Made by a program: the position numbers and the translations under genes | The notes under the pieces: generated by a model | Told to the model about the DNA's origin: nothing | Database searches by the model: none | The model's input: only the letters and a program-made list of their open reading frames with translations | Shown here: positions 1 to 45,887 of the stretch, one piece after another | Numbering within the stretch: the stretch's first letter is position 1 | Layout of the letters: the number at the start of each line of letters is the position of its first letter | Source: Rozella allomycis CSF55 | Lineage: Eukaryota | Assembly: GCA_000442015.1 (NCBI GenBank) | Contig: KE560841.1 | Location: forward strand, 1 to 45,887 | Length of the DNA: 45,887 nucleotides | Reading direction: 5' to 3'

Positions 1-183
1 ACGCAAAAATGCAAATTAAAATTACAACCAACAGTCGATATTATACTCAAATAATAAACCATGATTTAATAATGATCAAATATCGTAAAACAGCACCAAT
101 ATTTCAAGTTTTTCGTTATAAAAGTGTTTTGCAATGTCGCCGTCCCATTTTGTAGATTTCGTAAATGGGACGGCGGGTAACGA

Positions 184-1083
184 NAATCAATCAGTGCTTC
201 GACTTTAAATTTATCGGTGGATAAAATAACAGTAAAATGTTCATTGCCTTCCAGATGATTTGAAGAAAGAAGATAATTAGAATTATTTTTTATATCACTA
301 CGAGAATTATAAGAGCAATTACGTGCAATATCCACTTTGGCGACATTTAAAACATCTTCCCTCCTTCCTACAACGTTCACGTTCTTCCATGGTAAGTTTA
401 GTCAACTTTCGAGTGGCATCTAAGATCATTGGTGTTGTATTATCAGGAATTGTCAACGTATCTCGAAACATTTCGTCACGATGTTTTCGCTCATCAATCT
501 TCATTATCAAATCATAGAATTCAGAAATGGTCTCGGGTTCATCAAAATACTTCAAATGGGTCTTAACATCGTTATTAACAGCTTGATATACAAACGCTTT
601 GATTGCTTCATCATTAAAACCAGACATTAGTGCTAATCGCTGAAATTCTGCGATAGTTGCCGCCACGGAACGCTTGCCTTGCCTAATGTTCATGATTTCT
701 CTCTGTGCGGTGATTTTATTTTCCTTCAATCCTAATTGACGCTTTAGTTTGCTTTGAAATTCGTCACAAGTCCCACTCACTTCATTTGTAATCCAATAAG
801 AATCTAGCCATTTAGCAGCTGACCCACGTAAGTATGAAGCCGCGAAGATTACTTTCAATCTGTCGGATGAGAATTTTTCTTTCTGCGCTTCAAATACAAA
901 GTTGATCTGACGGAGAAATGAAGGTAACTTTTTCGAATCCCCAGTAANCCATTTAGCAGCTGAGCCACGTAAGTATGAAGCCGCGAAAATTACTTTCAAT
1001 CTGTCGGATGAGAATTTTTCTTTCTGCGCTTCAAATACAAAGTTGATCTGACGGAGAAATGAAGGTAACTTTTTGGAATCCCA
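184..1083 (-). mobile_element. Ty3/gypsy gag (retrotransposon gag domain, degenerate zinc knuckle) and start of aspartyl protease, fragmentary
   Basis: ORF 319..999 has FAASYLRGSAAKW, QGKRSV..Y/I..F and PMILDA motifs plus CFKCRQSGY knuckle; next frame ends VEALID (protease-like) at N184. Internal duplication across N948. Confidence 0.85.
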
Positions 1084-1086
1084 ANG

Positions 1087-1591
1087 ATTCTCATCCCACG
1101 TCTTAGAATAATTATCATAGAGAGGTACCGGCAGAATTCTTACCTACCGAAGAGAGATTAATCACTCCGTTGCGGATACGACGAGGATGACGGGGACCTT
1201 ACTCCCGAAGTTGACACCGCTAAAGTAGTTGAGAGCTTCCGATTGAGAACGAGCCGTTCGTATGGCAGAGAATGTCAGAGTCCCTAGACAAAGACATCAA
1301 CAACCTACAAGAAGAGATTTCTCAGAGCATGAGAAGTCTTGAGTTATTAGAGGATGCTCCAGCAACCAGAGAAACCGCAGGTTCCGTACCTGTTAGGGTA
1401 AATTATTTCCCCGCGCCACTATAAAGAAATAACTTAAGAAAAGACTTTTGTTAACTGAGTTAACAAGACTGAAGTCTTGTTTCCTCCACTTTATTTATAA
1501 GATAATACTTTAGCTTCCATCATCTAGAATCTCTGGAATGATCTTCGGAAATCTCAAAGACACTTTCTTGGATCTCAAACAATTCTTTACA
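1087..1591 (-). repeat. LTR of the chromovirus, preceded by polypurine tract at 1592-1605
   Basis: Minus strand reads cagggaggggataa|TGTAAAG right after the chromodomain (PPT then TG start). Distal end is cut by N1085 and matches 3136-3174. Confidence 0.7.
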
Positions 1592-3086
1592 TTATCCCCT
1601 CCCTGTGGCAGATTCCGTCTGTTCTTTCTGTGATATTCAGAGATCAAGGTTTCAGTTAAAAGAGGATTATCGAAAGGTTCCCAAGAACGATCAGAAGGAT
1701 GCATGTTCTTCCAATGAATCAAATAATACAATTTATCCCCTATAAATTTTGAATCTACAATATAGTCTATGGACAATACTGGAGAATCTGACACAACATT
1801 TAAATCACCTATTCCCCTCGCCTTTTCTCTTTGATTAAAAGATGAAATATGACATGGTTCTAACAATGATATATGAAAAACATCAAAAATCTTATATTCT
1901 CGTGGTAATTGTAAACGGTAACAAGCAGGATTAATTTTTTCCGAAATCTTAAATGGTCCAACGAATTCATGATCCAATTTTCTGCAAGGTCTCTTCAACT
2001 TCAAGTTTGTGGTTCTCAAGAAAACCTTATCCCCGACAATAAATTCAAATTCTTTTCTCTTTCTATTTGCAACTTCCTTTTGTCTTTCTTGAGCTTGATT
2101 CAGTGACAGCGTTAACAATTGTTGTACCTGTTGAATATCATAAACCAGCATCTCGGCTTTAGGCACTTTTTGTTGATTATCAATCGTCACATTCATACGA
2201 GGGTGAAAGCCATAATTTGCAAAAAACGGTGACATGCCAGTAGAAGAATGAATACTGTTATTGTAGCAAAATTCAGCGTATGTAAGAAATCTTATCCAGT
2301 CATTTTGTTCAAAATTGATATAAGCACGCAGATAATGTTCCAACGTTTGATTGGTCCTTTCTGTCTGACCATCGGTCTGAGGGTGGTAAGCTGAGGACAA
2401 CTTAATTTTGCAACCTAGTAATTCGAAGAACCTATTCCACAGTCGAGAAATAAATTGTGGTCCCCTATCCGAGATTATTTCATTGGGTACACCATGTAAG
2501 CGGACAATATGCTTTACAAACAATTCTGCTGTTTCTGAGGCTGAAATGGTCTTTTTACAAGGAATAAAGTGAGCCATCTTAGATCGTCTGTCAACTATTA
2601 CTAAAATACAATTTTGGTATTGTGAGGTTGGTAGATCGGTAATAAAATCTAACGTGACTGATTCCCAATTTCTCTCTGCTATAGGTAAAGGTTGTAGTAG
2701 TCCAAATGGAGCATGTTTGGGTTTCCGGATACGCGAACTTGTGTCACAGCTGGAAATATATCTCTTTACATCTGACATGAGTGAAGGCCAATAATAATTC
2801 CGGTTAACTAGGTTTACTGTCTTTGTTATACCAAAATGTCCACCTAACAAGCTATCATGACAATCATATAAAATCTGTTGTCGCAACGTACAATTGGGAA
2901 TATACAACTGTTGGTTATGATATAAAATGTCATCTTTAAATTTAAACTTAGAAGTCGCAATGTTCTTATGTGTTTTTTGAATTTATTGATAAAAGTGTCA
3001 TTTGGTAATAAATTACGAATCATATTAAAATAGTTTTCCGAATCAGAAGATACCTTGAAAGAGGTTAGAAATTGTTCTTTTGGAAT
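1510..3086 (-). mobile_element. Ty3/gypsy chromovirus integrase with GPY/F motif and C-terminal chromodomain
   Basis: H..GGHFG zinc domain (CDTS, second Cys lost), TLDFI, ISDRGPQF, HPQTDGQTER, FVGPF, YYLIHWKN..SWEP; truncated upstream at N3087. Confidence 0.95.
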
Positions 3087-3862
3087 NGCTAATTAAGATC
3101 CGTCAGGATTAGGAGATCCTTTGAAAATTATGACTCCTCTCTTTGATAATTAATGTAAGACGTGGGATGAGAATTACTGGTACAACACTCTCCTCTATTC
3201 AATTTTTGGCTTGCTCACGCTCGCCATGTATGGAGGAATGATCAAATTTTCTTGGCTCGCGATAGCAGGCCAACAGCTCACTTCGTTTGCTGTTCTCGCT
3301 TCGCTCGCCTGTATGGCCTATGGATTATGATCACCAAATATGGCTGGCTAGGAGCTTGCTTAACCTCGCGGAGCTCACTTCGTTCGCCTGGCTCGCTTGC
3401 GCGCGCGAAAAACTGGGGCGCCTTTTTATGCTATCCCCTCTCCTGTTCCCTCTCTCTTCTTCCCCCTCTCCCCTCCCCTTATCCCCTTACGCCGCGCGGG
3501 CTCATGTGATGGCAATTGGCAGGTGTGAACTTGTACCCCTTAGAACCCCGCTGGAGTAACTAACAGTCAATACACTACATTAACTATACGTGTACTGACA
3601 CTTTGGTCCTTGCAGGTTTGCGCTGGCTTCCTGTTTCCGCTAGTAGCCAGCTTTACACTGCTAGTCTTTTGGCACAAAGTCATTTGATGATCTTGCTTGG
3701 CAACTTTGCGTGTAGTCTATACTGTACATGCCCAAGTCGCGACCCCATGGAGCAAATGCCCGTCTGATTCCGCACACTAGTTTCCACATCTAGTAGTAGA
3801 TTACACCCTATGTAACAATCTTTTAACAGAACCTATTGGCAAGAAAATAAAATATCTTTTAT

Positions 3863-4873
3863 TTAGAATATGAACACTTTTTTGAAATTTTCTTTCATTC
3901 TAATTCCATTTGGAACTTTATCAAGCAATGTATAATCTGCCGAATTTTCGTCTGCGATTTTCAACTTTAGATATTTGCTATATAATGTAAAAATAATAAA
4001 GCCCATCTCTTTTAACATGGTAGCCATAATGTCAACGCAAACATTCCTCCACATCTCAAATGCCCATGAGTTGGTATATTCCAGACGATGGAGAAACAAA
4101 AAGGTGCGGCAGTTGGAAAATTTAGCCTCAAGTAAAGTATGAGTAAGAACAAATGCCAATTGTTTCCAATTCAAGATACCTCTATAAACATGCATACTAT
4201 CAATTCCACCAAGATGCGTCATATCCGGTTTGTAAAACGAGTAATCAAAATCAATGACAATTATTTTAACCGGAATTTTCAATTTCTGTCTATTTAAAAC
4301 ATCAGCGAATTTTTGCATAAAGTTTGTGCTTAACTTCCTGCTTCTAGAGCATATTCTTAGGTAGCTTCGTAAAAGCAATCGCTTCAAAATATAATTATTG
4401 ATATCTTCAGTTGTAATTGGGAATTTTGATGAGTTTAGGCAAAAAGAGGAGTTGTACAAATAACTGTTAGCTTGACTTTGACAGGCTTGATTATGAGTGT
4501 TGTCAATCTTTTTCTGCCATACCGCGCTCTTTTTTAATTCTTTTTGTTTCCTTATTTCGCTTGGTAGTAAAAACGTGGCATCAAAATCAAGTTGACGTTG
4601 AAAGGTATTTTTTGCTTTCGGATTTCTTGTGGACTCTTTAAGACTTTCTTTCATTTTCAAGACAAAGGAGTTTCTCCTCTCTAACTCCTCTCTGTCAAAT
4701 GGTTTAAATTGTAGTGGAGTGAGAATCAATCTTTGCTGTTTAGTTTTCGACTTTCTTTGCGTACTTCTACCTAGTTGATACATCCGATTATCTTGATTTT
4801 CTTTTATGGGGGTGGTGAAAAAAGGGCTAGTTTTGGCATTGTTTTCAAATATCTGGTTCACGTTTTTTGGCAT
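3863..4873 (-). CDS. Hypothetical protein, 336 aa, single exon
   Basis: Long uninterrupted ORF; basic low-complexity N-terminus, globular-looking C-terminus; family not recognised. Confidence 0.6.
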   Translation of the reverse strand: MPKNVNQIFENNAKTSPFFTTPIKENQDNRMYQLGRSTQRKSKTKQQRLILTPLQFKPFDREELERRNSFVLKMKESLKESTRNPKAKNTFQRQLDFDATFLLPSEIRKQKELKKSAVWQKKIDNTHNQACQSQANSYLYNSSFCLNSSKFPITTEDINNYILKRLLLRSYLRICSRSRKLSTNFMQKFADVLNRQKLKIPVKIIVIDFDYSFYKPDMTHLGGIDSMHVYRGILNWKQLAFVLTHTLLEAKFSNCRTFLFLHRLEYTNSWAFEMWRNVCVDIMATMLKEMGFIIFTLYSKYLKLKIADENSADYTLLDKVPNGIRMKENFKKVFIF

Positions 4874-4888
4874 TCCGAAATATCAGAT

Positions 4889-5590
4889 ATGGAATCAGAA
4901 TTTGTTCACAAAGTTTACAACACTATTGCCCCGCATTTTAGTGAGACTAGATATAAAGCGTGGCCGGTGATAGAAAATTTTTTGAAAAGCCAACCTATAG
5001 GATCACTTGGTGGAGATATCGGTTGCGGGAACGGAAAATATTTCAATATACGAAATGATGTTAATATAATAGGATGCGATAGGTAAGTTATTTCTTAGTT
5101 TTATTATTAGGAGTGAAAATCTTATAAAGATAGCTAATCAGAGAAGGCCATTTACATTTGTTTGTGATGCTTTGAATCTACCATTTAAGAGTGACATATT
5201 TGATTTCGTTATAAGTATTGCTGTTATCCATCATTTTTCAACGGCCGAAAGAAGGCGCAAAGCGATAGAAGAAATACTAAGGGTACTAAGATGTGGTGGT
5301 GAAGCATTGATATTTGTGTGGGCATTTGAACAGGAAGGAAAAAGAAAATTTGCCGAGCAAGATTGTCTAGTCCCTTGGAGACTGCAGAAACAATTTGATG
5401 AAAACGGAGAAGAGAAGGTTTTGCAAAGGTATGTTATAGAAATGGTCAAAAGTCTAGATACTATCATTTATTCAAAAAAGATGAACTGCACAATTTGGTC
5501 GAGGCTGTAATTCTGGATAATAATCGAGTTAAAATTTTGGAGACTGGTTATGATCGAGATAACTGGTTTATTAGAATAACAAAAGAATAG
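4889..5590 (+). CDS. TRM9: tRNA wobble-uridine carboxymethyl methyltransferase (Trm9/ALKBH8 MTase domain); introns 5083-5110 and 5429-5457
   Basis: VHKVYNTIAPHFSETRYKAWP, DIGCGNGKY, ISIAVIHH; splicing restores GCDRSENL and QRYYHLFKKDEL...YDRDNW. Confidence 0.93.
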
Positions 5591-5618
5591 AATAAATTAA
5601 ATCAAGGAGACTAATTCT

Positions 5619-8600
5619 TTATTTAATGCGCTCTTCTTTTGGTTTAAAGAACTCTTCTGCTTTTTGCCTTCGTTCGTAGGAGAGAATAAGTTTGTCTTTA
5701 ACGTGTTGAGGAACCTATATATTTCATTTTAAAAATATACTTTGGACAACAGAGGAAGTGCATCTGAATTAGGGTCTAATTTCAGGGGCTGCCTGTTGTG
5801 AAACCATTTCATGGAAGAATGTGCCACCTGTTTAGGTATTGCAGGAGGTCTAACAGTAAACGATGAAATGTTGATATCTGAAATAAGAGGCTATAATGAA
5901 TGATGTTAGCCTTTACTTGAAAAGGTGGAATATAAGGAAATAGATGATTCTTTTCATTCATTCTGATTATGGGTTTTAGCACTTTCCACAACATATCGTT
6001 GTGATCACAATATTCATTATTATAGAGTAATGTATCCAGTGAGTGATCATTCTTTATAGAAATAGAGCCTAGTTTTTACCTGAATGAATTTCCTTATCAT
6101 GTCCAACTTTTCATTGACTTTAACTGAGCCTTTGTAGACAATACTAAACGTTTTGTTTAATTCAGATAACAGAACTGAAATATTAACGGTAATGTCGCCA
6201 GCAGTTTCACTCTATTTTGAAAAAGGATTTTAATTTTTACTCTGAAATGAACAGTGATGATTTTGGACTCTGATGGTTGAATAACAAATTCTTTTGGCTC
6301 AACAAAGGAAGCTAATTGATTTTTGCCGTCTAAAATTTTGATTGTGACGATTGTATTTCCAGTGTTGACAATTGTAAAAGATTCTCTGACAGTGATGCCT
6401 TTTGAAACAAAAAAATAAAAGTACCTTCTGTTATGATTTGCTTTATAATATTTTCATTTTCCAAATCAATGTGTGAGAATTCAATTGAACAAATTCCTGA
6501 TTTTCCTCTAAATTCTTTTGCGGCGATCATTGTGTTGATTGAAGAAAAAGCATTTATTTTGAAATCAAAAGTATCACCTAAAGAACAAATGGGTGAATAG
6601 TATAATTGAACTGGCCTTGTCTCATTTGGTTTTATATTTTCAATTGATGTAATCAAGTTGGAGTCTATTTTGAAATCTACTATGCTCATATCACATTCAC
6701 TGTTTGTTGCTGAATAATACATTTACCTTTTATTAATGAAATTAAATGATAGACAAATTGGAACAGAAAGATCAACGAGGCCTAAATCTAATGGATCAAA
6801 AGGTGGCTTAGTTTCAATGGAACCCAAGTAATCCACACACTTTCCCTTTAATGGAACGTGATACTCTTTATTTTCTAATTCAACGCATAACAAGCTATGG
6901 TGGATAAGAGCTGAATTTGATTTGAAACTTACTGGAACCAATAGTTCCTGTTTTGGTTGAATTGTCCCTTGAGTGTTTTGTATTTGAAACACTTGATTTT
7001 CATTTTGCTTTAAGTAGACTGAAAAATGTTTATCTGTGCAAGTTAAATTAGTCCATTTGAATGTTTGTGACATTTCCGTGCCGATGAAACAAACACCAAA
7101 ATCAATTTCTTTAAAATCTTTTTCGTCAATTGGTTTCTTATATTATAGATATAAAACAATTACATCGGCTTGAGTACAAAATATTTCAATCTTTTGATGA
7201 CAATTTAGGTAATTTAATTCCAAGAAAGTCTTAATCGAGTTCTTTTCAAGTTTCTCTTGGCACGGTAGAATAGATACATCAATAAAATTAATAGCACATG
7301 GATTGACAAGTAAATTTCTTTGAACTTTTAATTGCTACAGAAAGTTGTGATCGAATTGTTTACTTTATGTGTAGACAGGATTTCAACGTTAATTTCAACG
7401 TTGTTATCATTTTTAATTCCAATTTTTAATGTTTTTTCATCAAATAATCCCTTTTTTGAATAGCGAATCTTTTTACGATTGAACCGAAATCAATCAAGGA
7501 AATTTCGGAATTTAGTTCATCGAGTATTTTCAAATGATTAATAAAACATTTATATTTTATTGGAATTGTAAAGCTGCTGGAGTTTTGTATGGATATATTT
7601 AGTATGGAGTAGTTTTCAACCAGAAGATTTTCATTAAATGATTTTGGTTGAAATGCTATTTCAACTGTGTGTTGATTATTCTTTTTCATTCCCAAAGCAA
7701 AATCTGTTTCATTAATGCGGAAATAATCGTTCTGACAATTTAAAGACAAATTAACTTCTAGTGGTGCATCTCCATCGTTTATTATAGGAAATTCGACAGA
7801 TTTTGATTCGCCAAATAAAATATTTGTGAAATCTAATAGTTGTGGTAAGATTTCTTCTTTTATTTTTAATAAACACCCATAAACTTTACAAAGAATTGAA
7901 TCGGTTGTTGTTTTAGATTTAACAATCAATTTTCTGACATTTTCTTTTAATTTTAACACTTTGCATTTAACGTTTATTATTTTTTCTTGTTTAGACGGAA
8001 TAATTCCATTCATTTCATCGAGTATAGAAAATGGATTATTCAAAGTTGAATCCCACGTCAATTCATATGTACAAACTCCACTTCCGACATTCTTCAATAC
8101 AAAAAACGCGTCACCAAAACTATCTTTTGATATACTTCCAAAATCTACAGAATTATTTTCAATGACTAAATTTGGTATTCCAGTTGAAGCTTTCCACACA
8201 AACCTACAAATTTCATCAAAGTCTTCTAATTGAACCTTTCTCTACAATGACAAATATCTTACTTTGGCTTCAACAATAACAACAACGTCTCTAAATAGAT
8301 CATCCTCCTTGTCTAACGCTTTATAATTGAAACAAATTTCTTTTGAACCCTCTGCTGGTATAATCCCCTCTGGATTTTCTACTTTAAACATTTCATTCAA
8401 TTCTTCTTTGGTTAGTTCAACCCTTGGCAACTCTGATTCAGAATTTTCGTTCAGTTTATTTTGTGAGTTCATTTTCGCTATAGAATTTTGTGAATTCAAT
8501 TTAGATGTAGAATTTTCTGCCAATTTATTTTCTGAGCCCTTCTTCTTATTCTTCTTTTTCTTTTTTACAACTTCTGGCTCTGGAAATAACAATGAAATTC

Positions 8601-11600
8601 TATATTCTACATCAGAACTTCCAAAATTTAAAATAGATCTCTTTTCAGATTTCAAAGATTCAAGATCTATTCTTTCCATAACAATAGAATTTGTATCTTC
8701 CATTTGTATTTGTTCTTCAAAGGCTCTGAAATTGGCTGAAAATTCTCTGGTGATATCAAATTCTAGTACTTTAAATATGATCTGTATCACTGTGTAATGT
8801 ATGGATTACCTTAACAGAAAGTTTGTCTGACTTGCTTGGAGATGCGGTTAATCTAAAAATAGATGTGGCGCGTGGATCCAATTTGAAGGACTCGACATTA
8901 GCGTTTGAATTAACAAAATATTCAAAAACATCAGAGTCAAAAGAAACAGATACGAGAATAGTAAATGGAAAATCACCGTTATTTGCGATTGACAACTGTC
9001 TCTCTTGAGATTCCAAAACACGCATGTTTGTAAAGTTTAGTTGCCCTTGAATGTTTAGTAAAACTTTTCCAATTTCACAATGAATGGGAATGCTAGAAGA
9101 TTCATAATCCTGAACAAGTATTAACAAAGGATAATCTATCGTTTCTCTCTTTATCGGATTAACTTTAAGGACAAATTCTAATCTCTCTGATGGTTGGATC
9201 ACCATAGAATCTATAGAATTCTTAATGACTAATTCATTGTTGTATATTTCTAATTGGTCACTTGGAAGTTCAAATGATATTGAACCAGGACAGGATCCAA
9301 TGTTCTTTAAACTAAATTTTACATTTATTGGACTATCAATTAAAACAATTCGTAAATCTAAAATAGTGGTTTCTGTTATGATTCTAGGTGCTCCTCATTC
9401 ACCCTCAACAAGTAAAGATTCAGAAAACTTTTCCCATTTTAATAAATACTTGACAGAATATTTTAATACTTCTTTTGGCATAAAAATCATTGCTAATGGA
9501 AAAGATTGGCCTGTTGTTATAATAGTCCAACTTTACCTGGTGAAATTGAACCTTCCATTGCACTTAGATCAAAAGGGAAATAGTCATTTGGATTCTTTCT
9601 AGTGAATGGAGACGTTATAGTAAATTTTTCAATAAATTCGCCTTTAAAGTTAGTGAGGATTCATTTACCTTGATTTACAATGTTTAAAGAAAGAGTTTTA
9701 GATTGTTTTCTTGCAACAAGAGAAAAGTTTAATGTTGATGGCTGGAATGCCAATTTGCTAACTCCAACTTGGCCACAAAGAGAAAATCTGCCAATGTAAT
9801 GAGAATTGCCTAGGAATGGTTGAACTATTAAAAGTACCAGTAATTTCAAACACTGAAGAATAAGAGCCACTTTGAATTGCACTAAAGAAAGATCCAACGG
9901 AAATTGATTGATTTGGTTGAATTAAAATGTCATCATTAGTTAATGTGAAGCATTTAAACTTTTTATCAACAACGCCAACAGGTATAACATCCAAATCACT
10001 TAATCTGTTAATTTTAATGAATGCATCTAAATTTCCTTTATTTTTAAGAGAAATAACAAATTTAGATTCTGACTTTTGAGCTGGTCTAATCACCCCCAAA
10101 TTAAATTTCGGAATTTGAGTTTCATTTGTTTTAAACAAATTTAAAGATTCTTTCAACTTTGAATAAACTAAACGCATGTGATCAGAATTTGGAATTAAAG
10201 AAGAGAGAATAGATTCAATTCTATCAATAATCGAGGAAGAATTCAGCTCATCTAAATCTATTTTGATATTTATTTCATTTAAGATATCTTTTAAATTTCT
10301 TTTAATTAAATCAAAATCTAGAGGATGAGATAATTCATTTGGAATTTCTTTCATCAAATTTTCCATTTCAATTATAAATTGGCCGCCAGAGAATGTAATC
10401 AATCCATTTATTTCTTCGCCATCAGGTGTAATCAAGGTATAGCAAACAGAAACTGGAATGTTGAAATCTCTTGGCTGCACAATGAAATCAACTTGAACAT
10501 TCCCATTAGCTGGAATTGCATAATTTAAATTCTCAACAAATGCTAAATCAAATACTTCAATATCAACCTTGTCTCCATTAATTAATGGCGAATGTAAAAT
10601 AGTTTTAAATTTCAATAATTTTGAACTCGTATTTCTCACATTGATTGATTTTGTATGTTTTATTCCAACTTCAACAATTCCATATTCAATCAACGAATCA
10701 TTTTCATCAATCTTCATGAATGGCAATCCAACAATGCCAGAACACATTATAGATCTCACACCCACATCAGTTTCAAAGTATATTGTTGTGTTTAGTGGAT
10801 CAAAATCATTTGGATTAAAACTAACGTTGATTGAAATAGAACCACCTTCAGGAACTACACCACTAAAGGGTTCTATAATCAATACAGAATTGGTGCATTG
10901 AAAGTGGCATTCCGCATCTCCACTATTTGTTGCAATTACACTGAAAGTTCTTTTGTTTCTTAAATAAACAACTCCAAAATCAATTGTCAAAATATTCAAA
11001 TTAAAATTTGGTTTTCCCACAGACACCATCAATGGAATCTTCTTTTCTTCCCAATATCCACCAGGGATTGTTTCATACTTGAAAATTAAATGGGAAGAAA
11101 TATTATTCATTTTCTATCATTTCTATTTATTGTGTGACATACTTGCTTGGCGTAACATTCAATTTGAAATTCAATAGATTTACCAGATTCTAAAATACCA
11201 TCCAATTCGTTTGGATCTTCACTCTGATTAATTTTAAAAATATTGTTTTGTTGAAATAATTGAATTGAGAAATTTGAATTTAGAAATCCTCTATTCGAAA
11301 TCGTTACATTTTTCTGGACTGTCTTTCCAAGTATTACTTTTCCAAATGATATTTTATCATCAATCGTCAACTCTGCACTTGCCCCCGTCCCTAAATAATT
11401 CAGCCTTTTTAATAAAGTTACCTATCAATTGAATCACAGTTTTCCCGTAATTGTGAAGAAAAACTGCTTCACCTTTTCACATTCTATTAATAGATTTACC
11501 CCTGTATTGTGTTTGTGGTCTCACTGGATGGAATTCAACTTGAATTGAAATCTTTCATTCTATATAATACTGAATCTTACCTTTTGTCCAGATTCAATCA

Positions 11601-14600
11601 ACCATTTTCTATCATTAATACTAAATCCTTTTGAAATAGATTTCAATGATAGATTTTGATTCTCAAACGATAAATTAGCCACTTCTAAAAATAGCTTTGA
11701 TGATTCTTGTAATTCTTTATTTCTAACAACACCATACGATTGTCCATTCTGGATACTCTTCTGTACAATAAACATTTCAGCTGGAGCACTTCCAAAATCA
11801 TGAAATGGTGGATAAAACGTTAATTCTCTGTACATTCTACCATTGAGCCTTATAGAAAGAGTCTTTAACAATTTTGGATCAAAAACATTTTCAGTGTCTG
11901 TCAAGATGGGGACATAGTGGAAATTTAATAAACTAGATTTTATGCTTTGAAAAGAACTATTCAATCCAACCTTGAATTGATAACAATAAAATGGTCTTAG
12001 AATGGGCAGTTCAGCACTTCCAAGCATGTTTAATGGAACATTATCTTTTCCTTTAAGAATCAAAGTATTTTTCATAGTTTTATTACTTGCTGAACCTTTA
12101 TTTTTCAAGGTTAAAGTAATTTACTTAATTGTTTTCTATCAAAACGAGTTGTAGGTATTTTAACGTTAATTAATCTAGCAGAGAGCCCCAATCGTTTTAA
12201 TATTTGAAGTTTAGATTTAATTATTTTCCATCCATCTTTCTTTATTGTTGGGATTTGAATGTTATTTTTTTCTAAGTCAGCCGCTGAAAAGGAACACAGT
12301 TGTACAAACATGACCAATTTTTTATAGGAGAATATTTAATTACTTGAATGGTAGATGGTACATTTGAAGACAACGCTTTGATTTGTAATGGCAGAGTTCC
12401 TCTATTGCTTACAAACATATCAACCCATGCGATACACCCATCTCTATATCTTCCAAAATCTATTTCTTTTCTTGTTTCACCGTTTGGTTTATCAAAGGCC
12501 AATTCAACTGTTCCACCAACACCGCGTAAATCTATTAAATGGACTGAATTTTCATAAAATATCTGGCATTTTTGATTAAATGTCTTGCTTTCCAAAGGAT
12601 TGAATGATAATTTAATTTGACTGGAATTATCTTTTAATCTAGATCTAATCTATTCTAGTACCTGGCTTAATTTCAAGAAATTTATTGTCGATATCAAATG
12701 GAGGTTTAGACAATAATGTTAATTCTGTTGATTGTATCCCCTTGTTTGACAAAGTAAAAACATTGTTGATTGGATTATTAATCAGAGTGTTTCCTATATT
12801 GCAAATATTAATGAAATACCAAAATCAATATAATCAGGTGCGCCTAGAATGTTACAAGGGAAGAATCTAATCTGAATAAACTAAAAAGAAATTACTGTCC
12901 ACGCATCACAATAGATGCAACTCTAACAGCTTTACTATTTCTATCCAATGTTTCTTTAATATAAATTTCAGCAAAGCTTTCATAATAACCATTTGATTTA
13001 ACATTAAAGTTGATCTGTAAAGGAAATGTCTCCAATGGGTTAACATCGCCTGAATACAATTGTGGCTCAAATGGCAGCAGATGGCTTTTAGAAAACTTTA
13101 TGGACCAGCTGTAAGAAACATTTCCAATGTTAATCAACAACAAAGTTTGAACTGAAGTTTTCAACATTGAATTTGTATTTTCAATAAAACCAAAATCTAA
13201 AACAATTTCTTCATCTATATTCTTAGAAGCAGGTAACACTAAGAAATCAGGCCTATTTTTACCGATTAATTGACAGAAACCAACACTTGAATCCTTTTCA
13301 GATAAAGTCGCAGCAAACCCATAACATGTTGCCATATCAGGTCCATTGGGTGGAGTGTAGATTATTTCAATGTTTCCAGAATCATTAGATATCAATGAAC
13401 GAGACGGTGGATCAACAGTAAACCCAGTTGAGCTTATAAATGAAATATTGTGATTTTCTTTGCTTTTATTTTGAACTATTGAATTAACAACAACAGGCTT
13501 CCTATCACTTTTTGGTTTGAAAATAACAGATTCAAACTTGAAATTAATTAATGAAGTATAATTTTGAATAGGCAAAACATCTAAATTGTCTAAATGAAAC
13601 AATCTTGTCATGGACTCTTCATTTGCAGGATATTCGTCTATAATACGTCTTGGATGGGCAATCCATGTTTTCAAAAAGTCAAAATTATTGAAATTAAATG
13701 ATTCGGCCAAAGTTGAAAAGGGTTGAACACAAATTCCAACTAGATAGATGGAATGATTAAATGGGCCAGGTTCAATACTAATTGTTTTGTTTTCATTAAT
13801 TTTAAGAGACAAATCAATCTTTTTTAATAAAGGACCTCTTCTTAACCCTTTGAATTTAAAAGACAGTGCAAGGGAAGATCGACCTCTTATTAACGTTTCT
13901 TCGTTTAAATTGACACTAAAGAAAGAAGATTCATTTTGATCAACTTGCAATCCATTTATTTTAAATTTTAAATCATACGTTGACTGATTAATTATAACAG
14001 TGTTGATTGTTTCACTCATTGAATGGAATACAGGTTTGAAGAATACAAAATCATACAATGGAATAAACAGTGGCTGACCAACAAATGCGTGAATAAAAAT
14101 AGGAATATTCTGAAACCCTGGGCAAACTAATTCTATAAATGAATTAAATTGATTTTCATTTTGTATTTTCAATTGAATTTCAACTGTATACGCAGTCTGT
14201 GGGGCTATGCGAATTCTATTATCTATTGTAATGCATTCATCTCTTGTAAACAACGCTATTGTTAAAGGATTATTACTTAGATTCATTATGGTTAACAATT
14301 TCTTATAACTTTGATCTTTTTCGATAATACCAAAATCTATTTTATAGGCATCTTCAATATTTGCATAATGGGAAGATGCATAATAGATACTTTTTAAAAG
14401 ATTTGTATTAGTTTCAGATATTTTTGTCTTTTTTTGATCCCCTTGAATCTTTTTATAGAATTTCTTTAGAAACATTGTTCGCTCTCTAGAAACTCCACTT
14501 GATCCAATATCCAAAACTTCATCATCTTCAACATACAGAGCCAAAGGTACTCCACAGAATCCATTTAATTCAACTGAAATTATTTCTCCGCCCGGGGCTT

Positions 14601-17600
14601 CAATTTGTAATTCTTCTTGAAAAGATCCTTGGTGTGTTGGCATAAATGTTATGGGAAAAGATCTCGTTTCATACCTTTCCAGCCCTATTTTATTCATTGG
14701 AATTGAAAACGTTGGTTCCTTGCTATTCTCCATCAAATCATCTTTATTCTTGTTAACCAACTTGCAATCTAAATAGATCAATTGAGGTGAAACATTTTGA
14801 ATTGAAATTTGCATTTCTCTTTGTTTTCCAAGAATAATCCATCCATAATCCAAGTTTTTGGTATTTATCTTTACAAAACTTGAATTATACGCAATCAAAG
14901 TAGACTGTGCCAACTTTTTCCCATTATCATCCATCACACTCAATGTTCCTTCAGCTTTGTCCATCTTCATGGCCATTGGATAATAAGTGACGTCAATCTC
15001 AACACTTCCATCGCCTACTAAATGCAAATGAAATGATTTAACTCCAAACACTTCCGCTGGCTTTGCTGAAATAAAATATTCCTTTTCTTTAAAATCACTT
15101 CTCATTGATTTATACTTTAATTGCAAGCTTCTAGTCACAGGATTTCTAACTGATTGAAATTCAATTCTTGTAGGCTCAAAACTCATTTTCATTGTATTAT
15201 TCTTAAATGAATCAAATGCGCTACTTTCCTCAAATAACTCGAGTAAATCATTCATATTCTGAGGTGGTAAATTATCTGCAGCGTTGGAATTAAGAACATT
15301 AGAAAACGTTGTCGCGCTAGAAAATAATGACTCTGCTGTAATTGATGCTCTCATGCTATGTCTTTTTTGCAACCTGGCATCTTTAACTTCTAATGCTTTT
15401 TGGACCTCAGGTTTATTCCTTTTTAAACTAGCCATCATTTCTTCAAACATCTTTGTCTTTATATCACTTTTAACTGATTCTTCATCATCACTCATGAAAT
15501 CATAATTCTTCATTTTATCCATGGCGTATCTTTGTGACAACTGTATGATACCTATATCTTCCACTTTTACCATTTACCCTTTTGTTTTAGCAAACTTGAT
15601 ATATCATAGAATGGTATTCCATCAGGCGTATAACCTACAGGACTAGGAATAAAAGCTCCACCAGGAATAAATATTGGTTGCCCTTCATAATCATAGCCAA
15701 CAAAAAGGTTTGAGGGCTTCACTGGCTCCTTTTTATTATAAAATCTTTTTCCAGATAAACTCATCGCTGCTGGTATGGGCTTAACCGTTGCCGTCTTTGA
15801 AAAGTATGGGATTCCTTCATCCGTATAACCACAGGGCACTGGTGGCATATTTCTATTAAATAATGTTTATAAACTCTTACACAGGAGGTGCAAAATACGG
15901 CTCTCCCTTAAATGTAATTCCCGCGGGACACGGTTCCACAATTTTGTATTCAGAATTTCTCTTTGCCAAAATTGCCATATCTTTCACAGTCGCTTTCGTA
16001 ATATTACCTTCATTATAATTATCATTGATTATCTCCAAATTAACTGTAATCCAAACATCATCCTTCCCTCTTGGTCTCACATATACGCTGAATGTAGAGC
16101 CAACTATAAATTGCCGTCTATTTCAACTTGAAAAAAATTATACTTGCTATCTCTATCTGCCTCTACTGAAATTGATGAAACATCCTTGTTTAGCCCAACA
16201 ACTTTGCTCAAAAACCTAACTGGCTTCTTTCCTGGTTGAATAATCTCAAAAACAACAGGTGCATTCATAACAAAATCTGAATTTGGCTTCTCATTTTTTA
16301 ACAATCTCTAATTAACTACAAAATGCCTTTACGGATCAACAGTCGGCCACAAGATTGGATGTCGCTCAAATGTATATCCTTCAGGCGCAATAGAAACAAT
16401 TTGTCTTTTTGTTTCTAATCTTAATGGCGTTGATTCGTAATCTTCAGGCTTGAATTTCCCGGGTGTAAATGGGATAGATGTATTTGGAGATATTTTCAGA
16501 AATCCCCTGGGTATCCCAGTCCTCACATCTGCATCCTCTAATGGGGGTTGTTTAACATAATCACTTGGCATCTGTTTTGAATTTATTAGTTTAGAAGGTG
16601 AATATGTATATCCGACTGGTAGCCCCGGCACATTACCGCTTCGCTCACTTGCTTCATATGCTGACACAGGAGGCTCAATTCTAACTTCACTGTCTGTGTG
16701 GATAAAAGTTGGTGGAACAGTAGTCGCATTTGATGGAACCCCCGGAATGGGCGGTAAAGGCCGAGATATAGACACAAAAGACTCTGCATGAATCGGCAAT
16801 TTAACAACAATGTCAGCAGTATATATCAAAGAAGAATTCATATCAACAAACAGTCCAGGTGTTCCATCAACACATTCCAGCTGTGTCGACGTCCCTGGAT
16901 TCATCAGCAATTGTCTAAACAGCAATGTCTTCTTGTTAATCTTTGCTTCTTCTTCGTCTCTAACCTTTTTTATTCATTAAATTCAATATTTACATTCAAC
17001 AACGATTTTAAATCCTTTTCGTAAATGCTTTCCTTCATTTCAGGAACTAAAACACATGCTTCCTTTAAACCAGATATTAACGTCTTTATGGCATTCACAG
17101 AAGAGTACTCATTTTCAACAGGCAACCACACACTATCACTTCCAATTCTTCTTTTTACCTTGCGAATTGGATAGCGTCAGCTTGCATGTGCTCCAAATTC
17201 ATCTTTATCAAATTATTCATTTGCTTAAGAAACAACGCACCCACCACCATTTTGTTTTTAGAATTCGTACTTAAATCACCATTTAGCAATTTCAAGACGG
17301 TTTTAATCAGAAATACGTCAGAGTTAGATACTTCAAATTCTCTAAAACAAATATAGAGCATCATTTCATCCATGTATTTTGCTATTTCAGAACTGTGCAT
17401 AAATGACATTCTGGTATATTTCCCCAACGCATGATACAAGTATATTTTGGTTTCCCTCGTGTGCTCAACCAATTGACCGTATCTTTGATGGTATTTAACA
17501 ATACAATACCTTTCACAGTTTTGCAATTGTAATAGTCTAGCAGCAAGCTGCTTGAAGCCATACAATGAAAGCTGCTCGTGACCAGTTTCTCCACCTAAAT

Positions 17601-18156
17601 ATACTCCCAATTTGCCCAAAAGGTATATGGACTTCAGTCTACTCTCTTTGCGTTCATCACTGTTCATTATTCCAACTAGGGCATCCACTAATTTCTACTA
17701 TTTTACAACAGATTTTGTTACATGCTTAACTTCTTCCTCGGGAAGAGTCTTACATATTTCAGGCACGGCTGCCAAAAGAACTCTTAATGTGAGAAACCTA
17801 ATCAAAGGCTCACAATGTTTCAATCCCATGGTAAGTATCATCCATGCTCTTTTGTACATTAGTTGCTGCGTAAAGGTGTCAGCGTATCCTATAAAAATTT
17901 TCCAATCGTTTTACCAGAGTCATGAGATATTAACCCTTTGCTAATCATATTAAGAGCCTTTGTCAAATTCAAATTCAATACCTCAAGGTTCTCAGTGCCT
18001 TTTAATTGGTCCATAACACGGTTGACAATTTGATCAAACTCATGAATATTGGCCGACTTTGACACATAGCCACTAAAATATCCTTTTTTCTTAATCATGT
18101 TTAGCGTAGTATGATACCAATAAGTTGCGCAAAATATCCCAATAGTTCTTTGTCAT
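5619..18156 (-). CDS. Giant (~3800 aa) multi-exon protein with many tandem ASH/Hydin/PapD-like Ig domains, probably ciliary; about 33 mini-introns
   Basis: Repeated (I/L)DFG...(L/I)xNxG...F.P signature across ORFs 5809-15573. All minus-strand ORFs join in frame through 26-31-nt GTA introns from ATG 18156 to TAA 5619, except one TGA at 9395-9397. Confidence 0.75.
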
Positions 18157-18477
18157 TAATAATTTAATTGAACCAGGGTTTGAACAATATGGACACTTTA
18201 ATGAATGAACTAAATGCTTGGCTTTATTTGGCTTTATTTATAAATGCTACTTTTGGCGGTTTCATTTAGCGCTTCAGCTGAAATACTCTTTGTGGCAGTA
18301 CTTGTTTAATGTATGATATGTCAACCCCTTTTTATGTTTTGTATATTTATAGTTTGTTTATCCTCAACAAAGATATCAATTACAGTACGACTTTTGATTT
18401 GGATAATCCATTGATGAGTGCAATGTAGCATGAAAATAGAAAATGTCTTTGACCTCGCCACTTTTCCAGAAAACTCC

Positions 18478-19569
18478 ATGAATTCAAATACTTCAACTAA
18501 CTGGAAAAATGTTAACAATTGGCATTGGCTGGAAAAAAATTGTTTCCCGTGGGCAAAGGAATACTTTCAAAATGCATTCCAAACCAAACTAGATGTAAAT
18601 GGCACTCAAGTCTCGTTATCATTGAAAGAAGTATCGGGAGATGTTGATGTTAACCAAAGAAAAGGGAAGATTATCACTCTCTATGATTTAAAGTTTGTTT
18701 TGAACTGCGAAATTAGCGATGTGAAAACTCAAATAGAAGTACCTGAATTTAACTCGATTGATGAAACTTACGAAAACTGCCAAGTAATTTAACCAAAAAC
18801 CTTTAATAGATTGTTATAGAAACAAGCGTTAAATCTGAACATTCAAAAGTAATTGAAGATGCTATCAGAAAAATATTGTTGAAATTTACTCAAGAATTAA
18901 TTACCAGTAATTCACAAAGTCAATTAACACAGCGCATGTTAATGATCTCGTGATTCCAAGTGGTCGTATGGTTCTCCCAGATGTTAAAGCCGCTGAAAAC
19001 CAAAAATTCATTGATAAAAAGACAATGATATCTGAAGAAGATGATAAATGCAACGTTGCTGTTTCAAATATCGACCTAGNGTTCTCCCAGATGTTAAAGC
19101 CGCGGAAAACCAAAAATTGATTGAGAAAAAGACAATGAAATCTGAAGAAAATGATAAAAGCAACGTTGCTGTTTCAAATATCGACCTAGAGACTGAATTT
19201 CAGTGCCCAGCCGCCGATTTGTTTGACTGTTTTACGAACGCTCAAAGAATAGCTGCCTGGACACGTTCGCCTGCAGAATTTACTCTTAAAAACGAATCTG
19301 CATTTAAGCTGTTTAATGGGAATATAATGGGAAAATTGTTGTCCTTTGAGCACAATAAGTCAATAACTTTGCAATGGAGGTTGAAAACTTGGCCTGTCAA
19401 TCATTTTTCTGTGGCTACTCTCAATATTTTGCCAGGAAGTGACTCTACGGTACTCAAGCTTCATCAGAAGAACGTCCCTAGAAGCGAACTTGAAACCACA
19501 AAGAAAAATTGGCAAAGTTATTACTTTGACAGCATAAAGAGGACTTTTGGATATGGGGCGTTTGTATGA
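18478..19569 (+). CDS. AHA1: Hsp90 ATPase activator Aha1 (Aha1_N + AHSA1/START-like domain); two 26-nt introns; duplicated segment at N19080
   Basis: NVNNWHWLEKNC, GDVDVNQRKGK, LFNGNIMG, QWRLKTWP, NWQSYYFDSIKRTFGYG. Confidence 0.95.
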
Positions 19570-19658
19570 GCGTTTAATAAATAATTTTAAAGATTTAAAA
19601 TCAAAATCGTTTATTTTTTGAGTGCTGTTTTATTGTATCGCTTCATATTTTGTTACAT

Positions 19659-20656
19659 TTACTTTTTCATATATTGTTTGATTTGTAAATATTTCGCATA
19701 CAGTTCCTTTGTCTCTTTAAGTTCCGCTTTTGTTAGGTCTGATTTTTTCTCATGGTGGGATTTCTTTATGTTGTTTAGATAAATATTTATCTTCTTTTTG
19801 ATAATTTTTAATTCTTTTATGGGCACGTCGTTCTTGTCTATCAAATTGTCAACATAGTTAATAAATGCTTCAATATTTTGGCCATAAAGCTTTCCGGCTT
19901 CAAGACCAGGTCGACAAGTAAAGTTTGCGCATTGATTTTGAAAATTTACAGAATCCAATATATCAACTCGAGGTCGACCTTTTTGATTCTCGTTTCTTTT
20001 GTATGTCGACACGGACAGTGGGCATTTAAAAATAGAATATTCTATTAAATTGTTCAAATTGAAGGAATGCTATAGTCAGCATACAAATGACTTTACATTG
20101 TCGAATTCGCCAAATATTTCATTTGTATTTGAAATTATGTTGATGAAGATATCTGAGGATTTACTATCATGAATTATTTTAGGCGCCCATATTTTTGATA
20201 ATTTGACTATGTTTGTTTCATTGATGGCTTCAAAAACTTGAACATTTGAAAACAAATGGGACAACATCCTCAATGGAATGTAGTATAGATCGTCCAAGTC
20301 ATCAATTATATTTTTCATTTCGTTTATATTTGCTTGTGATATCATTGAATTGGCCTTACATTTTTTGTTGAAAAGGTTGAATATTGTATCTTTGGAAAAT
20401 GCCGAATGAAAATGTTCTTGAACGAGGGAAAACAATTTTGCAACAACAATAGGATACTTTGTTAAGTCTCCATCATATTTTTTTGAGTTTTGATTGATGT
20501 TTGTAAAAAGATTTGGAATTTGCCAAACTTTTATAGAGTTGGGTAAATTTTACTGTCTGTGGTGTACAACGTTTGGACCAAGGATTGTATTTGATCAAGA
20601 CGAGATTCTTGAGTTTTATGTAGATGGTATTCATTGATTGAATTTGAATGAAGCAT
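19659..20656 (-). CDS. Divergent RhoGAP-like domain plus FAM13-type C-terminal coiled region; two mini-introns
   Basis: LRMLSHLFSNV...N..KLSKIWAPKII resembles the RhoGAP C-terminus; ELKIIKKKI...KELYAKYLQIK resembles the FAM13 tail. Spliced model starts MLHSNSINE. Confidence 0.5.
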
Positions 20657-20745
20657 TTTTTTCTTCTTGGCAACCGAGCGCGGGAGTCAACAAAGTCACT
20701 GTGACGAAAAATAGTGTAGAATTTTAAACTATACAATGTGATAAT

Positions 20746-23700
20746 TTATTTAAATGAATCGATTTCTATGATTGCCAGTAACTTGATGACGCAAGGTAAA
20801 TCTAATTGAACTGGCAATTCTTTTGATGGTGGTACAGGAGTGAATCTATATTCTAAAGTTGATGGATAATCTAAAGTTATCTTTTTCGGGTATTCCATGT
20901 TTTTATAATGTAATTGAATTGCAGCGTCAATGTATTCCAGTGGAACTTTAGAAACAAATATTGTACATAGTTTTCTGAGTTGGATTGGAGACAAAAGGCT
21001 GTAAATATTAGTATCGTGGAATGTATCTTTTCTTGAAGGGTCTTGCAATAAAAATCTAGAATATAGTGTTGTTTTCATTGTACTTTATCATTTCACTGAA
21101 TGTATTTAAACAATCGTGAGTAGATTCAAGCTTATGGTCAACTTTTGTAGAGTGATATATTTTGTTACTTTGCCAATTCCTTAATAAGTTTAAATTGTAT
21201 TGTATTTGAAAGCATCTTGATTGATCAATTAGTTTAGAAATTTACCTGGAATTAATAAACTTTGATATAATTTACCTATGTTTCAGAGAACATTTCGGCT
21301 TACCTAGTTTAAATATGATAACTTGCATACCTATTTATTGTTGCAAAACCATTTCTCATTAAGAATTGATTCACAAGTGCTACTTGTATATTTGAAAAAA
21401 TGTTTATGAATAAACACTCTATTAAATGTAAACTTGAATGATTTTCTTTTAATTCTTTGTAAACTTTGTCCATGATGTCGATTAGGTCACTTAAAGTTGG
21501 AGGTTTGTGCAAGTAGCTCTTTTTGTAATCTTTTTCTTTTAAATTTATGAGATTTTGATCATCTAAAATAGAAAACTGTGAAACTTCAATTCTCTTTTTG
21601 AAATCTTTGACCAATTCTTGAACAAGAGTGTTGCATAAATCCCCTAGTCGAACTGTCAAGGAATTCCAGGCAGAGTGTAAAATAGATTCATCGTTTATTA
21701 AACTGGAAGATTTTATTGAATTCAAGTTAAATTGGAAAGAAGTTAGATGATTTCCAAGGTTTGAATAGTGAATCAGTTGGGAAAGAAGAGACAATTTTTG
21801 AATTGATTTTAAGTGATCAGAAAATTTATTACTCAAGAGAGACAGCATACCGAATGCCCAGCAAGAAAAGAAAAAGAATGAAGAAACTTGAGACAGTAGA
21901 GGCTCTGAAAGGTTATCTAAACTAATTTCTTGGAATAAATTTGGATCTGAGATGAATTCTTTGATGTGATTTCTAAGAGAATATTGAGCCAAAATGTCTG
22001 TAGAGTTGTTTATACTATCGATTTCAGAAAGTGAGTTGGATAAAGATTTATTTTCTTGTTTTATTTCTTTATTTTCTGAGATTAATTTAAAATTTTCATT
22101 TCTTAAATAATCGTTTGTTTCTTGAATCTTGTTCATTTCTAATGTTTTTTGATTTAATAGATCTGTTAATTGTGACACTTTGGCGTTAAGTTCGTGTACT
22201 TTATTTGTTAGCTCAATAACTTTATTTTCTAAATGATAATTTCTTTCATTTATTCTATTCATGCTTTTAGCTTCTTCTCTTAATTTTATTAATTCTCTTT
22301 TAGCGTTTCTGCACTTTACCAATCGTTGGATTTTCTTTATAGACTCAATGTCTTCAATTCTTTGTTGTTGAAATATTATCCCTCTAATTTTACATTGTAT
22401 TTTTACAACAACAATTTCAAGTTTACGTTTCTTAAATTGAGAATCAACATTGTACTTTCTAATAATATTCTGCAGTTGTAAAATCAGTTTCAATTTCTTT
22501 AATCTATTATTTAATTGGATTCTCTTTCTGATTTCAACTTGTATTTTTATTGTTATCTTTTTCTTTTTAGCGTCAACAAATCTATTTCTGAAAATTCTAG
22601 ATTTGATTAAACCCTGGATCACAAACAAATTTTTCATGAAAAGATTAAACTTGGTTCTTATCAAACAACCTTTAAACCATTTCTGAATCAACAATGCTGC
22701 ACTCTCCATTTTATCATCTCTCGCTTTCTCAATGAACGCCATCTAATAAAGAATGTTTGAAATAGAATTACTTGGCCTACCCTGAAGAATATTCTTGTTT
22801 TCCCAATTTGATAATCCAGTGGCCCTATTGATGACGTTACAGATTTTAAAATTGATTCGGCTATTACTCTTGAATCGTCAGACTTCACACAGGAAAGCAT
22901 TGAAAACCTTTAATAATTAACATTTCAAAATTACCTATCATTGAATTCTTCAAGATTAAATTTTATTGGATACCCGGCGCAACTTATTCTTATTGTCTCC
23001 AGAATCCCACAAGCCCTCAATTGCTGAATCACATACAAATTATCGAAATAAAAAGGCTTCTTTTCTTCATTTGGCTTAATACATCGAATATAATGCGTTT
23101 CTGTTGAATTTATTGTTTCCATTAAAGAATGTAATGATGTCTTTATCAAAAGGAACTATTTGAGTACTTTAAATTGCAAACTCAACGATCTCTTGGACCC
23201 TTTTTCACATTCGCGTTTTGGTAAAAGCCATTTCAATTTATCAGGCTCTAGCAATAACGATCTCACTTGTTCTGAAATGTTATCCTTATTCTTTTCAATA
23301 AACCCTTGACCATGATATGTCACAGAATACGCGAAATGATGAATAAGAAAATTACATCCGCCAAATCTTGGTTTACTAAAACATTTATTTTTGTTGTCTG
23401 CAAATGATTGGTAGAGTTTATTAACAAAAGACTTGTTCAAACTATTGTCAATAGTTACTTGGTCTGATCCTCTAGGCAAGTAAGATTCTTCATCCAGCAG
23501 ACTTAAAATCCCGCTTCTGTTTTCAATCATTTCAATACAATCAGAATTATCATTAAATTCTATAAATGACCAATTAATGCCTTCCTCTACATACAACTAG
23601 GTATTAAATGTAACAGAGCATTACCTTTTGTTCTAAATCAAAAACATGCCGATTAAATTCTTGTTGCAGCTTTTCATTAGCATAGTTTATACAGAATTGC

Positions 23701-25156
23701 TCAAACGAGTTATTCTCAAAATATTCAAATCCATAAATGTCTAAAACTGCAATGAATCTCGTGGCATCTTTTTTAGTTACAAGGCTTATATTGATTTGAT
23801 TTACTAGCCCTACATAGAAATTCAAAATATTCCATACATTCAAACAGGCTCGAATACAAAAATTTAGAAATCCCATCCCTTACTTGGACCACTTGATGGT
23901 CTTCAAGTTGACTCTCAATACTTTCATTTCTCATCTTTATTAGCCGATGTGTCATCCACTTTTTAAGTTCAATCATGTCAACTCCTATCAATCTATGAAT
24001 AATATTCAAATTTCTGGTAATTGGCTTCTCTTTGTCCAATTCATCCACTTCAACATTTCCAAGATAAAGTATGGCAGCTAAAACCTGGAAAATCCATTGT
24101 TGCTTCTCCTTGTCAATTTTCATCAGAGTTAACGCACTGTATAACTTTATATATTTTCAATACTTTATTGTATCCTCGAAATCTTTCTTATCATCAACAT
24201 CTTTAATTCTTGTTGTCCCCGATAAATATTGAAAATCACTAGCATCACCAATCCCATATTCGGCTTTATACCCATCTTCTAGTCCTGCACAAAGTTGATA
24301 AAATATGTGATAATTCCGCTCATTTTTGGCTTGTCTAATAACTCTTGATCGCTCTAGCAAATAAGTTCGGATTCTCGCCCCATTTAGACTATTAAACTAC
24401 TCATACCTACAATAGAATTTCGCTCATCAAAAAGAATCTCTACAAACTTTCCAAATCTACTACTATTGTCATTCCTAGTGGTTTTCGCATTTCCAAACGC
24501 CTCCATTATTGGATTTGTTGAAAGAACTTGTTCCTCAATTCCAGAGTTTTTCTGGCAATCAGCGCTTGCAAAATATCGCATCATGAATTTTGCACTAACC
24601 TGTATATACATTCTCAAAAACTATCTCTACCGTTTTGCCACTTCCAGATTCTCCAGATATAACCACACTTTGGTTTTTATTATACCTCCTCAATTTACTA
24701 AACGCATCCTCTGCAATCGCATACAAATGCGGCTCAAGTTCTCCTTTTGATCTGCCATTATAGACTTGAACAACCTCTTCTCCGTAACAATCTAATCTGC
24801 TAAATGGATTCAAAGCTATCAAAACTATTCCTGAATACGTGTAAATCATTCCTTGATCATATCGATACTTTAACACTTCAAGAACTATTATACTGCATAA
24901 CCATTCTTACCGCCAGGTTCATGAAGAAAATTCATCACTGTTAAATCATCGAATTCAGATGTCGCGTTTTTTAAATGTGGAAGCTCTTTCAACACTGTAA
25001 TTTCCCCAGCTTCATCCTCAACTTTAACTATTTCATGCTCAATTGACTTTATGGTAGCCACTTTCCAACCCTGCTTCTCACAAGCTATATGTACTTGACT
25101 TCCCTATCAAATAATGAAGCAAGAATTACATTTTTATAGAGATCTCGTTTGCTCAT
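20746..25156 (-). CDS. MYO5: Class V myosin (motor, IQ repeats, coiled coil, DIL domain)
   Basis: [59 protein letters not shown] motifs; after splicing [12 protein letters not shown] (DIL). Starts [13 protein letters not shown]. Confidence 0.95.
21216..21330 (-). other. Compound intron of four abutting GT..AG mini-introns (27+28+30+30 nt)
   Basis: Three internal AG|GTAA junctions at 21304/21303, 21276/21275 and 21246/21245; removing all 115 nt restores the DIL reading frame. Confidence 0.85.
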
Positions 25157-25289
25157 CAATTTCCTGAATTTTCGGAATCCTTCTTTCTAGTTGGAATTTT
25201 CATTTTTTAGCGAACAGTTTGTGATATATCACTGAATTTGACCTGTCAAATAGATATAAAGACTTTCACTGTTAATTGTAAGGAAAACA

Positions 25290-26468
25290 ATGATCGACTT
25301 TATCTCACTTTGTTTTCTCTTTTCGTTTATATGGACAAACCCAACACCTTATCCTGCAGATATACAGCGAATTCAAGAGGCTTTCGGATTAACTACAAGT
25401 TATTTACCCCATACTTTCGATTCTAATGGGAAAAAATATGCAGACTTTTCAAAGAGAATGTCATTTGAAAACATACAAGAAGACGTTGCTTTTATAATCC
25501 ATGGAATGAAATCTTCAGGAAAGTCTTCATTCATTGGCGCGTTATCAAGGTCCATAAATTCTGAGAATATTGAATTAATCGATGAGACGGAAGGCGCAAA
25601 ACTAATTGCTCTGAAAATCCCCAATTCAAGCCATAAAATATATTTTATTGACACGGAAGGTTTTATCGACGGGTTGTTGGACGAAAATGGTGTTCGGAAG
25701 ACTGTAGAGATTTTAGATTCCGCAAAAAAGTTATTGCGTAAAATCCCCGATGCTGTTCTCAAGAGAATCTATTTTTTCATTGATGCCAACCAAAGAACAA
25801 ATTACTTTATTCAACATATATCAAAGCTAAAAGTAGCATATGGGAAAGAAGTCCTTGAAAACGTAGCGGTAGTAATGAGTCGTTGTGATACATTAAGAAT
25901 TGAAAAGAAGGCCTTTAATGAGTATCTTGACGACTTTAAAGTGAAAACCAAAGAAGCATTCAGTTCTGAGCCAACCATTTTGTTTATTTCGTCCAGATCA
26001 AAGGACAGATGTGTGAACCAAATAATTGAAGATATTCAGTTGACAATGAACTTTAAATCCAAGAAATTAGTATATAGTTCAGAAACACAATCAGAGAAAA
26101 TAGAAAAAATTTATGGACGAATAGAAGTTTTTGCCAAAGCAAAAGAACTATTGGAGATTAAGAAAGAAGAGTTGATGAAGAAAATAGAGGAAAGATCAAC
26201 CAAAAATCAAATTGGCATGTATGTATTGGGATTCGTAGGTGTCTTTGCTACTCCTTTGGTTTGTCCCCTTGGTGTTTTGTTGGTGTCTAGCAACTTGTCA
26301 GAAATGATAAGAGTAGAAACGGATCCTGAAATTTGTGCATTATTTGAAAGTAAAGTCAATATAAATAATGTTGGGTCTATTGATAATGCTATAAATTTGA
26401 TTGACGAAAAGGTATCGACCCTCAAAGAAGAAGTTTGCAGGCTAGGGAAGTTTGAAGAAGAGAAATAA
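25290..26468 (+). CDS. Intronless P-loop GTPase (AIG1/septin-like TRAFAC type) with hydrophobic N-terminus, coiled coil and C-terminal hydrophobic segment
   Basis: G1 GMKSSGKSS, G3 FIDTEG, G4-like VMSRCD; N-term MIDFISLCFLFSFIWT; hydrophobic IGMYVLGFVGVFATPLVCPLGVLLV. Confidence 0.8.
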   Translation: MIDFISLCFLFSFIWTNPTPYPADIQRIQEAFGLTTSYLPHTFDSNGKKYADFSKRMSFENIQEDVAFIIHGMKSSGKSSFIGALSRSINSENIELIDETEGAKLIALKIPNSSHKIYFIDTEGFIDGLLDENGVRKTVEILDSAKKLLRKIPDAVLKRIYFFIDANQRTNYFIQHISKLKVAYGKEVLENVAVVMSRCDTLRIEKKAFNEYLDDFKVKTKEAFSSEPTILFISSRSKDRCVNQIIEDIQLTMNFKSKKLVYSSETQSEKIEKIYGRIEVFAKAKELLEIKKEELMKKIEERSTKNQIGMYVLGFVGVFATPLVCPLGVLLVSSNLSEMIRVETDPEICALFESKVNINNVGSIDNAINLIDEKVSTLKEEVCRLGKFEEEK

Positions 26469-26853
26469 ATTCAAATAAATTACATTCAAAAAATATCCAA
26501 TTTCTATAATCTTGATGTAATGTGAACGAAAGAGGTCTTGCACACATAACCTTTCATTCCAAGAGTATCTTGCTTGAAGTTTTGGCACTTGTGACAATGA
26601 TCGAGAACTAATGATTTCATGTATCAACATGGCACAAACTCAATTCAAAGTAAGATATTAAAATTGTCACATTATATTTGAAGTTAAACTGAATATTTCT
26701 TTCTTGGGATGGATCAGGTACTCTTGGTGGTCTAAATCTACATGAATGAATTATTTAATTCAATACTAGAGCGTGAAATCACCACGTTTGTTTAAGACAT
26801 CCAGGGAATTAAATTAAGATAAAAATACTTAAAGGTCCAAAAATTATTATAGT

Positions 26854-29800
26854 TTATTTAAAGTTAGATTCTTTCAGAGGGGTAGTGGATTTTTTCATGA
26901 CAGGTGCTCTTGGCGGTTTCGATTTGTATGAGTATTTTGAGAGAATGTTGTTCGCAAAAGAGTTTTTGTCATTCTTTAAGTAATTGAAGGCTCTTCCATT
27001 AGCTTTAACAAATTGAAAAGATAGGAGCTTTGGATGGAGGAGATGGTCTATTGCATTTTCAGTGATTTCAAGTTGCTTATAATTTGAAAGTGGCATTTTA
27101 TAATTCTTTGATAAGCACCGGGATGTATTGGGAATGTTGACTTGCCCATGTTCGGATGAAGAGGAAATGTCAGTAATGGAATGGCTTGTGCAGAGAGGGT
27201 AGCATTCGTATAGAATCTCATTTTCAACATGATCACACGATTCTTTATTTATTGTATCAATAAATTCTATCTTAATTAAAAAAATTCGGGTTACCATCCA
27301 CTTTTGGGGGTTCTACTATGGTTTTAACAGGGGTACTTTCAAGGACATTTTCAACTGAGGCATTATCAACTGGATCTTTGTCTACTTGAAAGTTTTCTTC
27401 TGGAACCATTTCAACTAGACCATCATCAATTGGGGTATTAACATCATCAATTGGGGTATTGTCGACTTGAACATTCTCAACTGGAACAATTTCAACCGAG
27501 GTATTCTCGACTGACAAATATTCAACTTGTACATTTTCTTCAATTTTTTCAACGTCGCCTTTATCAATCTCTGCCACTAATAACTCAATTGGTTTGTCTA
27601 TCAATGGGTCAGCGTTTTCAATTTCTTCGTTATCGCATTCAATGGAGTTATCATTAATTTCAGTTATTTCATTGTCTGTGTCTTCTACTTTTTCGGAGTG
27701 ATTTTCAACCTTTTCATTGTTAATGTTTTCAATCGGTTCTTCAAAAAGATTCTCAATGTCATTTTTTATTTTTTGGATATCTTTAGAAATCTCGAGACAA
27801 GCATCTTTATTTTGAGTTGAATGATGGATTCCTTTATGGTCATTTGTGATGATACTTTCACACTTGTTAGCAACATCAAGCTTATTGCATTCGATTGTAT
27901 TATCTAAATTAACTAAAGATGATTTAAGTTTGGAGTATAGATCTTTTAAATCAGCAACAGGGATACCAACAGAGGATGAAATATTTTTGCAGTAAAATGG
28001 TAATATTCTTAGCAAGAGTTGACCTTGAATGCAACCTTTGAAATCAACAATGTTGTACCATCCATAAATTTCATTTTGTAACAAGGACGTTTCTACCTTG
28101 CATTTTCCTATTAAATAATCTTCATCGTCTTGATGATAAACGCAAAATTCAAAAAGAGAAGATATTTGGTGAATGTCAAAACTCGCATCCCATGTGGGGT
28201 TTTCTTCATTCATAACAACTTTTGTAATACAATTCCCAATTTTAACTTTAGAGTTAGGGAAATGTTTCAGTGTAATATTTGGCAGGTTTCTTGCCCTTTC
28301 AATTCCTATATTGATCAAAGTGCCTTCTTTCTCATTTATCTCAACAGATTGCGACTTGTTATCTAATACAATGCACGGTGGCTTATCAGTTATATTAATA
28401 GAATGTGGCTTATGCTCTTCACTCGTTTGTGTAAATTGGTCAACAAGTATTGGTTTATCAAAACTGTACTGACTTGATTGATTTTTTATTTGGGGCTCAA
28501 CTTGAACTTCAGCATTTCGCATGTTACTAACAATTTCAGTGCTTTTATCTTGTGGGATATTTTCAATGGTTTCTTTGTGTGAAAGTTCACAAACTAGTGG
28601 AACGCACACAACGCTCTGTGCTACAGGATGCCTAAACTTTGCAATTAAAAATCTATCTTCATCAAAATTTATAATACGAATAAAAATTCCAATCAAAGTT
28701 GGTTCTGCATTTCTTACTTGCCACATTTCTAATAGAATATTGGCTCTCCTTAATAAATAGGATCCAAGAGAAAATTCAAGCTCAACATTTTCATTTTCAT
28801 AAATTCTACTTTCCTCAACAATTTTAATTCCTTGTGTGTTTAGCTTTAAAGTAAAATATAGCCTTCCCTTTGGCAAATCGCTTTGTTTCATTTTCACAAT
28901 AAAGACGTTTTCAATTTCTTTTGCTTCATTCTTCTTCTGACCTTCAACTATTTTTCTAGCAAGCGACACAGCAATGTTCTTTTCATGCTCAAGCTTTTCA
29001 TTTTTATCGCTCAGGTCAATTCCTTTCTCTTCTTCATAGCTTATTGTTTCTTCATCATTCACTTTTTGATTTCGCACTACGTTTTCTATTCCGGCAGCAT
29101 CATTGGTTGAATCTTTTTGATTCTCTTTCTTCTGTTCATCCTCCTGACGCTCGACCTTCTCCCTAGATTTTTCTCTTTCTCTAATTTTCTTCATCACCAA
29201 CGCCTTCTTTTCATTGTCACTCATTGATTCTTCAATACTAGATTCAAAACCACAAGTACTTTCTGGCAAGTTATTTATTCTTGAATAATTCAAAATCTCT
29301 GCTATTTCAACTTCCCCTTCAATCAATGAAATAGAACTGACCACCGAACATGAATCAGTTTTGCTTGCTACGTCGTCATCTTCCTCGATAATAACTTTTC
29401 CATCTGCTACATTTTGAAGTGAAGACAATGACCCAAACATCATATTCCTCAATTCTTTTGCTCGATTAACGATATAGTCAATGCTAGCATTATTATCATT
29501 TTTTACGCCTTCTTCAACTTTCACTGGTACTTTTTCAGCGCTCATTGGTTTTTCTTCACAAAGGTCAATCTTTAAATCGCTACATTTAGATGATGCAGGG
29601 GATACAAATGGGGCAACTTTTGGAACAGGCGTGCTCTCTTTCTTGAACTCTTGCTTTCTGGGGGATTCATTTTCATTCTCGTCTCCAATCTTATTCATAT
29701 TCTGATCCAAATCGCTTCCATACACATCAATCTTTACATTTTCATTATCATCTTTTATTTTATCCTTAGTACTTTGATCCATCTAGGTAATACATAAACA

Positions 29801-30350
29801 AAAACCCTACCTTGAGTTTATCATCATTGCCATTGGTAAATAAAACACTCAAATACACCTTACAATGACCAATAATAAATGGAATGCTGCTTTTAAAGCC
29901 TTTTCCTCTTTTCAAAAAAATTGGCAACTCTTTAGAAATTTCACCTTTCTTGCACACTTGAACCAAGTCCTTGAGTATCATCCAACCCTCTAACTTGGAC
30001 TTTTTTTCCACAACCTTTATAGAAAGATCACCCATATCTTTCAAGTAGCGCTTAAAAACATCTTTTTTGCATCGTATAGGGAAGTCGACCGAATTATCAT
30101 GTTTCTTGCCTTTTGAACTGATTTTCTTTAAAGAAGGTGGTGCAAGAGTCGTTCCACTCGATTTCGAAGGCTCTCCCCACCAAAGAAATGTACATTCAGG
30201 GGCAATTGTAGGTTTATTAGTTCCAACCATTTTTTGCTCTTCTTTCGTCAAGGGCACCCAGTCATAGTCTTCTAGAACAATTTTAAAATACCCTGATATA
30301 CCACCGTTGACGTTAGGGGGTATACTTGTGATAGGCTTTGAAGACATCAT
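26854..30350 (-). CDS. C2CD3: C2-domain centriolar protein, C2CD3-like; two 28-nt introns
   Basis: N-terminal TSIPPNVNG..SGYF, FLWWGE, FPIRC....F.RYLKDM match the C2CD3 N-terminal C2 domain; later C2 domain ends GWYNIVDFKGCIQGQL. Confidence 0.75.
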
Positions 30351-30364
30351 TTTGGCGCGAAAAA
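30350..30364. promoter_or_regulatory. E2F-type palindromic site TTTTGGCGCGAAAA abutting the C2CD3-like start codon
   Basis: Matches TTTSSCGC consensus on both strands in otherwise AT-rich DNA. Confidence 0.5.
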
Positions 30365-30646
30365 TTATAAACAAACAAATCGAAACCAATTTTTCGTAAA
30401 ATTACAAAAATTGAAAAAAATAAAGGAATTTCAAATACGCAATTAATTGAAAACTACTCTCTGTTTATAGTTGTTTCTAATTTTTTGATTCAATTTACAT
30501 TCTACGAATTTTTCCATTCTAAATTTTTTCTATTTTAGGAAGAGCAGTTTTATGATGGAATCAACAGTATAAAGTAACCAAGTCAGACTCCTCGGTCCTA
30601 GCTTTAAGCCCATACTCAAGATAGGAATCCTGAATTTTCAGGAAAA

Positions 30647-30658
30647 TTGGCGCCAAAA
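30647..30658. promoter_or_regulatory. E2F-type site TTGGCGCCAAAA 5 nt upstream of the NSL1 ATG
   Basis: Reverse strand TTTTGGCGC matches the E2F consensus. Confidence 0.5.
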
Positions 30659-30663
30659 CTATA

Positions 30664-31400
30664 ATGCATGCACCATCAAACAACGAGTTCAGAATTCAAG
30701 TAGACTCTCTAGAAGACATAGATTATATTTTATCACAATTACATTCAGTTCTTCCTAAAACAAAGTCATCAGAGTCAGTAAACCCGATTTGGTCCAATCT
30801 AATAGTTCCTCAATGAAATGGCCAATATAATAAGTAAAAACATACTGGTAAATGGGAACGAATGGGTTCCCGGAATGAAAAGGAAGAGTAATCTTCTTGA
30901 ATACTTTGAATTAGGATTTGAGCCTCTTGATGAATCCTTGTTCCAAAGGTTGGAACAATTAGTGCAACAAGTGGATGAACTCGCTAATAAAGTTGCTGTT
31001 TACAGGCGAGAATCATATGGTATACTGCGAAAAAAGGTCCGAGCCCACTATGAAAATGCATTGACAAGAGTGAAAGAAAATATGGACTGCAAATTCGAAA
31101 CAACAGAAGTTGGATCACCTGATAAATGTATTATTCAATCTAAACGTAAAGAGATGTGTTTTTCTTCTCCTAGTTTTTGAAGAATCTATTCAAATGTTTC
31201 AAGATGCTAAAGATACATTTGAAAAATTGAAACTTAATCTTCCAAAAATATCTTCTAAACTTGAAAGAGCATGTACAGTGATGGATGACGAAAATGATCG
31301 CAATACAAGGTTGAAAAATGGTACTGAGCTTCCTGATACGCCAATATTGGAAAGAACAAAAAGGCCTTTGTTGGAATCGTGCCTCAAAAAATCAAATTAA
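30664..31400 (+). CDS. NSL1: Kinetochore MIND/Mis12 complex subunit Nsl1/Mis14-like; three mini-introns
   Basis: RIQVDSLEDIDYI, NILVNG, FEPLDESLFQRLEQL..QVDELANKVAVYRRE, LPKISSKLERA. Confidence 0.7.
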
Positions 31401-31467
31401 TTGAGAATGATTTATTGCAGAAAATAAAATTGAAAGCAGTATTTTTCCATTTACTTTACCATTTTCC

Positions 31468-32101
31468 TTGCTTTTTAGATCTTACCGAGTGCTTTTATGG
31501 CGAAGACTTGGGCTAAAATTCTTTAATCATCATGGTTCATGTCTTGAATGTACAAAAGGTCAATCAGACTGGTATGGTGATCACGCTACCGTTTGTCAAG
31601 GAAAACATGATCTGGCTAACAGACATAACGCAATTCGTGATGAAATTTTCCATGTGGCATCTCAAGGTGGGTTAGCACCGCAAAAAGAAGTTCAAGGGCT
31701 GTTGGACAACGAATCTCTTAAACCAGCAGATATTTTTATTCCAGTCTTAGAAAATAGCCATAATGTTTGTATAGATGTGACCATTGGTTCTCCTTATGTT
31801 GAAAACGTCTTCAATAAAACAGTGGAAGAAGGAGGTGCGGCACTCATGAAGTCTCGGGATCAAAAAAATGAAGAAATATTTTGACAAATGTGAGGCCAAA
31901 GGTTTGATATTTTTCCCTTTCTGTATGGAATCAACTGGGGGAATGGACGTAGATTCTTTGGCTTTCCTTAAAATTATCGCGCATGCAGTGTCCAATCTGC
32001 AAAATATTGAAACTAATGTGGTATATCACAGGCTGAGTTTAAAAATTAGTTTCACATTAGCAAAAAGGAATGCATCCATGATTCTGAGAAGACTGGCATA
32101 A
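31468..32101 (+). mobile_element. 5'-truncated non-LTR retrotransposon 3' end (CRE-like, CCHC finger + restriction-like endonuclease), frameshifted
   Basis: CLEC...DWYGDHATVC, RHNAIRD, KPADIFIP, CIDVTI, K..KY, FFPFCMESTGG; frameshift in the A-run near 31862. Confidence 0.8.
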
Positions 32102-32241
32102 ACACTTTAAATAAAATTAGTCTTTTTTGTTTTTGTGATTAATTTAAATGATTTTTTAAAAAATTATGACTTTTTTTAAAGAAATCTGCTTTATAGTTAA
32201 ACTTAATTAAGAAGACTTGTTTAGAAAACGAAAATTCCAAA

Positions 32242-33292
32242 ATGGATGAACATGACATTTTTGGTAGTGACTTAAGCGATTTAGATGAACATGAGGAAAA
32301 TATAACAATTGAGTAACGGATATTATATATAAATACAAGACGGCAGCCATCAGAGGAAGAAAACAATTTAAAAACGTCAGTGGATGAATTTTTGGGACAA
32401 GAGCAAAATATAAGACATGTAAACTTGCCCGAGAAACAAAATTTATCTTTAAACGATGTGGCTTTAGTGTCTTTTCCCAAATTTATTACAGTCTCCTCAC
32501 ATCCTGCTTTGGCAAATTTAGATGACGAGCCTAACGATTTGGTATTATTAAAGAACACTATAAGATATAGATACAATGAGGATGAAGTAATTATAATATA
32601 AAAACAAAAAAAGATTGAGGGAAACTCTAGAATCGTGAAGTGGTCTGATGGTTCAATGTCACTTGTTATCGGGCAAGAAATTTACGATATCCAAGTTTCC
32701 GATGTACCTTCTAATCAGAATATTCATTTGATGAATTATCACGTCAATGAGGCAACACTAGAAGGCTATAAGAAAGTTGAGAAGAGAATGATGGTTTCGT
32801 CTAACACAAACGACAAAGGATCACACGATAGAATTACCCAGGTTTTGTCAAAACATTTAACTCGAGAGTCTAAAATAAAATCATTTGAATCTAGAGAAGA
32901 TCCTGAAATTTTAAAAGCTCAACTTGAAAGGGTAAATCTGTTCCTTTTGTCGAGACAAGGTTGAAAATGAAAAAATGAGAAGCCAAAGACGGCTTGAAAC
33001 CAAGCGGAGAATCCAAATGGAAAAAGAATTTCTTCCTTCTATGGAACTTAATGTAGATGCGTTAGAACAAGATGAAGATGATGAAGATGAGGAGAACTAT
33101 GAGGATGATTTGAAAGTACTCAAGGCAAAAAAGGACATTGAATCTGACCACAGTGATCTCAACGAAGAAACTCTGTCAGATGATTCAGAAAACAATTTCC
33201 GTTTACCGAAGCAAGCAAAACCAGCGGATGAAAATGATAAAGACAGCGCGCCAATTTTAGCAAGAAAAAGAAATGTAGTCGATGACGAATAA
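32242..33292 (+). CDS. LEO1: Paf1 complex subunit Leo1; three mini-introns
   Basis: MDEHDIFGSDLSD, KNTIRYR, spliced GNSRIVKWSDGSMSLVIG, acidic tail. Confidence 0.9.
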
Positions 33293-33319
33293 TTTATATT
33301 TAATAAAATTAAACAATTT

Positions 33320-34777
33320 TTATTTTTGCGCTTTTCTTTGCTCGTCTATTTGTTCTTCCAAAATTAGATTGGTCTTTAAATGCACATCAAGAGGCGCGAT
33401 TGGTTTTCCATCAACAGCTTGCAGCAAAGGTATGCCTCTTTCTTTGTATGTCTCCAAGTATGCGGTGTTTTTGCTTTCCTGTTTGATAGGACTCACATAA
33501 TTCTGGAATGGATTTCGTTGGTCTACCCCAACTCTTTTAGGTGTCTTTTCATCAATTTGAACTAAAGTTTTCTTCAAATTAGCTTCATTTGCTCTTTCTA
33601 TAAAAAAATCGGGTTTGGAACCTTGAATCCCCTGTGGACTTGGATACATTAAATCTAATTGCTGATTTTGATTAAGAGAAGTCATGCTACGAGAAGTACG
33701 TAACCTATTTGCATGATCAGAATAGTATGTAGCATCAGGTCGCGGTGCATGGCTTGTTGGTGGTGGCCGTATATTGCTCTGGGGATAGTATAAACTCGTG
33801 GGATCGAAAAAAACATGTTGACCAGTCATTGCAGGATAGGGATTCATAACCATCATAGGTCCATATGCTGTCATCACCATCATTGGCGTCATATTAGGGA
33901 CAGGAGGAACGCCATTGTCAATGGGATATTGATTCATATGAGCCATTTGTATATGCTGACGTGTCTCTTGCGACTGCTTATCTTTCATATCATCAATTAA
34001 TGTGACTAGTGGGGCATATCCTGCTATCCTATTTCTCGGTAAATTGGAGACGTCTGGTTTGACCCCGGGACTAAAAGTCATCGATCTGGTGCTTCTAATG
34101 CCATGATTATCGCTTGAATTCATTGTCAACTCCGTCACAGTTGTTTTTCCTGATAACTCTGACGCATCCAATTTATCTAATTGGGGTATCGTGGTTTTTC
34201 TGTGCTTATATTGTGCTTCGCTTTCACTTTCACTAGAGTCCGATATTTCATTAAAAATATCGGATTTGGCAACAACAAGTCTAGAGGACATTGATTTTCG
34301 TAATTCATCCTCTTGTATGTTTGGGGAAGACAAGCGTTCAGGCTCTTTCATTTAAGAAAGCTATTTTTTACCTTCATAAAAAGATATATCATGATTTTCA
34401 TTATCATGATTCGTATGAGACAAAGAGGAACTACAGCTATCAGGATCCGCTGGTAATAGTACGCTATGACGTGGTTGCAAAACTGATATTTTATGTGCAG
34501 CATCTTCTAATATATGATCATTTTTAGTACTTTGTGGTTTTACTTCAGAAACGTCCTCGCTGCTAACGCTTGAGAGATTACCATCTGTGTTTAAATCATT
34601 CGCTTTCACATTATTCTTCCTTTCCTTCTTTTCTTTTCTTGATTTGAACCATCTGAAGGACTTCTTTTTACCTGGACTTTTACGCTTCGGAGACACTGGA
34701 TGTTTAATTTTTTCCTCCGTTAAATTCTCATTTGATTTTCGCAACTTTATTGAGAGCGATTTTAACAGTCCACCCAT
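33320..34777 (-). CDS. Hypothetical low-complexity protein, two exons, possible N-myristoylation (MGGLLKS)
   Basis: ORFs 34361..34777 and 33320..34351 join through a 27-nt gtaaaaaa..aaag intron. Confidence 0.6.
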
Positions 34778-34896
34778 TTATATGAAGGTCGGAGTTTTTA
34801 AAAAATTCAAAATATATAAATAAAATAGATGCCATCGGTAGGAAATTCTCATGAATTAACCGGACCATTCGCACTTGGAAATTTCAAACCTTTTTG

Positions 34897-35407
34897 ATGA
34901 ATTCTCTACCGAAAAGAATAGCAAAAGAAATTGAACGTTTAATGAAAGAACCAGTACCAGGGATACAAGCAGTACCACACGATGACAATTTACGCTATTT
35001 CGATGTATCAATTGAAGGTCCTACTCAGTCACCTTTTGAGGGTGGGAATTTCAAGCTTGAGCTCTTTCTTCCTGAAGAGTACCCAATGGCTCCCCCGAAG
35101 GTTCGATTTTTGAATAAAATTTACCATCCAAATATTGACAAGCTTGGAAGAATTTGCCTTGATATTTTAAAGGACAAATGGAGTCCAGCGTTGCAAATAA
35201 GGACAGGTAATTTTGTTATTTTACGCGAAAAAGTGCTCCTTTCGATCCAAGCATTACTTTCAGCGCCAAATCCTGATGACCCATTAGCAAATGACGTTGC
35301 TCAGCATTGGAAAGAAAATGAACCTGATGCTATTTTGACGGGTAAAGATATTGTAAGGTTTTCAGTTAGCGAAAAAATGGACCTTGGAATACGCCAAGCA
35401 AAAGTAG
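34897..35407 (+). CDS. UBC13: E2 ubiquitin-conjugating enzyme Ubc13/UBE2N; introns 35207-35233 and 35342-35369
   Basis: [45 protein letters not shown]; spliced end [13 protein letters not shown]. Confidence 0.97.
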
Positions 35408-35408
35408 A

Positions 35409-36742
35409 TTAATAAAATCTTTTTATTTCTACTTTAAGTATATCACTGAATGCAACGTTCCACTGATTTTCGACATAATACAATTTAATGTCTATTTGGT
35501 GTGGTAAAAATCTCTTTTCAGGGCCCACAATTTCGTTGAATGACTTTTAGATTTCAAGATATTATGTACCTCGCAGCATTCACTGTTGAAAATATTTCCC
35601 CAGACCTTTAAAGTCTCCAATTTTGTGTTGTTCTTTAAACTATGGTAAATTGCAATTAAACCATCAGGAATGATGCCATTATTTGAAATGTCCAAACTTT
35701 ATAAGAATTTAGTTTAATTTACTGCCGCAAGTTGGTGTCCCATTTTAGATATCTTGAGATTGCCACTGCCCCTTTGAATAAGATTTGATTGTGTGATAAG
35801 TCCAAATATTTTATAGTTTCATTATACTTTAAATAATCCGATAAGCATATGCATCCATCAGCCATTATGTTATTGCTTTTGAATCAGTGGAACAAAATTA
35901 CCGGGAAATGTCAATGCTTTCTAAATTACATGTCACTCCTAAACACTTGCTGAATATTTCCGCGTCAGTGTCGGTAATTGAGTGTTTTGATATTCCTATA
36001 TGCTTTAGTCTTGGATTTATATGAATTAATTTTGTAGCATGTACAATTAGGTCATCCTTTGAGTGCCGTCTAAGAGGATCACCCAAATCGATATAAGAAA
36101 TACCAGTGTTTTTAAGAAGCACAATGTAAAAAGAGAGAATAGCTTCTGTTTTTAGGCCACATGATGCTATCTCCAACTTTTTTAATGTTGAGTTGACCTG
36201 ATCATGATCAATTATTTATTCTACTTGAAGCATTGATGCAAGAAACATGCCTCCTTCATTTTCAATTTCATTATTTGATAAATTTAAATGCTTTAAACTG
36301 TCATTCGATAAGAGGGCTTCCGACAAGTATTTTGCGGTGACATGCCCCATATTGTTCATTTTAAGAATCAAAGATTCCAGTTTGAATGAATTTGACTATA
36401 AAAGATGTTTAAATAATATACTGCAAGCATTTGTGCCAAAATCGGGGCTGCTTGATCAGTCAATCGATTGTAACTCAAGTCCAAGGTTTTAAGAAACGAC
36501 GTCTTCAATAATGGTTGTGACAGCAATTGAAAATTTTCGTCCTTTATAGAAAAATTATGCTCTCTTAGGTTTCCTTTTAGGGTCAATACTACTGGCACTT
36601 CGCTACTCGCTTTTGATAACAATTATTACCCGACAGTAATTGCAGATTCCATTGATTTTTTGAAGTGTGGTATAATTTCACTATTTGATTCTTTACATAA
36701 CGCAAGATAGCTATCCAATAGTTCGATCGCTTCTAAAGCCAT
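35409..36742 (-). CDS. Leucine-rich repeat protein (RI-like), LRRC34-like; six mini-introns
   Basis: [48 protein letters not shown]-term Y...C....L.GN pattern. Confidence 0.75.
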
Positions 36743-36831
36743 TTTGTTGCCAAGGACATTGAGACGCGATGATTGTTTAAAACAAATAAAAATTCAAGGA
36801 AGAGCATTCAAAGAATCAAAAATATTTTTAT

Positions 36832-39800
36832 TTATAGGTCAGCTATGATGCTTAGGAACTTGTCATACGTAATTTGAGCTTGCTTGTATCGTTGAACAAT
36901 TGATTCTAAATCTTTAGAGCGCTGCAAAGCACTGATAGGGTAAAATTATTAAAATTACGGGTGTTGATAAGACAAGTGCATGATTGCTTGGACGGTAGGT
37001 TTATGTGCATTAATAATAGTGGCGCGTATTAGGGCAGCCAGTGAACAATTTGATATAATGACATTGGATTGGAGTGGGCCAAAGAAAGATATCTAATAAA
37101 ACGGAATGAAAAGGTTACCTTTTGGTCGCGATAAACGTCTATCGCGAAAAGACCAGATTTTAGAGGATTGATTACAATGACAACATTTCCAAAGTCCCCT
37201 GAAATAGTGTTAGGTTTGTAAGGTTTGTTGTTTTCATTCCAAACAATGTGAATGTGATCGTTGCCGATATGGCGTTTCTTTTTTATATTTTTTGGGTCAT
37301 TATGATCAGAGGGTATCAAGGTAACGTCGTGGAACATTATTTCACAGAAAGAATCGCAATAATAAATTGAATATTTTCCTGTTGTCAAATTTCTGTCTAG
37401 ACCACCCATGTAGCCTAAATGTGATTCCAAGTCAACCTTTGTGATTACAGAGAAAACCTTTACTGTCCAGCCTAGGCTAGAAACAAACTTTCTATATGAT
37501 ATGCTTGGGTTTTGATTTGCCAGTATAGAAGATTCATATTCCTGATCTTTAGCGACATAAATCAAAGCAACTTTGACTAATTCCCTGCAAGGTTTCTTAT
37601 CAAGAGCTTTAATGTCCCGAAGAAGATTTTGGTTATCAGAAAAGATGGAAAATGAGCCTTTTCGAAAGACATCTGCGTCGAGAAACCCAAATTGACTTAG
37701 GAAAACTCTCCCAACGTTCACTTTCTTCTCAGGTACAGTAGGCGGCTCAACTTTTTCGAATGGCAGACATGTTTTAGTTTATCAAAGAAATTACTTTGAA
37801 TTTATTGTTTGAGATTCCAAATTGTTCATTCTTTCTTGGATTTCTTGGATGCTATCTTCTAGGGCCATTGGCGGGGGCAGAGTTTGGGTCAATGAAAACC
37901 CTTCCTTGATAAAGCAGTCAGGATGAGTTTCTTCAAGGCTACAATTGCAAGCTAATTTTGTTACTATTTTAAACATTCAAGTAGCATGTCGCATTTTTCA
38001 GAATTATTGGAATTTGTCCACAGGGGAATTTCACCTTTATTTCTTTTAAATCCATAATTAATTTCTTCCATTTTATTGCATTTAATATCAAATGGTTGCA
38101 ATTCGGCTGTTTTATAAGAACAGTCAGATTGAAGTGGAGTCACTGACCATGTAAATTTACCAAAGTTGTTCCTTGTGACAATTAAAATTGAATCTTCCTT
38201 GTAAACAACAGACATAATTAAAGAATCGTTGACACAAAAATGTTTGCATGCAGCAACAGGATCGTCAACCCAATTTGATCCTAATATTTCTGGAATAGGA
38301 TTAGGAAAAGAGTGTAAATGATGGGCAGCGTGCATAAAGACAAACTCTGCCAAATGTTTTAAAAGAACTTCATCATTATCTATTGTCTTTGACTTTTTGT
38401 TTTTTGTGTAATTTAAACAAAATTCAATTGCTTCGAAAAGTTGACCTTTTGTTTTCTGATTATTTAATAATTCAGGAAATTTGAAAAGCCACTTGGAAAT
38501 TTCGGAAAGTAAAGAATAGACTATCGGTTTTGATGTCTCTATGTGATGAAAAATAGCAGCCGTTAATTTCTCTATAATATTAATGGATTCTAAAATATCA
38601 AGTTTATCTATGAATAAACTGATGCAATTGACAGTCGCAGACAAGACTGATTCAACATTATTAGTGAACAGTTCATTTAATAACAATGAGAGTGTAGATT
38701 CTTTGAAGAAAATATTCTCAAGAGTCATCATTGTTATAATGAATAGGATTGACATTGAAATTTCACTATTGTCGTGTTGGCAATCCTTTGCTACAATTAA
38801 AGAAGCGTAAAGAGATTTCTATGCAAAAATGAATAAATTTGGTACTTCAAGTTCATTGTATGTGGTATCACCGCATTTTATAGAACTAAACAACTTACAA
38901 AATGAGAAGATTGAGTTTATGAGCGAAATGCAACTCTTTCTTATTGTGAATTCTTGATTTGGCTTTGTTAAAATGGTTTCAAAGTTTTTCAAATATTTGG
39001 GAATGAGAATGTTAACCCCTGGAATATCCAAAGTGAATATACTTTGTGAATGGTTTATTAGAGAATATAGAATATTTGATTCTTTGTATTCCAACCCCTC
39101 TAAATGTACAATTGAATAAGTTACTTGATTTAGAGTTAAAATCATTTTCTCTTTATATTTAAAATCAACATCTTCAATTTTTTGAGATATTATTCTGGCC
39201 AGGGTCGCAAATGCTATTGATTTACCGGGGTTGAACATTCTACAATTTCCCATGGTTCAATCCTGTTACTGTGATAGCAAAGTAGAGTCTATAATTGTGT
39301 CTATAAAGCTTGATAATTTTATTTTTGAATCCCTTGCTCCAATGTCATACTTTTTCAAAAACAATAAAATCTCGACCAGGGAAGCGATACAAGATAGTGA
39401 CTCTGAATGTATTTCTGGTCTCTTTAATTAATTGACCTCTTATTTTCTACTTGGATGTCATTGATATTTCCAATTAAATTGTAAACTTTAAACCACAGAG
39501 TATCGGTGACTTTGATGTTAAAATCCCGGAAAAGATTTTCTTCGACATCATCTAAAGATTCAACACAACTTGCAAAGAGCCCTTTTAACGAAACAATTCC
39601 GTCTGAATTCGACTTTTAAAATTTCGAAATTCTATTACGAATTCTTGAGACATTGATGGAACCATAGAATTCTTTTTCCCAGCATTAAATTGCATGTAGA
39701 GAGATACAAAATCTACTTCAAATTCATCAATAAAATATCTTCTGGTTAAATACAAGATTGATTTCTATTCTAATGACGCGAATACATTACTTTCCATTGA

Positions 39801-41448
39801 GACACTACCGCGTGCCATTTAGTGACTTGAACAACAGATCTATTCAAAAAACTCCAAATTTCATCGTTAAGTATTCCAGATCTAATCCATACGCCATAAA
39901 CAGTCTAATCAATTAAATAGTTTGTCTCTTTTACATGGATCAGAATATCACAAATTTCGTCGGCTTGAGTAGGATCAGTAATGATTGAATATTTATTGGA
40001 AGGAATTAAATGGGATTCTACAACTTTTAACAAACAATTCATCAACTTTTCCCTGTTTGTTTTCCAAGTTGATTTTTACCATGTCATTCTTTGAATATTT
40101 TCTCTTTTACAGATAGAATGAATAAATGAAAACGCTTTTTTGTATGATTTAAGTTGTTCTTTTGTTAAACCCTTTGATGGTCTGCCATCAAATATTTGAA
40201 ATACATAACCCAAATATGTTCTTAAACATGAATTGAACAATTCTTTCACATTATCACCCGAATCATTTAATTCATTTCTTAAGTTCCCTTGTTCAGCTTC
40301 ATTCAGCATAATATCTTGTTTCATATCTTCTCTGTGGCAATACTCTCCAAAACACGTTCTTATTCTTAAATACTCTAATTCCTGGGTGCTGAAGCATTAA
40401 AACTTTACTTTATTGCAAAGAATCTCAAGGAAATTAATCACAATCTCTATAGCATCAATCTTGGAAAATGGACACGATAGCCCATAGTATACCACTCGGT
40501 GTAGCTCTTCCATGCTACCCTCCATCAACTTGGCTAGCATATTAATTGACACACCGTTAGATATTCCATCTCCAAAAAATTGAGTATGTTTATTAATGAA
40601 TTCTTTTTCATCATGAAAAATCCATCCGATAAAATATTTAACAAAGACTTCTTTAATGCTGCTGTCATTCTTGTCGTTAAATGCTTTATTCATCAGAAGT
40701 TTAATAAAGGAAAAAATATATTCTAAAGATTGATCATCCATTGACTCATTGCAAAGAAACTCAAAAATATCTTCAAGCGAAGTTTTCATATCAGTTTCAA
40801 GGTTTTCATGACTGATGGCTGGTATAAACGGTTCACTTTCAATATCAATTTATATTTAATATGTTTATTACTTGACTCACCAACAATTTGATATAGCGAA
40901 GACATGAACAAGTCTGACAAATTCTTTGGAGTCTTTTCTCCACATGTTTTCAACACACTCATAATTATTTGCAACCCACTCGTTCTAATCTTCACATGCC
41001 CTTTGTACGTTAGCAATTGTCTTAAAACATTTTCTTTCTTCATAATACAGTAACTATTACCTAACTGGGAAAACCAATCATCAACGGCGCTATACACACT
41101 GTCATTGACTAACTGAAGGCAAAAATTAACCCAAAGTTGCAGAACTTTAAATAGTTTTAACACTTCTGAAAAGTCTTTGCTCGAAATGATCGTAGTTTTC
41201 GTCTCTTTAGTTTCTAATTCATCGTGATTTTATTAATTACTCTTCAACTTTTCATAACGCAATAGATAACTTTCAATGCATAACGAAAATATAAGTTGCT
41301 CATTTTCTTTGTAGAATTGTTCCATTTCCACCAAAGAAGTCGTTTCCATTAACGCAAATAGTGTAGATATTCTCATTTTCGGTTTTTGCCTTTCATCGAA
41401 AAAGTTTTTCGCCTTTTTCAACAATTTGGGATCGATTGATGTGCTCAT
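36832..41448 (-). CDS. Ral GTPase-activating protein alpha / tuberin-like protein with C-terminal Rap-GAP domain; about 16 mini-introns
   Basis: KVALIYVAKDQE, FVSSLGW, GYMGGLDRN, KKRHIGNDHIHIVWNE, GDFGNVVIVINP; exons joined in frame from ATG 41448. Confidence 0.85.
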
Positions 41449-41884
41449 GAGCCAGCCACAAAATGAGATGGAGTATTTTCAGTGAATTAGTTTTGCGCAG
41501 GTCAAGTGTCAACTATAATTCAAGAGTCCAAGACTTTAAATTGTATTAAATTTTCAAAAAAATTATTTTTCCCGGCAATTCCTAAATCCTAATTCACAGG
41601 CATTTTACTTACACGGAAGATTTCATTAAAATTTGTGGAAAACGAATTTTGTTTTCAGTTTTACATTCATGAAGACTTCAAGAGAAATTTGTCGGAGTAT
41701 CAGGTTGTTGCCTTGATCAACTCAGAACATTTAATTAATCAATAAAAAAAGTTGATATATTTTAAAAAACATTAACTAACAAAGAAACATTTATTAATGA
41801 TAACAAAATGGTACAATTAATTCTCGTTAGAGCGATGGTGTGAACCTCGACCACGTTGGCCTCTTCCACGACCCCTTCCTCTGT

Positions 41885-42027
41885 CTCTACCTCTGCGGTT
41901 ATTACTTATTATCAAGAGTTCCTGCTTTTCCGAATGTTTCTACATTCAGTCTACGACCTCTACCTCTTCGGTTGTTATCAAAAGTTCCTGCTTTTCCGAA
42001 TGTTTCTATATTCAGTCTACGATCTTC
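41885..42027. repeat. Two-copy imperfect tandem repeat (~67-76 nt period) in a decayed RG-rich reading frame
   Basis: ttatcaaRagttcctgcttttccgaatgtttctaYattcagtctacgaYct occurs twice. Confidence 0.8.
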
Positions 42028-42862
42028 TTGTAATTTTGCCTTGCGGTCAAGAGAAGCAGAGGCAATTCCCTTGATTCACATGAAATGTTAACAAAGAATG
42101 AAGTGCTCTTGTCGTAACCTTTGGAAACTAAACTTTAAATAATCGTCTTTTGGCAAGTCTTCCTTGTTAAACTTTACATCTAAGCATCGTATGATTTTGC
42201 ACTTTGATGGGCATCTACATAGATACTGCATATTTGGGCATTTCGAAAAGCATTTTGTTTCTAGCGGTTGTCATCGCTTCGATCACGTTAAAAGAGTTAA
42301 ATTTATCCGGGTTCACGCCTAGTTAGCACAAGCTCCCACCATATTGTCCGTGGTTAGGGTTTGTGCTCGCTTCTCTCGCATTCATAATTCATATGAAAAA
42401 AATGCTTTTTATAGACTATCGCCTTGACGCAAAGGCGAGACTAACAAAGATAATATATTTTTTTCACAATGTAGAACATCCGAAAAGCTTATAGAGTAGT
42501 CTTGTCTCATACGACAACTCATAAGCACTCGTTATAACGAATTGGCCGACTCAGCTTCATATAAGGTGATCAATTCTATTGTTGACAACCGCTAATTACC
42601 ATGGCAACTCCGCTTTTAGTATTACAGATTAATATTTCTAAAATTCAGTCGTATAGAACAAAATATATTGTGCAAAAGAACTGGCAGCCAATCTTGGTAA
42701 CGGCCCTAATCCTTAAACCTTTGGTAGCCCGAATGAACTAGTGCTCAAAAAAATTTATTCAACTGGGTATTGAAAGTGCTACGGCGGTCTAAAGGCAAAA
42801 GGAAATTCTTGAAAAAATGTAAGTTGATATGATCTTTGTAACGTTAACTCATTAATTTTTCT

Positions 42863-43651
42863 TTATCGGACGGGGAGGTACGACCCGGACTCCAGACAAA
42901 ATTATTGAAAATCGTGTTAACACCTGACACCATTTTCACTTCGATTACAAACTCAATTTTTACCGTTGACCAGGGTGGTTGTCGAATGGGTGTGTGTCTG
43001 TGTGTATGTCTGCTCAAAAACAAATCCATTCGATAGAGAATGTACGATATATGAAGCAATATTTTTTTGAACTCAGCAGCTCAAATATTTATTTTAATAT
43101 ATCAACATTTTTTATTGATTAATTAAATTTTCAGAATTGATCAAGGCTATGACCTGGTTCTCCAACAAATTTCTTTTAAAAGCTTCATGAATATAGTACA
43201 AAATTCGTTTTCCACGAATGTTCATGAAATCTTTCGTTTCAAGAAGAAACAAGAAAAAACAAGTACAATACCCGTGAGTTAGGAATTTCAATTCCGGGAA
43301 GAATGTTATCCAAATTCTTTTTGAAAAAGATTCGCAATCGAAAAACCTATGGAACACCATTTCTTCTTTAACTTGGCATTTCGAACACATTGCAGAAACG
43401 TCACTAAACCTTGCGAATCTTTTATTAGTTAAATATACTCCAATTCCATCATAAATTTTCCATAATAACTGATAGTAATACGAATTGGTCCCACTACCCC
43501 AAATTCCTTCCCAGATTTTTCTTGAAGCGACAACTACCCCGGTCATCGATATAAATCCCTTAAAGTGAGTGCGTAATCGAAGTGAAAATGGTGTTAACAC
43601 GATTTTCAATAATCGTGTCTGGAGTCCGGGTCGTACCTCCCCGTCCGATAA
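42863..43651. mobile_element. Inverted-repeat-bounded non-autonomous element (~90-bp arms) enclosing a zf-RVT fragment
   Basis: 42863-42955 (ttatcggacggggaggtacgacccggactccagac...) is the reverse complement of 43566-43651; TA at both outer ends. Confidence 0.75.
43112..43545 (-). pseudogene. L1/Tx1-type non-LTR retrotransposon C-terminal zinc-binding (zf-RVT) fragment
   Basis: IWEGIW...LLWKI...CSKCQVKEEMVFHRFFDC...IW pattern. Confidence 0.7.
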
Positions 43652-43765
43652 TATTTGTTAAATTANTGCCATTATTTTACTTTCAAAATAACAAAAAATA
43701 AAAAATATTTGTTAAATTAAGATTTATTCTAATTCAACCATTTTCTAAAGATTCTTGGTCCTTCA

Positions 43766-45012
43766 TTGTAATATTCGTTGTTCATTCCATTGTAGAGATT
43801 AGAGAATCAGAACCTGCCATATTTGAAGTACTTAAAATCCATTCGATAGCAAACATGTGATATATGAGGTAATATTTTTTTTGAAATCATCAGCTCAAAT
43901 ATTCGGAACGATAAAGGGAACCGAAGTTTTCACTTTGGTTGCAACTTGCTATTCGCGATTATTTTACGTTTAATATAATAAAAAATAGAACAAAACGTGT
44001 CATATTTGAAGTAATTAAAATCAAACATGTGATATATGAGGTAATATTTTTTGAAAGCATCCGCTTGATATTCGACACGAATACGATAAAGGCTCTTGCA
44101 ATTCGAAATTATTTCACGTTTAATATAATAAAAAATAAAATAATATGAATTATGAAATTGTCTTTATTTATTTAGTAAATGATGGTGCTGTCCCGGGTTT
44201 TTCATTATCATTATTCACTCATTGTAGTCATTTAGTCATGGTGATGAAATCTCAAGTAGAGATAAATCCTTGTTTCAAATTCATTATTCAAATTGGGTGT
44301 TCCTATAAGATCAATTTCAAGTCCGATTAAGCGAATTGAGAATTCATCCATTATTCTGTATTCATGGAATAAAAGAAGGGTAATTACTAAGAAGCATTTC
44401 GGGTCAACATAAGAAATTTATTCATATTACAATTTATTAGAATACCTCCCCGTCCAGTTAACGAGCACNCACTTGCAATTCGCCATTATTTTACGTTTAA
44501 TATATTAATTATTAAAAAATAGAATAATATCAATTATGAATTTGTCCTCATTTATTTAGTGAATGACGGTGCTGTCCCAGGCTAAAGAGTCTTTGTCCTT
44601 GTAATATTCGTTGTTCATTCCATAGTAGAGACTCAGACAGTACCATATTCGAAGCAATTAAAATCCATTCGATAGCAAACATGCGATATATGAGGTATTA
44701 TTTTTTTGAAATCATCAGCTCAAATATTCGGCACGATATAGGAAACCGAAGTCTTCACTACGTTTGACTTGCAACATTTTTTTACGTTTAAAATAGTAGA
44801 AAATAAAATATATTAATTATGAATTTGTCTTTATTTATTTAGTGAATGATGGTGGTGCTGTTCCGGATTTCTCATTATCAGTATTCACTCATTAGTCATA
44901 AAGTCATAATGATGAATTCTTAAATAAAGATAAAACCGTATTTCAAATTTATGACTCAAATTGGATTGTTATTATAAGTTCAATTTCAATAAAGGAATTG
45001 ATCATGGAATAA
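43766..45012. repeat. Cluster of diverged, partly overlapping AT-rich direct repeats
   Basis: Blocks such as caaacatgYgatatatgaggta..ttttttgaaa (x3, plus a partial copy near 43046) and attatgaa..tgtc..tatttatttagt.aatga.ggtgctgt (x3). Confidence 0.8.
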
Positions 45013-45631
45013 ATGGTACGGGACGTGAAAACTTTCCTAACGTGTTGTCACCGGCTTTATCTGAATAAGACCGGGTTTGTTATACGATTCCATACTCTAG
45101 TCTCTCACATAAGATTAATGAATAATATATGTAATTATTGCGCCGCCAAAAAATTCAGTACGNGCACTCACTAGTTCGAATCTCGTCCTGCCCAACAGTT
45201 GATGGTGTCGACGAAACAAATAATGTTGATGAAGGTAAGGCTCGCCAAATCCAAAAAAATTTTAAATAAGTTTCCCTAAATGGTACACAAATTATACTCT
45301 TTACATAGCATCATCATATGTCATGGCCAAAAAATTTTGGGGGGCTCGAGCAGAAGCCCATTTAAAGAAATTGAAAAATCGCCCATTAAGAAGTTCCAAG
45401 ACAGTTATAAGTTTTGACGAGCGCAGTGAAGATGAGAAAGACTTGTCCGAGCAGGAAATAGTTTTGGAACAAAAAAGAAAATTAATTGAAAAATATGGTG
45501 AAAATAGTGCTGGTAAATACTAAATATATAGTTTTGTAGTTGGTCAAATTGATCATAATAAAAGAAAAATTGAAAGTATTGAAGCTTCCTTGCCCTCATC
45601 ACCAAATTCCAAAATTACGAAAAATTCTAAA

Positions 45632-45887
45632 ATGAGCAAAAAATCAAAAATTTGGGATCACTTTACATTTGTTAAGGTCGAAAAATGAGTGAGCACGGCC
45701 CTTGATAACACAGACCTGTCACCTTCTAGGTCACAAATGGAACATGAAAACAATACTTCGACCTCTATAAGTTATCATATTGCGTGCAAACTTTGTGGTC
45801 AAAAGTATCGCCAAAATACCGCGACCACAAATCTTTTAAGGCACGAAACTGCCAACCATGACAAGCCGGAATCAAAAAAGCTAAGCC
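45632..45887 (+). pseudogene. BED zinc finger, probably the N-terminus of a hAT-type transposase, with in-frame TGA at 45686; runs off the window
   Basis: MSKKSKIWDHF...ACKLCGQKY...ATTNLLRHETANH read in one frame. Confidence 0.75.

Follow-up and report, generated by a model that had tools for sequence, protein, structure and literature searches.

Genes and introns of the contig

We analyzed Rozella allomycis CSF55 contig KE560841.1 (GCA_000442015.1), positions 1-45,887 (hereafter the window, 45,887 nt), and listed introns within 4889..41448, where they interrupt 12 genes (Table 1). In these genes 87 intron units were curated, consisting of 83 single introns and four modules that lie end to end in a 115-nt intron of the myosin gene. 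All units were 26-31 nt long (25 of 26 nt, 28 of 27, 16 of 28, 11 of 29, four of 30 and three of 31), with a mean of 27.4 nt. Every unit began with GTA (87/87), extended to GTAA in 65/87, and the 3' ends were TAG (41), AAG (29), CAG (11), GAG (2) and TG (4). These counts agree with the original prediction, made from the DNA before this analysis, of about 85 introns of 26-31 nt that start with GTA and end in TAG, AAG, CAG or even GAG. The units share with U2-type introns a 5' GT, a 3' AG (83/87) and a conserved frame that is restored by their removal.

The list was curated by hand with the 26-31 range already in mind, and a frame-compatible GT-AG alternative of less than 26 nt exists for 37 of the 83 single introns, 18 of them with a GTA donor. 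Spliced frames were open in the 12 genes, with one internal stop left in 10,020 codons. An example of an intron that is itself in frame and free of stops is that of UBC13 at 35207-35233, the unspliced translation of which gives a 9-residue insert relative to human E2 N. Besides Ns, the contig has a duplicated segment within Aha1 and one in-frame stop that is unexplained. An Rfam search of the whole window gave no match and no snRNA, and comparison of one RNA run with 16300-36200 yielded 29 pieces, scattered and with no joints among them.

Table 1. Genes of the window and their introns, followed by introns considered individually; lengths (nt) are in brackets, and positions within introns are counted from the donor.
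Feature	Positions	Strand	Introns	Basis and remarks
Methyltransferase gene, presumably TRM9-like	4889..5590	+	5083-5110 (28), 5429-5457 (29, AAG at 24 skipped)	Pfam Methyltransf_11; spliced frame open
Giant Hydin/CFAP65-like Ig-repeat gene	5619..18156	-	32; donors 18117(28) 17914(26) 17721(27) 17158(26) 16993(29) 16332(27) 16143(26) 15880(28) 15577(26) 12895(29) 12819(26) 12661(31) 12343(29, TG) 12124(29) 11580(29) 11499(27) 11421(31) 11142(29) 9837(28) 9668(27) 9536(26) 8809(28) 8262(27, doubtful) 7476(26) 7363(29) 7163(27) 6726(27) 6424(26) 6240(29) 6079(28) 5916(26) 5740(26)	~3,880 codons; Pfam, homologues, motif-blind alignment; 1 internal stop left
Aha1 gene	18430..19569	+	18784-18809, 18907-18932 (26 each)	Pfam Aha1_N, AHSA1; frame checked up to N at 19080
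RhoGAP-domain gene	19659..20656	-	20553(26) 20096(27)	Pfam RhoGAP below usual strength, E 2.4e-6; open frame
Class V myosin gene, 1,321 aa	20746..25156	-	donors 25129(26) 24910(26) 24630(31) 24406(26, TG) 24163(27) 23837(28) 23624(28) 23458(27) 23167(27) 22934(27) 22771(29), 115-nt stack, 21083(28)	9/11 motor-region lengths returned exactly by motif-blind aligner
C2CD3-like gene	26854..30350	-	29810(28) 27294(28, AAG at 24 skipped)	Pfam C2_C2CD3_N; open frame
Mis14-like gene	30664..31400	+	30778-30805, 31146-31173 (28 each)	Pfam Mis14; open frame
Leo1 gene	32242..33292	+	32313-32339 (27), 32587-32613 (27), 32932-32959 (28, GAG at 23 skipped)	Pfam Leo1; open frame
Gene without Pfam match	33320..34777	-	34371(27)	
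UBC13 (E2 N) gene	34897..35407	+	35207-35233 (27), 35342-35369 (28, CAG at 24 skipped)	open frame
Leucine-rich-repeat gene	35410..36742	-	donors 36629(27; 24 also in frame) 36421(26) 36224(27) 35901(26) 35722(26) 35569(26)	weak Pfam LRR_4; rests on open frame, no homologues compared
RalGAP-alpha-like gene	36837..41448	-	17 units; donors 41240(27) 41060(27, doubtful) 40871(26, TG, candidate) 40408(27) 40079(27) 39934(30) 39790(26) 39638(26) 39450(29) 39269(30) 39124(27, GAG, doubtful) 38845(27) 37964(26) 37794(27, TG, candidate) 37463(27) 37118(26) 36958(27)	homologues, alignment, alternatives scored
27-nt intron, GAG end	16306..16332	-		aligner: 27 nt, same bounds
27-nt intron	17695..17721	-		aligner length 27
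31-nt intron	12631..12661	-		no AG at 26-30; aligner length 31
29-nt TG intron	12315..12343	-		next AG at 60; aligner length 29; profile 84.2 versus 73.5 for best GT-AG alternative
26-nt TG intron, conserved myosin motor core	24381..24406	-		next AG at 33; aligner length 26
115-nt intron, myosin tail	21216..21330	-		aligner returns 115 nt; upstream flank weak

Intron length and skipped AGs

Two checks were independent of the curated lengths. Downstream of sense-strand GTAA (n=134), AG ended four times at 25 nt, 20 times at 26, 28 times at 27 and 12 times at 28, other lengths within 15-45 nt giving 3-13 AG ends each; antisense GTAA (n=126) gave flat counts of 3-11. On the sense strand alone, the GTAA-to-AG distance thus peaks at 26-28 nt, rising abruptly from 25 to 26. 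A spliced aligner that is blind to splice motifs made 60 calls in all, of which 22/25 with good flanks, and 27/35 at a looser cut, were 26-31 nt long. As a control, the same aligner was run on metagenome myosin loci found by a scan with the motor exon (80 loci, of which 72 were run once duplicates were removed), and its 108 GT-AG calls had a median of 53 nt, none being of 26-31 nt. The 26-nt myosin intron with donor 24910 matches in position introns of 48-81 nt in 32/72 of these loci; it is the one position shared exactly among the five myosin intron positions tested. No relative turned up when metagenomes were scanned with the myosin tail, and the RalGAP middle exon gave no match in a search for homologues.

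Several candidates were set aside. Seven in-frame aligner calls of 12-60 nt could not be brought to GT-AG ends by shifting and were taken for insertions in the protein. A 30-nt GTG-AG intron at 9402-9373, outside the 87, scored 35.1 versus 45.0 when the stop was read through as X. Use of an ATG further upstream, at 18265, would call for an intron of 19 or 34 nt; homology starts near the ATG at 18156, and this intron was neither forced nor counted. Flat-prior gene parsers over-called in-frame pseudo-introns (136 introns called, 70 of them 26-31 nt) and were used for candidate finding only.

All five skipped-AG introns cited in the original prediction were recovered exactly. At 16306-16332 a TAG at 25, the use of which would shift the frame, is passed over for GAG at 27, and at 17695-17721 a TAG at 24 is passed over that would otherwise leave an in-frame stop; an AAG at 24 is skipped at 27267-27294, a CAG at 24 at 35342-35369, and four early AGs (at 7, 12, 17 and 23) at 12631-12661. 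Altogether, 21 skipped AGs end at 20-25 nt, of which 15 would shift the frame, two would leave a stop and four are in frame, homology disfavoring two of these four. Choosing as acceptor the earliest AG with its end at 26 or beyond reproduced 83/83 AG-ended units, against 81/83 for a floor of 25, 75/83 for 24 and 60/83 for 27, although this comparison is partly circular because the set was curated. A 26-nt floor fits the DNA, and neither frequent introns below 26 nt nor simple long introns, both of which the prediction had disallowed, were found in the window.

Four units are doubtful (8236-8262, 36603-36629, 39098-39124 and 41034-41060). The first, on the minus strand, is a possible counter-example, being either 27 nt ending in AAG or 21 nt ending in TAG, and the profile favors 21 nt (42.6 versus 37.0) in a poorly conserved stretch. 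The unit with donor 39124 scores slightly better if left unspliced, and for donor 41060 the scored alternatives were not separated by homology. Furthermore, 60 of 234 exonic GTAs have an AG at 26-31 nt yet stay unspliced in the gene models, indicating that the length rule is not sufficient and that base composition (GC 0.23 versus 0.36) or other cues must contribute.

TG ends and the 115-nt myosin intron

The four TG-ended units (donors 12343, 24406, 40871 and 37794) all lack an AG at 26-31 nt, end at the earliest G from position 26 onward and carry an A at position 23; in the two cases where TG and AG are both in range, AG is used. Homology backs two of the four. For the intron in the myosin motor core, the profile score was 230.2, against at most 215.2 for six alternatives, one of them a 14-nt GT-AG intron, and the residues encoded just after the TG intron are missing from public model P0001. 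The RalGAP sites at 40871 and 37794 are candidates for which homology scoring was indecisive. If miscalls are bounded by one stop in 10,020 codons, 0.26 would be expected among 87 acceptors, with P 0.00015 for four or more, or about 0.03 (by-hand estimate) when only the two homology-backed TGs are counted. We infer that TG serves in splicing where no AG is near. In budding yeast without Prp18, a factor said to act as a ruler that sets the smallest branch-to-3' distance, GAG and BG (TG, CG, GG) 3' sites and branch-proximal sites are used (PMC10711555, available portion); these are minor alternative sites in a mutant, whereas the putative Rozella TG is the sole site in intact genes. Similarly, in the available portion of PMC2374985, TG works as a 3' site of human U2 introns only as an alternative beside AG and never alone, unlike the Rozella TG units, which have no AG within range.

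The 115-nt intron consists of four abutting GTA...AG units of 27, 28, 30 and 30 nt (donors 21330, 21303, 21275 and 21245), with no exon between them and all three AG/GTA junctions intact. None of 200,000 shuffles gave such a tiling into four 26-31-nt units, and removal of one, two or three units from the 5' side leads to an immediate stop. The units have diverged like unrelated introns in 5/6 pairs, units 3 and 4 being slightly alike (P 0.04); a recent tandem duplication is not supported. The intron is probably removed one unit at a time. Ratchet points of Drosophila reportedly serve recursive splicing in long introns. Fungal stwintrons are removed in consecutive steps, being nested inside a splice signal (PMC7138796, available portion). 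The Rozella stack shares with both a juxtaposed acceptor and donor, the acceptor being followed directly by a donor inside the intron, and stepwise removal is predicted for it. It differs from them in that the intron is short and wholly tiled with minimal units, each complete and arranged head to tail, with no nesting in a splice element. The stack would resemble recursive splicing in its workings, in a different setting.

Branch position, proposed mechanism and alternatives

An A was found at position 23 from the donor in 59/87 units, compared to a background of 38%, and was absent from 28/87. In units of 28 nt or more, this A was present in 21/34 (P 0.004) and an A at -4 in 15/34 (P 0.27). 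The A at 23 was also more frequent in true AG units (55/83) than in exonic GTA...AG decoys (21/60, P 0.0003), and 82/87 units had an A in 22-24 versus 58-61 in the three upstream triplets. A separate preference for A at -4 (z 3.6) was seen beside that for position 23 (z 4.7), and position -3 was near background except for few Gs. No excess of the branch motif YTRAY was observed (30/87 units versus 24.4 +/- 4.2 in shuffles) or of matches to a yeast-type branch motif at A23 (1.86 versus 1.74 of 6), and there was no pyrimidine tract (48% pyrimidines in the last 12 to 4 bases). The predicted lack of a branch or pyrimidine consensus therefore holds for motifs and tract but not for position. What is measured is probably the distance between the donor and an A near 23, not that between donor and acceptor, in which case the skipped AGs would be a consequence of ordinary branch-then-AG selection. 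Of the hard minimum and narrow window originally proposed to unite these features, the floor, the TG units and the tiling of the long intron fit the idea, but the assumed donor-to-acceptor measure is probably wrong and the upper edge is weakly tested (no unused AG at 26 or later versus 2.2 expected, P 0.11). A branch at 23 in a 26-nt intron, of which there are 23 cases, would leave 3 nt to the end, less than the budding yeast minima of 10 nt (natural) and 7 nt without Prp18 (PMC10711555, available portion) and less than in Stentor (A at 10 of 15).

The explanation that we favor, by a narrow balance of probability, is that the units are real U2-type spliceosomal introns, with a branch about 23 nt from the donor and ligation to the nearest AG that ends no earlier than 26, or to TG. 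Definition would take place across the intron, through a distance that hardly varies: the spliceosome would bind GTA, choose a branch adenosine some 22-23 nt downstream independently of any sequence motif and ligate at the first AG beyond the branch. A branch at 23 plus at least 3 nt would give the floor and the short tail; AGs ending at 24 would be passed over, their A being the branch base itself, and those further upstream would lie inside the lariat loop. With no AG within reach, the terminal G alone may suffice, which would need relaxed second-step fidelity, and since such a machine could not span much more than 31 nt, the 115-nt intron would leave unit by unit at AG/GTA. Only tentatively do we extend this to a natural fixed-unit spliceosome that uses a motif-free A at about 23 nt, can ligate only 3 nt further on, accepts TG as the sole 3' site in intact, conserved genes, spans at most about 31 nt and removes longer introns as whole-number chains via obligatory recursive splicing.

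The original prediction amounts to a pure end-to-end gate, with a span of at least 26 nt between donor and acceptor. In such a model any A further upstream, at about 15-21, could serve as the branch, and A23 would reflect a protein contact or an acceptor-side preference. This model accounts for the same length, skipping, TG and stack data without a 3-nt branch-to-end distance, and both the separate effect of A at -4 and the 28 units that obey the floor without A23 speak for it. We nevertheless find it doubtful, because in the longer units (28 nt or more) A23 keeps its distance from the donor and -4 shows no enrichment, and because A is found in 22-24 in more units than in the upstream triplets.

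It is unlikely that an ordinary compact spliceosome suffices, with deletion pressure driving introns to a steric minimum, proximal AGs lying too near a degenerate branch, TGs as mutations that splice weakly and that a parasite can tolerate, and the 115-nt intron as a decayed tandem array removed in one step. A minimum branch-to-AG spacing is indeed established in yeast (PMC10711555, available portion), the upper edge and the likeness of units 3 and 4 leave it some support, and the annotation mean of 46 nt per intron leaves room for longer introns (PMC8476143 Table S1). However, the sole long intron here is fully tiled, with junctions intact despite unit divergence; no AG alternative keeps the motor-core stretch around the myosin TG; and the public myosin model, which drops motor-core residues and ends inside the 115-nt stack, is wrong at exactly these sites, so that the 46-nt mean is probably inflated. 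Very improbable is an artefact of hand curation or assembly errors, with the range imposed and TG a miscalled AG: the frame-compatible shorter alternatives, the broader output of the flat-prior parser and the Ns, Aha1 duplication and in-frame stop of the contig are in keeping with it, but the model-free distance peak, the motif-blind aligner with its control and the few miscalls expected argue against it.

The basic architecture of such tiny introns is already published for myxozoans and a dicyemid: according to the available portion of PMC13644364, introns of myxobolid myxozoans and Dicyema japonicum have a median of 22-27 nt, a GTa donor, a bare AG, no pyrimidine tract and weakly conserved A's, proposed as branch sites, whose distance from AG grows with intron length. 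The Rozella introns are alike in length (mean 27.4 nt, below 30), GTA, bare AG, lack of a pyrimidine tract and a weak A at constant donor distance (the 21/34 above). As myxobolids and Dicyema are animals, this likeness would be convergent, and that portion of the paper describes no hard floor with skipped AGs, TG ends or tiled introns, whereas long introns of more than 100 nt exist there. The 15-16-nt introns of Stentor coeruleus share with Rozella a GUA/GTA donor, no branch motif, an A at a fixed position and AT-richness, but they are shorter and their branch A, at 10 in 15-mers and 11 in 16-mers, is fixed to the 3' end rather than the 5' end (PMC9505925, available portion). For Rozella allomycis itself, two S23 introns of ~30 nt without conserved 5' and branch motifs and ~2.5-2.8 introns/kb have been reported (PMC6349667, PMC8476143), and the public annotation has 950,194 nt in 20,623 introns (PMC8476143 Table S1), giving the 46-nt mean versus 27.4 nt here. 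The available portions of these two papers show no histogram of lengths and mention neither a floor nor a positional A, TG ends or stacks; the word "intron" is absent from the main text of PMC5701793, and our literature searches found no published account of a sharp floor, sole TG ends or tiled introns.

Altogether, introns of 26-31 nt that end at the first suitable signal at or beyond 26 nt suggest a distance-measuring splicing machine. Rozella gene models that enter phylogenomic work probably contain errors at sites like those in the myosin gene. Donor-branch-acceptor distances and the near-invariance of AG are usually studied in mutants; if the explanation is true, Rozella, a cultured organism that sits at the base of the fungal-microsporidian line, would provide about 20,000 natural introns of a single size.

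Length of the introns and its independent tests

In a comparison at the protein level, one exon of the myosin gene matched a protein of Rozella allomycis CSF55 at 99%. Pfam searches placed twelve intron-bearing genes between positions 4889 and 41448 of the window, and curation yielded 87 units, each either a single intron or one module of a stacked myosin intron. All of them start with GTA, their lengths are 26 (25 units), 27 (28), 28 (16), 29 (11), 30 (4) and 31 nt (3), and they end in TAG (41), AAG (29), CAG (11), GAG (2) or TG (4). Once these units were spliced out, the frames of all twelve genes were open, save for one stop in a giant ciliary gene. The exact length was returned by a motif-blind aligner for 35 units, a subset defined by this agreement, and the others were assigned from reading frame and stops. 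Because of this, and because a shorter frame-compatible GT-AG alternative exists for 37 of the 83 single introns, the list is influenced by the curator's prior, and in-frame introns free of stops were possibly left out.

Three tests of length were independent of the chosen list. Following 134 sense-strand GTAA donors, AG ends numbered 4 at 25, 20 at 26, 28 at 27 and 12 at 28 nt, with 3-13 at each remaining distance from 15 to 45, making the peak abrupt; the antisense distribution was flat. The aligner, which matches homologue protein profiles to DNA, accepts gaps of every size from 10 to 130 nt and ignores GT and AG, called 60 gaps in three genes. Among the 25 with well-scoring flanks, 22 measured 26-31 nt (27 of 35 at a looser flank cut). 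The other three measured 18, 51 and 89 nt; the first two cannot be slid to GT-AG, and the last lies within a barely alignable stretch. When 72 metagenome myosin loci were analyzed by the same aligner with a gap range of 12-100 nt, it made 108 GT-AG calls with a median of 53 nt, none of them 26-31 nt. At the position of one Rozella 26-mer, 32 of these 72 loci carry introns of 48-81 nt, and four other myosin positions tested against them, including that of the TG intron, showed no exact sharing. The original observation of 26-31-nt introns starting with GTA holds for all curated units, with which the distance peak and the aligner calls agree.

An AG at 26-31 follows 60 of 234 exonic GTA trinucleotides, yet our gene models have no intron there. 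Length seems to act jointly with composition, since true units are more AT-rich than exonic decoys and more often combine GTAA with an adenine at position 23 from the donor, A23 (41/83 vs 6/60).

Choice of the 3' end and the adenine at position 23

In the 87 units, none of the 56 AGs ending at positions 8-25 is used, and all 83 AGs ending at 26-31 are; the five introns previously listed as skipping proximal AGs proved exact. Use of the 21 skipped AGs at 20-25 would shift the frame in 15 cases and leave a stop in 2, the other 4 being open in frame. Homology supports the longer form in two of these four; the intron with its donor at 8262 scores better as 21 nt (42.6 vs 37.0 for the longer form), and that at 36629 lay outside the homology comparison. 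At 39124, a second skip of the TAG-at-25 type, read-through scores slightly better, which makes this intron doubtful. A later AG was chosen over an earlier one at 26 or beyond in no case (2.2 expected), a weak indication that the choice always falls on the first such AG. Position -3 from the 3' end follows background composition, except for few G, and so gives no YAG preference.

YTRAY and its relatives are consensus forms of the branch motif. Across the 87 units such motifs were no commoner than in shuffles, and no pyrimidine rise toward the 3' end was found. The earlier claim that branch and pyrimidine consensus are lacking therefore stands for motif and tract but fails for position, as A23 occurs in 59/87 units; the exonic decoys have it in 21/60. 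It is present in 23/25 26-mers and in 21 of the 34 units of at least 28 nt, in which A is not enriched at -4, and a joint model retained both the position-23 and the -4 effects. A23 is a candidate branch base. If it serves as such, the shortest product would be 23 + 3 nt, which would set the floor at 26, and AGs ending at 24 (six cases) would include the branch base. The putative 3-nt distance is a difficulty for A23 as branch, being shorter than the values in the accessible parts of the cited papers, i.e., 10 nt in budding yeast, or 7 nt without Prp18 (PMC10711555), 5 nt in Stentor (PMC9505925), and a 2-nt spacer behind the branch motif in Yarrowia (PMC2483917).

The four TG units all have A23 and no AG at 26-31, the next AG falling at 33, 36, 44 and 60, and each ends at the earliest G from position 26 onward. 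Where TG and AG were both in range (two units), AG was taken. Homology favours the TG site in myosin (230 vs 215 or less for alternatives) and at 12343 (84 vs 74), and neither form clearly at the two sites in the RalGAP-alpha-like gene. Base miscalls are unlikely to have produced these TG ends.

The myosin stack and the gene models

The motif-blind aligner required removal of 115 nt from the myosin tail, and this segment consists of four complete units (27, 28, 30 and 30 nt) with nothing in between. The same tiling arose in 0 of 200,000 shuffles, and no other such chain occurs on either strand of the window. Taking the units out only partly from the 5' side gives an immediate stop. They are about as dissimilar as unrelated introns; that the junctions stayed intact while the units diverged points to their use, and we infer from sequence that removal would be stepwise. 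The public model P0001 ends within the first stack unit, lacks residues behind the TG intron and leaves a 27-nt intron as coding.

The TGA in the ciliary gene may be an assembly error, an allele or a true nonsense change. The duplication in Aha1 is probably an assembly join, and the frames between Mis14 and Leo1 are possibly a mobile-element fragment.

Features of the window
Position	Strand	Feature	Observation
1-3150	-	Putative retrotransposon remnant, by eye	Integrase- and gag-like stretches
near 948		N	Flanked by duplication similar to that in Aha1
5619-18156	-	Giant ciliary gene	Single gene, ~3,880 codons; armadillo-like-looking N-terminal part, many Hydin/CFAP65-type Ig domains; 97 homologues, best 31-37% identity, up to ~5,000 aa
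9395-9397	-	In-frame TGA in ciliary gene	Homologues have a residue there; GTG-AG intron over it rejected, read-through with X scoring better
18265-18156	-	Upstream ATG	Joinable to ciliary gene only via 19- or 34-nt GTAG-AAG intron; if used, 26-31 rule broken
18966-19190	+	Within Aha1	~120 bases duplicated around N at 19080
20746-25156	-	Myosin gene	P0001, 1,026 aa, truncated and mis-spliced; spliced window, 1,321 aa, complete tail domain
21330-21216	-	Myosin stack	115 nt
25290-26468	+	GTPase-like gene	No introns, weak Pfam MMR_HSR1; neighbours intron-rich
31411-32101	+	Two overlapping open frames between Mis14 and Leo1	No Pfam match
41870-42020, 42800-45150		Repeats, by eye	Short direct repeats and several diverged non-coding repeat copies

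Relation to known intron systems

Introns of ~30 nt without conserved motifs were mentioned in passing for Rozella (PMC6349667), and its annotation gives a mean intron of 46 nt (PMC8476143, Table S1). In the mostly non-subscription literature searched, we found no paper that describes, for Rozella, a minimum intron length, TG as the only 3' end of an intron, or introns tiled from smaller units. As far as the accessible text of these sources goes, myxobolids and Dicyema have an architecture of the same kind as that seen here, with a GTa donor, an acceptor reduced to AG, an A anchored to the donor and no pyrimidine tract (PMC13644364), and their supplementary logos may bear on novelty; branch sequences are likewise variable in ciliates (PMC13685798). 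Abutting acceptor-donor sites are described in long introns of Drosophila (PMC8605326), and nested forms in fungi (PMC7138796). In the portions consulted, TG acceptors appear only as alternatives in human (PMC2374985) and in yeast without Prp18 (PMC10711555), whereas in Rozella TG would be the sole end of four units. Splicing at the TG ends and of the stack is proposed from the DNA. Altogether, our results indicate that the intron system here is real, sharply length-limited and of the ultra-short-intron kind, and distance-based intron definition is well supported at the DNA level.

What the first reader, a model, noticed from the sequence alone, without database searches (positions are those of the whole stretch)
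21216..21330. Four complete mini-introns stacked back to back with zero-length exons in the myosin V tail (candidate recursive splicing of ultra-short introns)
Seen on the minus strand: exon ..ATA AAT AG | gtatgcaagttatcatatttaaactag (27 nt) | gtaagccgaaatgttctctgaaacatag (28) | gtaaattatatcaaagtttattaattccag (30) | gtaaatttctaaactaattgatcaatcaag (30) | A TGC TTT CAA ATA CAA TAC AAT TTA.., restoring [15 protein letters not shown] of the DIL domain. Each unit has the GTA donor, AG acceptor and 26-31-nt length of every other intron here, and the units are not copies of one another. This is the only intron over 31 nt that I found. Removing any unit regenerates an AG|GT junction. Retaining any unit gives a stop (AGG TAA for units 2-4; unit 1 has an internal TAA) that truncates the cargo-binding domain. 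Known: recursive AG|GT ratchet sites occur in very long animal introns, and nested stwintrons in filamentous fungi. Inference: a spliceosome limited to ~28 nt builds long introns as chains of modules, possibly gained by repeated insertion at one proto-splice site, and the chain could act as a splicing delay or isoform switch.
Basis: partly seen in the sequence, partly recalled or inferred. Interest (0 to 1): 0.93.

Follow-up and report, generated by a model that had tools for sequence, protein, structure and literature searches.

The report
Four abutting mini-introns in Rozella myosin
In a myosin V-like gene of the fungal parasite Rozella allomycis, a 115-base interruption is built from four complete introns of normal size (27, 28, 30 and 30 bases) with nothing between them, which suggests piece-by-piece removal but could not be tested because no RNA data were found.

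Summary
On the minus strand, 21330-21216 tiles exactly into four GTA...AG units of 27/28/30/30 nt. A chain of four appeared in 0 of 300 dinucleotide shuffles of the window.

The window is a Rozella allomycis CSF55 contig. My intron catalogue holds 64 GT..AG introns: 60 are 26-31 nt, 62 start GTA, and none exceeds 31 nt.

Removing all 115 nt gives a gap-free alignment to Myo2-type tails. Retaining any unit gives a stop. The public protein model runs into unit 1 and ends there, losing 146 residues.

The units are not copies of each other and score like ordinary introns. The site lies 2 nt from an intron position used in another fungal clade.

No RNA run was found, so stepwise removal remains an inference (about 0.58). 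One-step removal of a 115-nt intron is the main rival.

Recursive splicing at zero-length exons is already known in Drosophila and S. pombe. I rate this a new variant of that kind. The claim of a length-limited spliceosome rests on one case.

The parts
20746..25156 (-). Myosin V-like gene: motor, IQ region, coiled coil, DIL-type tail. The homology-curated model has 1321 aa and a TAA stop.
   Evidence: Model built. The motor family PF00063 is on record for the public model P0001. The model aligns to the Myo2-type proteins P0002 and P0003.
21331..22742 (-). Long exon upstream of the chain. It ends ...ATA AAT AG, i.e. phase 2 inside an Arg codon.
21304..21330 (-). Unit 1, 27 nt, GTATGC...CTAG. 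It carries an in-frame TAA if retained.
   Evidence: Splice-signal score at the 46th percentile of true introns.
21276..21303 (-). Unit 2, 28 nt, GTAAGC...ATAG. It is the only unit whose length is not a multiple of 3. Retention reads AGG TAA.
   Evidence: 71st percentile.
21246..21275 (-). Unit 3, 30 nt, GTAAAT...CCAG.
   Evidence: 98th percentile.
21216..21245 (-). Unit 4, 30 nt, GTAAAT...CAAG.
   Evidence: 80th percentile.
21084..21215 (-). Exon after the chain. It begins A TGC TTT CAA ATA CAA TAC AAT (R-C-F-Q-I-Q-Y-N).
   Evidence: It matches the Pfam DIL profile at positions 31-68 from residue 2, with E 0.0062 and 17.1 bits, below the 24-bit cut-off. Alignments.
21056..21083 (-). Ordinary 28-nt intron, GTACAA...CTAG.
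20746..21055 (-). Last exon, 102 codons plus the TAA stop, carrying the LSPIQLRKL part of the DIL-type tail.

Best explanation
The 115 nt are four autonomous spliceosomal introns of the normal Rozella size, placed head to tail with zero-length exons between them.

How it would work: each unit is recognised on its own by intron definition (GTA donor, AG acceptor, about 27-30 nt) and removed in its own splicing reaction. Every unit ends in AG, as the upstream exon does, and every unit starts with GTA. Removing any unit therefore leaves a junction that is again a normal donor or acceptor context. The four reactions can run in any order, and any pairing of a unit donor with a later unit acceptor still leaves only whole units behind.

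What is shown: the tiling is real in the DNA, it is far beyond chance, and complete removal is needed for the conserved reading frame.

What is inferred: that the internal sites are actually used, and how the chain arose. My guess for the origin is an old intron at or next to this site plus further introns gained at its AG|GT junction.
For: 1. Exact tiling by four units. A chain of four appeared in 0 of 300 shuffles. The AGGTAA spacing pattern matches twice against 0.03 expected.
2. The window's other introns are tightly sized. Of 64 curated GT..AG introns, 60 are 26-31 nt and 62 start GTA. When introns over 36 nt are allowed at extra penalty 8 or 12, the gene model uses none.
3. Each unit scores within the range of true introns on a donor-plus-acceptor matrix. 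The units score 7.03, 7.56, 9.12 and 8.18. True introns average 7.08 (sd 1.19) and the 298 decoys average 5.85.
4. Inside the chain, the only GTA-donor GT..AG pairs of 20-36 nt are the four units and one 32-nt pair, and that pair would leave a remainder with no donor.
5. There is no RNA structure that could bring the outer sites together (z-score 0.34).
6. Full removal gives a gap-free junction against P0002 and P0003 and in 11 of 12 tblastn HSPs from metagenome myosin loci. The twelfth locus carries its own intron there.
7. Both alleles seen in the DNA contigs carry the chain unchanged.
Against: - There is no RNA evidence of any kind: no junctions, intermediates or lariats.
- The case is a single one in 46 kb. 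No whole genome was held, so no genome-wide test of length periodicity could be run.
- The splice signals carry little information. Decoy GTA..AG pairs overlap the true score range (95th percentile 7.93), so scoring like an intron is weak support.
- The allele comparison is uninformative: 0 differences in 115 nt where about 1 was expected.
- Nothing excludes that the spliceosome also pairs the outermost donor and acceptor directly.
- My intron catalogue comes from my own gene-model script. Only the myosin gene was curated by homology.
Confidence: 0.58

Rival explanations
1. It is one 115-nt intron removed in a single step from the outermost GTA to the last AG. The internal AG|GTA junctions would be relics of how the sequence arose, for example serial intron insertions, and are no longer used or are used only occasionally.
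For: The outer sites are ordinary sites. Related fungal myosin loci splice 50-56-nt introns 2 nt away. Fungal spliceosomes in general handle such lengths, which is established knowledge rather than a test made here. No RNA data contradict this reading.
Against: No other intron over 31 nt is in the curated set of 64. Perfect tiling by normal-sized units is not expected unless the internal sites are or were functional. There is no fold that shortens the distance between the outer sites.
Confidence: 0.27
2. The chain is mostly not removed. The main product would be the truncated, tail-less protein of the public model, or the tail would be decaying. A variant of this is regulated retention that switches between a cargo-binding and a truncated myosin.
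For: The public model P0001 ends in unit 1. Every retained unit gives a stop. In the post-chain exons only 1 of 3 allele differences is at a third codon position, by my own count of positions, but the numbers are too small to weigh.
Against: Downstream of the chain, 43 and then 102 codons stay open in exactly the frame set by removing 115 nt, with another ordinary 28-nt intron between them. They align to the DIL-type tail of Myo2 proteins with E 2e-6 and 1e-5 in a two-sequence search. P0001 is plainly mis-modelled elsewhere, since it lacks GARIRTYLL and other conserved motor segments, so its end carries no weight.
Confidence: 0.08
3. It is an assembly artefact or a chance arrangement.
For: The window does contain a scaffold gap with duplicated flanks elsewhere, near 19080.
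Against: Contigs from DNA runs cover the chain without gaps, in the reference form and in a roughly 1% divergent allele. Chance is excluded.
Confidence: 0.02

Closest known systems
Recursive splicing at zero-nucleotide exons (ratchet points) in Drosophila, vertebrates and S. pombe
   Same: A 3' splice site lies directly against a 5' splice site (AG|GT) inside an intervening sequence, so that one splicing step regenerates a usable site for the next. For Drosophila I saw the abstract of 10.1101/006163, which reports 196 zero-nucleotide-exon ratchet points. For S. pombe I read passages of 10.1101/226894, which describe a zero-length exon in the 336-nt intron of SPNCRNA.445 and, overall, two instances of recursive splicing.
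   Different: Those cases subdivide long introns (336 nt in S. pombe, and very long in animals as recalled) into pieces that are still long and unequal. Here the whole interruption is 115 nt. It has three consecutive zero-length exons, and every piece has the organism's minimal intron size. Intermediates are documented there and not here.
Dual-specific splice sites (AGGT used as either a 5' or a 3' site)
   Same: An AGGT core can serve as acceptor and as donor. I read the abstract and passages of PMC10809524, including the tandem array in human UBC.
   Different: In UBC the sites delimit coding repeats and give variable isoforms. Here the segments between the sites are non-coding, they are not repeats of one another, and all must be removed.
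Stwintrons (spliceosomal twin introns) of filamentous fungi
   Same: Both are complex intervening sequences in fungi that are removed by consecutive standard splicing reactions. I saw only search listings and abstracts: PMC5639578, PMC9024468, PMC6616335.
   Different: In a stwintron an internal intron interrupts a donor, branch or acceptor signal of an external intron. The order of removal is then fixed and the introns are nested. Here the units abut, none interrupts a signal of another, and any order works.
Ultra-short-intron genomes (Paramecium, Stentor, mikrocytids, myxozoans, the Bigelowiella nucleomorph)
   Same: They share a narrow intron length distribution near a minimum. From the abstracts: mikrocytid introns are all 16-17 nt (PMC10245619), and introns under 30 bp occur in myxozoans (PMC13644364).
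   Different: None of the passages I searched in PMC13644364, PMC12862383 or PMC10245619 mentions abutting or recursive introns. Rozella is a fungus-related lineage whose ~30-nt introns I found mentioned only in passing, for two S23 introns (PMC6349667, passage).

Membership tests
[quoted passage not shown] | A 3' splice site directly abuts a 5' splice site (AG|GT) inside the intervening sequence. | tested here: met
   There are three AG|GTA junctions, at 21304/21303, 21276/21275 and 21246/21245.
[quoted passage not shown] | The first splicing step regenerates a functional splice site. | tested here: met
   This holds at sequence level only. The exon ends AG like every unit, so exon|GTA junctions are re-formed, and only whole units remain after any pairing.
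[quoted passage not shown] | Partly spliced intermediates or separate lariats are observed. | not testable with these tools
   No RNA holder was listed. The four runs laid were DNA contigs with no joints.
[quoted passage not shown] | The host intron is long relative to the organism's norm. | tested here: met
   The chain is 115 nt, against 26-31 nt for 60 of 64 other introns. It is still far shorter than any known recursive intron.
Stwintron | An internal intron interrupts the donor, branch point or acceptor of an external intron, giving nesting and an obligate order. | tested here: not met
   The units are adjacent and each is complete from GTA to AG. No signal is split.
Introner-like or tandem-duplicated intron family | The copies share sequence. 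| tested here: not met
   Of the six unit pairs, five score within the bulk of 1711 background intron pairs. Units 3 and 4 are marginal: 2.6% of background pairs score as high, which is not significant over six tests. No repeat families were found in the chain.
Class V myosin with a DIL cargo-binding tail | Myosin motor domain. | tested here: met
   PF00063 is on record for P0001. The conserved motifs align with Myo2-type proteins.
Class V myosin with a DIL cargo-binding tail | DIL domain (PF01843) above Pfam's cut-off. | tested here: inconclusive
   Only exon pieces could be scanned. The 43-aa exon scores 17.1 bits against a cut-off of 24, on profile positions 31-68. The upstream pieces give nothing. 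The spliced tail aligns to the DIL region of P0002 and P0003 with E 1e-5 and 2e-6.

The most novel reading that the evidence does not exclude
Rozella's spliceosome has a hard upper length limit near 31 nt. Any longer interruption can then exist only as a concatemer of minimal introns that is removed by obligate recursive splicing. Such chains would grow because the exon|intron junction AG|GTA is itself the preferred insertion site for new introns. On this reading the locus is a visible record of repeated intron gain at one site next to an ancestral intron position.
Probability: 0.3. Interest if true: 0.85.

Novelty: new variant of a known kind. Interest (0 to 1): 0.7.

Why it matters
- **A test of length limits.** If the units are spliced one by one, this is recursive splicing in its smallest form: three consecutive zero-length exons between introns of minimal size. 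It would give a direct handle on whether spliceosomes adapted to ultra-short introns have an upper as well as a lower length limit, a question usually approached only through length distributions.
- **A candidate record of intron gain.** The chain may show introns gained at an AG|GT junction.
- **A practical annotation problem.** The chain, and the ~27-nt introns in general, break the public gene model. It loses the cargo-binding half of the tail and several conserved motor segments. Published intron statistics and protein sets for this key fungal outgroup may therefore be affected.

Tried and rejected
- **RNA evidence.** The run search listed no RNA holder. The four runs laid (X6, X7, X9, X1, all one sample) were DNA contigs with no joints.
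- **Whole genome.** None is held for this window, so no genome-wide periodicity test could be run.
- **Close relatives.** A metagenome scan with the tail exon found none: 510 pattern matches, 0 confirmed. A second scan with a motor exon returned 80 loci at no more than 74% identity over that exon, none a close rozellid. I used them only for intron positions.
- **Piecewise searches.** Pfam scans of the upstream DIL part gave nothing. PDB sequence searches gave either nothing or one irrelevant hit at E 0.94. The representative search with the last exon returned 3 hits, none better than E 1e-15 and none a self-match.
- **Protein searches.** Two searches gave only P0001 plus two Myo2-type proteins.
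- **First gene models.** A minimum-intron-number model kept the frame open through the chain with a 19-nt plus a 60-nt intron. It puts 12 extra residues into the conserved core, so I rejected it. A Viterbi run with a flat intron-length penalty invented long introns, such as 248 nt across the chain. I rejected that because it deletes aligned coding sequence.
- **Candidate long introns.** Those that appeared at the low penalty were 127, 41, 210, 65, 311 and 53 nt. The 41-, 210- and 53-nt cases resolved into short GTA..TG introns, and the 65-nt case spans the N gap. The 127-nt case is matched only by a doubtful 31-nt GTG...TG candidate. The 311-nt case disappears at the higher penalties.
- **Literature.** Three searches found nothing on abutting, tandem or zero-length-exon mini-introns in short-intron organisms. 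Two searches on Rozella intron size found only the S23 remark. James et al. 2013 is not held. The Paramicrosporidium genome paper has no occurrence of 'intron'. I did not ask for supplementary files. Those of PMC8476143 may hold Rozella intron length data.

Full report
**What is there.** On the minus strand, the sequence between ...ATA AAT AG and A TGC TTT CAA ATA CAA TAC AAT... is 115 nt (21330-21216). It reads GTATGC...CTAG | GTAAGC...ATAG | GTAAAT...CCAG | GTAAAT...CAAG, which gives units of 27, 28, 30 and 30 nt.

A protein search identifies the window as a contig of Rozella allomycis CSF55. The public protein P0001, named 'Myosin head, motor domain-containing protein', sits on a contig of 45887 bases, the length of the window. 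The gene runs from 25156 to 20746 and ends in TAA, so the standard genetic code applies.

**Is it more than chance?**
- With GTA..AG units of 24-33 nt, this is the only chain of two or more units on either strand.
- In 300 dinucleotide-preserving shuffles of the whole window, the longest chain was 4 in 0, 3 in 3, 2 in 262 and 1 in 35.
- The pattern AGGTAA-N20-28-AGGTAA matches twice, both times inside the chain. The expected count is 0.03, and 0 of 100 shuffles reached 2.
- The arrangement is also real DNA. A contig of run X1 is identical over 20600-23919. Runs X6 and X7 hold a contig of a roughly 1% divergent allele covering 20813-22757 with 19 differences, none within 21216-21330, and no joints.
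- All four runs laid come from one sample, and X1 may be the source of the assembly, so this is confirmation rather than independent evidence. Zero differences in 115 nt, where about one was expected, says nothing about constraint.

**The intron background.** I built gene models with a codon-usage Viterbi script and curated the myosin gene by homology.
- The curated set, which excludes the chain, holds 64 GT..AG introns.
- Their lengths are 26 nt (13), 27 (20), 28 (11), 29 (10), 30 (2) and 31 (4), so 60 of 64 are 26-31 nt. The remaining four are 20, 20, 21 and 24 nt and may be model errors.
- 62 of 64 start with GTA.
- When introns over 36 nt were allowed at an extra penalty of 8 or 12, the models used none.
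- At the low penalty of 4, six long candidates appeared. The 41-, 210- and 53-nt ones resolve into short GTA..TG introns, and the 65-nt one spans the N gap. For the 127-nt one the only short alternative is a doubtful 31-nt GTG...TG candidate. The 311-nt one disappears at the higher penalties.
- A giant gene of 3679 aa is modelled with 27 short introns and no long one.

**Must all 115 nt go?**
- Unit lengths modulo 3 are 0, 1, 0, 0. Each of the 15 combinations that retains at least one unit gives a stop at or within 7 codons of the junction.
- With all four units removed, the protein reads [25 protein letters not shown]. It aligns without a gap to IMRRNYLSWKRGLQLNYNVTRIEEW in two Myo2-type proteins, P0002 and P0003.
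- BLASTP alignments with E 1e-5 and 2e-6 (two-sequence search) cross the junction without a gap.
- Eleven of 12 tblastn HSPs from metagenome myosin loci that span the junction by 8 residues on each side are also gap-free. The twelfth, L067, has that locus's own intron read through.
- The 43-aa exon after the chain matches Pfam DIL profile positions 31-68 from its second residue (E 0.0062, below the cut-off).
- An alternative frame-preserving model with a 19-nt and a 60-nt intron inserts 12 residues into this conserved core, so I rejected it.
- The public model P0001 instead reads into unit 1 and ends ...[13 protein letters not shown] at its TAA. It loses the last 146 residues.

**Are the units real introns?**
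- On a matrix of the first 8 and last 10 positions, trained on 59 GTA introns, the units score 7.03, 7.56, 9.12 and 8.18. That places them at the 46th, 71st, 98th and 80th percentile of the true introns, whose leave-one-out mean is 7.08 (sd 1.19). The 298 decoy GTA..AG pairs average 5.85, with a 95th percentile of 7.93. The signals carry little information, so this is only modest support.
- The units are not copies of one another. Five of the six pairs score inside the bulk of 1711 background intron pairs. Units 3 and 4 are marginal at 2.6%. No repeat family was found in the chain.
- The 115-nt RNA has no unusual fold (z-score 0.34; 124 of 200 shuffles fold at least as well).
- Inside the chain, the only GTA-donor GT..AG pairs of 20-36 nt are the four units and one 32-nt pair whose use would leave a remainder without a donor.

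**Most likely mechanism.** I read the chain as four autonomous mini-introns, each removed in its own reaction.
- The exon ends in AG like every unit, and every unit begins with GTA. Removing any unit, or pairing any unit donor with any later unit acceptor, leaves only whole units behind. The process therefore works in any order.
- Shown: the tiling, its improbability, the need for complete removal, and the narrow length distribution of the other introns.
- Inferred: that the internal sites are used.
- No RNA evidence could be obtained, so I put this at 0.58. The main rival, one-step removal of a 115-nt intron with relic internal sites, gets 0.27. A mostly unspliced, truncated product gets 0.08 and an artefact 0.02.

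**Origin.** Eighty myosin loci came from a metagenome scan, and 34 of them have a DIL-region match.
- Ten of the 34 carry an intervening sequence right after ...SWKR, and 24 are continuous. The script labelled L051 and L073 'continuous', but one search shows that both have an intron there.
- I inspected five at nucleotide level: L042, L044, L071, L051 and L073. In all five the intron lies in phase 1 of the codon after the Arg, which is 2 nt downstream of the Rozella site (phase 2 within the Arg codon). It is about 50-56 nt long in the three loci where the HSPs break cleanly.
- The other five show an insertion at the same place but were not inspected base by base.
- All ten share the motif NFSSWKR...AMQIQYN, so they probably represent a single clade.
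- Two other Rozella myosin introns are shared exactly with several of these loci: codon 74 phase 1 with four loci, and codon 659 phase 2 with three. Rozella therefore keeps old intron positions.
- The chain probably sits at or next to an old intron. Whether that intron was subdivided, or further introns were gained at its AG|GT junction, cannot be told from this window.
- As context, 14 of 64 window introns have AG before the donor, and none of the 64 acceptors is followed by GTA.

**Comparison with what is known.**
- *Zero-length exons.* Recursive splicing at zero-length exons is established in Drosophila (abstract of 10.1101/006163) and has been reported in two S. pombe cases (passages of 10.1101/226894).
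- *Dual-specific sites.* AGGT sites that serve as either donor or acceptor are described in human genes (abstract and passages of PMC10809524).
- *Stwintrons.* These fungal complex introns are nested rather than abutting (search listings and abstracts only). The chain fails their defining feature.
- *What is different here.* The scale and the regularity: three consecutive zero-length exons, with every piece of minimal intron size, in an organism with ultra-short introns.
- *Literature check.* Searches for abutting, tandem, consecutive, juxtaposed or back-to-back introns and zero-length exons found no such description. Targeted look-ups in three short-intron papers found none either. The only mention of Rozella intron size I found is a remark on two ~30-nt S23 introns (PMC6349667, passage).

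**Verdict.** The recursive reading is the best available but untested. The wider claims of a length-limited spliceosome, a splicing delay or an isoform switch rest on a single case. I rate it a new variant of a known kind, with interest 0.7.

Noticed in passing
window 20746-25156 (minus strand): The public protein model P0001 (1026 aa) is mis-spliced throughout. It lacks conserved motor segments such as [20 protein letters not shown] and part of LFEWLVNQIN, apparently because over-long introns were called. It ends inside unit 1 of the chain. My homology-curated model has 1321 aa.
   Followed up: partly
window 24381-24406, 40846-40871 and 37768-37794 (all minus strand): Three introns of normal size (26, 26 and 27 nt) start with GTA but end in TG instead of AG. 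The first restores [15 protein letters not shown], identical to the yeast Myo2 motif. The third joins a 588-aa ORF to an exon carrying a Rap_GAP domain (E 2.4e-39). The second joins two ORF halves in frame. A fourth candidate, 31379-31409 on the plus strand, is doubtful.
   Followed up: partly
window 23432-23458 (minus strand): This 27-nt GTA..AG segment in the myosin motor is a multiple of 3 and has no in-frame stop. Homology (LPRGSDQ|SFVNKLY against the yeast LPAGNDESWITKLY) indicates it is an intron, so retention would add 9 residues rather than a stop.
   Followed up: partly
window 20600-25300: DNA contigs of runs X6 and X7 carry a second allele of the myosin locus. It has 19 differences in 1945 nt over the tail and 36 in 1074 nt over part of the motor, alongside reference-type contigs. 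This suggests a heterozygous diploid or a mixed culture. In the tail exon, 9 of 15 differences fall at third codon positions.
   Followed up: partly
window about 19020-19200: There is a scaffold gap (an N at about 19080) flanked by near-duplicate sequence inside a plus-strand gene (18430-19569). This is probably an assembly join that splits the gene model.
   Followed up: no
window 6330-18098 (minus strand): A very large gene, about 3679 aa in my model, with 27 introns that are all 20-31 nt. I did not identify the protein.
   Followed up: no
window 1510-2778 and 319-627 (minus strand): These are intron-less ORFs. By eye, their translations look like a retrotransposon integrase with a chromodomain-like end and a gag-type zinc knuckle (CFKCRQSGYC). 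No family search was run.
   Followed up: no
window myosin codons 74 and 659, compared with loci L001, L003, L042, L044, L051, L071 and L073: Two Rozella myosin introns share exact position and phase with introns in metagenome fungal myosin V loci. A third, at codon 395 phase 1, is 1 nt from an intron in L042. Rozella's tiny introns therefore sit largely at old positions.
   Followed up: partly

What the first reader, a model, noticed from the sequence alone, without database searches (positions are those of the whole stretch)
24381..24406. GT-TG intron in the conserved myosin motor domain
Seen (minus strand): TCT ATT GTA G | gtatgagtagtttaatagtctaaatg | GG GCG AGA ATC CGA ACT TAT TTG CTA GAG. 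The conserved myosin motif [15 protein letters not shown] is restored exactly by removing 26 nt that end in TG. The internal AG at 18 nt leads to an immediate TAA. Protein conservation fixes the boundary, so this is the strongest non-AG acceptor case.
Basis: partly seen in the sequence, partly recalled or inferred. Interest (0 to 1): 0.8.

Follow-up and report, generated by a model that had tools for sequence, protein, structure and literature searches.

The report
Tiny GT-TG intron in Rozella myosin
A 26-base interruption in the motor domain of a myosin V gene of the fungus-like parasite Rozella allomycis looks like one of its usual tiny introns but ends in TG instead of AG, so either the cell splices at a rule-breaking site or this copy of the gene is broken.

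Summary
On the minus strand, 24406..24381 reads GTATGAGTAGTTTAATAGTCTAAATG. Removing exactly these 26 nt joins ..NSIV-G to [12 protein letters not shown]. The window matches a Rozella allomycis CSF55 contig, and the gene is a myosin V.

Protein conservation fixes the junction:
- 222 of 226 homologues have the same 19-residue spacing.
- Pfam profile coordinates leave room for exactly one residue, the split Gly.

None of the 11 GT-AG options of 15-70 nt keeps the motif. The public annotation uses a 53-nt GT-AG intron that deletes GARIRTYLL.

The element otherwise matches the local intron class: 59 ORF-bridging GTA..AG introns of 25-31 nt, and 14 homology-fixed canonical units in this same gene. 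DNA contigs from two studies show TG, so it is not a read error.

No RNA data could be found, so splicing at TG is inferred, not shown. The main rival is a broken allele. A second haplotype exists whose base at this site I could not see. The first AG at 25 nt or more lies at 33 nt and would frameshift.

My odds are about 0.5 for functional TG use. GT-TG introns are a known rare kind.

In passing, I found that the annotated gene is truncated, and that it contains four abutting mini-introns.

The parts
24381..24406 (-). The 26-nt element, GTATGAGTAGTTTAATAGTCTAAATG. It is a putative tiny spliceosomal intron in phase 1, inside a Gly codon, with a GT donor and a TG end.
   Evidence: Searches show the sequence and the options. 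Removing it restores [12 protein letters not shown]. TG is present in DNA contigs of runs X1 and X3.
24407..24599 (-). Exon 4 of the myosin gene ([32 protein letters not shown] + G).
   Evidence: Pfam Myosin_head E 1.9e-24, profile positions 101-166. PDB myosin Vc E 1.5e-21.
24164..24380 (-). Exon 5 (GG + [32 protein letters not shown]).
   Evidence: Pfam Myosin_head E 7.1e-22, profile positions 169-240. PDB myosin Vc E 5.3e-16.
24354..24406 (-). The 53-nt canonical GT-AG intron implied by the public annotation (P0001: ..NSIV|ERSRV..). It would remove GARIRTYLL.
   Evidence: P0001 sequence, enumeration of options, and the gap in the alignment.
24374..24406 (-). The 33-nt GT..AG option. Its AG is the first one ending 25 nt or more from the donor. 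Using it shifts the frame (E S E L I C, then stop).
   Evidence: Frame 3. AG positions 7, 10 and 18 inside the element. Sequence.
20746..25156 (-). The whole myosin V gene as I rebuilt it: 13 exons, 3993 nt, 1330 aa, no internal stop. Besides the 26-nt element it has 14 canonical tiny intron units at 11 positions.
   Evidence: Gap-free against 11 fungal myosin V proteins at junctions B-H, J and K. DIL domain hit in the exon at 21062-21241.
21216..21330 (-). Four abutting GTA..AG units (27+28+30+30 nt) between ..GFATINR and CFQIQYNLN.. of the DIL domain. The annotated gene stops here.
   Evidence: It is the only such chain in the window. Chains of 3 or more units occur 0.045 times per shuffle over 200 shuffles.

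Best explanation
The 26 nt at 24406..24381 (minus strand) are one of Rozella allomycis's ordinary ultra-short U2-type introns whose 3' AG has become TG (..AAATG|G where the local consensus is ..AAAG|G or ..ATAG|G). To make a working myosin V motor, the spliceosome must ligate at this TG.

Inferred mechanism: in this organism introns appear to be defined across a very narrow length window of 25-31 nt from the 5' splice site. No AG lies in that window here. The G at position 26 keeps the terminal-G contact of the second catalytic step, and AGs lie 7 and 27 nt further on. The TG may therefore be chosen at the exon-ligation step, as in human TG-AG tandems.

Shown: the DNA sequence, the intron-like anatomy, the protein constraint that fixes the junction, and that the gene is otherwise intact and under purifying selection.

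Inferred: that RNA is actually cut at TG, and in what proportion of transcripts.
For: 1. Junction fixed by protein. PDB alignments meet at one Gly. Pfam profile positions 166 and 169 leave one position for Val and one for the split Gly. 222 of 226 homologues have the identical spacing. 11 of 11 aligned fungal myosin V proteins are gap-free across ..I[IVCK]GA[RK]IRTYLLE.

2. No canonical rescue. All 11 GT-AG options of 15-70 nt delete or alter conserved residues.

3. Local intron class. There are 59 ORF-bridging GTA..AG candidates of 25-31 nt, and 14 of them are 26 nt long. The target begins GTATGA and is 26 nt. Its -4 A matches 38 of 59, its -3 A matches 18 of 59, and its -1 G matches 59 of 59. 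Only the -2 T matches none (0/59).

4. The other 14 intron units of the same gene are canonical, and the rebuilt CDS of 3993 nt is open throughout.

5. Purifying selection. Of the 39 haplotype differences displayed in the gene, 23 are synonymous, 14 non-synonymous and 2 intronic.

6. TG is real DNA in contigs of two studies.

7. Precedent. TG is the known non-AG 3' splice site of U2 introns, reported in 36 human genes and always within 28 nt of an AG (PMC2374985, abstract and section 12 read). Here AGs end 7 and 27 nt downstream.

8. Weak support. Two more junctions in the window have a typical GTAA donor and no AG at 25-31 nt. Each has a frame-compatible TG at 26-27 nt. The chance rate of such a TG at a given donor is 9 of 59.
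Against: - No RNA evidence at all. All four runs laid are DNA contigs without joints.
- No protein in the 5.8-billion-sequence database spans the junction with Rozella's own sequence. The best hit is 66% identical.
- In the local census, the used AG is the first AG ending 25 nt or more from the donor in 58 of 59 introns. That AG is at 33 nt here and frameshifts.
- In humans TG is never the sole 3' site, and AG>TG mutants activate neighbouring AGs instead of splicing at TG.
- Runs X6 and X7 carry a second haplotype with 14 differences in 23951-24959. The positions were cut from the table, so the other allele may carry AG.
- The two extra TG candidates have non-typical canonical alternatives: an 87-nt GT-AG and a 41-nt GTC..AG.
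- The intron census was selected by length and by AG, so the length rule is partly circular. It is not circular for the 14 homology-fixed units in this gene.
Confidence: 0.5

Rival explanations
1. Broken or hypomorphic allele. A recent A>T change destroyed the acceptor in the haplotype that became the reference. The spliceosome then uses the next AG, either at 33 nt (frameshift, stop after 6 codons) or at 53 nt (nine-residue deletion). Function would come from the other haplotype, or be reduced.
For: The first-AG-at-25-nt-or-more rule holds in 58 of 59 introns and predicts the 33-nt AG. Human AG>TG mutants do not splice at TG. A second haplotype, about 1.4% different in this kb, dominates runs X6 and X7, and its state at the site is unknown. 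A very recent mutation would leave the rest of the gene intact, as observed.
Against: The gene shows no other defect across 3993 nt and 14 other intron units. The displayed haplotype differences are 23 synonymous to 14 non-synonymous, so both copies were under selection for most of their divergence. No intron of 32 nt or longer is among the 59 census introns, though the census itself was cut at 32 nt. If the two other AG-less junctions are real, three independent A>T hits at position -2 would be unlikely for random loss.
Confidence: 0.3
2. The annotated model is right. A 53-nt GT-AG intron (24406..24354) is the constitutive intron, and the protein lacks GARIRTYLL.
For: It is the only in-frame canonical option with the same donor, and it is the public model P0001.
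Against: The 27 nt it discards encode, in frame, G-A-R-I-R-T-Y-L-L. This matches columns that are near-invariant in 222 homologues and identical to GARIRTYLL in 5 of 11 aligned fungal proteins. At 53 nt it is outside the 25-31-nt class. P0001 also shows deletions against homologues at junctions A, B, E, F, G, H and I, and it is truncated before the DIL domain, so the model is generally unreliable. Two of the 226 homologues have a similar 13-residue spacing. Both are Cryptococcus gattii models.
Confidence: 0.07
3. Sequence or assembly artefact: the true genome has AG, or lacks the 26 nt.
For: Only the general possibility. Runs X1 and X2 may be the source of the assembly.
Against: Run X3, from another study, has a contig at depth 39 across the site with no difference there. 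X1 shows depth 481 with 0 differences.
Confidence: 0.03

Closest known systems
TG 3' splice sites of U2-type introns (GT-TG introns; human GNAS, TSPYL2, ARS2; Szafranski et al. 2007, PMC2374985; Parada et al. 2014, PMC4176328; Sheth et al. 2006, PMC1557818)
   Same: An ordinary U2-type donor, a 3' end of TG with a purine at +1, and AG dinucleotides within 28 nt (here 7 and 27 nt downstream and 8 nt upstream).
   Different: The human cases are alternative sites next to a used AG in long introns, and are never the sole productive site. Here the TG is the only site that gives a functional reading frame. The intron is 26 nt, position -3 is A rather than a pyrimidine, and use in RNA is not shown.
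Ultra-short intron systems (Paramecium about 25 nt, Bigelowiella nucleomorph 18-21 nt, Stentor 15-16 nt, microsporidia). Recalled, not checked in a call.
   Same: A very narrow intron length class. In this window it is 25-31 nt with a mode of 27. Intron medians among early-diverging fungi are reported down to 29 bp (PMC8042348, passages only; not tied to Rozella in the text I saw).
   Different: As I recall, those systems keep GT-AG strictly. A non-AG acceptor in such an intron is not something I found described.
Public gene model P0001 (Myosin head, motor domain-containing protein, Rozella allomycis CSF55, 1026 aa)
   Same: The same locus and the same donor at 24406.
   Different: It uses the AG at 53 nt and loses GARIRTYLL. 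It lacks conserved pieces at seven other junctions. It ends before the DIL domain. My model is 1330 aa.
Class V myosins (Myo2p / myosin Va-Vc)
   Same: The best solved-structure matches are myosin Vc and Va. The model is colinear with 11 fungal myosin V proteins at 33-39% identity. It has motor, IQ-like, coiled-coil and DIL parts.
   Different: The IQ and DIL hits on single exons fall below Pfam's curated cut-offs. The P-loop reads GESGSGKT where the 11 aligned homologues have GESGAGKT.

Membership tests
Local tiny U2-type spliceosomal introns of this genome | The 5' end begins GTA, followed by a weak A/T-rich consensus. | tested here: met
   59 of 59 census introns begin GTA by selection, as do all 14 homology-fixed units in this gene. 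The target begins GTATGA.
Local tiny U2-type spliceosomal introns of this genome | Length of 25-31 nt. | tested here: met
   The target is 26 nt. 14 of the 59 census introns are 26 nt.
Local tiny U2-type spliceosomal introns of this genome | The 3' terminal dinucleotide is AG. | tested here: not met
   It is TG in the window and in DNA contigs of X1 and X3. 0 of 59 census introns have T at -2.
Local tiny U2-type spliceosomal introns of this genome | Removal restores a conserved open reading frame. | tested here: met
Local tiny U2-type spliceosomal introns of this genome | The element is excised from RNA. | not testable with these tools
   No RNA holder is listed, and the laid runs are DNA contigs.
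GT-TG introns / TG 3' splice sites (Szafranski 2007) | TG acceptor lying in tandem with an AG within 28 nt. | tested here: met
   AGs end at 18, 33 and 53 nt from the donor, and the TG ends at 26 nt.
GT-TG introns / TG 3' splice sites (Szafranski 2007) | Pyrimidine at -3 and purine at +1. | tested here: inconclusive
   -3 is A and +1 is G. In the local AG introns -3 is T in 32, A in 18 and C in 8 of 59.
GT-TG introns / TG 3' splice sites (Szafranski 2007) | Use of the TG demonstrated in transcripts. | not testable with these tools
   No RNA data.
U12-type (minor) intron | A rigid donor, [AG]TATCCTT (consensus recalled). | tested here: not met
   The donor is GTATGAGT.
Class V myosin | Myosin motor domain (PF00063). 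| tested here: met
   Exons 4 and 5 give E 1.9e-24 and 7.1e-22. P0001 gives E 1.5e-157.
Class V myosin | C-terminal DIL cargo-binding domain (PF01843). | tested here: inconclusive
   The 60-aa exon at 21062-21241 scores 21.6 bits (E 2.4e-4), under the 24-bit cut-off, and covers profile positions 23-69. The alignment to homologues' DIL region is gap-free at junction K.
Class V myosin | IQ motifs after the motor. | tested here: inconclusive
   One IQ match scores 16.2 bits, under the 20.3-bit cut-off.

The most novel reading that the evidence does not exclude
Rozella's spliceosome, working on introns confined to about 25-31 nt, measures length and accepts TG as the sole productive 3' splice site. 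This would happen repeatedly: the myosin intron plus candidates at 37794..37768 and 40871..40846, about 3 of roughly 66 intron units in 46 kb. That would contradict the rule drawn from human data that TG never serves as the only 3' site. It would also make this sister lineage of microsporidia a natural system for AG-independent exon ligation.
Probability: 0.25. Interest if true: 0.7.

Novelty: new member of a known kind. Interest (0 to 1): 0.45.

Why it matters
If the TG is used, this is a constitutive (sole productive) non-AG acceptor in an essential, conserved motor domain. That is stronger than the alternative TG sites known in vertebrates, and it occurs in an organism whose introns sit at the lower size limit of the spliceosome. 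It would bear on how the 3' site is chosen when there is almost no room between the branch point and the acceptor.

In practice, it shows that GT-AG-only gene prediction has damaged this public model. The annotated protein has nine core residues deleted, further conserved pieces missing, and the cargo-binding tail cut off. It probably affects other Rozella genes used in comparisons of fungi and microsporidia.

If the TG is not used, the locus marks a heterozygous loss-of-function allele and is ordinary.

Tried and rejected
RNA and transcript evidence
- No RNA holder is listed for the gene. The four runs laid (X1, X3, X6, X7) are DNA contigs with no joints. The table showed 40 rows, with 38 more not shown.
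- I looked for a transcript-derived protein spanning the junction. The exon 5 search of longer proteins gave 1418 hits, but the best is only 66% identical, so none is Rozella's own.

Other sequence sources
- No whole genome is held for this window.
- There are no earlier notes on this genome.
- I looked for relatives' DNA to test whether the intron position is conserved. The metagenome scan with P0001 matched 146 patterns, and none was confirmed.
- I looked for homologues of the exon upstream of the RapGAP domain to settle the 37794 junction. None was found.

Readings considered and dropped
- 18-nt GT..AG intron: gives an immediate TAA.
- 23-, 29- and 32-nt removals: each adds, drops or alters a residue of the conserved motif, against the conserved spacing.
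- 11 GT-AG options of 15-70 nt: none keeps the motif.
- U12-type intron: the donor does not fit.
- Antisense gene: the plus-strand ORF at 24388-24750 has no Pfam family.
- Ciliate-type stop reassignment: it does not cure a 26-nt frame change, and long ORFs are open under the standard code.

Literature
- Searches for Rozella with splice-site or non-canonical terms found nothing.
- Rozella with intron or intron-length terms gave only density figures (2.5 introns/kb, PMC8476143, passages) and a 29-197 bp range of intron medians (PMC8042348, passages).
- The supplements of those papers were not opened and may hold per-species intron tables.

Full report
**What the window is.** The tail exon of the gene retrieves one near-identical database protein, P0001. 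It is named 'Myosin head, motor domain-containing protein [Rozella allomycis CSF55]' and is recorded on a contig of 45887 bases, the length of this window. Its pieces map back at 98-100% identity. The window is therefore a contig of R. allomycis. It has about 33% G+C and long ORFs open under the standard code.

**The observation.** The minus strand reads ..AAT TCT ATT GTA G|GTATGAGTAGTTTAATAGTCTAAATG|GG GCG AGA ATC CGA ACT TAT TTG CTA GAG.
- The upstream frame runs into a TAA (..IVGMSSLIV*).
- The downstream conserved frame is shifted by 2.
- An 18-nt GT..AG removal gives G|TC TAA.

**Is the junction fixed?** Four independent checks say yes.
1. Against solved structures, the upstream exon aligns to myosin Vc 165-232 (E 1.5e-21) and ends ..IIG. 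The downstream frame aligns to 226-303 (E 5.3e-16) and starts at the same Gly, G230.
2. Pfam Myosin_head places residue 63 of the 64-residue exon-4 translation at profile position 166, and the first residue of ARIRTY.. at position 169. That leaves Val at 167 and the split Gly at 168.
3. Of 232 myosin V-like proteins fetched carry both flanking motifs. Of those, 222 have exactly 19 residues between S[RK]FGK and Y[LM]LE. I12, A15 and T19 are invariant, and G14 is conserved in 221/222. The four exceptions have 13, 13, 21 and 22 residues.
4. A MAFFT alignment of my rebuilt protein with 11 fungal myosin V proteins is gap-free here. Five of the 11 read [10 protein letters not shown] exactly.

So 26 nt must go. 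The cut can slide by one base either way with the same mRNA, and by two with the same protein. Only GT..TG has a GT donor.

**Canonical alternatives.** I enumerated every frame-compatible GT-start option. There are 11 GT-AG introns of 15-70 nt, and all of them remove or change conserved residues. One of them, 53 nt (24406..24354), is what the public model uses: P0001 reads ..[14 protein letters not shown].. and lacks GARIRTYLL.

**The local intron population.**
- The myosin gene has tiny introns at every frame break. I read ten junctions by eye. Nine are GT-AG of 26-31 nt.
- Two window-wide scans for segments that bridge two ORFs of 40 or more or 50 or more codons gave a sharp length peak. GTA..AG candidates peak at 26, 27, 28 and 29 nt, with counts of 15, 20, 14 and 9 of 91.
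- After removing double solutions, I listed 59 typical introns of 25-31 nt. A few on the plus strand, opposite minus-strand genes, may be spurious.
- Their 3' consensus is A(-4, 38/59) T/A(-3, 50/59) A G. The target has A A T G.
- 37 of the 59 contain internal AGs. The used AG is the first one ending 25 nt or more from the donor in 58 of 59.
- This rule is partly circular for the census, which was selected by length. It holds for all 14 canonical units of the myosin gene, whose junctions are fixed by homology.
- For the target the AGs end at 7, 10 and 18 nt, then at 33 and 53 nt. The 33-nt site gives E-S-E-L-I-C-stop.

**DNA check.** No RNA run holds the locus. Four DNA runs were laid.
- X1 may be the source of the assembly. 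It has depth 481 and no difference in 23951-25200.
- X3 is from another study. Its contig covers 21300-24646 at depth 39. It carries nine differences, all listed and none in or near the element.
- The TG is therefore not a read or assembly error.
- X6 and X7 are from the same sample as X1. They carry a second haplotype with 77 differences across the gene, 14 of them in the contig covering 23951-24959.
- The output showed only 40 rows, so the state of that haplotype at 24382 is unknown.
- X3 shares eight of the variant letters at 21345-21676 and none elsewhere, so it is a mosaic of the two haplotypes.

**Is the gene alive?**
- I rebuilt the gene from 25156 to 20746. It has 13 exons, 3993 nt and 1330 codons, with no internal stop.
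- It is colinear with fungal myosin V at 33-39% identity and gap-free at junctions B-H, J and K. P0001 shows deletions at A, B, D, E, F, G, H and I.
- Of the 39 displayed haplotype differences, 23 are synonymous, 14 non-synonymous and 2 intronic, over 2015 exon bases and 83 other bases.
- That excess of silent changes means both copies have been under purifying selection for most of their divergence. A loss of function, if any, is recent.

**What is known.**
- GT-TG introns are a recognised rare class. Examples are GNAS, TSPYL2 and ARS2 (passages of PMC4176328 and PMC1557818).
- Szafranski et al. verified TG acceptors in 36 human genes (abstract and section 12 of PMC2374985). They found them only as alternatives to an AG within 28 nt, never as the sole site.
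- They also note that human AG>TG mutations activate neighbouring AGs rather than the TG.
- The Rozella element fits the tandem geometry, with AGs 7 and 27 nt downstream. It differs in that only the TG gives a functional product.

**Weighing.**
- For functional use of TG:
  - the intron-like anatomy;
  - the strict protein constraint;
  - an otherwise intact and selected gene;
  - no AG inside the 25-31-nt window;
  - the vertebrate precedent.
- Weak support also comes from two further AG-less junctions with GTAA donors and frame-compatible TG ends: 37794..37768 (27 nt) and 40871..40846 (26 nt). The chance rate is 9 of 59 per donor.
- Both of these have non-typical canonical alternatives, an 87-nt GT-AG and a 41-nt GTC..AG, so they are candidates only.
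- Against:
  - no RNA evidence;
  - the first-AG rule points to a frameshifting site;
  - the human mutant data;
  - an unseen second allele.
- I put functional TG use at about 0.5, a recently broken or hypomorphic allele at 0.3, the annotated 53-nt intron being the true constitutive intron at 0.07, and an artefact at 0.03.

**Seen in passing.**
- The annotated gene stops at 21309-21311, but the DIL cargo-binding domain continues in the next ORF (PF01843, E 2.4e-4).
- Between ..GFATINR and CFQIQYNLN.. lie 115 nt made of four abutting GTA..AG units of 27, 28, 30 and 30 nt.
- This is the only such chain in the window. Chains of three or more units occur 0.045 times per shuffle over 200 shuffles.
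- It looks like an intron built of units, each within the spliceosome's narrow size limit.

**Verdict.** If real, this is a new member of a known rare kind (GT-TG), unusual in being the only productive site in a 26-nt intron. One RT-PCR would settle it.

Noticed in passing
window 21216-21330 (minus strand): Four abutting intron-like units (GTATGC..CTAG 27 nt, GTAAGC..ATAG 28 nt, GTAAAT..CCAG 30 nt, GTAAAT..CAAG 30 nt) separate ..GFATINR from CFQIQYNLN.. of the myosin DIL domain. This is a 115-nt intron built of zero-length-exon units, resembling recursive splice sites. It is the only such chain in the window, and chains of 3 or more units occur 0.045 times per shuffle.
   Followed up: partly
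window 20746-25156 (minus strand): The public gene model P0001 (1026 aa) is truncated before the DIL domain. Against 11 homologues it lacks conserved pieces at junctions A, B, D, E, F, G, H and I. A manual model with 13 exons gives 1330 aa with no internal stop.
   Followed up: yes
window 37768-37794 (minus strand): In a RapGAP-domain gene, an ORF ends at a typical GTAATTTC donor with no AG at 25-31 nt. A 27-nt removal ending ..ACATG keeps the frame into the ORF that carries PF02145 (E 2.3e-39). The only GT-AG alternatives are 87 and 192 nt.
   Followed up: partly
window 40846-40871 (minus strand): Another typical donor (GTAATAAAC) has a frame-compatible 26-nt TG end (..AAATTG) joining two long ORFs. 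The canonical alternatives are atypical: 41 nt with a GTC donor, or 53-68 nt. There is no homology to decide between them.
   Followed up: partly
window 21300-25200: Two haplotypes of the gene occur in the DNA runs. X6 and X7 differ from the window at 77 places, and also have one inserted A in the intron at 23161. X3 is a mosaic of the two. The intron at 23141-23167 carries 3 changes in 27 nt, against about 1.8% divergence in exons.
   Followed up: partly
whole window, both strands: The introns form a very tight class: 59 ORF-bridging GTA..AG candidates of 25-31 nt (mode 27). There is no conserved branch-point motif in the last 14 nt beyond A/T richness and A at -4. 37 of the 59 have internal AGs that are skipped.
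   Followed up: yes
window 12284-12309 (minus strand): A 26-nt ORF-bridging intron candidate has a GTT rather than a GTA donor (GTTTGTAC..TTTCAG). Non-GTA donors therefore exist but are rare here.
   Followed up: no
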